Part shown: positions 1 through 64,000 of the stretch, in pieces
Layout: each line of letters starts with the position of its first letter
Position numbering within the stretch: position 1 is the stretch's first letter
Source of the DNA: a bacterium
Lineage (GTDB): Bacteria > Myxococcota_A > UBA9160 > UBA6930
Direction of reading: 5' to 3'
Assembly (NCBI GenBank): GCA_024228115.1
Contig: JAAETT010000177.1
Location: 689-64,688, forward strand
Length of the DNA stretch: 64,000 bases
The notes under the pieces: generated by a model
The model's database searches: none
What the model was told of the DNA's origin: nothing
What the model saw: the letters and a program-made list of their open reading frames with translations, nothing else
Made by a program: the position numbers and the translations under genes

Positions 1-3000
1 GGTCGACCACCTGCGGGCGGTCGTCGTCAAAGGGCTTGCGCGGGTCCTGCGGCGCATTCGTCTCCTCGCGGCTCCAGAAGCGGCGCGGATCGGCCGCCAC
101 CGCCTCCAGGGTCGCGCCGGCCGGCAGGATCGCCCCGTCCGGAACGACCGTGCGCGGACCGATGCGGACCCCGTCACCCACCTGCGCGCCCGCGCCGATG
201 ACGGCACCGCGTCCCACGTGGACGTCGGCACCCAGCGAGGCACCCTCGCCGACCTTGGCGCCCGACTCGACGCGAACACGGTCGCCGAGCATCGCAGATG
301 CCGAGACGTCGGCCGTCCTTGCGATCTTGACGGCCTCTCCGCGAATCGGCGCCGCCGGGGTCGCGTCCGCGGGCTGCGGCTCCGGCAACGCGGGACTGGG
401 GATCAGCCGAGCGCCCGCGGCCAAGGCCGGGTCGAACCCGGTCAATCCGTCGTGCTCGAAGCCGATGATGTGGGCGAGCTCGTGGGTAACCACGGTCAGC
501 AGGTCGATGCCTGCCACTTCGAAACCATCCGCAGTCTCGACGTCGAATTCACCGTCGTCCGCGGGCGTTTCGTCGATCCACCAGCCGTGGCCAGCCGCAT
601 CGATGTCGATCTCGACGAGCTGCGAAGAAGCCTGGCCGAGCAGCAGCCCCGGTAGATCGACGATCTCGAACCGAACCTCGCTGAGCTCGGCGACGGCGTC
701 TTCGCCGAAGTTCTCGGCCAACCGCGCGATCGCTTCCTCGACCACCGGCGCCAACGCGGTGGGCTCCAGCGAGCCAACCGACGGGCTGTCCGACTGCGGC
801 GCAGAAGCCGCGAGCAGCGGGGAAGGCAACGGCACCGCGGGCGGCGCGACATCCCCCGCCCGAACCTCGGCGAGCAACAGGTTGAAGTCGTCGATGTCGA
901 CGTCCCCGTCTCCATCGAGATCGCTGCCGATGCCGCTGTCCTGACGGTTTCGCAAGTCTGTCGTGAAGAGCGCGAAGTCGGCCTCGCCGACGAGCGCGTC
1001 GTCGTTCAGGTCCGCGAACACGTCACCGATCGTCGACGCCAAGGTCGCCGTCTCGCCTTGGACGGCGGCCAGCGCATCCTCGACCCAGACGCGCGCGGGG
1101 CGATCGTCGGCCGCAGGCGGCGTCGCCTCCGTCGGGTCCAGGAAGGAGAACTCCTCGAGCGAGGTCTCGGACGCAAAGGCGTCGAAGAAGGCGCGCAGCC
1201 CGACGAGACCGATGCCCTGGTCTTGCTCACGCGCGACGTCGAGGGCGTTGCCGAGCAGCAAGTCGACGCCGCCACCGCCCTCGAGAATGTCCCTTCCGGT
1301 GCCACCAATCAAGGTGTCGATGTCGTCGCCACCCAGCAGGATGTCGGCTCCGCCCTCGCCGTTCAGCAAGTCGTCCCCGGCCTCGCCGGCCAGCAGGTCG
1401 TCTCCCTCGCCGCCATTGATCGTGTCCGCTCCCGCACCGCCGAGGATCAGATCGCGGTTCTCTCCGCCGAGCAGTTCATCGGCGCCAGCGCCGCCGTCGA
1501 GGAGGTTCGTGCCCGACCCTCCATCGAGGGCATCCGCGCCCTCCCCGCCCAGCAGCAGGTCGTCGCCCGCGCCGCCGTTGACGACATCGGCGCCGAGGCC
1601 GCCGATCAGGATGTCGGCACCGGTTCCGCCCACCAGGAGGTCTGCGCCGAGGTCGCCGAAGGCGAACACCGAGCGTGTCGCGTCGCTGGCGTCGACGACG
1701 TCGGCGCCCGCGCCGGCCCCGATCCGCAGGTCCTCGATCCGCGCGTCGTGGAAGATCGACTGCAGCACACCCTCGGCCTGGTTCACCGCGACGACTCCAT
1801 CGTTGATGGCGAACCGCTCCGCACGGTGCGTGCCGAGTACCGTCAGCGAGTCTGCGCTGCCGGCATCGTCGGACACCTCGATCGCTGCCTCCACGCTTCC
1901 GTCCCGCGAGAGCTGGACGAGGTACGCGTCGTCGCCGCCGAGACCTCGGAGGGTCACGGTGTCCACCGCGCCGGCCGCATCGGTCGTCGTCAGCGACGGG
2001 AGCTCCCGTACCTCGATCGTGTCCGCACCGGAGGTACCGACGAGTTCGACCTCGCCGGCGAGGGCGTCGGGGGCGAACGTGATCGACGTCGAGGTCAGCG
2101 TGCTGCGCGGCGCCGTGAGCGATCCCCCCAGGTCGATCTGCGAACCGGAGATCTCGACCGAGCCGAGGGTCAGCTCCCTTGCCCAGAGCGCGTCGGCACC
2201 GGCCCCGTCGATCAGCAGCGACGCCGTCCCCGTGGACGGATCGTATTCGATGACGCTCCCGGCCCCGAAGGACAGCCCGCCGAGCGTGTTGTCCGACGCG
2301 GTCGCGAGAAGCAGCCGGCCATCCGAATAGGCGTGAACGGCCGTCACGTCGTCCGCGGTTCCGAGCAAGTCCTGCGAGAAGAACAGCGACGTCGCTCCCG
2401 TGCTGGAGTCGAGTTCGAAGACGTCGCCCGCCCGGTAGGTCTCGCCGTCGATCGTCGCGGTCTGATCCAGCGACAACAGCGGATTGCCGTTCGCCAGGAT
2501 CGTGACCGCGTCGAGATTGGCGGTCGTCCCGAGCACGAACTGCGTCGAGAAGAACGGCGACGCAACCAACGTCTCGGGGTCGAACCTGAAGATGTCGCCC
2601 GGCTGTACCGTGAGCCCCTGGAGTGTCGCCTCCGTCTCGGTCGACATCAGGAAGGTGCCGTTCTCGAGGCGGTGGAAGGCATCGATGTCTTCGTCGTTGC
2701 CCGGCCCGAACAGCGATTCCTCAAAGAGCAGTCCGCCCTGCCCCGTGCCCGGGTCGATCAGCGCGACGTCCCCGTCTGCCGCGAACACGAGCCCGACGGG
2801 CCCGACCTCGCTGCGGGAAACGGCGACACCCGGGAAGCGGTCCAGTGCGGCCTCCTCGGAGGCCGTGATGTCGCCGTCGAGCTGCAGCGTCGTGTCCGCC
2901 GTGATCGTCAGCGAGTCCCCGGCTTCGAGAGAGGTGCCTTCCGCGAAGGTCGCCGAACCGACGTCGATCGACAGCGACTCGTCTGCGCGGAGGCTCACTC

Positions 3001-6000
3001 CATCCGTGACCGACGCATTCCCTGTGACGCTCCACTCGAGGTTCGAGGCTGCTGTCGCGCTCGAGTCTCCGGACGCGATCGCCGAACTCGCCCCGGTGAC
3101 CGACACGTCTTCACCGGCGAGCTCGAAGCCATCGACGAGGAAGAACAGTCCACCATCCACGTCGACGTTGACGTCCCCTCCGACGGAGACCAGGCTGCCG
3201 AGCCCTTCGTCACCGCCGTCCAGCACGACCCCTTGCGCGTCGATCCGGATGCTCGCACGGGCCGGCGCAGAGACGGCATCGAAGAACGAGCCCTCGACCA
3301 ACTCCGTGAGCTCCGACGTCGCCGGATTCCACTCGAGAATGGCACCGCTGTCGATGATCGCGACGCCCGGATCCAGATAGCGTGCGGAACTAACAAAGAG
3401 AAGCCGACCGTCCTCGTAGGCGTGTACAGCGTCGATGGAGCCTTCGCCGATCAGCTCGTACCTTGACGCGTTCGCGATCGCGTCCTCCGCGAAGAACAGC
3501 GAGGCCGTACCGGTCACGATGTCGTACTCGAACACGTCACCCGCCTGGAAGACCTGGCCATCGATCGTGCCGTCGAGCTGTGACGAGATCAGCAGATTCC
3601 CGCTCGGGGCGACGCTGACCGCGTTGACGCCGAAGGTGTCACCGATCTCACCGAGCAAGAGCGCCGTGTCGTCGTTCGGGTCGTAGAGCACGACGGCCCG
3701 GCGATTCACCGTCAGCCCACCGATCGTCACGAGGTTGTTGGCGCTCGAACCGCTGAACGAGAGGACGTATCGGCCGTCGGGCAGCAGGTGGAAGGCGTCG
3801 AGCCCACGGTTGAAGCCCAGCGTCCCGGGGTCGAAGAGCAGCGACGCGGAGTCCGCGACCGGGTCGTAGAAGACGGCCTGGTCGTCGTTGAACAAGAGCC
3901 CGCCGAGCGTCGCCGTACCCGCACCGGCAATCGACAACGCGAGGCCCGGGTCCATCTCGACCGCTTCGGCGAGAAGGGTCGCCCCTCCATCCACCACCAC
4001 GCCGACCGAGGCCGAGATCTCGATGTTGGGCGCGGTGATCGCGGCCCCCTCGTCGAACCCTACGTTGGCCCCGTCGATCGAGACCGATGCGCTCTCGAGG
4101 GAACCACCGACCACTCGCAGATCGTCGCCCGCCGCGTAGTCGGTTCGCCAAGCGACATCGAGCGTCGAACCCTCGATCGTGAGGTCGATGTCCGCATCGA
4201 GCCGGATCGCGACGGCGTCGACCGCGGTGTTCGTGACCGAGAGGTCGTCGTCCTGCGCTTGGATCTCGATCAGCCGGGCTTGAAGCGCGCTGTCGGCCAC
4301 GTCGACCGGACCGGCCGGTGCGGTGACCGTGAGCCTGTCCCCGACGGTCACGCTCGCGCCGTCCATCGAAACGCCCACGCCCGACGGGCCGACCAGGCTC
4401 GTGATCGCGAGAGAATCGGACGCCTCGATCGCCGAGCCCGTTCCGAATTCGACGAAGGCTCCCTGAACCGTCAGCGATCCCTCGGTCGTGACTGCTGCGC
4501 CATCCGTGACCGACACGTCACCGGACACCGACAGGGTCAGGTCCCCTACGATGTCGAGTCGCGTCTGCTCGCCACCGATCGTGATGTTGTCCACGGTCAG
4601 CGACGCGTCGTCGGCCGAGACCTGGAAGCCATCGAGGATCGAAAGGTCGCCGCCTCCCGACGCCACGAGGCTGACGTCCGCGCCGAGTACCCGGAGATCG
4701 CCCTCCCCCGACAGCGTGATGTCGCCCGCCGTGGCCTCGAAGTCCGCATCGATCGCGCGCAGGGAACCGCCGAACGAGACGTTCTGTCCCGTCAGCGCGA
4801 CGCGGCTCGCGTTCGGGCTCAGCGACAGCGCCCCCCACGACCCGGTGATCAGACCCGCATCCAGCACCAGGTTGCCGACCCCGGTGGAGGGATCCCAGCG
4901 CACGACCGCGCCGGTGCTCCAGCTGACGCCCGGAAGCGCGCCGTTGCCGATGGTCGTCATCAGCAGGCTGCCGTCGTCGAGCGCGTGGAGCCCGAAGATG
5001 TTCGAGAACTGATCGCGCGTGAAGGTCTCGCGCGCGAAGTACTTGCTGACCTCGCCCGTCGTCGGGTTCCACTCGAAGGCGTCGCCCCCGAGGAAGCGAA
5101 TGCCGTCGATGTTCGACGTCAGCCTCGACGACATGACCAGGTTGCCGTTCGGCAGCATCGTGACCGCGTCCACGTCCTGGTTCTCGAAGTCGCTGAACAG
5201 GTCCTGGTCGAAGACCAGCGTCGCCGTATCGGTGCGCGGATCGTACGACACGACGTCGCCGTTGCGGAAGTCGAGGCCCCCGAGGGTCGCGTCCTCAGTC
5301 GTCGAGAGCAGGTAGGTCCCGTCACCGACTTCGTGGAACGCATCGATGTTCTCGCCGAGGTCGGCGAATGCCTGTTCGCGGAACAGGATCGAGCTCTCGC
5401 CCGTCACGTCGTCGTGCAGGATCACGTCACCCGCCCCGTAGGGGAGCGTGCCGATCGTGCCGGCGGTGGAGGCGGACAGCGCAAAGCCGTCGCCGTCCCC
5501 GCGCCAGGTCGAGCCTTCCTCGACGCTGACATCGCCACTCGACGTGATCTCCACGTCGCCCACCGCGACGTCGGCGGTGGCCAGCACCTGGACACCCGCC
5601 GCCGTGAGATCGAGCGTGCCTCCGGCGAAGCCCTCGGTCGCCACCACCTCGCCGGTGACGTCGAGAATGATGGTTTGCGCCTCGATGCCGTCCGAGCTGT
5701 CACCTGCGAGTGCCGTCGTCACTCCGCCGACCCCGAGGTCCCCGGCGCGGTACACGTGGAAGACGCCCTCCGAGCCACCTTCCAGGTGGTCCACGTCGAT
5801 CAGGAACGCCTCGCCGGCGGTGCCGATGCCGTCCCGCGCGTACAAGGCGGCGGCCTCGCCCCGAATCTGGGCGCTCCCCCCTCGGTTCAGGATCCGACCC
5901 GACGAAGCGTTCAGCACGATCGCGTGGAGGACCGCGTCCGTATCGACGCCATCCGCAACCGCCTCCGCGACGCTGAGGTCCTGAGTACTCGCGCCGCCGT

Positions 6001-9000
6001 CGGCCGCGACTTCGTTGACATAGCCACTTGCGAGTGCAGTTCGGAGCGTCACCGCCCCCTCGCCGGAGTAGCCACTGTCGAGATCGAGCGGGTTCACCAC
6101 CCCGCCGATGCCGCCGGCCCCGGCCGTCCCTGCGATCAACGTGATGTCGTTGCCGACGACGTCGGCGGCGGGAAGGCTCGGATCGGTTCCGGCCGTCTGG
6201 CCGCTGGCGACCGGATCTTCGGGATCCACCGCATCCGCGCCGTCGAGGATGAACAGCGCCGACTCGAGCCACACGTCCCCGGTTCGAGACAGGATCGTGT
6301 CGACGAGCAGGTTCGCCGAAGTGCCGACGAGCACGACGTCGCCGTTCGCGACCGCCGTGACCCCGCCGAACTCGATGAGCTCCAACGGGTTGTCGACGCT
6401 GCCAATCGAACCGCTCTCAGCGACCAGCACGGCGCCGGAGCTCTGCAGATTGGTGAAGTCGTGATCGAGCCCGTCGACGATGGACCCACCCGTGGGCGCG
6501 GTCAGATGGACGACGCCACCGGAGTAGATCGTCCCGATCTCGAGATCACCAGTCGGTGTGGTCAGATGGATGTCGCCGCGGGCGCGCGCGTTCACCAGGC
6601 CCGACTGCGGGTCGACGATGAAGGGAGCGAGCGCCGTGCCGATCGAGCCGTTGGCGGCTTCGAGCACGAGCTCCCCGGTCGTCAGCGTTCCGGTCAACGC
6701 GAGGTCCCCATCGACCTTCACCCGGACGCTGTCCGTCCCGGCGTCGATGCCGGCCAAGGTCACGTCGTCCTCGGAGCCGAGGTCGACGCGTCCGTCGGCG
6801 GTGATCGTGACCTCGCCACTCGCTCGGATGTCGAAGTCCTCGGCGAGCTGGATCCGCACCGTTTCGATCTGGCCGATCTGGGAACTCGGATCGACGATTG
6901 CGGGGCTCAGCGAGACGCCCGTCGCGCTCTCCGGCACCAGGTCCGTCGCCACCGTGATGGACGTCCCGTCGATGGCGACGATCTCCAGCGCTTCGCCCGC
7001 CGTGTCGTTGAACGACGTGCCTTGGATCTCGAGGAAGCCGCCGACGGCGAACCCGCTGCCGAGCGTCGCACCCGACACCTCGAGGGTGCGCAGATCGGTC
7101 ACGAGCACCTGGATCGCCGCGCCGGTCACGCCGTCGAACGCGATGTAGGTCACGTCTTCGCGCTCCGCCTGTGCCAGCACACCCCTCTGCTCTTCGGTCA
7201 GGGTGATCGGGTCCACCGGACTCGTGTCGATGTCGAACGCGGCTTGCTGTGAGCCGATGCCGGCGCCGTCCACGTCGATCGTCACGTCGACGCCGACGAC
7301 GTTCGGATCCTCGATGTCGACCGTCGTGTCACTGGTCGCGAGCAACAGGCCCGCGCTGTACGTGGTCAACAGCTCGTCCGCGGTCCACTCCCGCGTTCCG
7401 CTCTCGAGGGCGGCAGATTCCTCGGCGGTGAGCGTGTAGGTGAAGTCCGGATCGAAGCTGTCCCCGAAGCTCCCGTAGAAGGCATGCAGCGCGTGGTAGG
7501 CCAGCGTCTCGGCCGCCTCGAGGTCCTCGACCTCGGTCTGCGAGAAGCCGAGGGCGAGCAGGTCGGTCACGGTCGCGTCCGGGAAGGAGAGGACGTGATC
7601 CGGGTCGTAGACGTTGACGCGATAGACGAGCTCGTCGCCGACGGAGAGTCCGGCTGCCGGCAGCGCGTCGCCGACGAGGCCATCGACGGCATCGAAGGTC
7701 AGCAGCTCGCCCGTCGACACGACCGTGAGGCCGTGGTCGCCAGCGATCTCGCTCGCACGGAGCTCGAAGGCTTCGCCCCCGATGCGGTCCGACACCTCGA
7801 TCGTCGACCCGTCGCTCGAGACCACGAACAGCGTCGCGCCGTCTTCGAGGTCCGCGGGTTCGACGCGACTGATGGGGGTGGCGCCGGTCTCGGCCACGAA
7901 GGCCACGAGATCGCCCGTCTCGAGCCCCGCACCCTCGAGCACGATCGTGTCCGCAGCCGGGTCCAGGTCCGCTCCCGGGTCGAACAGCGTCACGGGCAGG
8001 AGCGTCTCGGTCCCGACCAGGTTCAGCAGCGCGAGGCGATCGGAGCCGACCGTGTCCACCGCCAGCGAGAACTGGTCCGTTCCGACGTCGCGGGCGTAGT
8101 AGATCACGCCGCTGTCGAGGCCGACGCCACCTCCCGAATCGCCGCCCCCGTACGCGAGGGCCTCGCCTTCGCTGAAGCCGTGGTCTTCGAGCGTCACGAC
8201 GCCGAACGAATCGAGTAGCGCGACCGCGTCCAGGTCCTCGTCCGCCCCGTCGAAGGATGACCCGTCGAACACGAGGATTGCCGTCGCGGTCCCGTCGGCG
8301 TCATAGGCGACCACGTCGCTGCTGCCGAACGAGAGACCGCCCAACGTGGTGTCGTCGAGGCCTTCGACGGTCAGCAGCAGCAGTTCCGTGTCCCCCACGG
8401 TCAGCACCGACACGCCGTTCACGTTGCGGTCCTGATCGGTGTTGACCGCGGGATCGCTCCCGAAGAGGTCCTCGTCGAACAAGATCGTTGCGGATGCCGG
8501 GGAGCGGTCCCACCGCGCCACGTCGCCATCGCGGATCGTCGCCGACGAGAACTCCAACTCGCCGAGCTCATTGAACCCGATTCGGACGGCGCTCCCGGCG
8601 AGCTCGCCGAGCGTGTCGTCCAGAGTCCCGCGCACCTGGTCGTAGAACTCGTTCAGCGTGTACGTCGTCTGAGGGATGTCCAGACTGCGGCCCGCTCCGG
8701 CGGCGAAGACCGAGAAGCCAGCATTCGGCGTCACCTGGATCTTGTGATTCTCCTTCACGAAGGCGTCGAAGATCGCTCCCCACCCGTCGATGATCGCGTC
8801 AGCGCCGGCCGGACCGCCCTCGAGCCGGGCCTCGATGCCGGTTTGCGTGAAGTCGAGCTGAATCCGAAGCCCGAGGTCGCCCGCCAGGAGAGCCTGGTTG
8901 ATCTGCCCCTCGATCAGTTCGGCCATCTGCTGGCCATCGTTGACGGTGTCGCGGAAGATCGCGTTGCCGATCGTGAACCCGGACACGCCGAGGCGGCTCG

Positions 9001-12000
9001 CGGCGAGTTCGATCTCATCGCGCAGGTTGATCACGCCCGTCCCGCCCGTTAGGCCGGTGAACTCGAGGTCTTCGTCGGGCACCAGGTCGAGCAACTCGAA
9101 GCCCGCGAAGGTGTGCAGGGAGACCACCCAGATTCCTGTGTTGATCTGCCCGACGCTGGCGGTGATCGTGTCGTCGGCAGAGAACAGAACCGAGCCGTCC
9201 GCACTCGTGTGGAACGCATCGATGTTCCAGAGGCCGCTCCCCGCGAAGCGGATTTCGGCTGTTCCGGCCGACGGGTCGTAGGCCACGATGTCGTCGGGTC
9301 CGAACGAGAGCCCCGCCAGGGTCGCGTCGCCGTCGGTCGAGAGCAGGATCGTGCCGTCGTCTTCGACGAACACCGCGTCGACCTGAGCGCTGCCCGACAG
9401 CAGCGACGTGTCGAAGAGCCGCTCATTGGACTCGGCGCTCTGATTGACCTCTCGCAGACCGCCGGTCGCGACCGAGGTGTCCCCGAAGAGGGTCGCGGCG
9501 TCGGTGGTCGACAGCGCCAGGACGTTGGACAGCTCGATGTCGCCGCTGGCGAAGGACGACCCATCCGCGATCACCGCGAAGCCCTGCCCACCGCTCGCGT
9601 CACGGCCGTCGACCTCGAGGAACTCGTCCGCCTCGAAGCGCACCTGGTCCTCGGCGAACTGGACCGCGCCGCCGTCACCCACCGAGACGACGAAGGTCGT
9701 CGCCGGATCGATCGGGTCACGGGCGTTCAGCACGTCGATCCCGTCGTAGGGCTGGGTGTCGCGCAGGTTCCAGTAGCGCCGATACTCCGCCTCACGCACG
9801 GACGCGAACTGCTCCTTCAGCGCGGCGACCTTGTCGTCCACGTCGTCGCCCGTGAGCTGCAGATCGGCCCAGAGCCCACCCTCCAGGTCGGCCAGCGTTC
9901 GGTCGTCCACACGCTCAACCGCGTTGACGTCGATCAGGCTGCCGCCGCCGGCCACGCTGATGCCGACGTTCCCGCCGGCGACGATCTCGCTCACCGGGAA
10001 GTCGAACCCGCCGGAAGAGGAGTCGTAGTCGAGGAAGACGTCGCCCGCCGCGAAGACCTCGAGCGGTGCCATCTGCTCGAATCCGGCGACGCCGTCGCCC
10101 GCATCGCCGTCGATCGTCACGGGAAGCTCTGCGCTTCCGACACCGCCCCCCTCGGCCACGATCAGCAACCGATCGAGAGCGCGCACCGAATCCGCCTCAC
10201 CGCTCCCGACGAAGCCTCCCGCAGTCGAGACTTCCACGGCGCCGAGCACGGACGAGGCCTGGTCGAGCTCGATCGTGCCGTCGCTCACGTTGGTGAGGAA
10301 GACGTCGCCACCCTGGGCGCCAGCCTCGAGGCGCCCGCCGTCGCTGACGAGCGTTTGGAGGGGCTGCTCCTCCGTGCCGATTCCGCCGACGGTTTCGTCG
10401 ACGCCGAAGAGGCGGACGTGATCGCCACCGACGCTGACATCGGGAGACGCGGTGATCGTCTCGCCCACCACGTGGGTCACGCCGTCGGGATTCCGAATGC
10501 CGCCCAGCAGGTTGACGGAGCCCTGGCCGGACTGAATCGACACGTACTCTTCGGCCTCCGGATCGACGGCACCGAAGAACGTGATCCCGATCGGGCGGTC
10601 GGCCTCGATGCTGTGCGTGTGGAGGTTCTGCGTCGTCTGGCGAGTTTCGTAGGTCGACGTGTAGGTCGTCGAGATTCCGAAGGGGTCGTTGTCCGTCTGC
10701 GACGACGAGACCAGCACGGCTTCGCCGGTCGTCTCGACCGACCGCGTGTTGAACGCGTAGCCGCCCGTCACGTCCGGGTCGAGCACGAAGTAAGGCGCAG
10801 TATCGGTCGGCGTGCCGACGGTCAGCACCGTCTCGTCGCCCTGGGTCGTGATCTCCGAGGGGTCCGGCTCGGCGATGTCGAGCCAGTTCTCCGTCGTCTC
10901 CTGGGTCAGCGTGAAGACCGAGCCGGTCTCGACGGCGACGGACCAGTTGTAGCGCCAGCCCTCGGCCGGCTGATAGTCGAGCGTCCCGGAGCTCGACTCG
11001 GCCAGCGTGACCGGGTAGATCCGATTGTGCTCCGTCCCTTCAGGCACCTGGAAGAACAACTGGTTGCCCGCCAGCGCGTCGGCTTCCGTCGCAGCCAGTT
11101 GGAAATCCTGGTAGAGAAGGGAGCCGGGGAGCGGGGGAAGAATGATCGCCCAGAGGATCGTTCCGTCCTCGATCGGCGTGCCATCTGCGTAGCGGAACGG
11201 TTCGTTGCCGTCCGAGTCGAACACCACCGCCGAGGAAACAGACACGTCATTACCCAGTCCATGGCCAGAGTGGCTTTCGAAGGTCCCGGTCAGGGGATCG
11301 TAGAGATGCTCTGTGGTGCCGTCTCCGTTGCCGATGATCGACCTGGGACTTGCGTCGGCGGCGAACAACGACTCCCGCACGCTGCCGTCCGGGAGCCGGG
11401 AGAAGGTCGTGACCGACACGTTCTGGACGTCGATATCGAGCTCGCCGTCCGAGCCGAAGTACACGTCGACCCGAGCGCCGTTCGCGGCGCCCACTGCAGC
11501 TGCGATGGAATCCCGGACGTGGGCCCGATATCCCTCCCAGCTAAAGGTCCCCGCCTTGACGGTGAGGGGTGTGATCACGCCCTGTTGCACGATCGTGAGG
11601 TCGACATCCTCCGTGAGCGTCACGTTGATTCGCTCGGTGAGGACCTCCGACACCCAGTCTTCCAGGAGGACGCGCCGCGCGAAGCTGAGCGAGGGGCCAT
11701 TCAAGGAGATCTTGAGGTCGATGCCCTCTCGATCGAAGTCCAAGTCCGCCCCTCCATCGATCGTGTACAGGGGGTCCTCCGGGAAGCCCGGATCGACGTA
11801 GGAGTTGAAGCTGTTTCTGAGTTGGGCGAGAAGGCCTGTTCCCTCGCTGGCAGTTCCCGCGTTGACCGACCACTTCAACGGGACCGGGGGCTCGAGCGGC
11901 ATTCCGCTCTGGTCGAACTCCTGGACGATTCGCGCGTCGGCAAGACGCGCACCGATATCGAAGTTGTTCCCGAAATTCACGCGGCGCACGACGCCGTCCG

Positions 12001-15000
12001 CCAGGTCGATCAAGTCGTCGATCCCGTCGAACGAGAACGTGGTCTTGGCCTTGAGGGCGTTCTCGTCTCCGAACTGGCCGGAGATGCTCTCCCCGAGAGC
12101 GGGGTCGCGGAACCGGACCACCCCCACACCGGGGTTGGACAGGTCGATCTCGCCCACCGTAACGTCGAAGGTGGTCGAGTTCACGATGTCGACGATCGGG
12201 TAGCCACCGAGCACCCGCACTTCGCCGTTGCCCGTATTCAGCACCCGGCCATCGATCTCGACGAGTCCGCCCGTGCTCCGGATGTCGCCGATCAGCCAGC
12301 TGTTCGCGCCCGCGTCGAAGCCGACCGAGACGCCGTCGACCACGGTCGGGCCGTTCGTCAGGATCTGGCTGCGCAGCCCCGTCGTCAGATCGAGGTCGTA
12401 CCGCTCACGCCCGCTCTCGATGATGCCGTTGAGGTTCAGGTATTCCGCGCGGATGAAGATCTGGCTGGCGCGAATCGCCGTCGCCTCGGACGGCTCCTCG
12501 GCCAGCACGTTCGCGATGGTTTCGGCCGCCGCCGGCGCCGTGACGCCGGGGAGTCCGTCGAGCGCGGACCGCTCGGAGGCCGTGAGGGCCCGGTTCGTAT
12601 GGGAGCCCGCGAGTCCGCCCGGGAAGGCAGCCCGTACCGCATCCTTGACCGAGTCCGCGTAGCTGAGGCCGAACGAGGCATTGAGCTCGGAGTTGGTATC
12701 GGCCCCACCCAGAAGGGTGTTGGCGAAGGTCTGCCACGCGGTCTGTTCTGCCGACGTGCCTTCGGCCACCGCTCCGATCGGGGTGATGTCCGCGAGTTCC
12801 ATCCCGCTGACGATCTGGAACGAGGGCCCGGCCGTCGCCGCGGCCCACGGCTCGAAACCGACGCCATCGATATCGAACTCGGTAACCCCATCCACGATCA
12901 ATCGACCGCCCGCGGTGATCGTCAGGCTGGCCGACGAGATCGTGCCCTCGACGATGATGTCGCCGGTGCCCTGAGACGCGGTCTCGAGCGTCACATCGGC
13001 CGACACCGCATCGATGCCCTGCCCGCCATCCTGCGCGCCCAGGATCGTCAGGTCCGGCCACGTGTAGCGCGTGCCGTTGGCGACGTTGTAGATCGCGACG
13101 TCGAGCGTGTTCTCGATGACGATCTGCGGCACGTCGGTCGCGGTGTTCGGAATCGTGTCGAAGTCCGCTGTCACCGTGGTGTCGTCGAGCGTGACGCCAC
13201 CCGAGGTCTCGTTGCGGATCGAGATCGCGTCGTTGCTCTCGACCGGCAGCGCGTTGAAGAAGAGGCCCCCATTGGTCGGCGGGATGGTCATCCCGGCGAT
13301 CTCCAGGAACGCCGGGGTCTCGTTCGTGACCGTGATACTCGCATCTCCGGGCGCGTCCCAGACACCGGAGCCGACCAGGTCGCCGGTCCGCACCAGCACC
13401 GGCCCGGCCTCGGCCGTCAACGCGCCGATTCGCGCGATCAGTACGTCGACGGTGACGGGAAGGCGGTCGCCGTTGCCCGCGATCGGGGCCCCCAACAGCT
13501 GCTCGACGCCGAGTTCGGTCTCGAGGCGCTCGATCTCTCGCAGATAGAAGTCGCGGAGCTGGATATCGCCCCCCCCGACGGTCGCCAGCCGGGACCTGGC
13601 GTCGTTCAACTCGCCCACCAGCAGGGACGTGTAGTCGCCGCTGGAATTCGACAGGAAGGAGCTGTCGCCGAGCGTGTGCGCGTCGCGCTTGGACGCATCG
13701 AGGGTGAACTGAAGGCGGCCGTCGACCGACTGCACCTCGACCGTGCTCGCCCCGAGAATCGCATCGATCGCTGTCTGCACGTGGGCCACCAGCAAGGCCT
13801 CGGTGGCGAAGCTGCCGGATACGACTTCGATCGTCGAAGAGGTGCCATCGTAGATCAGCTCGAAGATCACGTCCGTCAGCAGTTCGCTACCGCTGACGAC
13901 CGCGTTGAGGGCGCCCTCGGCGACGCCGTCGCTGTAGACCCAGCCCGTGACGCCCAGGCCACCCGCATCGGGCGACGTCGTGTCCCAGCCGGTCAGCTCG
14001 ACCCGCTTGAAGCGCTCGGTGCCGGTCCGCACCGTGCCGTCCATCCGAACGATGCCGACCGTGTCGTTGTCGACGTTGCCCCGGGCGATGCTGGCCGCTC
14101 CGTTGAACTCCCCGCTCAACGAGAAGCCTCCCGCCGTCTGCTCGGCGTTCGCGTACGCGTCGTGCAGCGCCGTCTTGTCCGCCCAGAGGCGAGCGACGCC
14201 GGCGCTCTGCACGAGCGCGTCCGCGGCGACTTCGATGAAGTTCGTCGCGGTCAGCGTGGCGGTCGCATTCAGGTTCTCGCTCGAAATGAGGCTACCGGAG
14301 AAGCCGTCGTGCCGAGCATCGACAGACAGGTCATCCAGGCCGAAGGCTCGATCTGTGCCCGCCAGCAGCGAGACGTCGCCGCGCGCCGACAGCACCGCGC
14401 CCTGCCCCACCACGATCTCGTTGTCGGGCGTCAGCGTCGCAGTGACGGTTCCGTTCACCGGAGTCGCACCGCCATACGTCTCGGTGCTCGACGTGACGTC
14501 GAGCGCGCCGTCGGTCCGTGCCTCGAGGACCAGCTGGCCGGGGCTCACCAACGTCGCGTCCTCCGCGATGTCGATGCGCGCCGTGACGTCGTCGGCCTCG
14601 ACCGAGGTGGTCGTGTCATTGACCGCGACACCGCCGCCGGTGCCCAGCACCACCGAACTCTGGACATCGATCTCGTTCTGGACGTTCAGCGTAAAGACGT
14701 CGTCGTCGCTGACGGCGCCAATCACTTCCAGCACCGCGTCGGCACCCACCTCGATCACGGAGTCGAGTTCCAGCGTCGTCGAGGTATCAACCCCCCCGCC
14801 GGTCAGCGCTCCGCCGCTCGCAGCCCAGAAATTCGCCCGGACTGCACCGACGCCATCCGAAACCGGATCGAGCTGCGGCTGCGTCAACCGATTGGTGGCA
14901 TCGAGATCGATGTTGCGGGCCTCGATCGTCGACCCGTCGCCGATCTTCGTGCGCACGGTCGGCCGGATCGTGTGCTGGATCGTCGCTCCGCCGCCACTCA

Positions 15001-18000
15001 AGAAGCCACCGGCGATCGCGCGCGTCCGCGAGTTGAACTCGGTCTCCTGCGTCGATTCAACGTCGAGCTGGCCGTCACCGCTCCCAGCCGTCGTCCCGGA
15101 GACCAGGTCGATGTCGACGTTGTGGCCGATTTCGGCGCTCGTCACGGTGGTGAAGTCGAACTCGGGCTCCGCGGCGGCGATCCCGCCGAGGATGCCTCCG
15201 GCCGCGATCAGCGCTTCCATCTCGCCGGTGTGGTTGCCGTCTGCGTTGACCGTGACGTTGTCCGCGACGACCGTCACCGCACCGGGCGTTCCCGACGCCA
15301 CGTCCTCTAGATCCGCACCCAGCCGAGCACGGGTGACGGTATCGACTTCGACCGTGCCCAGGACCCGCCCGACGCCCAAGGCGATCCCGATGCCGATCCC
15401 ATCCGGGTTCGCAGACAGGGTGGCCGTGTTCGTGGCATCGACGAGCACATCGCCGTCGATCGTCAGTTCCGGGCCGGGCTCCACCGCCGCGACGACTTCG
15501 CCACGGTCTCGCGCGTCGGCCGAGGTGCCGACCAAGCCCAGCAGGCCGCCGCCGGAGCTCGCAAAGGCGTTGGATTCCGCTGACAGCTCGTTGGCCGCCG
15601 CCGTCTGGGCCCCTTGGACCGTCAGCGAGGATCCGGTGACATCGCCGGACACACCCGCGAAAACCGTCGCATCGAGATTTGCGTCGGAAAGGGATGCGCC
15701 GATCGCGAGACCGACCGCCACCGACGCACCGTACGCTTCGGCCACCGCACGCGGAGACACTGCGGTCGCGAGCACCGAGACGTCCCCGCCGGTGACGTCG
15801 CCGCCCACCAGGCTTGCGGTCACCGTGGGATTGACCGTGGCTCGCGGCCGCGCCGCGTTCAGCGACGCACCGACGCCGCCGGTCGCGGCCCAGGCATCCG
15901 CGTCTCCATGGATGTCGGCTTCGGCCTCGATCACCACGTCGCCGCCGGCCACCAGCGTCGCATCGTCGACGATGGCCTCGGAGCTGCCCCCGGCATCGAC
16001 GAACGCGAACATCGCGCCGACGCCCAGTCCGAGCCCCACGGCACCGCCGTCGGTCTCGGCCTCCGCGCGGGCCGCGGACTGCGACCGCACCGTCACCGAG
16101 CCAGCCGTTGCCGTGATCGTCGGAGAGACGCTCGACGTCGAGGCGTCCCCGATCAGCGCGCTGACGTCGGCGTTGGCCGTGGTCTCGGACCAACCACCCG
16201 CCGCGGCGAGCGCGAGCGCCCCGGAACCACCGATCGCCTCCGCGCGAGTGGCCTCCGTGACGACCGTGCCGTCGACGAGCACGTTATGCAGCGCTTCGAC
16301 CAGGATGTCACCCGTGGAGGTCAGCACGGACGCATCGGCAATGGATGCCCGCACCGTGGGCGTGTTTCGCGACAGCGCCACACTCGCGCCGAGCGCCGCG
16401 GTACCCGCAACCGCGATGCCGACCGAGAAGGCCTCGGGGTCCGCCTCGCTCCGGGCTCGCACCAGCAGGTCACCCGTCGCGTCGATGTCGGCGCCGCTGT
16501 CGATCGTCGCGGTGACCGTCGGCGTGAACTCCGCGACCGCCCCCGCGCCGGTGAGTGCGAACAATCCCGGCCCGCCAGAGCCCATCTGCGCTTCGACCTG
16601 GTCGAAGTCGCCGACCGAGGCGGCCTCGACCGTCACGTCGCGGACGGCGCTGTCCTGACCAAAGTCCGTGTCACCGAAGGTGGCCGTCGTCGACCCGGCG
16701 AGGAAACCGGCGCCGTACGAGACGCCGACCGCACCGAGCAGGCCGAGGTTCGCCCCGACGGCCTGGGCTCGGTCGATCGTCCGATCGGCCTGCGCCCGCA
16801 ACGTCAGATCACCACCGCCGAGGTCCAACGTCGCGCCATCGCCGATCGTCGCGGCCTGGGAACTGCGATCGTTCACGACGGCGATCACCGCGCCACCGGC
16901 CGTGCCGGCCGCCTGCCCCTGGAAGGCCAGGGAGTACAGCGTCGACTCGTACAAGGCCTCGACGACCAGCGCCTCCCCGGCACCGCCGCTCAGCGTGACG
17001 GTCGCACCGGCCCCGACGAAGGCATCGACCGAGTTGCGCAGCGTGCCGATCGCGACACTTCCGCCCGCGGCGATCACACCCACGCCGACCTGGCCGGAGA
17101 TCTGATAGACGTCCGCGACGTCGACGGCTCGCACGTTCAGGCTCGCACCGGAGCTGACCGAGGCGCCCGACCCGACGAAGGCGGTCGTGCCCTGGACCGC
17201 GCCATCGCTGGCCAGGGCGCTCGCCGACGAACCCGACGGCACCTGCAGCAGGCCGTCGCGCAGGCCGTCGGTCAGACTCCCGAGGAAGCTCTCCGTGTCC
17301 GTCGATCCGAGGGCCGCGTAGTCATCGATATTGCCGGCCAGGGTGCTCCCGGCACTCGTGGCCTCGCTGTACTCGGAGGACAGCGCATCGGCCGTCACCA
17401 CGGTTTCTTCCGATGAGTCCGCCGTGTTTCCATCCTCGTCGCGCTGCTCGATCTCGATCGACGAATCGAGTCCGGACCCGATCAACCACACCGAGACGGC
17501 GCCGGTGATCGTCCCGATGCCGGCGCCGAAGCTCACCGCGTAGCTCTCGACCACCTCGTCGGACAACGCCAGCACATCGACGTCGTTGAGAGCCGCCACG
17601 TCGCCGAGAATCGACGCGTTCGTGTCATTGCGGATGAGGCCGACGTCCACGGCTCCGGCGACGGAGACGAGGCCACCCGCACCGCCTCCGGCGGCGCCCA
17701 GGGCCTGAACCTCGTTGGCCGCAACGACGCGGACCTTCTGATCGGAGGCCGCACGGGTCCCGTTGTCCGCCCGCCGGTTGACGCGCGCGTTCGCTTCGAT
17801 GGATGCGGTCGTGTCCGAGTCGATTTCTTCGTAGGTCCAACCGCCCGCGAGCCCGAAGTAGATGCCGCCGTTGGCCGTCGCGCCGATCTGGAACAGCTCC
17901 TCGCTCGAGGTCGCCTGCACCGCGACGCCCGCGAAGTCGGCATCCGTCTGATAGATCGAACCGTCTGCGCCGTGGTTGGTCAGGGTTCTGCCTGCCGTAT

Positions 18001-21000
18001 CGCGCTCACCGGAGAGGACGTTGGTGAGGCCCGTCGACTGGCCGAGTGCATCGACCGTCGCGTAGTCCCCGATGAAGGCCTGTGTGTCCTTCTCGATCTC
18101 GGCGTAGGCCCAGCCGATCCCCAGGCCCCCGTACTTGCCACCCGAAACGCCGCCGCCAAGCGCCCAGTGCTCGGTCGCATCGTCGGCGTGCACGAGCACG
18201 TTGCCACCGGCGAAGACCAGCGCACCGTCCTGGACGGCCTGGCCCTCGAGCGCCGTGGCGTCATCGCCGATGAAGGCCTTCGTCGACGTGGTCAGGAACG
18301 CGAGCGTGCCAGAACCACCGCCGCCGCCGGCTCCGCCCCCCGCGAGGGTGGCACCGACCATCACGTGGTCTTCGATCGCACGGGCCGAGACGACGACATC
18401 CTGCTCGGCGTAAACCTGCGCTCCGTCATCGATGTAGGCCTCGGTCGTCGCGTCGAGCAGGCTCGTGTCGATCGCGATCGCCGCACCCAGGCTCTTCTGC
18501 GCGGTCGCGGCCGCGACCGCGGCACCCAGGCCTTGGCGGAAAAAGTCGTTCCCGGCTGCAACGAGCACGCTCTGCGCGTCCCCCGCAGTCGCCGAGCCAT
18601 CGTCGTCCGGATCCTCGTTGATGATCGCGTCCTCGGCGACCCGGGCCGAGGTCAACGTCGTGAAGTCCGTCACCACGCCACCCACCGCGGCCGCGAAGAG
18701 CCCCTCCTGCGCCGTCGACACGGTCGCCGACATACCCATGACGGCGAGGTCGTCCATGTTGATCGCGGTGACCGCGACACCCTGGATGGCCGTCGTTTCC
18801 ACCGCGGACTGGCGTTTCTGGGTCAGCGACTCCTCATCCGCCTCGCTCGCGTTCGAGGTGTTCTGCGGTGTCAGATCGACATCGTCGAAATCGCCCGGCG
18901 CACCGATGTCGAAGGTGGCGAGGTCGGGGATCTGGTCGCGATCTTCGACATCCACGGCGACATCGGAGGCGAGCTCCGTATCGACGAAGCTGACGTCGAA
19001 TTCGCCCGTCGCGACGGAGACGCCGCTGCGCGTCGCGAGCCCGACGACCTTCGCGTTCTCGCCGACGACGGCTTCGGTCACTTTGCGGAACTGACCCGCG
19101 GTGATCCCAATCCCGATGCCCGAGCCGTTGTCCGAGTAGGCCACGTTGCCGGCGAGGAAGTCCAGTTCGGTGTCGTCGACCGCAGACACGATGACGTTGC
19201 CCTGGGCGACCAGGGAGGCACCGCCAGCAGGTGTCGTCGCTCCGGCGATCAGCGCCTGCGTCTCGATCCCACCTTGGAAGAAGGTCGCATTGCCGAGGAA
19301 ATTCCCCGAGAGGCCCAGCCCCCCTGATGACCCGCCGCCAACGTCGGCCGACGCACCGATGGATACGGCGACTGCGAATAGATCTTCGCGGGAATCGGCC
19401 TGAACTTCGATGTTGTTGTCAGCCTCGAGGTCGGCTCCTGCACCGACGATCGCCTGCGTGACCTTGTCGAGCACGACGCCACCGACGCCAACGACGCCCG
19501 CTGCGCCCTGCTTGCTGCGCGCGACCGAGACGCCACCCACGACGGACGTCATCGTCGTTGCGCTCGCAGCGAGCAAGGTCAGACTCGCGTCCGAGACCAG
19601 CAGGTCACCATCGCTGGCGGCAATCTGGGCGTTCTCACCGACTTCGGCCACCGTGACCTCGGTCAGGATGCTGCCCCCGAGCTGAAGCGAGGCGGCCGAA
19701 TCGCCGAAGGCGCCCGTGAAGGCGATCGGGAACATCTCCTCGAATGAGGTCGCGACGATCGCGACCCCGGTGACGCTGGCGGTCAGCTTGTTGCCATCGC
19801 CGTCCTTCTGTCCGGTGAAGACCGAGCTCGAACCTTGCTCACCCTTCGCGGTGATCTGGGCGAAGTCACCCACGGTCGCGCGGGTGTCATCCACGCGATC
19901 CAACCACGCGACGGCGAAGCCAAGCGCGATGGAGTCGCTATTCGCAAGCGCGGCGTTCCCGTCGATGACGTCGAAGTCGAAGTCGCTGTCGGCGGCGATC
20001 ACGACGTTCCCTTCGGCCGTGACCTTCGCGGCGCCCGCCGCCGAGGTGGCGTCGTCACCGATGTACGACTGTGTGTCGACGTCGATGTCGTAGAGCCCCG
20101 CGGAGCCGACGAACGTGATCTCGTCCCCCGAATATCCGCCCGCGATCGCGAAGCCGGACACGCCGAGTTGCGAGAAGGCCCCGACTCCGACATGCACACC
20201 GGCGTTCACCGTCACGCCATCATCGATGAAGGCCGTGACGTCCTGGTCGACCCGAAGGATGTCGAAGGCGCCCGCCACGGATGCGTTGTCGGACGAGATC
20301 GCCAGCGAACCTGCGATCTTGAGCGACTCGATCTCGCTCTTGCTCTCGACCGACACGCTGCCACCAGCATTCACTGTGGCATTGGAGATCGCCGCGGTCG
20401 CCCCGGAACCCTCAATGGAGTCGTCGAAGCTCTCAGAGAAACGACCACTCGTCTTGCCCGAGATCCCCGAGGTGAAGAGGTCGACGATCGCGCTGAACGC
20501 GGCAGGGCTCGCCTCGCCGAACTCGGTCGCGACGGCTGCGACCGCTTCGTCGCTGGCGTCTGCCGCCGAGAAGGTGTCGTCAAAATCATCGCTCTCCAGC
20601 GCTGCGTCGGTGCCGGTGAAGCTGATGGCGCCGCCGATTCCCCAAGCGGTCGCGGACCCCGCGAAGGCGAGCTGAGCCGAAGCCGTGCTGTCTCCGAGCT
20701 CGACGGCACCTCCGACAGCCACGCTGTCGATCTCCGTCAACGAGAGCGCCGCAACGTCCACGTCGCCCCGGGCCGAAACGTCTCCTTGAAGGATCGCCGT
20801 GACATCGTTCTTCGACGTGCCCACGTCGGCGGCTCCCGCCAAGGTCGACCCTCGCCCGAAAGCCAGGGTGCCCGCGAAGGTGAAGGCCTGGAGGTCGTTC
20901 GCCGCGTAGACCGCAACGCCCTGGTCTGCATGGGCTGCGGTAGCGTTCTCGGAGCCTTGATGGATCGATGCGGAATCGGCGACCCGTGCGACCGTGTCCG

Positions 21001-24000
21001 AGTCGATGAAGTCGTAGGTGACACCGCCGGCCAGCGTCTTGTTGTCTGGGTTGTTCGCACCGAAGGTGGCTGCCCCCGCGAACGACACGACGATCAGCTC
21101 TTCGCTTGACGTCGCCTGCACCGCGAGCCCCCGGAAGGCGTCGCGCGCCGTGAACGGGGTGTCATCTCCGTTTCGCAACGTGCTCGTCTGACCTTGATCG
21201 ACGGATCCGTCGGCCACACCGACGAGCGTGGAGCCCTTCCCCCACGCATCGATCCGGGCGTTCGCTCCGACCAGGGCCTGGGTGTTCTTCTCCACCTGGA
21301 CGATGGAGAGCCCGACCCCTGCGGCCACCTGATCGAAGGTCTGCGGACCGAAACCGACCGCGGTCGCAAGGGCGCCGGAGACGTCGAAGATCTCGGTGTC
21401 TGCGTTCGCCGACACCAGGACGTTTCCGGCTGCGCTGACCACGGCGCCGGACGCGGCATCGGCCGCATCGTCCCCGATGAAGGCTGAAGTCGTGCTGTCG
21501 ATCTGCGCGTACGAAGCTGCGCCTCCGAGAGCGCCGATCTTCTTGATGTCAACGAGAGCCTCCAGGGCTTCCAGGGAACCGGTTTGCGGCGCTTGCGAGC
21601 CGTTCACGGTCACGGCAAGCGCCGCTCCGATCGACAGGACGTCCTCCTGCGCGTTGGCATGGACGACCACGTCCCCCTCGGCCGTGACCGACACGCCGTC
21701 ATCAATGTACGCCTCGGTTTCTGCATCGAAGAGAGTGACCTCGGCCGAGAACGCGCCCGCTGCCTTCTGACTTCCACCGACACCCGCGGCGACACCGAGC
21801 TTGGCGAAGTCGTTTCCGGACGCGACGAGCACCGAGCCGTCGCCGCCGTCGGTCGGCAGACCGCTGAACAGTCGACCGCCGTCTCGCACGGCATTGATCG
21901 CGCCCGCACTGCCCGACAGCGTCCCGGTCGAACTCGTGAAGCCGACGCCGGTGCCCTCGTCCACAGCGAGGATGTCGCCCTCCGAGAATCCGTTTGCGAC
22001 GAGCACATCGTCCAGGACGACCTGCAGCTGCGCGAGCAGTGCGGACAGGTCCGCGTTGTCGACCGTCTCGAGCGGGTCGATCGACACGTCGAGTGCTACC
22101 CCGTCGAGCGTCAGCGTGAAGTCGATCGGCCCCGCGCCGGTCGCGGCGAAGACCTCGGCCCCCTCGTCGACGTGGGCCGACGTGCGCACATCGTGGTAGG
22201 TCGCCGTGCCGGAAAGATCCCCGGCGCCCTTCTGCGCAAACGCCCCCGCCACGCCGACGATGGCCACGTCGTCACGATTGACTGAGGTGACGGCGACGCC
22301 CTTGAGTGCGGCGGTCGTGAAGTCCGACTGGCGTTGCTGCGTCAGGGAATCGTCGACGAGTTCGTCCGAACTCGAGTCGTCGTCCGGTGTCAGATCGACA
22401 CCGGTGAAGGCACCGGGTGTGCCGACGTCGAAGAGCTCGAACGAGTCGTGGGCATCCAGCAGGGTCGCCTCGTCGTCGCCGGACACGGAGGGGTCGGTCA
22501 TCGCTTCGGCGTCGCCGAAGGTGACCGCGACCTCGCCCGTCGGAGCCGCGATGGCATCGCGCTCCGCATCGGCCGTCACCAAGGCGAAGCCGCCGATGAA
22601 GGACTCCGTCGTCTTGAAGAATGCGGCGCCCCCGAGGCCGATGCCGGCCGCATAGCTTCCGCCGTCCGAAGCGAAGGCCCCGCTCAGACTGCCGGCGAAG
22701 ACATCGAGCTCGGTGCGCTGCTCGGCGGCGATCAACACGCTTCCTTCGGCGTGCACCCGCGCACCCTGGGCCGCGCTCTCAGCCGCCTCGACGAAGGCCC
22801 GCGTGGTCAGGTCGCCCCACAGGAACGCCCCGCTGCCCTCGACCGCCAGGGTCCGCTTGTCGTCGTCGCCGCTGTCCGGGAGCCTGATGAGTCCGTAGTC
22901 CTCCTCGAGCTCCAGGTCGAGAACGTCGTCGTCGGGGTTGTCCTGGCCGAAGTTGGCCGCGATTCCGACGGCGGCCACGATGACCGCGATCTGCTCATCG
23001 GAATCGGCACGGACCTCGACGTTTTCGTCCGCACGCACGAAGGCTCCGGCGCCGACCCGCGCCTCGGTCGTCTTGGTCAACGCAGCGCCACCCAGACCGG
23101 CGCCGTAAGACTTCGTATCGCCTTGTGAGAACAGCGACGCGATGTCGACGGCCCCCACCACGGTGGCGAGCCGGGTGTCGTCTGTCGCGAGAACGCTCAC
23201 GCTCCCTCGAGCACCCGTGGCGCCGAGCGCTCGAACCGTCGCACCGCGCGCAATCGTGGCGAAGGTGTCGTCGAGGAGCACGATCCCGCTCAGGGCACCG
23301 TTCTCGGAGATCGCGATGTCGAACAGACCCGCATTCGAACTCGCGACGACCGAGACGCCCACGATCTCGGCCGTGCCGCGGTCGTCGCCGCTCTTCTCAC
23401 CGGTGAGGACCACGCTCGTGCCGGCCGCGGCGGCGGCCGTCACGTCTGCGTTTTCACCGATGAAGGCCGAGACGGCGTCGTTGCGCGAGACGACGACCCC
23501 CGCCACACCGAAACTGGTACCGCCTCCGGACTTGGAGATCGCCACGGCGCCGTCGATGCTCTCGAACTCGAAGTCGCTGTCGGCCGCGATCACCACGTTG
23601 CCGCCCGCATCGACCGTTGCGCCGCCACTCTGCGTGACGCCGGCCAGATCGTCGTAGGAGCCGTCATTGCCGATGTAGGCGTTCGTCGCCTGGTCGACGT
23701 CAAAGACGCTGCCCGAGGCTGCGGCGTTCAAGGTCTTGCCGGAGCCGCTCGAGTAGGTGGCGGCCGCGGCGAGGGTCAAGACCTCGACGCGATTCAGCGC
23801 AACGACATCGACGTCCCCGGTCGCGGAGACCCAAGCACCGTCTTCGATCGCAGCGGTCGCCTCGTGTTCGACGAGCGCCACCGTCCCCGCCAGGCCCGCG
23901 GCCGTACCGCCGGTAAAGCTCAACGCGCCCGCGGCCGACACGCGAACCGAGTCGCCAATGGCGCGCAGCCGAACGTCCTGGTCCTCAGCGGCCCCGGCCG

Positions 24001-27000
24001 CCTGATTGACCTGCGCACCGTCTTCGATCGTGGCCTCGGTGGTCTCGCGGCTCCAGTCGAAGGTACTGCTGGCCCAGAGACCGAAATTCCCGCTGTTGAG
24101 CGTAGTGCCGGTGATCGAGCCCCCTGCGGCGACCGCGTAGGTCTGGCCGAGAGTCGTGGCGTCGAGAATCACGCCCTTGCCGCCGAAGGCTTCGCCGTCG
24201 AAGCCCGAAACCGCGGTCGGCCCGCCCGCATCGGACCAGCCGGCCCCCTGCGCGAGACCCGAGACGCTCGCGCCGGCTTCGACCTTGGCGCGGGTCGTTC
24301 GGCTCACGACGGTCGCGGTCGCCGCCGCACCCGCTGCGCTCCTCTCCGCGGCCCCGAGGCCGCCCGCCACGGTCACCAGCAGAAGATCGTCCTCGGCGTT
24401 GATCACAACGGTATCGCTGGCGAGCACCGAGGCACCGCTGCGGACCGTCGCGTCCACGTCCACGTCGTAGACCAGGTAGCCGAGCTGACCGACCAACACG
24501 GTGGCTGCATCGCTCGCGTGGGGGCCGAGGCCGAAGGCGAAGTCGACGTTGATCCAATCCATCTCGTGGAGCGCGGCGATGATGACATCGTCGCCGCTGG
24601 TCACGACGGCCCCTTCGTCGACGTAGGCTGCAACATCGGCGGTGGCGTCGACGTAGGTGGCGGCAGCGCCGACACCGAGCTTCGATTCCCTCGCGGCGAC
24701 CGCGATGCCGCCCATCACGCCGAGCGTGAAGGCGTCGTGGTCCGCGATGACCTTGACGTCGCCCGAGGTCGTGATGACCGCGCCGTCTCCGAGGAAGGCC
24801 TCCGTCCGAACCCGGCGCACGCTGTATTCCGCTGCACCGGCTACAGCGGGCCCCTTCTTGGCGCCCGTGCCGCTTGCCCCGAAGCTCCACAGGTCCGCGG
24901 TCGAGCCGGCCCGAACGTCGAGCGCCTCGACGTCCAGCGTCGCGTCGTCGACGTAGGCGAGCACGACCTGGTCGTGGTCGTTCTTGATGAAGGTTCCGCC
25001 GATCCCCGTGTGGTTCGCCGCGACCCACGCGCCGCCGCCCGCGACCGCGAGAGTCTCGCTGTCTGCGTGAACGTCGACCTTGCCGTCGATGGTCGAGCCA
25101 TCGCCGAGGTTCGAGATGTACGCCCGCACCTCGGTGTGCAGATCGTTCCACACCGCGTCGCCCGAAATCGCCACGCCGAACTCGGTCTGCTGCTGGACAC
25201 CGCCGTTGCCGCTTCGTCGGAGCGCATTGATCGCCGACGCCGACCCGGAGAGCAGGCCCGAAGCATCGCCGGCGCCCCCGCCGGACCCTTGCGCACCCGA
25301 GACGTTCTCGGCGCTTTGCTCGAAGGCACTCTGGTTGTAGTTCTGGCTGTTGACGCCCTTTCGGTCCTGGGCGCCGATCGTGCCGGCCAGCGCGACGGCG
25401 ATGACCTGTTCACTGGCCTCGGCGTCGACCCGCAGATCGTCGCCGACGACGAGCTGGCCAGTTGCCGTTTCGGAGACGGCGACGATGTCGCCAGCCGCGA
25501 AGCCCGCCGCGGAAAGGCCCGCGTCGAGCTGCTGCTGGACATAGACGACCAGTTCGGCGCCAGTCTCGAGATCGGCCATCTCCGCCGGGTCCAGCAGGAC
25601 CTGGACGCTCGTGTCGGACAACGACAACGTCAGCGTCGCGGGCTCGAACGCACCGAGGGCTGCACCGAGACGATCCTCGAGGGCCGTCCTGACGTCGAAG
25701 GTATCGGCGAGCACGATGCCGCCGGCGGCGACGAAGCTCACGCTCCCGCTGTCCAGCGAGATCGTCACGTCCCCGGTGTTCAGACCCGCGCCTGTCAGCG
25801 CGGCGGAGATCGCGCTCTGGAGCTGCGCTTCGAGCTCCGCCTCGGAACGGTTGTTCCAGGTCTCCGAGGGCTCCAAGGACACGCTCACGTCGCCACCCTG
25901 GACCGTGAGAACGAAGCTCAGGGTGTCGCCGCCCAGGACGCCAGATTCCATGCGCGCGGCCAGCGCTGCGTTCGCCGCCTCCTCCCCGCTGACCGAGCGG
26001 GGTCGCGCGTTGATCTCGAGCTGCCCCGAGGCCCCCGAGACGACGACGTCACCCTCCTCGAGCCCTGCCTCGGTCGTCGCGCGGTCGAAGGCAGTCTGGA
26101 GGTCCGCCACGAGGTCGTCGAGACTCTCGTTGTCGGACGTATCGGCGGGGTCGACGAACGCGAGGAGCTCGACGTCCTGCCATGTGAACGGCAGTGCGAG
26201 CGGTCCCGTCGTGAAGCCGGTCCCACTCGCATCGAGGCGTTCATTGAGGACCAGATCGGCGATTCCGGTGTCCTGAAGAAGCCGCGCACTGCCCTCGGGC
26301 AAGGCGACGAACAACTCGTCGAGATCGCTGACTCCGATCTCGATCTCGCCCGCCACGAAGCCAGCGGCGACCAGTGCGGTGTCGACGACCCCCTGCACGT
26401 CGGCGGCCAGTTCTTCGAGCGTGGTGTTTCCGGCCAGCGATGACGGGAGCATCGTCACGCCGATCGCAACGCCGTCCAACGTCACCTCGAACGCGACCGC
26501 GGTTTCGAGTTCGGTGAGCACGGACGCCCCGGCTTCCGCAGCCCGGATCGCGTCAAGCGCAGCCGCCGCGGCGACCGCGTCGAGCGTACGCGTGCTTCCC
26601 GCAGGCAGACCGAAGACCACCTGGTCTCCATCGCTGCTGAACTCGATGTCTCCCGCCGCGAATCCGTTCGCGACGAGCAGGTCATCGACCACCAACTGGA
26701 GGGTGGCAGCCCGCGTAGGGGCATTCGCCGAGGCGCTCAGCGGGGTGCCGCTGAAATCGACCGCGAAGCTGACGCCATCGAGGGTGAGACTGAAGCTTGG
26801 AGCGAACGCCTGGCGCCGCTCGTCGACCAGCTCGACCGCCTCGTCACCTCCCCCGAGTGCGGGCGACGAGCTCGCGGCGGCGAACCCGACGGTGCCGAGC
26901 AGATTCGTCACGGCGATGTCGCCGGCATCGAATCCGGCGGCCTCGAGCGAGGTGTCGACCGCCGCTTGCAACGTCTCGACGAGCTCGTCGGGCGAGCCAT

Positions 27001-30000
27001 GCGCGACCGTATCCACCACCGGCACCGTGACCGAAATGGCGGTCTCGTCCACGACGAACTCGAAGGTGGGGTCGCTCGGCGCCAGGTCGAAGGGACTGAG
27101 CGTGCCGAGGGAGCGGAAGGCCGGGCCCAGATTCGGACCCGCCAAGGCCTGGTCGAGCGCCTCCTCGGCCTCCGCATCGAGATCGAGCACGTCACTACTG
27201 CCGCTCGGCAGCTGGAAGTCGACTCCGTGCTGATGCGCCTCGCCGACGAAGGCTCGGACCTCGTTGTCGAGGAGGGTGTACGACACCGCACCGCCGACGC
27301 CGAGGCGCTTCGCCTTGAGCAGCGTCCCCGCTCCCGTCGCGACGAAGACCTCGCCGCCTGCCAGCGTGTCGACATCCCCACCCGCGGTCACGAAGGCATC
27401 GTCGTCGACGTAGGCCACCGCATCGAGATCGAGGTCTTGGATGTTGACGGCGCCGCTCACGCCGGCCGACACGGCCGATTGAGCCTGCGCAACATTGATC
27501 AACCACGAGAAGGTGTCCGCTGCGACGCGGACCTCGTCGGCGGCTGTCACGACGGCGCCCTGGTCGATGAAGGCCGTCGCATCGTTGTCGTAGTAGACGA
27601 CGTTCGCACTGCCGCCGGCGCCGAAGCCGGCCGGGCGGCCCCCCAGCGCCACCAGGTCCGCGATGGAGGCTTGCCCGCCGACGTTGAGCGTTTCGAGCCT
27701 TGCGACGGCCTCGACGTTGACGTCCTGAAGGGCCGGCTCGGACAGGCCCGCTTGGAACACCGCGTCCTGATTGACCTGCGCGCCTTCGGCGATCCACGCG
27801 GTGGCGTGGTTGCCGTAGTCGAGGATCTGCACCCCGCCGCCGACCTGCAGCCCGTTCTGCTTGCCCGTGTTCGCGATCGAGTAGACCGTCGAGTTGACGA
27901 ACGTGCTCAAGAAGAAGTCCGGCAGGGCAAGGACGAAGATCGCGTCGATGATGAGATCGCTGGTGGTAAAATTCCGCTCCGCGATCTCGGTCTCGTCTTC
28001 GATGCGATCCGCGCCGGTCGCGGTCGCGCCTCCGTTGTCGACCGGCTCGAGCGGGACGCCGAAGAACAGGCGGTCGGAGAAATCGATCTGATGCGGCTGT
28101 CGCGCATCGGCGACGACGTTGAGCTGCCGCGCGACGTCTACGTCGGCGGCGCCGATGACGGCTTCGGCATCGTTGAACATGTCGGCGAAGGTGAGCGCTC
28201 CACCGATCGCGACGCGCGGGCCGGACGCCGCACCCGCGGAATCCATCAGCATGTTGTCTTCCGAGAGCGCGAGCACATCGGCGTTCCGCGCCTGAATGAC
28301 CGCCCCGTCGCCCACGATCGCCCTCGCGCGGAAGCGGGAGTCGACGGCGAGGACGCTCGCGCCGATCGCGATACCCCGGAAGATGGAGGCCACCTTCGTC
28401 AGACCTCGCTCGAAGAGAGTCTCCTTCGCTTTCTTGGTCTTGCCCTTGGCCTCGCCGCTGGCTTGGCTGCTCGTCCCACCCGTCCCCGTGGTGCCCGCCG
28501 CGCCGCCCGCGAAGCGTTCGGATTCCGAGAGCTGGCGCGCGTCGACGACGAAGTCTTCGGTGACGATGACCGTGCCGAACACCTCCGCATCGGCACTGTG
28601 ATCCAACGCGCCGATCGTGAGCCCGATCTGCGAGCTGGAGATGCTGGTCTTCAACGCGCCGATCCCACCGGTCGTTGCGAACAGGTCGTCATGGAGGTTC
28701 TGCGAGAGCACCGTGGCCTGACGAGCGTTGATCTGTGCCCCGTCGGCGACCTGGGCCAGGTTCGAGACGACCGACTCGTAGTCGACGAACGCAAGGCCGA
28801 GACTCGCTTTGGCTCTCTTGAGCGGCGGGAGCACGGCCGCGCGAACGCCGAGGACACCCGGTTGAGAGGTCAGCGACTCGGACTGCAGGAAGACCTCGCC
28901 GCCAGCTGTGACGACGGCCCCGTCTGCCAAGAGCGCCTGCACCATCGATTGGGCGTGGTGCAGGGTCACAGCCGTCGACAGGTTGAAGCGGCCCCGCACG
29001 AACAACAGGCTGAGCGCGTTGGACTCGTACAGCTGATCCGCCCGAACGCTGACGTCCTCGCCGGCTTCGATCGTCGAATTCTCGATGAAGGCCAAGACCC
29101 CGACGACCGCACTGGTATCGCCCCGCACCGGCAGATCGGCATCCGTCGCCGGGTCGCCCGTCGAGGTCAGGGGCTCGTCGGCCTGGATCGCCCGCAGCAC
29201 CTCGATCGTGTCGCGGTTGATCTGCGGGATGAACGCGAAGAGCTGCTGCATCGCGAACGCGATCGAACCGATCGCCGCCTCGATGTACTCCGTCGTATCC
29301 AGATACAGCGGATCGCTGCTTTCATCCTCGTCGATGACCTGGAGGAACGCGAGCTCGTCCTCCCTGAACGCGCGCCCGATCTCCCACGCAGAGACGGCGC
29401 CGGTGATCCCCAGTTTCGCACTGCTGGTCGCGATCGGAACCGAGAACACGTCGATGCTCGACAGCGCGACCACCTCCACGTCGCCCTTGGCGGCAACGTC
29501 GGCGTCGCGGATGAAGGCACCGGTGTCGTTGCGAACGCTGCCGAAGTCGAGGGCGCCGGACAGTGCGACCGAGCCCTTGAACTCGAGGCCTCCGGCGAAG
29601 CTCAAGGCATCGAGCTCGTTGACGGCGCTGACCGCGACGGTCTGGTCATCCCCGGCCCCGTCGGCGCCGTTGATCGTGGCGTCCTCGATGTACGCCAAGG
29701 TGTTCGCGTCGAAGACCGCGACGTTCGCCGCACCGACCACACCGAAGTTGAAGCCCCTCGCACCGCTCACGGCGAGCGCAGTGTGGCTCTCCTGCGAGAC
29801 CGCCTGCACGCCCACACCGTGGATGACCTCGAGTGCCAGGAACTCGGTCTCGGAGTTCGTGAACTCGAAGAAGACCGATTCGTTGTCCGGGCCAGGACCC
29901 GTCGCGGTGACGGCGATGCCCGAGTTGAAGCCATCGGCGACCAGGTCTTCGGCACTCGGCAGGTCGACCTGCCCCAACTCGCGGATCCCATCGCCGATCT

Positions 30001-33000
30001 CGTCGCTCAGCCAGAGAAGGAGGTTGTCCGTGTTGCCGATCACACTGAAGGGCCCTTGGATATTCTCCCAACCGGTGAAGCTGTTATCGGCGTCGGCGGC
30101 GTCGCGCTCCTCTTGGATGGCGTCGATCGCGAGCTGCGCGACGGCGAGATCGAGCGGCGCCTGAATGTCCCCGACCAGCGTTGCCGTCGAGTCGTACGAG
30201 GGCGCCTCCTCGCCCGAGAAGGGACTCGCCTCGAACGGGGCGACGAAGACGTTGTCGAGGGTGTCCGCGGCGTCGACGGCGAACGAGGCGATCTCCCCGC
30301 CATACGCGAAGGAGAGCGGAATTGCTTCGACGCGCGACGTGCTCACCGCGGCGACGGCCGTGCTCGCAGCGGCGGCCCCGCTCAACGACCAGGTCGCAGG
30401 GGCATCCGAACGGAGCGCGAACGCGATGCCGCCGCTGGCGTCCGCCGATACCACGACGTCGCCCTCCTCGAAACCCGCGGTCTCGAGCACGGCGTTCAGG
30501 GCCGCCTGAAGGTCTCCTGCCAGATCCGCGACCGTCTCGTTCTGTACGGTGTCCTGGACAGCGATCGTGAAGCTCAGACCCTGGGGCGTGGCACCCCCGA
30601 TCGAAATGCCCAGATCGTCGATGGTCACGGAGGAGTCGCGCCACTCCTCGAGGATGGGCGTCGTGAGGTCCACCGCGGCGCTGCTGATGGGCGACGCGAC
30701 CTCGAGTCGGATCACGTGGACAAGGCTTGCAAGGGTCACGGATCCCGAGGCTTCCCCCAAGTCCAGGAACTGGGCGTCCAGATCGTCCTGAAGCGCCGTG
30801 AGCAGTGCGGCATCGTCAAGGGTGCGGTCCGCAGAGATCGTCAACTCGACGTCGCCGGTTTGGCCGGACACGAACGCGGAGACGACGGCCTCGAACTCGC
30901 CGTTGGACCCCATACGGACCTCGTCGATCGACGCCGACACGACCCCGTTGCCGAACCCGCTCACGTCGAGGGCGTCACCCAGGGCCGCGACCGTGACGAC
31001 ACCGCTCGGCAGATCGTTGGCCAGCAAGGCCGCGTCCAGGGCCTCCTGGATCGCCGCCTGCTGCCCATCGGGATGCCCCAGGCTGACCGAAAGGGGGAGC
31101 TCGAGCGTCTGGTCCTGCTCCCCGTCGAAGACTTCGAGGTCGAAGGTGATGTCGAGCAATGCGGAGAGCTGCTCGTTTCCGTCGTCACCGACCAGGACCG
31201 TGCGCCGTCTCGCAATCTCACCTTCGGCCTCGGCCGCATCGACGGTCCATGGCTCGGTGCCGCCGGTGGGGTCGGCCCCCACGAACAGGATGCGCCCCTC
31301 CGGACTCAGCTCGACTTGGATCCCGCCCGTCGTCTGCTGCTCTGCCGTGAGCGCCGCGTCGACGGCTGCCTGAAGATCCAGAACGAGGTCGGCTGCACTT
31401 GCATTGTCGTCCGTCTCATCCGGGTGGATCTCGACGAGCAGGCTCTGCTCGGTGTCTGATCCAGGCAGGGTGTAGGAGAGCAGCAGAGGGACCGAATCCG
31501 ATCGCAACGAGGAAGCCCGATCGAAGATCACATCGCCGGCCCGGAGACCCTCCGCGTCCGACGCGGCGGCGTCGAGAGCGCGCTGGAAATCCTCCGCGAG
31601 GTCGCCAACGGTCGTATTCCCATCGGTGTCCTCGGCGGAGATCGTGACGTCGAGTTCCACCGTGGATCCAGCGCGAGTCACCTCCAGCGTCAGCTCGATG
31701 TCGGCATCGAGCTCGGGCCCCCGGATCGACGACAACGACTCGACGCCGTCGATCAGGACCACCTGCTCCACGGGGGCTTCGGCGGCCTCGAAGACGAACG
31801 GGTTCGCGCCGGTGCCGAGGATCGGGCGGCTGACGACCACATCGCCCGCTTCGAGCTCACGCGTCTGCAGGGTTACGCTCGTGCCGTCGAGCTCGGCGTC
31901 GAGCGCCGACTGCACCTGGGCGGCCAGCTCGTCCAGCGTCGTGTTGCCCTCCGTGTCGGCGGCGGCGACGGTCACAGACCATTCGGTGGACGTCTCCCCC
32001 ACCACCACCACGAACTCGAGGTCTAGATCCTCAGAGAGTTCCGCCGTGAGCCCCGGCGCAGAGAACCCGGTCGAACCGTCGGCCACGCCCGTGACCGAGT
32101 CGACGGGTCCTGCCGACGACGCGTCGAGCAGGAGCGTGTTGCCGTCGATCGTCGCCACGACGTCGCCGGTGGCGAGCTCGGCGCTGTCGACCACGACGAT
32201 CTCGCCCGCGACGGCGGCATCGACGGCCTGCTGGAAATCCGCGACCAGATCGGCCGTCGTCGTGTTGTCGCTGGTCGCTGAGGGCGTGACCGTGACGGGG
32301 AGGACCAAGGTCTGTCCCCGGTACGTCAGCTCCAGCGAGAACGTGACGTCCTCAGTCAGAACGACCTGGCTCGCCGCGGACTCCAGTGCATCGAGGGCCG
32401 CGTTGCCCTCGACGACGGCGATCTCCTCGATGCGCGGCCCGGGCGCGACGCCAAAGCGACGGGCGCCGAGCTGGGCCCCGACGGCTCCGTCCTCGTCGAT
32501 GTTGCTGTAGAGCGAGCCGTCCCCCGGGCTGAAGGTCAGGTCGCCCGCCGCGTCCCGGCCGACCACGATCTCGCCCGCGTTCCCGCCGCGCGCCCTGGTC
32601 GCCCGGTCGACGCCTGCTTGGACGTCCTCCCTCAGGGCCTCGAGCGACGGGTTGTCGTCGGTTGCACGGGGAGACACGACGACGAAGAGCGTCACGGCGC
32701 CATCGTTCTCGTGGTCCGCGACGAGGTTGAACACCAGGGGCATGACCAGCTGCGCCTGCGCGTTGGCGATGATGTTCTCGGCGGACGCCGTGTCGAGGGA
32801 GTTGCCGGCGATGACCGCGACGCCGTCCCCCTCGTTCGCGAGTGCATCGACGACCGAGCCGTCGTCGATGTAGGCCTGGGTGTCCTTCAGGATCCCGGTC
32901 AGGTTCAGACTCGCGTTGGCACTCGCGGTGACCCCGGACCCGAAGAGGTCCTTGCGAAGCGCACCGGCTCCCGAGAAGACGTCGGTATCACTCGCGTCCT

Positions 33001-36000
33001 GCGCGTTCACCAACACCGAGCCGTCTGCCATCACCGTCGAGGCGCCGGTGATGGCTGCCGTCGTGACGTTGTTGATCGTCATCAGCGGGATCGAGCCGTA
33101 GACGTTCAGCTCGATCAGGCTCAGGCCCCCGAGCGACACCTCGAACCCGAAGGCCCCCAGCTTCAAGGACTCGGTAGCCGTGGCGCCGACGATGACGTCC
33201 TGGCCCGCCTGGACCGTCGCATCCTCGATCAACGCGGTCGTCGTGTTCTCGACGGCCGACACGCCGAATGACGCACCTACGTCCGCCTGCACCAGGGACA
33301 GCGCGGTGAAACCGCCCACGCCGACTCCGGTGACACCCGAGTGGTAGTGGTCGCTCCCGGCCACCACGATCACATCCTGATCGGCGCTCGCTGCATCATC
33401 GGTGCGCGAGTTGACGTCGGCGCCCGAGATGAACGCGCGGGTCACGTTGCGGGCGGTGTCCAGCGTTCCCGACGCCTGCAGGTCCACCCCCACCGCGAGA
33501 TCGGCGTCGATCGCCCCCGCCAGGGCGTTCGACTCGATGTCGTCGCGATTCGAGGCCCCCACCGCGACGCCTCGCATCGCGACCGAGACCGGAGCGGCGC
33601 TACGGTCGTGGCTGAAGGCGAGGTCGAGCTCGGCGCTGGCTCCGAGCGATTCCCCGGCTGCCGGGCTCACCTCCGGGAGGGCCACCTCGCCGGTCTTAGG
33701 ATCGTCAGCGTCCCCGTCGATCTCGAAGAAGCCGGCGATCACGTCGATCGCCGGCCCGTTGCCTTCCGCATCGACGAGGGTTCCGTCGTCCGCGATGCTC
33801 GCATCGGTCCGCTTTTCGAGCAGTGTGCCGGTGGCCGAGACGCCGAACGTCTCCAGGCCGGCCGCGCTGAACAGATCACCCGCCTTCAGATCCGCGATCG
33901 TCTGGGCGTCGGCTTGCACCGCGACGTTGCCTTCCGAATAGACGTCGGATTGCTCCCCGATGCGCGCGCGCGTCGTCACCCTGATCTGGTAGGCACTCGC
34001 GGCACCGGCCACGGCGATCACACCGGTGGCACCGGATGCGGTGGCCGAGCGAATCCATTCCTCACTGTCCGCGGAAACGATGACGTCTTGTTCGGCCTCG
34101 ATCCGAGAAGCACCGCCCACGAAGGCCTGGGATGACTTGTTGAGGAATCCGAGATCCAGGGCAGCGCCGAGCCCGAGCCCGCCGCTTCCCAGCGCGCCCG
34201 CGGCGTTGTCGAGAACCGTCGCGTCCCACGCGAAGATCCGGACACTCGCCGCCGGGTCGGCCGCATCATCCCGCACGTCGATCACGGACGCATCGTCGAC
34301 GAACGCACGAGTCGCCGTCGTGATGTCGCTGAAGGTGGTGCTGCCGCCTAGGCCGACCGCCCCCGTGCCCACGACGACTGCATCGTCGCCTTCGGAACCC
34401 GCGACGTCCGGCCTGAAGTCGACCCGCGAGAGCGCCTCCACCGAGACGCCCGAACGCACGGCCGTCTCCTCACTGCGTTCCGCGGTCTCGGGGAAACCGT
34501 CCGGCGAGTCCGCCAGCCGTCCGGTGCGAATCCCGACCGCCCCGGCCCCGAGCGCCGTCACGCTCGAGCCGGTGATGTACGCGTTGCTGTCGTTCGTCTG
34601 GAAGAGCAGCGCACCCGACACACCGACGCCGATCGTGCCGCCATAGGCCAGCGCACCCGCCGCGGCCGTGATCGCGGTGTCCGCGTCGGCCCGGACCGCG
34701 ACGCTTCCCCCAGCGATCACCTCGACGCCGTCGAAGTAGGCCTGGGTCGCCTGCGTCACGAAGAAGAGCGACAGCGCACCCGCAACCGCGAGGTCCGTCG
34801 CGACTTCTTCGTCGGACCCTTCGTTGCCGAGCGTGTTTTCGGTCACGCCACCGCCCGTGGTCGAATCCAGCTGGGTCGCCGAAACCGCCTCGGCGACGAC
34901 ATGGCCGCCCACGTCGACCTCGGTCCCCTGATCGAAGAACGCGGACACGTCCTTGTCGATCAACTCGAGATCGACGCCGGCTCCGATCCCGATATCGGCC
35001 GCGTCGGCGAACCCGCCAGCTGCCGCCACGATCGTCGTATCGTGATCGGCTCGCGTCACCACGCTGGCAGTGCTCGCGGCCCCGTCACCATCGCCGACTT
35101 CCGCCCCGCGAAGGTACGACTCGACGCTGCTGCCATTCGCCAGCAGCGGAACGTCCTGGCCGATCGTGTTCACGACGACCGAGGCCGCGATCGTCAGGTC
35201 GTCGCCGGTGGCCTCGCCCGCGGCGTAGCTGAGAACTTGATCTCGCACGTCCGTATCGAGATGCAGCGCGTGCCGGGTCGCGATGTCGAGTTCGCCGCCG
35301 TCCGGGGCGGCGCCGACCAGGAAGGCGTCCAGGTCGTCCTGGACGTCGTCGAGCAGATCTTGCATCGACACGTTGCCGATGGTCTCCGCAGGCGAGAGCG
35401 GAACCAGCAGCGTCGTCGCTCGATCCGAGACGAAGTCGACCGGCACCGTGAACTCGAGCAGCGAGGAGAGCTGCGTCCCGTCGTCGCTCAGGTGCTCCTG
35501 GATCGCCTGGCCGGTCGAGACGCCGAAGGAGAACGAGACCAGATCCGAGTCCGCGTCGGAATCGACGTAGAAGAGGGTATCGAGGAACGTGAAACTCGTA
35601 TCGACGGACGCCCCGGCCTCGATGGCTTGACGGGCCTCGTCATTGATCCTGACGTTGACCTCGCCCGAGTCGTGCCCCACCGCAACCAGGCCTTCGTTGA
35701 GAGCGTCCTGGAGGTCGTCGCGCATGTCGGCGAGAGACGTGTTGTCCAGGGTATCGGCGGGGTCCACCGTGAACGGGACCTCGAGCGTCCGAACGAACCC
35801 TCCGAGGAAGTCCGACAGGTTGGTCCCGCCTTCCGAGAAGACCCCGAAGTCGAACTCCGAGAGTTCGAGGACGAACTCGACCGGCGCCCCGTCCAGCACG
35901 GCGCCGTTGCGCGCGTCGGAGATCGTGTCCCCGGCGTCCCCGCGTGCGTCGACCTGCACTGCTGCGGCCCCGGAGCCGAACACGATCTCCCCATCCGTGA

Positions 36001-39000
36001 CGCTGACGACGATATCGCCAGCGAGGATGATGCCACCCCGGTCGGCGATGGCCTCGTCCACCGCACCCTGCAAATCCGAAGCGAGGTCGGCGAGCGTCGT
36101 ATTGTCGTCGGTCGCGAGGTTGTCGACGACGACACGCAGGTCACTCTCGGCTCCCTGCTGCACGGTCGCGTCCAGCGAAAAGACCTGGCGCGGTGTAAGG
36201 AAACGGTCCTCGGTGAGATGAGCCTGGATCTCCGCTGCGAAGGCGACGAGTTCGTTTCTTTCGACCTCCAGCCTCGAGGTCGACTCGGGGGGTACGAATT
36301 GAACCGGGGCCACCAGGCTGAGTACGACAGCCGCTGCCCCGGCCTCTTCCAGGGGGAGCGAGACGTCGACGAAGTAGGGCACCACATAGGTCAGCGCGAC
36401 GTCATCGTTGAGAGCGTCGAAGAGAACCCGTTCGACCTCGTTCCGGTAGGTGAGTTCGAGATCGCTCTCGTCGTAGCCTGCGGCGGTGAGGCCCGCGAGG
36501 AGCGCGGCCTGCAGGTCGTCTTCGAGGTCCCCTGGGGACAGGTTGTCGTAGGTGTCTGCCGGGTCGAAGGTGAACGAGAGCTGCACCGCCTCGTCATCGT
36601 CGGTGGCGTCCAGGGTCAGAGTGATGGGCTCGGCATCGATCGTGTAGCCGTCCCCGACCAGGGAAGCTTCGAGCGCCGAGGCGGCCGTGCCGTCCGGATC
36701 CACGTCGCGGAAGATCGAGAACTGGGAACCAGGCTCGAAGATGACGGGGGCGTCGCCGCTGGTCCCGGCGGCCTCGATCACGGCACCATCGACATAGGTG
36801 CGGGTGTCGTGGCTGATGTTCGAGTTCGCGAGCGAGGCCCCCACCGAGGCGGTGGTGCCGGACGCCGCAGCACCGGCGATCTCGAACAAGTCCACGACGT
36901 CTTCGGCGCGCACGCGGATGCGCTCGCTGGTCGTGACCGTCGCACCTTCCGCGACGAAGGCCTCGACGGTGTGCGAAGGAGAGACCGATGAGACCGACCC
37001 CGAGATCCCGAGCGCCGGAAGTCCCGCGCCGACGACGACGTCGAGCTGACCTTCGCCGTCCAGATCTCCGACGGCGAGGCTGGTGGTGTACAACATCTCC
37101 GGCGCGAACTCGCGACCCGACGCGAAGGACCCGCTGCCGTCGCCGAAGTAGACGCGCGTCTCGTCAGACCGCTCCGCGTTGGCAGCGAGAAGGTCCAGCG
37201 CACCATCACCATCGAGATCGGCCAGAACGACATCGACCGTCGAGTCGGCGTCACTGCCGATGTCGGAGGGACGAGTCCACAGATGACGCGCCACGTCCTC
37301 TCGGACGCGGGCGTCGGCCACGACGGCCTCGGCCGCCGCCGTGTCGCCGAGAACCCGGGTGCTCCCCGCCGGCAACGCGAAACCGATGCGGCCCGCCCCG
37401 TCCACCGACACGACGATCGCGCCAGCCGGGAACGAAGGGACCTCGTCGTTCAACGCGGCATCGACGGCGGCCTGGAGGTCGGCCACCAGCGCCGCCACAT
37501 CCGCGTTGCCCACGGTCGCCTCAGCATCGACCTCGACATCGAGGATCTGGCCGTCGAGCTCCAACGTGAATTCGATTCGACCCAGGAACTCGTCGGCCCT
37601 TCGCAGCTCGGACAAGCGCTGGAACAGCGACTGCGTCTCGGCCCCGCTCGCGACGACCGTCAGAACCCCAGCATCAAGTCCGCGGGCGACGGACTCGGCA
37701 TCCAGCGCCGCTTGGAGATCCTCCTGAAGGTCGAACACCCCCTGGTTGTCGGAGCTCGCGTCCGCCGTCAGTGTCACGTCCCAGGCCTGGGCCTGGACCT
37801 CTCCCGTGACGGTGACGGTCAGCGAGACGCTGAGATCGGAACCTAGAACCCCCGAGCCGGCGGCGGCGTCGAGTGCCGCCTGGGAGGCCACGGCGACGGT
37901 CACGGCATCGATCGTGGTGGGCCGGGCGGCGAACCGCACGACGCCGCCGGATCCGACGCTCGCGACGGCGTCACCCGCCTCGAAGCCCGCCTCCACCAAC
38001 GCGTCATCGAGCGCGGCTTGCAATTGCGTTTCGAGATCGGCGGTGGAGGCGTTGTCCGACGTCTGGGTCGTGTCGACCGACACGAGAACGAACTCGCTCT
38101 CGCCGGCTCGGTCGACCTCCAGCGAGAAGACCGACCCGCTCAGGCTCGGGGAATTGTCTGGCCTCCCGTCCGCTCTGCCGGCAACAGCGTCGAGAGCCGT
38201 GGTCACGGCGCGTGAGGCGTCGACATCCAGGAAGACGTCGGAGTCCCCGACGCTGAAGGCGATGGAATCCGAAAGCAGCAGGTAGGCCGTGAGATCTCCG
38301 GCCGCGTAGCCCGCAGCGACGAGCGACGTGTCGAGCGCGGTCTGGAGGGCGGTGGTCAACCCTTCGAAGGTGACGTCCTCGAGATCGCTGCTCCCGAGCT
38401 CGATGCTGAGCTCGACGGCCTCGCCGGCTGCGGTGCGGGCCTCGAGCACGAACCCGAATGATGGCTTCAGCGCGAAACCGTCGACCTCGGCGGAGAGGAG
38501 CAGGCCCGCGCGACTTCCGTCGTCGACGAGGTCGAAGGTGCTCGGGGTCTTCTCGACCTCGATTTCATTGTCGATCGTCGACGCGAACTGGATCTGGCCC
38601 TGCGCGTCCAGACTCGCCGTCACGGCGCCGGCCGCCAGACCCGCCTCGTCCAGCTCCGCGGCCAGCGCAGCCTGAACATCCGCGAGCAGGTCCGCGCCCA
38701 ACTCGTTGTCGAGAGTCTCGTGGAGCCGGAGCCCGGAGAGGACCTGCGTCGTCTCGACGGTGCCCAACCCGGTGGCATTCCCGATGTCTTCGCCGATGCG
38801 GAAGTTGAAGCCGTCGGCGCCGACGCGATTGCGAAGGAGTTCGTTGGCGGAGCCATCGTTGCCGAGAACCAGATCCGCGTCACCGTCGGCATCGACGTCA
38901 CCCAGCGCCAACGCGCGCGTCGCGCTGGCGAGATCGACTCGCGGCAGGTCGATCGCTTCGGTGTAACGACCCGCGCCGTCGTTCAGATAGAAGCGCGTCG

Positions 39001-42000
39001 CCTGGCCAGCGGCGAACCCGCTCGTCAGATCGGAGAGGTCGACCCGCTCGAAGTCGAGATCCGGCTCGCCGATCAGATCGTTCGCGACCAAGTCGGAGAG
39101 TCCCGCCAGCCCCGACGCGACGACCTTCTCCAGCGACAGGTTCTCGATGATCAGGTCGCCCAGATCCACGAGGCCGGCCACGATGAACTCGCGCAGCTCG
39201 ACGACACCAGCCTCGAGCCACGCCCCCAAGGCCGGAACCGGATCCGAGAAGTCATCGCGATCGATGAGCCCCGCACCCACCAGCTCCGCCAGCCGTACGA
39301 TCGGCGCTGCCTCCGGGAGAGAGCCATGCTGGTGAGCCGCCGGCTCCTCATCGTCGTGGCCACCCACGAGATCCACGAGCAGGACTTGATCCGCCAGGGT
39401 CTGCGCGAGTCCGGCCTCCTGAAGCTCGAGCAGCGTCGTCAGGCCGGCATCCTGCAGATCCTGGGCCGTCAGCGAAACGAGCAGCAGGTTGTCGACACCG
39501 ACCAGGTCGTTGACGATCAGATCCGTCAGATCCGTGAGCCCCGCATCGATCACATCGCCCACCGAGACCGATGACACCAGATCGAAATCGAAGCGAGAGA
39601 CCAGATCGGCGTCGAGCAGGGACTCGAGCCCGAGCGAGATCGCCTGAATCAGCTCCTGGACGCCGATCACAGTCTCTTCGGCGAAGTCGAGCACGGTGAC
39701 GACCGCGTCGTCCACCAAGCCCGACAGGTCCAATCCGAGATTCGCGACGAAGGCATCCAGGTCTCCGTCCGCGTCGATGTCCTCGAGGCTGATCGCGGTC
39801 GAAAGGTCCGCTTCGGTCCCGAGATTCAGTGCGAGTCCGAAGACCCCGTCCTCGTTCAGGTAGATCTGGTTGCGACCGAGCAGATTCGAAACGGCGAGGT
39901 CGAGGTCTCCGTCGCCGTCGACATCTCCGAGCGCTATGTCCGTCGTGAGGCTCTCATCGACCGGCACGATCAAGCTGAGATCGGTATCGGCGCGAAGCTG
40001 GCCGACCTCTAGCGCCGCCGCATCTCGGCCCGTATCCGTCGACAGGCCCGCATCGACCCAATACGCGCCCATGCGCGTTGCGACCTCGGCTTCGCTCAGC
40101 TGAAGCGCCTCGGTCGCGGTGATCAGCCCTGCCGTCACGACGTCTGTGACGGAGACGAGCTCTGCCTCGAGCAACGCCAGATTGACTGCCGTCTCGAGAT
40201 CCTCGAGCAGATCGGCAGCGGTCACGTTGTCCCGCATCACATCCGATGCCACGGTCACGTCGAGCGTTTGCGAGCCGGCCGCCGTCGCGACATCCAGCGC
40301 GAAGCTGAACTCGGAATCGAGCACGAAATCGCCTTCGAAGGCGCCGAGCACGCTGAACTGCGCGCCGATGACGTCCGCCGTCGCATCAGCGGATTCGAGC
40401 GCCTCGAACACGCGCGTCCCCGTTCGTGAGGCCACGGACAGCTCGAACGGTCGGAGGGAATCCCGCGCCTCGGCCACCTCGAAATTCTCGACGTCGCCGG
40501 CGAAGCGCAGCCCCGTGATGTCTTCGAAGCCCCCGAGACCCGCCACGAGTTTGACGCTCTGGGTCGCGTCGGTGAAGACGTCCTGCACGGAGATGGAGAC
40601 TGTGCCCTGCGGAAAGCCTGCTGCGACGAGCGCCGCGTCGATGGCGTGTTGGAGGTCGGCCTCCAGATCGGCCACGCCGAGATCGAGCTCCCGACCTCGC
40701 AAGTTCGCAGGACCCCCCTTTGGCGGGAGTCCGCGATTGTCGAAGGTGTCCGTGGGATCGATCTCGACCGAGACGACGACCTCGTCGCCGTCGAGCGTCG
40801 TCAACACCAGCGGCAGCGTGAACGAGCCCACCAAGGTGGCCCCGTCTCGCTCGGACGCAACAGCCGAAGCGGCCTCGTCGTTCGCATCGACCGAGGTGAG
40901 GAGGCTCGAGGTGCCAACGGAGAACTGAATCGGGCGGGTCGACACGTCGACCTCGCCTTCGTGCGCGAAATCGAGGCGGCCTTCGGTCGCGTACACCTCG
41001 GAAGAAACGACGACACCGTCTGCGTCCGCGACGACGTCGAAGTCCACGGGATCCACCCCCCGAACGAGCAGCTCGGCGTCCAGCACGGCACGGACATCGT
41101 CGACCAGGTCGGCCGCGCTGCTGTTGTCGGCCGTGTCCTCGGCCCGAACCCGAAGACGCAGCTCGCCGGTCCGCGCGCTGCTGCCGACCGTCTGTCCTTC
41201 GACGAAACCACCGATCTCGAAGGGTGCGAACGCAGGCACCGGGTCGTAGTCGAAGACGTCGTCGAGCACGGCGTCCGCAGCCTCTGCCACATCTTCCAGC
41301 ACTTCGGAAAGCGCGGTCTCGTTCGCCTGCTGGTAGAAGCGGTTCGCCTGCCCGAGGTTTCCCGAAATCACGTCGAGACGACCGTCGCCATCGATGTCTC
41401 CGACCGCGATCGACGTCGTTGCGTCGGGAATGACACCGCCGACGCCGCCTCCGAGGAAGCCGATCTCCTGACCGCTCTCGAAGAAGCTCGGCCCGTCCTC
41501 GCCATCGGCATCGACGGTCTCGTTCAGGTAGAGGCGGTTGAATTGGAGGAAGTTGCCCGCGATCAGATCCTGATCGCCATCGCCGTCGATGTCCGCAAGC
41601 GCGAGCGACGTCGTGAGCGTGTCTTCGGGAGCGATGACCTCGGAACGCCGCCCCACGTCGAACGAGAGGGCCTCATTCGTGTCGAACGCCGCGTCGATCG
41701 CGCCTGTCGGAAGCCCAGCGGCGGCCAGCGCATCGTCCAGCTGCGCTTCGAGATAGGCTTCGAGTTCGTCTGCGGTCGTGAAGCCCAGGGTCGCCGAGCG
41801 GTCGATCGTGACGGTCAACTCGGTCAGCGCACCCTGTGGATCGACCACGCCGATCGTGACGTCCGCAGGATCCGTGAGCTGCAGACCATCCGCCGACAAC
41901 CGCGCCTCGACCTGTTCGGCCGCGACCCGTCCCACGTCGGCCGTCTCGAAGGGCCCATTGAAGACTGGCGAGAAGCGGATCACATCGGTCCACGCCGGAA

Positions 42001-45000
42001 TCGGCTCTTCCCTATCCTCCGCGGGGGTCACGTACTGGGAGGGAGCATCCACTGCGAAACCGACGACCAGACTGCCCGCGGCGTACCCGCGGGCCACCAA
42101 TGCCGCATCGATGGCCGCCTGGAGATCGGCGACGACGTCGAGTCCATCTTCGTTATCGGCGAAGTCGGCGGCGTCGAGAGACACCTCGAAGGTCAGATCT
42201 CCTTCCGTCGGGCTCGTCGCCACGATCTCGAAGCTCAGGCCGGCCACCAGCTCGAAGCCGTCCCGCATCGATTCCACGAGCGAGGCCGCCGAGCCGTCTG
42301 TGTCCACCGCATCGAAGCGGAAGGCGTCGAAGCCTTCCCCTGCGTTGTACAGCAGATTGCGCTGGGTCTCGCTTTCGGCCTCGGCCGCGGAGGCCGAAAC
42401 CGAGAGAACGAAGTCGTCACTCGTCGCGTCGATCCGGACGTCGCCACCCGCCGTCAGCTCCGCTCCGGAGGCCACGTACGCGCGCACCCGGTTGTCGATG
42501 ATCCCCAGGTCGACCGCCGCGCCGAGCGAGAGCAAGCCGTCGTCGACATCGACATCACCGCCGGCGACCGAGAAGATCTCACTGCGGTGCTCGGCGATCG
42601 CGTCGACCTGGCCCGTCGCGCGAACGACAGTGCCTTCGCCGAAGAACGCCTCGCCGGAGTTCCCGATCAGGTTCAGGTTCGCGGCTCCAGCAGCGGCACT
42701 GCTGAACGCGGCTTCCGTGCCGCTGTCGGTGGAGGCGACCACGTCGAGATCCGACAGCGCACGCAACGACAGATCGCCATCGGCGGCCTCGAGGTCGGCA
42801 TGCTTCGTGAAGGCGCGGGTCGCCTTGCGCATCCGGTTCATCGCGAACGAGCCGCCGATCCCGACGTGCTCGGCGAAGACCACGGCCCCCGCGCCAGCGA
42901 CTAGCAGCGTCTCGTCGACGGCGTCGACGCGAATGGCATCCGCGACGACCTTCTGGCTGTCGCGAACGAAGGCCTGCGTGTCGCCGGTCAGGTTGTTGAT
43001 CGCGACATCGGCCGAGAACCCGAAACCGAAGGCCAACGGCCCGCTGACGGTCCCGAAGCCGTCACCCGGTGCCGCCATCAGGTTCAGGTATTCCCGGGAC
43101 GGATCATCGGCAGCGACCTCGCCGCCGGCGTTCGCGCCGGAGACCGACACCGACCAGAGCTCGGCGTCCGCATGCGCATCCAGGGTCAGGGCCCCCGCCG
43201 CACGAACGGACCCCGTCTCGCCCCCCGTCCCCTCGAAGATCAGATCGCCGATGAACGCGCGGGTCGTCGCGTCGACGTCGGTGACGGCCACCGAGGCACC
43301 GACGCCTGCGGTCTCGCCCACCGCGACACCGCCCGCCGTCGTCACGAAACGTGACGCGTCCTCGGCCACGACGGTCACGTCGCCAAGCGAGGTCACCCGT
43401 GCGCGGTCTTCGATCCACGCGAGCGCTTCCTGTCTGGAGGAAACGATCGAGATCGACCCCGCCAGGGCGATCTCGCCAGCCTCGCTGCCGGCTTGCGTCA
43501 GCGCGAGGACCTCGGAGAGGACCTTCGCGTCGACCACGATCTCCGCGCCGATCAGATCGACCCGATCGTCGATCCACGCCAGGGAGCGGTTGCCGAGGAA
43601 GACCCCGTTGAAGTACCCGCCGAAACTCCCTTCCGTTCCGCCGGCCGCGGCACTGACGGTGGCCCCGTCGATGCCCGCGAGGTTCACCATCTCGACGGTG
43701 GCATCGCTCGCAACCCGGACGGTGCCGACCCGCGGAAGCGCCCCGCTCCCGGGCGTCAGGTCTGCCTGGACGGCAGCGACTGCAGTCGACCCCGGCACGA
43801 ACCGGAAACGCCCGGCCCCGGCCTCGACGCCAATCGCGTCTGCCAGCCCGCCATGCTGCTGAGCGAAGGCATCGGAGATCGCGGTAGCGAGCCGCGAGGC
43901 GAACTGCCCGAAGGTCTCAACGCCGTCGAAGAAGTCCTGGGCCAGAAAGAGGTCGACCTCTAGCACGGCGCCAGCGGCCTCCGGAGGGAAGCTCGGGTGG
44001 TCGACGATTACATCGATCCGGAAGCCCCGCCCATCGGGGTTGGGTGCGAACTCGAACCCGCCAGCGGTCAACGCGTCCGCGATTCCGGCGGCGGCGTTCG
44101 GCAGGTCGATGTCGACGATCGTCGTTCCCGCTCCGAAGGCCGACGTGAACGGAGTGGCGTCGGCCACAACGAAGGAGAACAGATCGGAGAGGACCTCGAC
44201 GTCGCCCCCCGCCAACCCGGCATCGACCAACGCGGCATCGACGAGGCCCTGCAGTTCGCCGCGCACACCGGCCAGGCTGGCGCCTCCGCTGCCATCGCGG
44301 AGGATCTCGAACTCGACCGCGTCGCCGCCCGCGGCCGGTGATACCTCGAGACCGATCGCGCTGGCGCGCTGATTGATCTGGGCACCGGGCGCGATCGTCG
44401 CCGCCGCTACGTTGTCGAGCGAGAGCACGTTGACGCCGCCGGCGACGCCAACCGCCGCGCGATCGTCGAGACCTGCGGCCGACTCGACGAAAGTCGTCGC
44501 GCCGAGATCACCGTCGCCGAGCTGGGCTTGGAGGAACGAACCCAGCGGGTCGAGCGCGGCGTCGAGTTCGTCGGTGACGATCTCTCCGGTGCGATAGGCA
44601 TCATCGATCTGATCGGTGCCCGCCGACAAACCCACGCCCGGCAGATCGAGCTCTGGAACGAAGCTCTCGAGGATTGGACGAGGCACCTCCGCGGCCGCCT
44701 CGACATCGAGCGCCGTCCCCGCGTCGATGTAGGCGGCATGCCCCACCGAACTCGTCGCTTGGTTGTCGAAGCGGGACCACGCTACCGCGCCGCCCAGCGA
44801 GCCGAGGTCGGCGTTGCCGGCTCGCGCGCCAGCGGAGACCTGAATCGGGTCGGTCGCCGTGGCCCCGACCGCCACCGTGCCCGCGGCCACGATGTCCGCG
44901 CCGCCGCCGATCAGCGCGGCCGCGTGGTTCTCGCCACCGGCCAGACTCTGCGCGGAACCGAGATTGATGCCGACGTCGAACGCACCGTCGAGGTCGAGCG

Positions 45001-48000
45001 GCTCGACGCGATCGATCGCCTCGACCGCATCGCCGACGACCTCGACCTCGTCCACGACGTCGACCAACGACTCGAGATCGATGGAATTGAGGAAATCGAT
45101 GACCGCATTTACCGCGGGTTCGGCGATCGCGATCGCATCGATGCCTTCGTCCACCGCGCCGAAGCTGCGGGTCAGATTCTCGACGTTGATCGAGTCCGCG
45201 GCGATCGTGACATCACCCGGGGAACGCACCGTGCCAGCGAAGAAGGCCTCGACGATCGAATCGTAGTCACTGACAGCAACGGTCGAGCCGTAGCCCGCGC
45301 CGCCGCCGCCCGCGTAGCCTCCCGAGAGGGCTTGCGTGCGGAAGGTATTCGAACCCGTCGCCTCGGCGAACAGATTCGCGGCCTCGAACGAGGCGCCGGG
45401 CTTCACATCCAAGCGGGCCGCAGTGCGACCCTTGCCGTAGGCCACCGAGACGTTTGCGGCGTCTCCGCTCTCGCCGATCAGCGCAGAGTCCTGGCGATGA
45501 TTCGCGACTCGCGCGGCCGCGGCGCCGTCCGCGTCGACCGCGGCGAAGCTACCTGCCGTCCCGTTGACGAATTGGATCGCTCCCTCGGCACCTTCCTGGA
45601 CCGTGATCGCGTCGGCCACGCCGACCGCCAGGTCGACGGCGGCCTGAAGGTCGGCGATCAGGTCGGAGCTCTCGGCGTTGTCCAGCGTGGTGGTCGGGTC
45701 GACCTCGACCGAGAAGGTCTGAGCGTCGGCCACCAGGTCGAACGCGAAGGCGATGCTGCCCACACGCACCTCGACGTCGACCAGATTCGTGGCCGAGGCG
45801 ATCGTCGAGACGTCCCCGGCCGCTTCGACCGCGGCGCCCGCGTGAACGTGGATCTCTGCGGTCGGCGTCGAACTCCCGTAGGAGACGCCCAGGAATCGAC
45901 CGTTGGTCGTCAGGTCGGCGGACGAATCGGCGTCGGCCCGAATCACGACGTCGCCGTCCGCTCGAATCCGTGCTCCCTCGCGCACCGTCACGCGTGACAG
46001 CGAGGCCGACGAGATCGCCGCCGCGGCGCTCGACAACTCGAACAAACGACCCTCGTCGATGTCGAACTCCAGCTGCGCATCGAGCTGCGAATCGGGATCC
46101 CCGGACGTGTCCGCGAGCTTCGCGATCGACGCGGCCGTCGCGACGGTGACGTTCCCGCCGTAGAGCTGGGAGCCCGCGCCGAGGTCGATCAGCGAGGCCG
46201 TCAGATCGGTCAGGCCGAGCTGGAAGAAGTCGCCGTCCAGCGTCCACGTGAGATCGTCATCGCGCTCGGCCCGAAGCTCGAGGTCGCCGTCCGCGAACGC
46301 CCCATCGCCGTCGGCGCGAACCACGACGCCCGCTCCGAGCTGGATCGTCGGTGCGGCGAGCAGAATCTCACCCGAGGCACCGGTCGACCCCCCCAGCGCG
46401 TCCTCGAGGCGGCTGGAGATCGAGACCCCTTCGGCGACGAAGATGCCCTCGGTCGCCTGCAGCGTGAGGTCTCCGACGCCCAGCCCCCCCAGATCGCCGA
46501 CGATCGTGAGACGGCCCTGGACGGACAGGTCGAGGGTGTCACGCGTGGCGTCGCCATCACCGGAGACGGTGCCGAGGACGAAGTCGCCGGTCTCGACCCG
46601 GACCACGTCGCCGCTCAGCACCAGGTCGACGCCGTCGCCGAGGTCGGCGGGGATCAGCAGGTCGAAGCTCGTGGAGAGGTCCGGATACACGAACTCCGGA
46701 ACGACGCCTCCCGCGACCTTGTTGGGGTCGGTGGTCGCGTCGTCGCCCAGGTCCGGGAACGCGAGATCCGCGTTCTCCCAATCTCGGAAGAGCGAGCGGA
46801 ACGCGGGCCGCAAGAGATCGCTCTCCCACAGCGCGAAGTTCCCGCCGCCCTGTTCGAAGGCGAGATCGGACCAGGCCCCGCTCTCGACGTACCCGTCGAC
46901 GTCGTTCGCGAAGGCGAAATCGGCATCGCGCGAGAGCTCGACGAGAGTCGCCTCCCCTGTCTCCAGGGATACGATCCGGACGGGCCCCGCGACGACGAAG
47001 CCATCCCCGGCGTTGCTGATCTCGACCGCCAGCGAGCCCGTTGAGACGTCGAAACTGCCTAGGCTCTGGAAGGTAAGCTCGACCGTGCCGGTGTCGGAGA
47101 CCGGGACGTCCACCCGTTCACCGACGGGGAAGAAGCGCTGACTGATCGACGCGGTGCCCACCTCGGTGGTGCCGTCCAAGACGCGGTAGGGCACATCGGT
47201 CGCCGGGTCGATCTCGCCCCGCGTCGCCCAGGTGACTTGAACGTCGTACGCACCGGCTGACAGACCGTCGAACGTGACCCGGGTCGTGGAGCTTCCATCG
47301 CCCGGGGCGGCGAAGCGGTACTTCGCCGTCGTCGACGTCAGGTTGTCTTCGCGCCACACGTGATCGCGGTCGATCGACGTGAGCCAGGGGCTCTCGTCGG
47401 CGGGGCGTTGCTCCCGCCCCCCCTCCGACAGGGCCTCGAGAACGTTCGTCGACACGGTCTCGCCCGGGCGCTGAACGGTGGCCGTGAACACGTTCCCGCC
47501 GTGCGCGCCGTGGAGATTCAGCAGGCCGAAATCGTAGGACGGGAGGTCGACCCCTCCCGCGCCCGGCAACGTGATCGCCCCGTCGCCGTCGACATCGATC
47601 CCCAGAATCGACCCGCCGCCATCGGCCAGCCCGACCAGGTTGGTCATCAACCGGCTCAGTTCGCCTTCGACCTCGCCGCCACCGAGCGGGTCGGCTTCGT
47701 GCAAGAGCACGAGCTTGGCGAGCGTGACCGAGTTCCGGTACCCGGCGAACCGGTCCTTGTCGAACTCGACGTTGTCGTTGAGTCGCCCGGCGGCGTCGTC
47801 GTGGAACGCCAGACCCAGACCGGGGTTCTCCGCGACGATCTGCTCGAGTTCGTCGAGGCCGCTCTGCACGTCGGTCCCGGTGAGGGCGTCGAGGGTGTCG
47901 ACGACCGGGCCCACCACGTCGTCGAAGGGAACCGCTCGCGACGCTCCTTCGATGCCGAGGATTTCGTCGAGACGCTCGCGATCTCCCTCCTCGAAGATCG

Positions 48001-64000: not shown

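What the first reader, a model, noticed from the sequence alone, without database searches (positions are those of the whole stretch)
1..50269. A single >50-kb gene hidden on the minus strand and absent from the ORF track
The minus-strand frame whose codon first bases fall on coordinates = 1 mod 3 is open from an in-frame TAG at 50282-50284 down to base 1. Its first ATG is at 50269. That gives 16,756 complete codons with the C-terminus still outside the window. The supplied track lists no ORF in this frame across the whole 50 kb. It instead lists more than 150 shadow ORFs in the other five frames, the longest an antisense ORF of 2,065 aa. All 21 hand translations spread along the region are in this frame and give domain-like protein sequence. 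Bacterial proteins above 10,000 aa are rare, and gene callers often fragment or drop them. This one also combines enzyme-like, adhesin-like and unnamed repeat parts.
Basis: seen in the sequence. Interest (0 to 1): 0.95.

Follow-up and report, generated by a model that had tools for sequence, protein, structure and literature searches.

The report
Giant secreted fibre-protein gene (50 kb)
The window really does hold one uninterrupted gene of at least 16,756 codons for a 1.7-megadalton, cysteine-free, calcium-binding fibre protein with an enzyme-like head; it is an unusually large new member of an already catalogued but barely studied class of giant bacterial surface proteins.

Summary
The minus-strand frame is open from the TAG at 50282-50284 to base 2. 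The first ATG is at 50269, giving 16,756 codons with no stop; the other five frames have 43-462 stops. GC3 is 0.82-0.88 in every 3-kb bin. There are no cysteine codons in frame, against 450-509 TGY triplets in the other two same-strand frames. No DNA repeat exceeds 98 nt or 82% identity, so repeat collapse is unlikely.

The ORF tool omits it only because it does not list ORFs that run off the source.

The product is at least 1.70 MDa with pI about 4. It belongs to the NCBIfam "LEPR-XLL" class of giant proteins. Its parts, in order:
- an N-terminal LEPRxLL motif;
- a metzincin-like domain;
- a His/Asp-rich domain weakly assigned to Zn-phospholipase C;
- about 10,000 aa of stalk, with 68 copies of a ~55-aa repeat, 32 copies of an unnamed alpha/beta module and seven dispersed FG-GAP blades;
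- about 3,300 aa with almost no relatives;
- blade-like repeats, an RTX block, a second HExxH module and a hexapeptide beta-helix.

The C-terminus lies outside the window. The upstream gene is a Sec-secreted, cysteine-rich paralogue of the head.

Head-plus-stalk relatives occur in many phyla. The verdict is a new member of a known kind, of moderate interest. The export route and function are inferred, not shown.

The parts
2..50269 (-). Giant ORF of 16,756 codons, with the ATG at 50269 and an upstream in-frame TAG at 50282-50284. The C-terminus lies beyond base 1. The product is at least 1,702.5 kDa, pI 4.05, with no Cys.
50129..50173 (-). N-terminal LEPR-XLL motif (aa 33-47, LEALEPRILLSA), preceded by an Arg-rich stretch. 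There is no Sec-type hydrophobic core.
   Evidence: NCBIfam NF012209, 29.1 bits against a cutoff of 17; sequence; hydropathy
49370..49897 (-). Alpha/beta metzincin-like domain (aa ~125-300) with HELGHIIGGESH at aa 282-293. The third His is displaced by one residue from the HExxHxxGxxH consensus that the relatives keep.
   Evidence: AF2 model pLDDT ~90 here; family consensus HExGHLLGxxH; Peptidase_M10 or Reprolysin hits in a few relatives; marginal matrixin match of the profile
48710..49345 (-). All-alpha His/Asp-rich core (aa 309-520) starting FKPYTH, weakly assigned to Zn-dependent phospholipase C. H314, D324, D363, D367, H376, H418, D422, H426, N430, H456, E460 and D471 are invariant in the 13-sequence core alignment; H418, D422, H426, N430, H456 and D471 are also invariant in the 41-sequence alignment.
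   Evidence: Pfam PF00882, 27.8 bits against a cutoff of 26.8; 20 of 41 relatives hit it; invariants. Not confirmed by PDB sequence or fold searches.
46700..48709 (-). Rest of the conserved head (aa 521-1190): a helical region followed by a beta-sandwich (aa ~978-1100, Golvesin_C/CBM-like), ending in the conserved motif WENxxxxFPDLGDD.
   Evidence: weak CBM matches only
15869..46051 (-). Stalk, part 1: 68 copies of a ~55-aa repeat (NCBIfam LktA_tand_53 type) in about 20 arrays between aa 1407 and 11467.
   Evidence: NF012206 at up to 112 bits against a cutoff of 50; self-built HMM
21935..45745 (-). Stalk, part 2: 32 copies of an unnamed ~65-aa core (~95-aa period) alpha/beta module between aa 1509 and 9445. 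The main arrays are at aa 2684-4298, 4552-5005, 5847-6618 and 7735-8276.
   Evidence: self-built HMM; AF2 model alpha-beta-beta-alpha-beta-beta-beta, pLDDT 78.9; no Pfam or NCBIfam hit; no significant PDB fold match
37010..41605 (-). Exactly seven FG-GAP/Ca-binding blades, at aa 2889, 2954 | 3445, 3493 | 3787 | 4347, 4398. Inserts of 280-540 aa that carry the alpha/beta modules separate them.
   Evidence: Pfam FG-GAP and FG-GAP_3; motif scan
5870..15868 (-). Poorly conserved region (aa 11,468-14,800), beta-helix-like by sequence. Two sub-domains (aa 12,214-12,482 and 12,575-12,730; window 12824-13630 and 12080-12547) have relatives. aa ~12,750-13,200 have almost none.
   Evidence: no Pfam, NCBIfam or PDB hits; 3 word-index hits; 227 relatives among 1.84 billion representatives; collinear relative L081
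1970..5872 (-). Three clusters of three or four ~55-aa blade-like repeats each (…DAFH.l.dG..L.S…GDv..yDp.tG.as.lF), alternating with beta-helix-like segments (aa 14,800-16,100). Similar blades occur at aa 13,620-14,010.
1235..1672 (-). RTX block of about 15 GGxGxDxLx nonapeptides (aa 16,200-16,345).
   Evidence: Pfam HemolysinCabind 4.5e-23; CyaA RTX chains at 4.5e-25; sequence
434..937 (-). Dockerin-like DLDGDGDVDIDD loop (aa ~16,450) and a ~100-aa module ending in the canonical metzincin motif HELAHIIGFEH (aa 16,597-16,607).
   Evidence: sequence; the same module occurs in P0025 and P0028 and in L081 at 37% identity
95..352 (-). Hexapeptide-repeat left-handed beta-helix segment (aa ~16,640-16,725). 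The ORF then runs off the window.
   Evidence: Pfam Hexapep 7.8e-10; LpxD-type matches
51581..55462 (-). Upstream paralogue of the head (1,293 aa). It has a Sec signal peptide, a predicted mature N-terminus WKPYTH, 39 Cys, and a C-terminal hydrophobic helix plus Arg-rich tail.
   Evidence: collinear BLASTP matches to giant aa 308-1184, 43% identity over the core; sequence; Cys count
50723..51403 (-). Small secreted protein directly upstream, with a C-terminal VPEP-TM-RRRR (PEP-CTERM-like) tail. A second PEP-CTERM protein lies at 56467-57306 (-).
   Evidence: sequence; Pfam PEP-CTERM for 56467-57306; NCBIfam

Best explanation
Window bases 2-50269 (minus strand) are one genuine gene for a protein of at least 16,756 aa and at least 1.70 MDa. 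The protein is very acidic and contains no cysteine. It belongs to the class of giant 'LEPR-XLL domain-containing / tandem-repeat filamentous' proteins. The best-studied members of that class are the Chlorobium chlorochromatii symbiosis proteins Cag_663 and Cag_665.

Shown here: the open frame, the uniform coding signal, the domain order, and the family signatures.

Inferred mechanism: the protein is probably exported unfolded, without passing through periplasmic disulfide chemistry. The most likely route is C-terminus-first through a type-1-like (TolC-dependent) system, after which it folds outside the cell with Ca2+ (RTX block, FG-GAP loops, dockerin-like loop). It would then form a fibre hundreds of nanometres long, made of beta-solenoid repeat arrays interspersed with small alpha/beta modules and a possibly split seven-bladed propeller.

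The conserved N-terminal head probably supplies a hydrolytic activity. It consists of a metzincin-like domain, a His/Asp-rich domain resembling the phospholipase C / P1 nuclease trinuclear-zinc enzymes, and a beta-sandwich. The likely target is the envelope of another cell or a surface, most plausibly a phospholipid or another phosphoester.

The same head also exists next door as a conventional Sec-secreted, disulfide-rich paralogue. The organism therefore appears to deploy one enzymatic module in two ways.
For: Reality of the gene:
- 0 stops in 16,756 codons, against 43-462 in the other frames.
- GC3 of 0.82-0.88 in every bin.
- 0 Cys codons, against 450-509 TGY triplets out of frame. Neighbouring genes have 0.5-4% Cys.
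- No long or near-identical DNA repeats.

Class:
- NF012209 LEPR-XLL at 29.1 bits against a cutoff of 17, and NF012206 at up to 112 bits against a cutoff of 50.
- 68 copies of the ~55-aa repeat.
- The head is conserved at 33-58% identity. 147 loci in the species-representative genome collection encode a relative, and 79 were kept. In 30 of these the head ORF exceeds 4,000 aa and is still open at the edge of the fetched DNA. About 25 of the long ORFs carry the same repeats, most of them 17-25 copies.
- Cag_663 and Cag_665 carry the same N-terminal LEPRxLL domain and are expressed and exported (bioRxiv 10.64898/2026.03.19.712371).

Export inference:
- No Sec-type N-terminus.
- RTX block near the C-terminus.
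- pI 4.05 and no Cys, while the Sec-type paralogue has 39 Cys and Sec-type head-only relatives have 9-19 Cys per ~1,000 aa.

Head enzyme inference:
- Pfam Zn_dep_PLPC just above threshold in the giant and in 20 of 41 relatives.
- Invariant His/Asp/Glu pattern H..D..H and H...E.
- In small relatives and in the paralogue, signal-peptide cleavage would leave W/F-x-P-Y-T-H as the mature N-terminus. This matches the N-terminal Trp zinc ligand of PLC and P1 nuclease (the ligand roles come from my own knowledge of those enzymes).
- The neighbouring genes include a GDSL lysophospholipase-like protein, an alpha/beta hydrolase and an LNS2/HAD protein.
Against: - The C-terminus, and therefore any type-1 secretion signal, lies outside the window.
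- No ABC transporter, membrane-fusion or TolC gene lies in the 13.7 kb upstream or downstream of the related locus L081.
- RTX repeats also occur in relatives that have Sec signal peptides (P0037, P0039), so RTX alone does not prove type-1 export.
- More than 410 aa of extra domains follow the RTX block.
- The phospholipase C assignment is weak. Foldseek found no PDB match at E<=0.001 for a pLDDT-81 model. Profile searches of PDB sequences found no PLC or P1 nuclease. hhalign against PLC and P1 aligned the expected H-x3-D motif, but only at E=0.24 and 0.055.
- In the giant the F309 that starts the domain is internal, so a free N-terminal ligand would require processing.
- No read, transcript or peptide data are available.
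- The source organism is unknown.
Confidence: 0.7

Rival explanations
1. The protein is exported or displayed by a route other than classical type-1 secretion. The N-terminal LEPR-XLL motif would be the recognition or retention signal of a still undescribed pathway. The protein might be held in the envelope until cell contact, as reported for the Chlorochromatium giants.
For: - The LEPRxLL motif is conserved at the extreme N-terminus across phyla.
- No type-1 genes lie in the window.
- Relatives occur in Actinomycetota and Planctomycetota.
- RTX repeats coexist with Sec signals in small relatives.
Against: - Absence of Cys, the acidic pI and a C-terminal RTX block are the classical hallmarks of type-1 substrates.
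- Many long relatives in Actinomycetota lack the LEPR motif, so the motif is not tied to the stalk.
Confidence: 0.3
2. The protein is mainly a contact-dependent toxin or effector delivery fibre in the manner of FhaB/CdiA, rather than an adhesin carrying a surface-acting enzyme.
For: - The long beta-solenoid-like repeat arrays resemble filamentous haemagglutinin shafts (inference from the sequence pattern).
- The Chlorochromatium giants are transferred into the partner cell.
- Distinct C-terminal modules (HExxH, hexapeptide helix) follow the RTX block.
Against: - No TPS domain, pre-toxin motif or immunity-like small gene was detected.
- The conserved part of the family is the N-terminal head, not a variable C-terminal tip.
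- No TpsB-type transporter gene lies in the window.
Confidence: 0.12
3. The 50-kb ORF is an assembly artefact: a chimera or collapse of several shorter repeat-bearing genes.
For: - The source is probably a metagenome and could not be found in any collection.
- In the related contig L081 the homologous region is called as at least 7 separate ORFs.
Against: - No DNA repeat longer than 98 nt or above 82% identity exists to seed a collapse or false join.
- Composition, GC3 and Cys avoidance are uniform.
- A random join keeps the frame only one time in three and would still have to avoid stops.
- In L081 the homology crosses a called-gene boundary with a change of frame. That contig therefore looks like a frameshifted copy of a single gene, not evidence for several genes.
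Confidence: 0.05
4. The ORF is intact but is a silent relic that is not expressed as one polypeptide.
For: An IS66 transposase remnant lies 7 kb upstream. No promoter-like site was found in the 453-bp leader.
Against: A 50-kb frame without a single stop or Cys codon, and with a conserved head and conserved repeat registers, implies ongoing purifying selection. Giants of the same class are expressed in Chlorochromatium.
Confidence: 0.04

Closest known systems
LEPR-XLL giant proteins, e.g. Chlorobium chlorochromatii Cag_663 (36,806 aa) and Cag_665 (20,647 aa)
   Same: - An N-terminal ~24-aa LEPRxLL motif without a classical signal peptide.
- A size of tens of kilobases.
- Long repetitive parallel-beta-helix-like regions with Ca2+ sites.
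- Mostly unannotated sequence.

   Different: - The head is different. Here it is metzincin-like plus PLC-like plus beta-sandwich. HK97-like folds, hemolysin and beta-gamma-crystallin domains are reported there.
- No TolC or SapC neighbours were seen here.
- I did not compare the sequences directly.
Type-1-secreted giant RTX adhesins (LapA of Pseudomonas fluorescens, MpIBP of Marinomonas primoryensis, SiiE)
   Same: - A C-terminal RTX nonapeptide block.
- Extreme acidity and lack of Cys.
- A long repetitive extender.
- Ca2+-dependent folding modules.
- A size above a megadalton.
(the properties of LapA and MpIBP come from my own knowledge and)
   Different: - The extender here is not a run of BIg beta-sandwich repeats. 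It consists of ~55-aa solenoid-type repeats plus alpha/beta modules.
- No LapA-type N-terminal retention module was recognised.
- The N-terminus carries enzyme-like domains.
- Secretion genes and the signal were not seen.
Zinc-dependent phospholipase C / S1-P1 nuclease superfamily
   Same: - An all-alpha domain.
- H-x3-D-x3-H and H-x3-E motifs.
- An aromatic residue followed five positions later by His at the start of the domain. In Sec-type relatives this aromatic residue would be the mature N-terminus, as with Trp1.
- Pfam PF00882 just above threshold.

   Different: - No significant sequence or fold match to solved PLC or P1 structures.
- The domain is embedded in a conserved ~900-aa head.
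- In the giant its first residue is internal.
Omnitrophota and other giant genes (West-Roberts et al. 2023)
   Same: A very long single ORF, mostly unannotated, with a proposed role in contacting other cells. It contains dockerin-like and beta-helix elements.
   Different: Those proteins have many transmembrane helices and SecA-like domains and sit near type-2 secretion genes. None of these features is seen here: the maximum 19-residue hydropathy is 2.0 at a single site, and no such Pfam hits were found.

Membership tests
LEPR-XLL domain-containing giant proteins (NCBIfam NF012209) | A ~24-residue LEPRxLL motif at the extreme N-terminus | tested here: met
   aa 33-47 score 29.1 bits against a curated cutoff of 17. 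The sequence is LEALEPRILLSA.
LEPR-XLL domain-containing giant proteins (NCBIfam NF012209) | A very large protein (thousands of residues) | tested here: met
   At least 16,756 aa.
Tandem repeat-containing filamentous protein (NCBIfam NF012206, LktA_tand_53) | Multiple tandem ~53-residue repeats | tested here: met
   Seven of twenty 900-aa tiles score 70.8-112 bits against a cutoff of 50. A self-built HMM finds 68 copies.
Type-1 secretion (RTX) substrates / adhesins | GGxGxDxUx nonapeptide block near the C-terminus | tested here: met
   Pfam PF00353 at 4.5e-23. About 15 repeats at aa 16,205-16,345.
Type-1 secretion (RTX) substrates / adhesins | An uncleaved C-terminal secretion signal | not testable with these tools
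   The C-terminus lies outside the window, and the source contig was not found.
Type-1 secretion (RTX) substrates / adhesins | Cognate ABC transporter, membrane-fusion protein and TolC genes nearby | tested here: not met
   None among the ten genes in 50,285-64,000. The downstream side is unknown, and these genes can be unlinked.
Type-1 secretion (RTX) substrates / adhesins | No Sec signal; acidic; Cys-poor | tested here: met
   No hydrophobic core in aa 1-70. pI 4.05. 0 Cys in 16,756 aa.
Zn-dependent phospholipase C / P1 nuclease superfamily | Significant profile match | tested here: inconclusive
   PF00882 scores 27.8 bits against a gathering score of 26.8, covering profile positions 1-99 of 167. 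20 of 41 relatives hit it, best E 4.4e-7. No PDB sequence hit. hhalign E=0.24 and 0.055.
Zn-dependent phospholipase C / P1 nuclease superfamily | All-alpha fold superposable on PLC or P1 | tested here: inconclusive
Zn-dependent phospholipase C / P1 nuclease superfamily | The free N-terminal aromatic residue (Trp1) acts as a metal ligand | tested here: inconclusive
   By prediction this is met in the paralogue (…SGA|WKPYTH) and in P0037 and P0039 (…A|FEPYTH). In the giant F309 is internal, so proteolytic processing would be needed.
Metzincin metalloproteases (M10-like) | HExxHxxGxxH zinc motif | tested here: inconclusive
   The N-terminal copy, HELGHIIGGESH, has the third His shifted by one residue. 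The family consensus and the C-terminal copy HELAHIIGFEH are canonical. There is no Pfam M10 hit in the giant itself. The Met-turn was not examined.
Two-partner secretion exoproteins (FhaB/CdiA) | An N-terminal TPS domain and a neighbouring TpsB transporter | tested here: not met
   No such Pfam or NCBIfam hits in the giant or its neighbours.
FG-GAP (integrin-alpha-type) seven-bladed propeller | Seven FG-GAP blades | tested here: inconclusive
   Exactly seven blades were found by motif (Pfam). They are split 2+2+1+2 by inserts of 280-540 aa. Whether they assemble into one propeller was not modelled.

The most novel reading that the evidence does not exclude
The LEPR-XLL motif together with the absolute avoidance of cysteine marks substrates of an undescribed export or retention route for megadalton proteins. 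Activation would be proteolytic. The metzincin-like domain, which sits between the LEPR motif and the conserved …VA|FKPYTH junction, would cut there. One cut would release the fibre from its N-terminal anchor and also create the free N-terminal aromatic residue that a trinuclear-zinc phosphoesterase needs.
Probability: 0.12. Interest if true: 0.7.

Novelty: new member of a known kind. Interest (0 to 1): 0.4.

Why it matters
- At 16,756 or more residues this is among the larger bacterial proteins on record, and the window captures it as one clean frame. That makes it a useful test case for gene callers, which fragment such genes. A related contig, L081, is called as at least seven ORFs.
- It shows what this catalogued but uncharacterised LEPR-XLL class contains: a conserved enzyme-like head found in many phyla, either alone or on stalks of more than 4,000 aa, joined to repeat families that have no structural or functional annotation.
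- Three features give concrete hypotheses about export and activation: no cysteine in 16,756 residues, a cysteine-rich Sec-secreted paralogue next door, and a conserved junction that would need cleavage to mimic the N-terminal metal ligand of phospholipase C or P1 nuclease.
- It does not reveal a new kind of system.

Tried and rejected
- **Finding the source contig or the missing C-terminus.** I scanned genome contigs and metagenome contigs with the last 417 aa. I also ran exact-protein look-ups of two neighbouring genes. Nothing was found, so the stop codon and the organism remain unknown.
- **Homologue search with stalk aa 7735-8734.** No hit. This reflects a limit of the word index, because the same repeats are present in fetched relatives.
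- **Fold match for the alpha/beta module.** The best Foldseek E-value was 0.047, against phage tail and FliD decoration domains. I do not treat this as a match.
- **Mixed-domain alignments for a longer stalk model.** MAFFT mis-registered the rows. Only the single module was modelled, and the fold of the ~55-aa repeat remains inferred.
- **Plasmid collection search with the head.** Only two distant core hits, in Nostoc and Deinococcus.
- **Synteny of the neighbouring genes with the 80 related loci.** None apart from the head paralogue.
- **Promoter, terminator, Rfam and tRNA scans around the start.** Nothing was found.
- **Rejected ideas.** A two-partner secretion exoprotein is unlikely because there is no TPS domain. 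A membrane-anchored giant of the Omnitrophota type is unlikely because there are no transmembrane helices and no SecA-like domain.
Full report
**1. The observation**

The reverse complement of 1-50284 translates into 16,761 codons with one stop, the very first codon (TAG, 50282-50284). The first ATG is at 50269, and the next candidate starts are GTG 50131 and TTG 50107. From 50269 to base 2 there are 16,756 sense codons, and the frame runs off the window. Over the same span the other five frames contain 43-462 stops.

The codon-position signal is flat along the whole length. GC3 is 0.82-0.88, GC2 0.41-0.55 and GC1 0.64-0.76 in all seventeen 3-kb bins. Bulk GC is 0.655-0.705.

The frame contains no cysteine codon. 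The other two same-strand frames hold 509 and 450 TGY triplets, and the neighbouring genes have 0.5-4% Cys. That is independent evidence that the whole 50 kb is read, and selected, in this one frame.

The gene is missing from the ORF list only because the lister omits ORFs that run off the source.

**2. Is it an assembly artefact?**

The internal protein repeats are old and divergent, at 22-47% identity. At the DNA level no repeat exceeds 98 nt or 82% identity. Nothing could therefore drive a collapse or a false join. I could not test read support.

The source contig is absent from the genome and metagenome collections and from the gene-position index. Neither the organism nor the 3' end could be recovered.

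**3. Anatomy, from N- to C-terminus**

- **aa 1-47.** An Arg-rich stretch followed by LEALEPRILLSA, the NCBIfam LEPR-XLL motif (29.1 bits against a cutoff of 17). There is no Sec-type hydrophobic core.
- **aa ~125-300.** A confidently modelled alpha/beta domain ending in HELGHIIGGESH. The family consensus is the metzincin motif HExGHLLGxxH.
- **aa ~292-309.** A linker with pLDDT below 50 (aa ~292-309) leads to the conserved junction …PLxEVA-FKPYTH.
- **aa 309-520.** An all-alpha core with these residues invariant in the 13-sequence core alignment: H314, D324, D363, D367, H376, H418, D422, H426, N430, H456, E460 and D471. Pfam places it in Zn_dep_PLPC just above threshold (27.8 against 26.8 bits), and 20 of 41 relatives do the same.
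- **aa 521-1190.** Helical segments and a beta-sandwich (Golvesin_C/CBM-like, below threshold).
- **aa 1,407-11,467.** 68 copies of a ~55-aa repeat, the NCBIfam LktA_tand_53 "tandem repeat-containing filamentous protein" signature, at up to 112 bits against a cutoff of 50. They alternate with arrays of a second, unnamed module.
- **The unnamed module.** There are 32 copies with a ~65-aa core and a ~95-aa period. A model built with 24 internal paralogues as the alignment folds as alpha-beta-beta-alpha-beta-beta-beta at pLDDT 78.9. It has no significant PDB neighbour.
- **FG-GAP blades.** Exactly seven lie inside the first module region, at aa 2889, 2954 | 3445, 3493 | 3787 | 4347, 4398.
- **aa 11,468-14,800.** No Pfam, NCBIfam or PDB match. 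An exhaustive HMMER search of 1.84 billion representative proteins with aa 12,001-13,200 found only 227 relatives. Nearly all of them match two sub-domains, aa 12,214-12,482 and aa 12,575-12,730.
- **aa 14,800-16,100.** Clusters of ~55-aa blade-like repeats separated by beta-helix-like segments.
- **aa 16,200-16,345.** About 15 RTX nonapeptides.
- **C-terminal end.** A dockerin-like Ca loop, a ~100-aa module ending in the canonical HELAHIIGFEH, and a hexapeptide-repeat beta-helix.
- **Overall.** At least 1,702.5 kDa, pI 4.05. There is no convincing transmembrane helix.

**4. Surroundings**

All likely genes in 50.3-61.8 kb lie on the same strand as the giant gene.

- Directly upstream is a small secreted protein with a VPEP-TM-RRRR tail.
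- Next comes a 1,293-aa protein that is a collinear paralogue of head aa 308-1184, 43% identical over the core. It has a Sec signal peptide whose predicted cleavage leaves WKPYTH as the mature N-terminus. It also has 39 cysteines and a hydrophobic, Arg-rich C-terminal tail.
- Further upstream lie a PEP-CTERM protein, the C-terminal half of an IS66 transposase, a glycosyltransferase, an LNS2/HAD-like protein, an alpha/beta hydrolase and a GDSL lysophospholipase-like protein.
- No type-1 secretion genes, tRNAs, Rfam matches or promoter-like sites were found.

**5. Relatives**

The head has 55 relatives in the protein collection. Several are named "LEPR-XLL domain-containing protein, partial" and come from Burkholderiales, Rhodospirillaceae, Verrucomicrobia and Planctomycetales MAGs. 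One, P0001, is a complete stand-alone protein of 1,360 aa.

A scan of one genome per species found 147 loci, of which 79 were kept. They span Burkholderiales, Planctomycetota, Verrucomicrobiota, Actinomycetota, Acidobacteriota and others, and include the cultured Ramlibacter paludis and Rhizobacter sp. Root404.

- In 30 loci the head ORF exceeds 4,000 aa and is still open where the fetched DNA ends.
- About 25 of the long ORFs carry the ~55-aa repeat, most of them 17-25 copies, and about 10 carry the alpha/beta module.
- The long forms have 0-16 Cys, most of them 0-5.
- The ~1,000-aa head-only forms, mostly from Actinomycetota, have 9-19 Cys.

Small relatives show the junction clearly. P0037 and P0039 have a signal peptide …A|FEPYTH and C-terminal RTX repeats. 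P0036 has LERRVML-FNPYTH and RTX repeats.

A metagenomic contig, L081, is collinear with giant aa 11,429-16,605. There the region is called as at least seven ORFs. Homology crosses a called-gene boundary with a change of frame, so that contig looks like a frameshifted copy of one gene. Its last ORF ends 114 aa after the HExxH module. The true stop of the window's gene is therefore probably not far beyond base 1. This is an inference.

**6. How it probably works**

The steps below are inferred unless marked otherwise.

*Export.* The protein lacks a Sec signal, is extremely acidic, has an RTX block near the C-terminus and contains no cysteine at all. Its Sec-routed paralogue is cysteine-rich. 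This contrast is what one expects if the giant never folds in the oxidising periplasm and is instead threaded out unfolded and folds with extracellular Ca2+. That is the logic of type-1 secretion.

The route is not proven, for four reasons:
- The C-terminal signal lies outside the window.
- No transporter genes are linked.
- RTX repeats also occur in Sec-type relatives.
- More than 410 aa follow the RTX block.

The Chlorochromatium giants carry the same LEPRxLL domain. They are reported to be expressed, to lack known signals, to sit next to TolC- and SapC-like genes, and to be released only on cell contact. An unknown LEPR-linked route is therefore a serious rival.

*Fibre.* The stalk is presumably an extended fibre. 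The ~55-aa repeats have the alternating pattern of a three-rung beta-solenoid, but this is inferred and was not modelled. The alpha/beta modules would be beads or decorations.

*Head.* The head is the only part conserved across phyla, and it also exists as a stand-alone secreted protein. I therefore take it to be the functional end.

*Enzyme assignment.* The His/Asp pattern and the W/F-x4-H start would become the mature N-terminus in Sec-type forms. Both resemble the trinuclear-zinc site of phospholipase C and P1 nuclease, in which Trp1 is a ligand (my own knowledge of those enzymes). The lipid-enzyme neighbours fit a phospholipid target.

The assignment is weak, however. There is no PDB sequence or fold match, and hhalign aligned the H-x3-D motif only at E=0.24 and 0.055. 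In the giant the first residue, F309, is internal. Either the domain works without a free N-terminus or it is released by cleavage at the conserved VA|F junction, possibly by the adjacent metzincin-like domain. This is speculation.

**7. Comparison with what is known, and verdict**

The protein meets the tested criteria of two NCBIfam signatures, LEPR-XLL and the 53-residue filamentous repeat. It resembles type-1 RTX adhesins in composition and in its C-terminal RTX block, but its extender, N-terminus and gene context differ.

It is not a two-partner-secretion exoprotein, because it has no TPS domain. It is not of the Omnitrophota type, because it has no transmembrane helices and no SecA-like domain.

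Proteins above 10,000 aa are uncommon, but they are reported as frequently detected in several phyla. More than 41,000 proteins above 5,000 aa are already in UniProtKB (PMC11573180).

It is a new member of a known kind, and interest is moderate. The points that raise it above routine are these:
- the absolute lack of cysteine;
- the adjacent Sec-type paralogue;
- the dispersed set of seven FG-GAP blades;
- two repeat families and a region of about 3,300 aa with no structural or functional annotation.

Noticed in passing
window 51581-55462 (-): A 1,293-aa paralogue of the giant's head. It has a Sec signal peptide, a predicted mature N-terminus WKPYTH, Cys-rich inserts (39 Cys) and a hydrophobic, Arg-rich C-terminal tail. 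Neither Pfam nor NCBIfam recognises it.
   Followed up: yes
window 37010-41605 (-), giant aa 2889-4420: Exactly seven FG-GAP blades, grouped 2+2+1+2 and separated by 280-540-aa inserts full of alpha/beta modules. They may form one split seven-bladed propeller with looped-out arrays. This was not modelled.
   Followed up: partly
window 38990-39680 (-), giant aa ~3,530-3,760: A Leu/Asp-rich stretch with short L..L..GL.DL-type periodicity between FG-GAP blades 4 and 5. It is unlike the rest of the stalk and matches no family.
   Followed up: no
window 57439-58149 (-): The C-terminal half of an IS66-family transposase (profile positions 197-383 of 387, 189.5 bits), with no start codon. It is a remnant that interrupts the run of same-strand genes.
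   Followed up: partly
window 58150-63943: A run of lipid- or ester-related genes: a macrolide-type glycosyltransferase, an LNS2/HAD-like protein, an alpha/beta hydrolase, and a GDSL lysophospholipase (PlaC/PlaA-like). They may be functionally linked to the phospholipase-like heads.
   Followed up: partly
window 50723-51403 (-) and 56467-57306 (-): Two small secreted proteins with PEP-CTERM-type tails. The first is recognisable only by eye (VPEP-TM-RRRR). Their presence implies an exosortase system in the host.
   Followed up: partly
window 95-352 (-), giant aa ~16,640-16,725: A hexapeptide-repeat (LpxD/acyltransferase-like) left-handed beta-helix near the end of a secreted giant protein. It is unclear whether it is catalytic or only structural. 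The related L081 protein lacks it.
   Followed up: partly
window 9113-15310 (+): An antisense shadow ORF of 2,065 aa, one of three above 1,000 aa. Such ORFs are expected opposite a high-GC3 gene and could be miscalled as genes.
   Followed up: yes
L081 (ENA ERZ25039500 contig_48207), 1-23914: A collinear relative of giant aa 11,429-16,605, called as at least seven separate ORFs. Homology continues across a gene boundary in a different frame. It is probably a frameshifted or error-fragmented giant gene.
   Followed up: partly
window 27895-27951 (-), giant aa 7440-7458: The single most hydrophobic 19-residue stretch (IIDAIFVLALPDFFLSTFV, mean hydropathy 2.0). It contains two Asp and a Pro, so it is probably a buried core rather than a membrane helix.
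   Followed up: no

Follow-up and report, generated by a model that had tools for sequence, protein, structure and literature searches.

Four-bladed beta-propellers are rare, and the hemopexin-like superfamily is the established one. Hemopexin-like domains (PF00045; MMP C-terminal domains, hemopexin, vitronectin) have four blades in ~200 aa and serve in extracellular, non-catalytic binding. Their repeats are roughly 45-50 aa long and start with 'DAA', and the domains are closed by a disulfide. Kelch or galactose-oxidase-type and WD40 propellers have six to eight blades. Propeller rings are usually held shut by a strand from one end of the chain that completes the first or last blade. DUF2283 (PF10049; YuzE-like small proteins) is a single small domain with a short 'xYDxxxDxAxIxF'-like hairpin motif. 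RTX adhesin-like and filamentous-haemagglutinin-like giants are very long secreted proteins with a beta-rich stalk, RTX nonapeptides and interspersed ligand-binding modules near the C-terminal end. The repeat domain described here, designated DAFH, has features in common with each of these systems.

The window (the whole stretch of DNA analysed, 64,000 nucleotides) contains a giant ORF on the minus strand, which starts with an ATG at 50269, reaches position 2 and runs off the left window end (>16,756 aa, 3' end open). This is the single stop-free frame in the region (16,760 codons), with a third-codon-position GC of ~0.87; the plus-strand frame with few stops yields a nonsense translation rich in Arg, Asp, Glu and Val. 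The long plus-strand ORFs are an antisense shadow of the giant ORF. All four DAFH domains, their spacers and the RTX block lie inside the giant ORF. RTX calcium-binding nonapeptide repeats are encoded 3' of the last DAFH domain (1253..1630, minus strand; Pfam HemolysinCabind, E 7.9e-24), with GGxGxD motifs at aa 16218-16335. The giant protein is secreted and carries the DAFH domains in its C-terminal part, just before the RTX block, an arrangement in common with the giant adhesins. It differs from them in that Pfam haemagglutinin/adhesin stalk domains were all below threshold and in its type of N-terminal leader (the N-terminus reads MKRAF...RRR...LEALEPRILLSA). The C-terminal end, and hence the secretion or anchoring signal, is outside the window. 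Structural repeats are abundant throughout the rest of the protein. The neighbouring gene (56467-57306) has a PEP-CTERM motif.

A profile was made from three repeat copies and run iteratively against the 16,760-aa translation of the giant ORF. Seventeen matches were obtained, with single-copy E-values down to 1e-23, far beyond chance; 16 of them fall inside four clusters (window 9382-2207), and the exception is an isolated weak match (6725-6811) in the spacer between the first two. The repeat had originally been placed at 2270-9520. Its reality and its position there were borne out, and the coding strand proved to be the minus strand. When all six frames of the window were searched, the repeat turned up in the giant-ORF frame alone. 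With a profile in another phase, 16/16 copies were found; even the degenerate copy that opens each set was significant (E 1e-13 to 1e-18). These 16 copies of ~57 aa make up four domains with four copies apiece; copy-to-copy protein identity is 26-38%, and a DNA-level tandem repeat was not found among them. Across 147 domain instances the family consensus reads IxLSTxxxATLGGLTFxDGDLVEYDPxTDTATLFFDGSLFxxxEDIDAVHVLxNG, in agreement with the one read earlier. The clusters, originally described as groups of about three, hold four copies: the additional N-terminal copy of each set is without the DAFH (S1) strand, and each set ends in an extra closing strand of DAFH type. The start at S2 and the extra S1 at the end were present in 147/147 full-length domain instances.

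All four domains are encoded on the minus strand. Domain A (8207..9517; aa ~13589-14025) has four repeats and the closing strand LDAVALL, and its third repeat is split (profile matches at 9368-9517, 9209-9346, 9161-9223 + 8411-8548 and 8219-8371). The split is caused by an insertion of ~205 aa (8549..9160) located at the short ATLGGL hairpin; neither a Pfam nor a PDB match was obtained for the inserted sequence. Domain A aligns with the other window domains and with homologue P0001, and the corresponding gap appears in its repeat 3 only. The probable further copies suggested at ~8.2-8.5 and ~9.2-9.5 kb do align, but as parts of this one split domain and not as separate groups. Domain C (4808..5482; aa 14934-15158) has four repeats (5333-5482, 5159-5311, 5006-5137 and 4823-4963). 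Domain D (3221..3940; aa ~15448-15687) has four repeats (3788-3934, 3614-3745, 3422-3592 and 3266-3358) and a closing strand (FFDAVSA or RIDAQGVVL). Domain E (2174..2797; aa 15829-16036) has four repeats (2672-2797, 2501-2650, 2333-2479 and 2183-2311) and the closing strand ADALWAREL.

The spacers, on the same strand, had been described as beta-helical. In a beta-helix or beta-solenoid, coils of about 18-25 residues with three short strands apiece stack into a helix. Spacer A-C (5483..8206, ~908 aa) is beta-solenoid-like in sequence in its C-terminal half; its only Pfam match was a sub-threshold Fil_haemagg_2 (E 0.07), and a search for a PDB relative gave none. Spacer C-D (3941..4807, ~289 aa) is predicted to be an all-beta, solenoid-like stalk: residues 1-190 were modelled by AlphaFold2 at pLDDT 84-90 with short strands every 21-23 residues, and hydrophobic periodicities of 2 and about 21 were detected. 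Searches for homologues and for Pfam and PDB matches to it gave none. Spacer D-E (2798..3220, ~141 aa) is beta-rich, is paralogous to spacer C-D and was modelled as strands only (pLDDT 55-79). In Pfam, the spacers hit Fil_haemagg_2 and DUF4097 alone, both below threshold. In the structural search, hits to the domain-D propeller predominated, so that a confirming structural match for the spacer fold was not obtained. The beta-helical description is supported by the predictions for spacers C-D and D-E (short beta strands, ~21-residue coil) and is not borne out for the first ~450 aa of spacer A-C or for the domain A insertion; overall, the spacers appear partly beta-solenoid-like.

Domain C was modelled by AlphaFold2 at pLDDT 85.3 and pTM 0.83 from an alignment of 12 rows. 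The model consists of four equivalent units, each of four long strands and a short hairpin, and shows the repeated antiparallel four-stranded blade of beta-propellers; the closing strand of this domain is degenerate and modelled at low confidence (pLDDT 56-67). Domain D reached pLDDT 77-92 in a model shared with spacers C-D and D-E. Foldseek (PDB, BFVD) matched beta-propellers only, with E about 2e-7 and probability 1.0; Kelch propellers were among them. Kelch and WD40 propellers were the best matches, with a common blade-level structure, at TM-scores of only 0.35-0.41 (rmsd about 9 A), which would be expected if the blade number differs (six to eight, against four in DAFH) and are also compatible with a different arrangement. 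In sequence, DAFH domains were unmatched by Pfam Kelch, and WD40 was sub-threshold in Pfam (20.4 bits, cut-off 27) and weakly so in PDB sequences (LIS1, E 0.2). Of the two folds first considered, propeller blade or beta-sandwich, the models and structural matches are blade-like, and the sandwich found no support.

An exhaustive profile search, counted as representatives of 50% identity clusters, gave 3,337 DAFH representatives with a cut-off of E<=1e-3, of which 324 also passed E<=1e-30. Among the best 157 homologues, exactly four copies occur in 132/182 repeat arrays and eight in 6/182, and one domain is present in 112 proteins and two to five in 45. The simplest architecture, a signal peptide followed by four repeats and PEP-CTERM, accounts for 47 or more of 62 small members. 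PEP-CTERM, the mark of exosortase-sorted surface proteins, comprises a C-terminal motif, a hydrophobic helix and a basic tail. Other large proteins resemble the window in architecture, with 4-5 complete DAFH domains 200-600 aa apart. The partner domains (RTX, cadherin-like/Big_9, Laminin_G_3, CBM96, H_lectin, DUF6701) are all extracellular or binding modules. The 24 genome loci with DAFH represent at least eleven lineages, including Alphaproteobacteria, Chromatiales, Woeseiaceae, Desulfobulbia, Planctomycetota, Myxococcota, Acidobacteria and Zixibacteria, and conservation of the gene neighbourhood was not found. The repeat was matched by nothing in Pfam-A, NCBIfam or PDB sequences, in line with the initial failure to recognise it. 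DAFH domains make up a large bacterial family of extracellular modules that has neither a Pfam nor an NCBIfam model.

Covariation was calculated on 139 non-redundant domain instances against a null that ignores phylogeny, for which non-partner pairs were the sole guard. The S2-S5 pair was among the strongest, ranking 1, 3 and 5 for blades 2, 3 and 4. Covariation between linker and hairpin was specific to partner blades (pairs 44-65, 101-122 and 158-179). Pair 215-9, the equivalent pair between the C-terminal linker and the hairpin of blade 1, 206 positions apart, ranked 12 of 23,436 (z 10.8), on par with within-blade pairs; the non-partner controls gave z 2.3-4.6. Covariation places the C-terminal strand in blade 1 of the same four-copy set, and we infer that the ring is closed.

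These results bear on the idea, raised with the original prediction, that triplets unable to close alone would join blades of different clusters into one larger propeller. In its favour, only three copies per cluster open with a clear DAFH motif. Every cluster has a significant fourth, N-terminal copy that lacks the S1 strand only, together with its own closing strand; complete secreted homologues exist with a single four-copy set; homologue arrays are built in multiples of four (four or eight copies); by covariation, the C-terminal strand belongs with blade 1 of its own set; and domain C was modelled in isolation at high pTM. Such joining of clusters is, on this evidence, hardly conceivable.

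The repeats might instead fold as a short solenoid, a sandwich or some other beta structure that is open or not a propeller, and serve only as rigid fibre spacers, the propeller-like model being an artefact of a shallow alignment. The 12 rows used for modelling and TM-scores of 0.41 or less to all solved propellers are in keeping with this, as are the structural repeats that fill the rest of the giant protein. Against it stand the strict occurrence in fours throughout the family, the conservation of the closing strand, stand-alone proteins included, the long-range covariation of pair 215-9 at within-blade level and the high pTM. A lone domain anchored to the cell surface by PEP-CTERM would also make little sense as a pure spacer, and an open structure is considered very unlikely. 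The reading that each cluster is a self-contained ~225-aa domain of an extracellular family, a closed four-bladed propeller-like ring displayed on stalks, is regarded as probable.

With four repeats per domain, DAFH has the blade number of hemopexin-like proteins, and it could be a very distant member of that superfamily, acting outside the cell as a binding module in the manner of hemopexin or an MMP C-terminal domain and perhaps holding ions in a central channel. Besides blade number, size and extracellular setting, a small Asp-Ala motif is common to both, being conserved at the first strand of every DAFH blade, and the four-bladed propellers among literature matches were all hemopexin-type. 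When the domain profile was compared by hhalign with the MMP-1 hemopexin domain (query verified against 1su3), the sole aligned stretch paired 'iDAv' with 'vDAvf' of MMP-1, but the probability was 0.4%. The Pfam hemopexin model was unmatched in the window domains and five homologues even at E<=10, PDB sequences likewise gave no hemopexin match, and a hemopexin-type chain was absent from the best 50 Foldseek matches. The DAFH repeat is also longer (~57 aa, with an extra hairpin), and the domain is apparently closed by its C-terminal strand and not by a disulfide. DAFH is moreover bacterial and often PEP-CTERM-anchored, with no detectable sequence relation to hemopexin. Membership of the hemopexin superfamily is therefore judged unlikely.

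Some relatives carry the label DUF2283 in precomputed Pfam annotation, and one in its JGI name, which might mean that DAFH is simply that family. DUF2283 did score above its cut-off of 23 in homologues P0002 (40.3 bits) and P0005 (28.6 bits). The best-scoring stretches, the sole ones with coordinates, covered model position 2-3 to 17-32 of 49, that is, the 'YDPxxDTAxLxF' hairpin, with three to four stretches in two of five homologues. At E<=10 the window's four domains were unmatched, and the DAFH unit is a 225-aa domain of four repeats, predicted to form a ring, and not a small protein. The hairpin motif common to both is enough to give some relatives the label; identity with DUF2283 is highly improbable.

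In the arrangement proposed here, four repeats of ~57 aa would build one closed, four-fold pseudo-symmetric, beta-propeller-like ring per cluster. Each repeat would contribute the long strands S1 ('xDAxHxL'), S2 ('xLLST'), S5 ('DxVxYD') and S6 ('TAxLxF'), with the short conserved hairpin ATLGGLxF between S2 and S5. The domain would open at S2, and a fifth S1 strand at its end would return to blade 1 and close the ring ('velcro'). The four domains would be beads on beta-solenoid-like stalk segments of the giant secreted protein, and the faces with the conserved hairpins may bind surface or glycan ligands multivalently. A role as ligand-binding or adhesion module is likely for DAFH. A broader proposal, made tentatively and at somewhat less than an even chance, is that DAFH is another naturally occurring four-bladed beta-propeller family, the second after hemopexin and unrelated to it in sequence, closed by a C-terminal inner strand, used widely across bacteria both as an exosortase-sorted (PEP-CTERM) surface module and as beads on giant adhesin-like fibres, and absent from domain databases.

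Within the window the finding is more ordinary: the repeat region is the part of a giant secreted fibre that carries its putative binding modules. If the fold prediction is true, DAFH would be an abundant four-bladed bacterial family, sometimes mislabelled DUF2283. The small stand-alone PEP-CTERM members offer a tractable way to its structure and ligand. A DAFH model would annotate thousands of surface proteins of marine and sediment bacteria.

Six-frame translation of window 2201-2760 placed the DAFH motif on the minus strand, and the plus-strand coordinates of the original prediction thus refer to the non-coding strand. A scan for stop-free stretches identified a minus-strand frame of 16,760 codons (window 50281 to 2), with a third-codon-position GC of about 0.87. 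The giant ORF in this frame (window 2-50269, minus strand) starts at an ATG at 50269, encodes more than 16,756 aa and is open at its 3' end; it exits the window at the left, and the C-terminus of the protein lies outside the window. A chain of plus-strand ORFs (one frame, 45 stops in 51 kb, coding for Arg/Asp/Glu/Val-rich nonsense) was rejected as an antisense shadow cast by the minus-strand gene. This shadow frame (window 1-51500) contains ORFs as long as 2,065 aa, which would mislead ORF-based annotation.

The repeat itself is real. A profile seeded with three copies and iterated on the giant protein converged on 17 matches, the best single copy reaching an E-value of 1e-23. Sixteen of them fall within four clusters (aa 13,634-16,025; window 9382-2207), and the remaining one is an isolated weak match at window 6725-6811. 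No repeat was found outside the giant ORF frame in a six-frame search of the window, nor a DNA-level tandem array with TRF. Protein identity between the copies is 26-38%, by which the repeat is judged to be old and visible only at the protein level. The predicted consensus was correct, and agrees with that of 147 domain instances from relatives (IxLSTxxxATLGGLTFxDGDLVEYDPxTDTATLFFDGSLFxxxEDIDAVHVLxNG).

In each cluster the first profile detected three full copies and, ahead of them, a partial one lacking only the DAFH strand. A second profile, built in the other phase and starting at the 'LLST' strand, recovered four copies per cluster (first copies at E 1e-13 to 1e-18), in place of the predicted groups of about three. 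Matches of the second profile at aa 6861-6912 and 8249-8297 were rejected as profile drift (a different 'AGFxxGD' motif and no arrays). When the four clusters were aligned with a homologue, a common layout emerged, starting at the second strand and ending with an extra DAFH-type strand (LDAVALL; GALSLSP; FFDAVSA or RIDAQGVVL; ADALWAREL). Four repeats and this closing strand are referred to here as a DAFH domain. Domains A (window 8207-9517), C (4808-5482), D (3221-3940) and E (2174-2797), all on the minus strand, have four repeats each, the third repeat of domain A being interrupted. The interruption is an insertion of about 205 aa (window 8549-9160, minus strand) at the position of the ATLGGL hairpin, for which no Pfam match, PDB relative or paralogue elsewhere in the giant protein was found. 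The probable further copies at ~8.2-8.5 and ~9.2-9.5 kb, on whose alignment the original prediction had staked itself, do align and are two parts of domain A.

Domain C was modelled with AlphaFold2 from a 12-row alignment (mean pLDDT 85.3, pTM 0.83). Every repeat in the model is built of four long strands, S1 (DAFHxL), S2 (xLLST), S5 (VVSYD) and S6 (ATLVF). A short hairpin separates S2 from S5, and the long linker from S6 to S1 includes a short helical turn. Foldseek searches against the PDB and BFVD returned beta-propellers only (Kelch, designed Kelch-like proteins, galactose oxidase, TolB and tricorn). These matches have E-values of about 2e-7 and a probability of 1.0, yet TM-scores of 0.35-0.41 and an rmsd of about 9 A; such low TM-scores would be expected if the blades match and the ring is four-bladed rather than six-bladed, which is not proof. 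A tight turn joins S1 to S2 and a long linker S6 to S1, which suggests a blade composed of S1-S2-S5-S6, in which case the inner strand of blade 1 would be supplied by the C-terminus.

Sequence covariation gave an independent check on the fold and was calculated as APC-corrected mutual information (MI) over 139 non-redundant full-length domain instances from relatives. S2-S5 pairs in blades 2, 3 and 4 are among the strongest (56-79, 170-193 and 113-136; ranks 1, 3 and 5), which supports the predicted strand neighbourhood. With the model and the exclusively propeller matches, this supports the earlier guess that the repeats are propeller blades. The linker residue before S1 covaries with a hairpin residue of the same blade (44-65, 101-122 and 158-179) and not with the hairpins of other blades. 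The corresponding closure pair, 215-9, joins the residue before the C-terminal S1 to the hairpin of blade 1, 206 positions apart, and ranks 12 of 23,436. Its MI of 0.598 compares with a mean of 0.251 over 2,000 shuffles (sd 0.032; z 10.8), none of which reached the observed value. Since the shuffle ignores phylogeny, the relevant baseline is given by non-partner control pairs, for which z is 2.3-4.6. The main states of the pair are Glu-Ala (73 sequences) and the swapped Ala-Glu (11 sequences). A last strand that returns to blade 1 would be expected to produce covariation of this kind. Strong covariation was also seen between corresponding positions in blades 1 and 3, which lie two repeats from each other (19-132, 40-153 and 42-155); a history of 2+2 duplication or contacts across the axis may explain it.

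One relative was retrieved by a word-indexed search with a single domain, and eight by a profile search. Exhaustive profile searching of 1.84 billion representatives raised this to 3,337 at E<=1e-3, of which 1,461 reach E<=1e-10 and 324 reach E<=1e-30. Among the best 157 of the 3,337 relatives, 132 of 182 arrays have exactly four copies and 6 have eight; 112 of these proteins have one domain and 45 have two to five. The relatives of 330 aa or less number 62, and at least 47 of them consist only of a signal peptide, four repeats and a PEP-CTERM sorting signal. These stand-alone four-repeat proteins alone exclude the need for blades from another cluster, and refute the assembly between clusters that had been thought conceivable. 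Longer relatives have RTX, cadherin-like/Big_9, Laminin_G_3, CBM96, H_lectin, DUF6701, a dockerin-like tail or metallophosphatase as partner domains. In several large homologues (P0027, P0038, P0079 and P0149), four or five complete domains are spaced 200-600 aa from one another, which is the beads-on-a-string layout of the window protein. Two more distant relatives, P0008 and P0009, have a variant repeat ('DEDIxxFxPTSxGxxTxGxxxxxFDGSDVGL...DIDA'), and the superfamily may, on this sequence evidence, be wider than the 3,337 matches. A genome scan gave 24 loci, in Alphaproteobacteria (including the isolate Pelagibius sp. Alg239-R121), Chromatiales, Woeseiaceae, Desulfobulbia, Planctomycetota, Phycisphaerae, Myxococcota, Zixibacteria, Acidobacteria, Actinobacteria and Anaerolineae. 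The neighbourhood of the Pelagibius homologue contains unrelated genes and no functional clue.

The family had not been recognised in the original prediction, and it corresponds to no known family in Pfam, NCBIfam or PDB sequences. The window domains had no Pfam match at threshold (WD40 came closest, with 20.4 bits and a cut-off of 27), and in NCBIfam the sole recognition among domains and homologues was the PEP-CTERM tail of relatives. Searches of PDB sequences with a single domain and with the profile gave nothing significant, the best sub-threshold match being WD40 blades of LIS1. Some relatives carry a DUF2283 ('YuzE') label; their best-scoring stretches cover the start of that model only (up to position 17-32 of 49) and correspond to the 'YDPxxDTAxLxF' hairpin, and DUF2283 did not match the window copies. 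Hemopexin-like domains are the established four-bladed propellers, and the four-bladed propellers that turned up in literature searches were all of hemopexin type. The hemopexin domain of MMP-1 (verified against 1su3 at 461 bits) was aligned to the domain profile with hhalign, giving a probability of 0.4% and a 'vDAvf' motif as the only aligned stretch; no hemopexin chain was among the top 50 structural matches from Foldseek. Membership in the hemopexin family is thus not supported, though the DAFH domain may well work like a hemopexin domain. No description of a DAFH-repeat family was found in the literature searched.

The spacers had been described as beta-helix-like. Spacer C-D has no homologue among 5.8 billion proteins and no PDB or Pfam match; sub-threshold Pfam hints were DUF4097 'toastrack' for C-D and Fil_haemagg_2 for D-E and A-C. 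In an AlphaFold2 model of spacer C-D, domain D and spacer D-E, the first 190 residues of C-D (pLDDT 84-90) have short strands every 21-23 residues, in agreement with the hydrophobic periodicity of 2 and about 21; the remainder of C-D has a pLDDT of 46-68 and D-E of 55-79. Foldseek matches to this model were propellers only, dominated by the domain. A solenoid fold of the spacers, lacking a structural match, is plausible from the model. The beta-helix description is thus right in part: the short strands and periodicity of C-D favour it, but the N-terminal half of spacer A-C (908 aa), a spacer for which no PDB relatives were found, contains helix-like sequence.

The giant protein begins with an Arg-rich leader (MKRAF..RRR..LEALEPRILLSA), which may resemble the leaders of large planctomycete secreted proteins. 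The leader with LEALEPRILLSA (window 50138-50173, minus strand) is followed by a GHELGHIIG (HExxH) motif (49403-49429, minus strand), and a sub-threshold match to Zn-dependent phospholipase C (aa 313-431) lies after this motif. Pfam gave few matches on the whole protein: a weak phospholipase-C-like stretch, FG-GAP repeats (FG-GAP_3; aa ~2,950-4,420) and, after the last DAFH domain, RTX nonapeptides (window 1253-1630). These are followed by a dockerin-like DLDGDGDVDIDD (window 887-922), a second metalloprotease-like motif HELAHIIGFEHD (window 449-484; Peptidase_M10, E 0.011) and, near the visible end of the protein, a hexapeptide left-handed beta-helix block (window 143-241; Pfam), all on the minus strand. 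Several other internal repeat families, 25-45% identical and with no Pfam match, occupy aa ~1,500-11,900. No close relatives of the giant protein were found in metagenome contigs. Immediately upstream of the giant gene lies an ORF of 1,293 aa with no Pfam match (window 51581-55462, minus strand). A 279-aa protein (window 56467-57306, minus strand) has a PEP-CTERM sorting signal and no DAFH repeats; the signal suggests an exosortase system in the host organism.

The settings of DAFH-domain proteins are exclusively secreted or surface, the minimal members carry exosortase sorting signals, and the domains are accompanied by lectin-like and adhesin modules and displayed in multiple copies on a stalk. 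The hairpin is strongly conserved, and the insertion in domain A is at the same place; in general propeller topology the hairpin would share the face of the inter-blade linkers, which usually binds ligands. Because of these settings, sorting signals, partner modules, multi-copy display and the conserved hairpin, a putative multivalent binding or adhesion role is favoured, with moderate confidence. In bacterial surface proteins the DAFH domain looks like an abundant, unmodelled, propeller-like module with apparently four blades. In the window itself it adds another type of module to a giant, repeat-rich secreted protein, and its main interest lies with the family more than with this locus.

What the first reader, a model, noticed from the sequence alone, without database searches (positions are those of the whole stretch)
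1..1669. The RTX block is not the end: a dockerin-like pair, a canonical metzincin motif and a hexapeptide-like helix follow, and the ORF is still open
In classical type-1 secretion substrates the RTX repeats sit just upstream of the C-terminal signal. Here about 15 nonapeptides (1262-1669) are followed by several more elements. First comes a duplicated EF-hand segment resembling a dockerin (860-1015). Then GHGWWIDETPADDGEFD...DLLTVVTHELAHIIGFEHD, an exact HExxHxxGxxH (452-484). Then a Pro-rich linker and a hexapeptide-like stretch (106-292). The frame continues past base 1. The protein therefore carries a second, differently built peptidase-like motif at the opposite end from the first, and the true C-terminus and secretion signal are unknown.
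Basis: partly seen in the sequence, partly recalled or inferred. Interest (0 to 1): 0.6.

Follow-up and report, generated by a model that had tools for sequence, protein, structure and literature searches.

The report
Conserved tail of a giant surface protein
Bases 1-1669 encode the conserved last ~550 residues of one giant (at least 16,756-residue) bacterial surface-type protein: calcium-binding repeats, a dockerin-like pair, a stripped-down matrixin-like zinc domain and a short beta-helix, an arrangement also found in a few uncharacterised metagenomic proteins.

Summary
The ORF is open from the ATG at 50269 to base 2 (16,756 codons) and runs off the left edge.

- **RTX block:** 15 in-register nonapeptides. 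Pfam scores 82.5 bits.
- **Dockerin-like pair:** fails Pfam on its own (9.5 bits). A profile of orthologous segments hits solved type-I dockerins at E 1e-9.
- **HExxHxxGxxH:** it lies in a ~125-residue module found in at least 5,759 protein clusters, usually near C-termini. The module is a divergent matrixin: 57 of 60 members hit Peptidase_M10. This copy has Phe where at least 90% of members have the Met-turn Met. A Pro-rich linker replaces the usual following helix.
- **Hexapeptide stretch:** 13 perfect hexads (Hexapep 39 bits).

The whole cassette is conserved. It is 41.7% identical over 571 residues to P0148, a partial RTX giant. P0010 and P0095 share the part from the dockerin to the end. 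The beta-helix fusion is therefore real and not an indel artefact. These relatives end 41-59 residues after the helix. The window shows 34, so probably only about 5-30 residues are missing.

The left flank could not be recovered. No type-1 secretion genes were seen, and the secretion route and function remain inferred. The N-terminus carries a LEPR-XLL leader.

Verdict: a new variant of a known kind, of moderate interest.

The parts
2..50269 (-). Giant ORF of at least 16,756 residues. ATG at 50269, in-frame upstream stop at 50282-50284, open at the left window edge.
50129..50173 (-). N-terminal LEPR-XLL leader motif (LEALEPRILLSA, residues 33-47), preceded by a strongly basic stretch.
   Evidence: NCBIfam NF012209 scores 28.8 bits against a cutoff of 17
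49412..49426 (-). N-terminal HELGH (residues 282-286), the only other HExxH in the protein. Its domain (residues 127-293) is 43% identical to the N-terminus of P0036.
   Evidence: No Pfam, NCBIfam or PDB support
1253..1657 (-). RTX beta-roll block: 15 in-register nonapeptides (residues 16205-16339). It is the only RTX block in the protein.
1022..1252 (-). Conserved post-RTX segment (residues 16340-16416; GLVGLRAFFDAF...DRPARVWV). A role as the beta-roll cap is inferred.
   Evidence: 46% identical to P0148. The capping role is an inference.
860..1021 (-). Divergent type-I dockerin: two EF-hand-like Ca loops, each followed by a helix (residues 16417-16470). The first loop has Ala where Gly is usual.
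   Evidence: Pfam Dockerin_1 scores only 9.5 bits, E 1.5. A profile of orthologous segments hits solved type-I dockerins at E 1e-9 over the full length. 54-59% identical to P0010, P0095 and P0148.
773..859 (-). Pro/Ala/Ser-rich linker (residues 16471-16499).
401..772 (-). Mini-matrixin (M10-like zincin) module, residues 16500-16623, with the family motifs DLPG..LGQ, DAAGHGWWIDETPADDGEF and DLLTVVTHELAHIIGFEH.
452..484 (-). HELAHIIGFEH = HExxHxxGxxH (residues 16596-16606). Phe16612 occupies the column that holds Met in at least 90% of the family.
338..400 (-). Pro-rich linker (residues 16624-16644), in the position where other family members have an acidic helix-like segment (RRLWDDD...).
104..337 (-). 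Short left-handed beta-helix: 13 hexapeptides, about 4.3 coils (residues 16645-16722).
   Evidence: Pfam Hexapep 39 bits. LpxD in PDB at E 1.5e-7. Hexad register. 37-41% identical to three relatives.
2..103 (-). Charged tail (residues 16723-16756, ...RRFWSREETNAPQDPRKPFDDDRPQVVD), cut by the window edge. It is homologous to tails of relatives that end in ...P(W)W/L-RR-xxx.

Best explanation
Window 1-1669 encodes a conserved C-terminal end-piece of about 550 residues. It belongs to a giant protein (at least 16,756 residues) with an N-terminal LEPR-XLL leader, almost certainly extracellular or cell-surface.

Order of parts:
1. A 15-turn RTX beta-roll with a conserved following segment.
2. A divergent type-I dockerin (two Ca-binding EF-hand loops).
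3. A linker.
4. A ~125-residue matrixin-like zinc-binding module.
5. A Pro-rich linker.
6. A 13-hexad left-handed beta-helix.
7. A short charged tail, ending probably 5-30 residues beyond the window edge.

Shown: the architecture, its conservation as a unit in other giant RTX proteins, and the family assignment of each part.

Inferred mechanism:
- The two Ca-dependent elements fold only once outside the cell.
- The dockerin then tethers the C-terminal end to a cohesin-bearing partner. Cohesin-plus-module proteins exist in the same family.
- The zinc module keeps the full His-Glu-His-Gly-His site but has lost the Met-turn Met and the following helix. It is therefore either a specialised, weakened peptidase (self-processing or shedding) or a metal-dependent binding domain.
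- The short beta-helix is structural, most plausibly an oligomerisation or spacer element, and not an acyltransferase.
For: - Single ORF with consistent GC3 to base 2.
- RTX 82.5 bits and Hexapep 39 bits, both above the Pfam cutoffs.
- LEPR-XLL 28.8 bits against a cutoff of 17.
- The cassette aligns to P0148 at 41.7% identity over 571 residues. Per-part identity to the three relatives is 37-59%.
- P0010 and P0095 share the dockerin, module, beta-helix and tail, and have true stop codons.
- The dockerin profile hits type-I dockerins 2y3n_B, 6kgc_B and 1daq_A at E 1e-9 to 1e-6.
- The module family has 5,759 clusters at E<=1e-3 and lies a median 55 residues from the C-terminus.
- 57 of 60 members hit Peptidase_M10, best E 1.3e-14.
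- The family profile aligns to karilysin (1.2e-4) and MMP-11 (4.6e-4) through the Met-turn.
- The AF2 model of the module has pLDDT 80.7. Its top Foldseek matches are almost all zinc peptidases: selecase (prob 0.97) and MMP-11 (TMq 0.52).
- Cohesin (PF00963) plus module proteins exist: P0166, P0204, P0089 and P0230.
- The His in the beta-helix (DVHVG) is not conserved in relatives, and only 78 residues of helix are present.
Against: - No experiment exists for any family member, and literature searches found none.
- The window's own dockerin and M10 scores are below the Pfam cutoffs.
- Foldseek E-values are all at or above 0.12.
- The beta-helix part of the AF2 model has low confidence, pLDDT 30-40.
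- No cohesin partner was identified in the window.
- The true C-terminus, the downstream genes and the organism are unknown, because the source contig is not in any searchable collection.
- Loss of the Met-turn Met and of the following helix leaves catalytic competence open.
Confidence: 0.6

Rival explanations
1. The protein is a classical type-1 secretion substrate. An uncleaved C-terminal signal lies just beyond the window. The dockerin, zincin and beta-helix are passenger domains that exit first, and the RTX block ratchets the rest out.
For: - A genuine 15-repeat RTX block lies in the last 4% of the protein.
- Relatives end in acidic stretches followed by hydrophobic or basic residues.
- HlyD-like adaptor genes lie next to module-bearing giants in L001 and L003.
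Against: - The N-terminus has a LEPR-XLL leader, which type-1 substrates do not need.
- No ABC, MFP or TolC gene lies in the 14 kb upstream.
- None lies in the 10 kb downstream of the closest cassette relative, P0148.
- The ATPase beside relatives in L003 is SecA2-like and not an ABC exporter.
- At least 417 residues separate the RTX block from the end.
- RTX blocks sit hundreds to thousands of residues from the C-terminus in several family members.
Confidence: 0.22
2. The tail works like a polymorphic-toxin end. The zincin module is a built-in releasing peptidase that cuts off the C-terminal beta-helix piece, or sheds the giant protein, after export.
For: - The module is typically the penultimate element, followed by variable short tails.
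- Built-in releasing metallopeptidases upstream of C-terminal payloads are documented for polymorphic toxins (PMC3482391).
- The zinc site is fully intact.
Against: - The beta-helix has no toxin-like features, and no immunity-like gene was seen.
- The tails after the module are mostly 20-60 residues, too short for payloads.
- The Met-turn Met and the following helix are lost in this subfamily.
Confidence: 0.12
3. The hexapeptide stretch is an artefact. A separate LpxD-like acyltransferase gene was fused to the giant ORF by a sequencing indel or an assembly chimera.
For: The best solved-structure matches of the stretch are LpxD (E 1.5e-7), and the alignment includes the linker before the helix.
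Against: - Three independent metagenomic proteins (P0010, P0095, P0148) carry the same module, Pro-linker, helix and tail in one frame, with 37-41% identity in the helix.
- GC3 is continuous across the junction.
- Only 13 hexads are present, with no LpxD N-terminal or C-terminal domain.
- There is no stop in the frame.
Confidence: 0.02

Closest known systems
[quoted passage not shown]
   Same: N-terminal basic stretch plus LEPRxLL motif, giant size, an RTX block and an M10-type zinc motif near the C-terminus.
   Different: This protein is twice as long. Its zincin is a ~125-residue mini-module placed after the RTX block and not a full serralysin before it. It also has a dockerin and a beta-helix. 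About 10,000 residues have no Pfam match.
Matrixin / karilysin catalytic domain (MEROPS M10A, Pfam PF00413)
   Same: HExxHxxGxxH on a helix preceded by DLLTV. In the family consensus, Met lies 7-8 residues after the third His, as in the MMP ALM Met-turn. Family members hit PF00413 (57 of 60), and the family profile hits karilysin and MMP-11.
   Different: The domain is about 40 residues shorter and has no structural-zinc S-loop. In this copy the Met is Phe and the C-terminal helix is replaced by a Pro-rich linker. It scores below the Pfam cutoff (15.9 bits scanned within the 800-residue tail; 19.9 bits for the module scanned alone; cutoff 24).
Serralysins (M10B) and other RTX type-1 secretion substrates
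   Same: A zinc metzincin motif and an RTX beta-roll in the same polypeptide.
   Different: The order is reversed (RTX first, then the zincin). Several hundred residues follow the RTX block. An N-terminal leader is present, and no type-1 secretion genes were seen.
Cellulosomal type-I dockerins (e.g. PDB 2y3n_B, 1daq_A)
   Same: A duplicated ~22-residue segment, each copy a Ca-binding loop plus a helix. The profile match covers the full length.
   Different: The context is not cellulolytic. The first loop has Ala at the usual Gly position. This copy fails the Pfam cutoff. No cohesin partner was identified.
LpxD / LpxA-type left-handed beta-helix (Pfam PF00132)
   Same: Perfect [LIV]-G-x4 hexad periodicity. 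The best sequence matches are the first coils of LpxD.
   Different: Only 13 hexads (about 4 coils). There is no nucleotide-binding or C-terminal domain and no conserved catalytic His. It is extracellular and embedded in a surface-protein tail, as in P0002 and P0003.
Dockerin-type giant proteins of Omnitrophota (bioRxiv 10.1101/2023.11.21.568195)
   Same: Bacterial giants of more than 10,000 residues with dockerin or EF-hand Ca-binding elements, large unannotated stretches and SecA-related components nearby.
   Different: A different lineage (67% GC here). There is a single dockerin and not arrays of them, plus an RTX block and the mini-matrixin cassette. No internal repeats were found at BLASTP E<1e-10.

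Membership tests
RTX repeat protein (Pfam PF00353) | Tandem GGxGxDxUx nonapeptides scoring above the curated cutoff | tested here: met
   82.5 bits against a cutoff of 23. 15 in-register repeats, residues 16205-16339.
Type-1 secretion substrate | RTX block immediately upstream of a C-terminal secretion signal in roughly the last 60 residues | tested here: not met
   At least 417 residues, including three folded modules, follow the RTX block.
Type-1 secretion substrate | Cognate ABC exporter, membrane fusion protein and TolC genes nearby | tested here: inconclusive
   None in window 50282-64000, and none downstream of relative P0148. The left flank is not recoverable.
Type-I dockerin (Pfam PF00404) | Match to the dockerin model above the curated cutoff | tested here: not met
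   9.5 bits, E 1.5, against a cutoff of 22.9. The orthologous segment scores 14.5 bits in P0010. P0207, which also carries RTX and the module, scores 27.9 bits.
Type-I dockerin (Pfam PF00404) | Duplicated Ca-loop plus helix segment homologous to solved dockerins | tested here: met
   A profile of 5 orthologous segments hits 2y3n_B at E 9.9e-10 and about a dozen further type-I dockerin chains at E<=2e-5, over positions 2-55 of 59. The profile includes P0207.
Type-I dockerin (Pfam PF00404) | Binds a cohesin partner | not testable with these tools
   Cohesin-plus-module proteins exist in the family, but no partner is known for this protein.
Metzincin / matrixin (M10, Pfam PF00413) | HExxHxxGxxH zinc-binding consensus | tested here: met
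   HELAHIIGFEH at residues 16596-16606. Chance expectation is 6e-5.
Metzincin / matrixin (M10, Pfam PF00413) | Conserved Met of the Met-turn downstream of the third His | tested here: not met
   The column holds Met in at least 90% of 70 and of 100 aligned members. The window has Phe16612, and P0010, P0095 and P0148 have Leu.
Metzincin / matrixin (M10, Pfam PF00413) | Score above the Pfam gathering cutoff | tested here: not met
   15.9 bits and 19.9 bits against a cutoff of 24. However, 57 of 60 family members match at E<=0.01, best 1.3e-14.
Metzincin / matrixin (M10, Pfam PF00413) | Zincin catalytic-domain fold | tested here: inconclusive
Metzincin / matrixin (M10, Pfam PF00413) | C-terminal subdomain helix after the Met-turn | tested here: not met
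   A Pro-rich linker (PSPALPEPQPADATPAAP) follows directly. Other members have RRLWDDD..., which aligns with karilysin RQLDNDD.
Hexapeptide left-handed beta-helix (Pfam PF00132) | Hexapeptide repeats above the curated cutoff with regular hexad periodicity | tested here: met
   39 bits against a cutoff of 27. 13 hexads, with an aliphatic residue at the fixed position in 13 of 15 rows.
LpxD-type acyltransferase | Full-length enzyme with catalytic residues and a score above the family cutoff | tested here: not met
   38.3 bits against a cutoff of 207, covering only positions 99-168 of 345. The only His is not conserved in relatives.
LEPR-XLL domain protein (NCBIfam NF012209) | N-terminal LEPRxLL motif above the curated cutoff | tested here: met
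   28.8 bits against a cutoff of 17, residues 33-47.

The most novel reading that the evidence does not exclude
The mini-matrixin module marks a large, undescribed class of exported proteins. These proteins pair an N-terminal [LF]ExLExRxLL (LEPR-XLL) leader with a C-terminal zincin. In some loci they sit next to a dedicated SecA2-like ATPase, HlyD-like adaptors and an intramembrane HExxH protease.

In that reading the module, in cis or in trans, takes part in leader or tail processing of a new sorting pathway. In the window's subfamily a left-handed beta-helix has replaced the C-terminal half of the zincin domain, giving a composite domain with no described counterpart.
Probability: 0.12. Interest if true: 0.75.

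Novelty: new variant of a known kind. Interest (0 to 1): 0.42.

Why it matters
The work gives a defined, conserved end-piece for one of the larger bacterial proteins on record. It also turns an isolated motif sighting into a family.

The ~125-residue matrixin-like module is found in thousands of metagenomic protein clusters. No dedicated Pfam or NCBIfam model matched it here, and the literature searches found no study of it. It is usually near the C-terminus of large repeat-rich surface proteins, and many of those proteins start with the LEPR-XLL leader.

Learning whether this module cuts, sheds or merely binds, and how these giants are exported, would help explain how Planctomycete-like and other environmental bacteria build and anchor very large surface structures. 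In itself, the window's finding is a descriptive domain architecture without demonstrated function.

Tried and rejected
**Recovering the left flank**
- Degenerate-pattern searches with the 420-residue tail in genome contigs and metagenome contigs found nothing.
- Exact 50-mer searches of window 1-50 in both collections found nothing.
- Exact-protein look-ups of three neighbouring window genes found nothing.
- The source contig is therefore not in the searchable collections, so the stop codon and downstream genes could not be seen.

**Homolog searches**
- The word-indexed search with the whole tail gave only 4 hits.
- The same search with the module alone gave none.
- The exhaustive representatives search and a profile query were needed.

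**Structure**
- The first AF2 run, on 267 residues, left the beta-helix at pLDDT 30-40.

**N-terminal HExxH region**
- It has no PDB sequence match and no Pfam or NCBIfam family.

**Rejected or unsupported readings**
- The indel-fusion artefact for the hexapeptide is rejected.
- An acyltransferase function for the helix is rejected.
- Treating the RTX block as proof of type-1 secretion is not justified by the evidence.

**Literature**
- Searches for LEPR-XLL, for matrixin with Planctomycetes and dockerin, and for DUF3467 returned nothing on this module.
Full report
**What is at 1-1669**

The region is not a gene of its own. It is the 3' end of a single minus-strand reading frame. The frame has no stop from the in-frame stop at 50282-50284 down to base 2 (16,760 codons). 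Its first ATG is at 50269, so the protein has at least 16,756 residues and runs off the left edge of the window. In this frame, third-position GC is 0.78-0.92 in every 150-nt block down to base 2. The hexapeptide region is therefore coded in the same frame as the rest. Residue numbers below count from the ATG at 50269.

**Check of each observation**

- **RTX.** Residues 16205-16339 (window 1253-1657) form 15 uninterrupted nonapeptides in one register, nine of them strict GGxGxDx[LIVMF]x. Pfam HemolysinCabind scores 82.5 bits against a cutoff of 23. It is the only RTX block in the protein.
- **Dockerin-like pair.** The pair (DLNDDALVGEADFALF ... DLDGDGDVDIDDFNLLL) lies at window 872-1012.
- **Zinc motif.** HELAHIIGFEH is exactly at 452-484. 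Only two HExxH motifs occur in the whole protein, against 0.07 expected from composition. The expectation for the long motif is 6e-5.
- **Hexapeptide stretch.** It comprises 13 hexads with an aliphatic residue at one fixed position and mostly Gly at the next, residues 16645-16722. Pfam Hexapep scores 39 bits against a cutoff of 27.

All four observations and the open end are confirmed.

**The tail is a conserved cassette**

An exhaustive phmmer search used the 124-residue HExxH module (window 401-772) against 1.84 billion representative proteins. It found 5,759 proteins at E<=1e-3 and 2,202 at E<=1e-10, with up to four copies in one protein.

Three of the fetched proteins carry the same arrangement as the window: module, Pro-rich linker, hexapeptide helix, charged tail. 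These are P0010, P0095 and P0148.

- P0148 is the N-terminally truncated end of another RTX giant. It aligns to window residues 16210-16743 at 41.7% identity over 571 residues.
- Identity by part is 48% for the RTX block, 46% for the post-RTX segment, 54-59% for the dockerin, 47-51% for the module, 37-41% for the beta-helix and 9-27% for the tail.
- P0010 and P0095 also share the dockerin pair almost motif for motif (DLNDDGVINNADYALFEADL...DSGIGSDLN.DGVIDIDDFNILL).

Three independent metagenomic contigs with the same in-frame fusion exclude the indel or chimera explanation for the hexapeptide. These relatives have real stop codons 41-59 residues after the last hexad, ending in ...PWLRRRRH...PWWRRQQN and ...SWWRRLLN. 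The window shows 34 residues after its last hexad. These include a homologous D-x-x-R-x-W-x-R-E stretch. Probably only about 5-30 residues are therefore missing. This is an inference from homology.

**The dockerin**

Scored alone, the window segment fails Pfam Dockerin_1 (9.5 bits, E 1.5). The orthologous segments of P0010 and P0095 score 14.5 and 12.7 bits. P0207, a family member with RTX, dockerin and module, passes at 27.9 bits against a cutoff of 22.9.

A profile of the five orthologous segments hits solved type-I dockerins over nearly their full length: 2y3n_B at E 9.9e-10, and 6kgc_B, 2mte_A and 1daq_A at about 1e-6. The profile includes P0207. The segment is a divergent type-I dockerin. 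Its first loop has Ala where Gly is usual.

**The HExxH module**

Neither Pfam nor NCBIfam returned a model specific to this module. The best Pfam match is Peptidase_M10, at 15.9 bits (within the tail) and 19.9 bits (module alone), against a cutoff of 24. At family level the assignment is clear.

- 57 of 60 members hit Peptidase_M10 at E<=0.01, best 1.3e-14.
- Some members are named 'matrixin family metalloprotease' by NCBI.
- A family profile hits karilysin (1.2e-4), MMP-11 (4.6e-4), fragilysin, MMP-16 and ADAMTS-5 in the PDB. The alignment runs from DLLTVVMHELGHVLG..H through the Met-turn Met into the start of the C-terminal helix.
- An AlphaFold2 model of the module with 100 aligned sequences has mean pLDDT 80.7 and pTM 0.79. 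Its topology is helix, helix, three strands and the HExxH helix.
- The top Foldseek matches in the PDB are almost all zinc peptidases: selecase (prob 0.97, TM 0.54), MMP-11 (TMq 0.52), matrilysin and collagenases. No E-value is below 0.12, so the fold evidence is consistent but weak.

Two defining metzincin features are not met in this copy.

- The column holding Met in at least 90% of members has Phe16612. It has Leu in the three beta-helix-bearing relatives.
- The segment that in other members reads RRLWDDD... aligns with the start of the karilysin C-terminal helix. Here it is a Pro-rich linker.

The zinc site is canonical, but the lower half of a metzincin active site is missing or remodelled in this subfamily.

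**The beta-helix**

The best matches are the first coils of LpxD: NCBIfam 38.3 bits against a cutoff of 207, and PDB E 1.5e-7. Only 78 residues are present. There are no flanking LpxD domains, and the single His is not conserved in relatives.

Other secreted-looking proteins combine long hexapeptide runs with TSP3 or PKD domains (P0002, P0003). A structural role is the most economical reading. Oligomerisation is plausible because such helices are typically trimeric. That is general knowledge about the fold and was not tested here.

**The rest of the protein and the class it belongs to**

- The N-terminus carries a basic stretch and LEALEPRILLSA, which matches the NCBIfam LEPR-XLL domain at 28.8 bits against a cutoff of 17.
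- There are FG-GAP repeats around residues 2950-4400 and a weak Zn-dependent phospholipase C match.
- About 10,000 residues have no Pfam match, and no internal repeats appear at BLASTP E<1e-10.
- At least 25 of the fetched module-bearing proteins begin with the same kind of leader, including most of the long, apparently complete ones.
- P0036 (1,950 residues) shares both the window protein's N-terminal HExxH-containing domain (43% identity to residues 127-293) and the C-terminal module. The 'peptidase-like motif at each end' layout therefore recurs.
- Partner domains in the family are Calx-beta, cadherin-like, cohesin, dockerin, FG-GAP, PKD and LamG-like.
- RTX blocks lying hundreds to thousands of residues upstream of the module are common.

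**Secretion**

Nothing seen supports type-1 secretion specifically.

- The 14 kb upstream holds two PEP-CTERM proteins, a 1,293-residue paralogue of the giant's N-terminal region, an IS66 fragment and assorted hydrolases.
- Downstream of P0148 lies a subtilisin-like gene, then unrelated genes.
- Next to other module-bearing giants (L003, and partly L001) there is a repeated set of genes. It comprises a small DUF3467 gene after each giant and HlyD-like adaptors. It also has an intramembrane HExxH protease fused to a HlyD-like part and a SecA2-like ATPase.

Whether such a set lies left of the window cannot be tested. The source contig was not found by any route.

**Verdict**

The tail is a real, conserved C-terminal cassette of a giant LEPR-XLL-type surface protein. 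It combines two Ca-dependent elements, a remodelled mini-matrixin and a short beta-helix. Its parts belong to known kinds. The module family is large but uncharacterised, and the beta-helix-bearing version is rare (3 of 247 fetched members). Function and export route are inferred, not shown.

Noticed in passing
L003 9276-35493 (JGI 3300057053 Ga0568900_0000205); also L001 12384-14732: Two tandem giants carrying RTX and the module (at least 5,469 and 5,996 residues) are each followed by a 116-residue DUF3467 gene. Next come a GAF plus HlyD-like adaptor, an intramembrane HExxH (daptide/S2P-like) protease fused to a HlyD-like part, a SecA2-like ATPase (E 4e-201 to SecA) and another adaptor. This looks like a dedicated export set for these giants.
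   Followed up: partly
window 50129-50173 (-) and the N-termini of P0005, P0006, P0007, P0011, P0036, P0145 and others: The C-terminal mini-matrixin module and the N-terminal basic stretch plus [LF]ExLExRxLL (LEPR-XLL) leader co-occur in at least 25 fetched proteins. These include most of the long, apparently complete ones.
   Followed up: partly
window 49391-49891 (-), giant residues 127-293: The N-terminal domain with HELGH (residue 282) has no Pfam, NCBIfam or PDB match. It is 43% identical to the N-terminus of P0036, which also ends in the module.
   Followed up: partly
window 51581-55462 (-): A 1,293-residue secreted-looking protein is a paralogue of giant residues 308-1184 (43% identity over 199 residues; three BLASTP segments). 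It has no Pfam family.
   Followed up: partly
window 50723-51403 (-) and 56467-57306 (-): Two PEP-CTERM proteins lie just upstream of the giant gene. One ends in ...VPEPTIAGLICSFALCCWHLRGRRRRV, and the other matches Pfam PEP-CTERM at 28.6 bits. The organism therefore has an exosortase-type sorting system.
   Followed up: no
window about 10142-35281 (-), giant residues about 5,000-13,400: About 10,000 consecutive residues have no Pfam match at E<=1e-3. The whole protein has no internal repeats at BLASTP E<1e-10, which is unusual for a giant surface protein.
   Followed up: no
window 57439-58107 (-): An IS66-family transposase fragment (DDE_Tnp_IS66, E 1e-46) lies between the PEP-CTERM gene and a glycosyltransferase-like gene.
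   Followed up: no
C-terminal tails of module-family proteins (P0031, P0157, P0022, P0170, P0145, P0037 and others): At least three recurrent endings occur after the module...VDxYFAxx...SWLxxFLxNG...DPxxDIxIVx and ...DWIVDV. They may be part of the zincin C-terminal subdomain or may be sorting signals.
   Followed up: no
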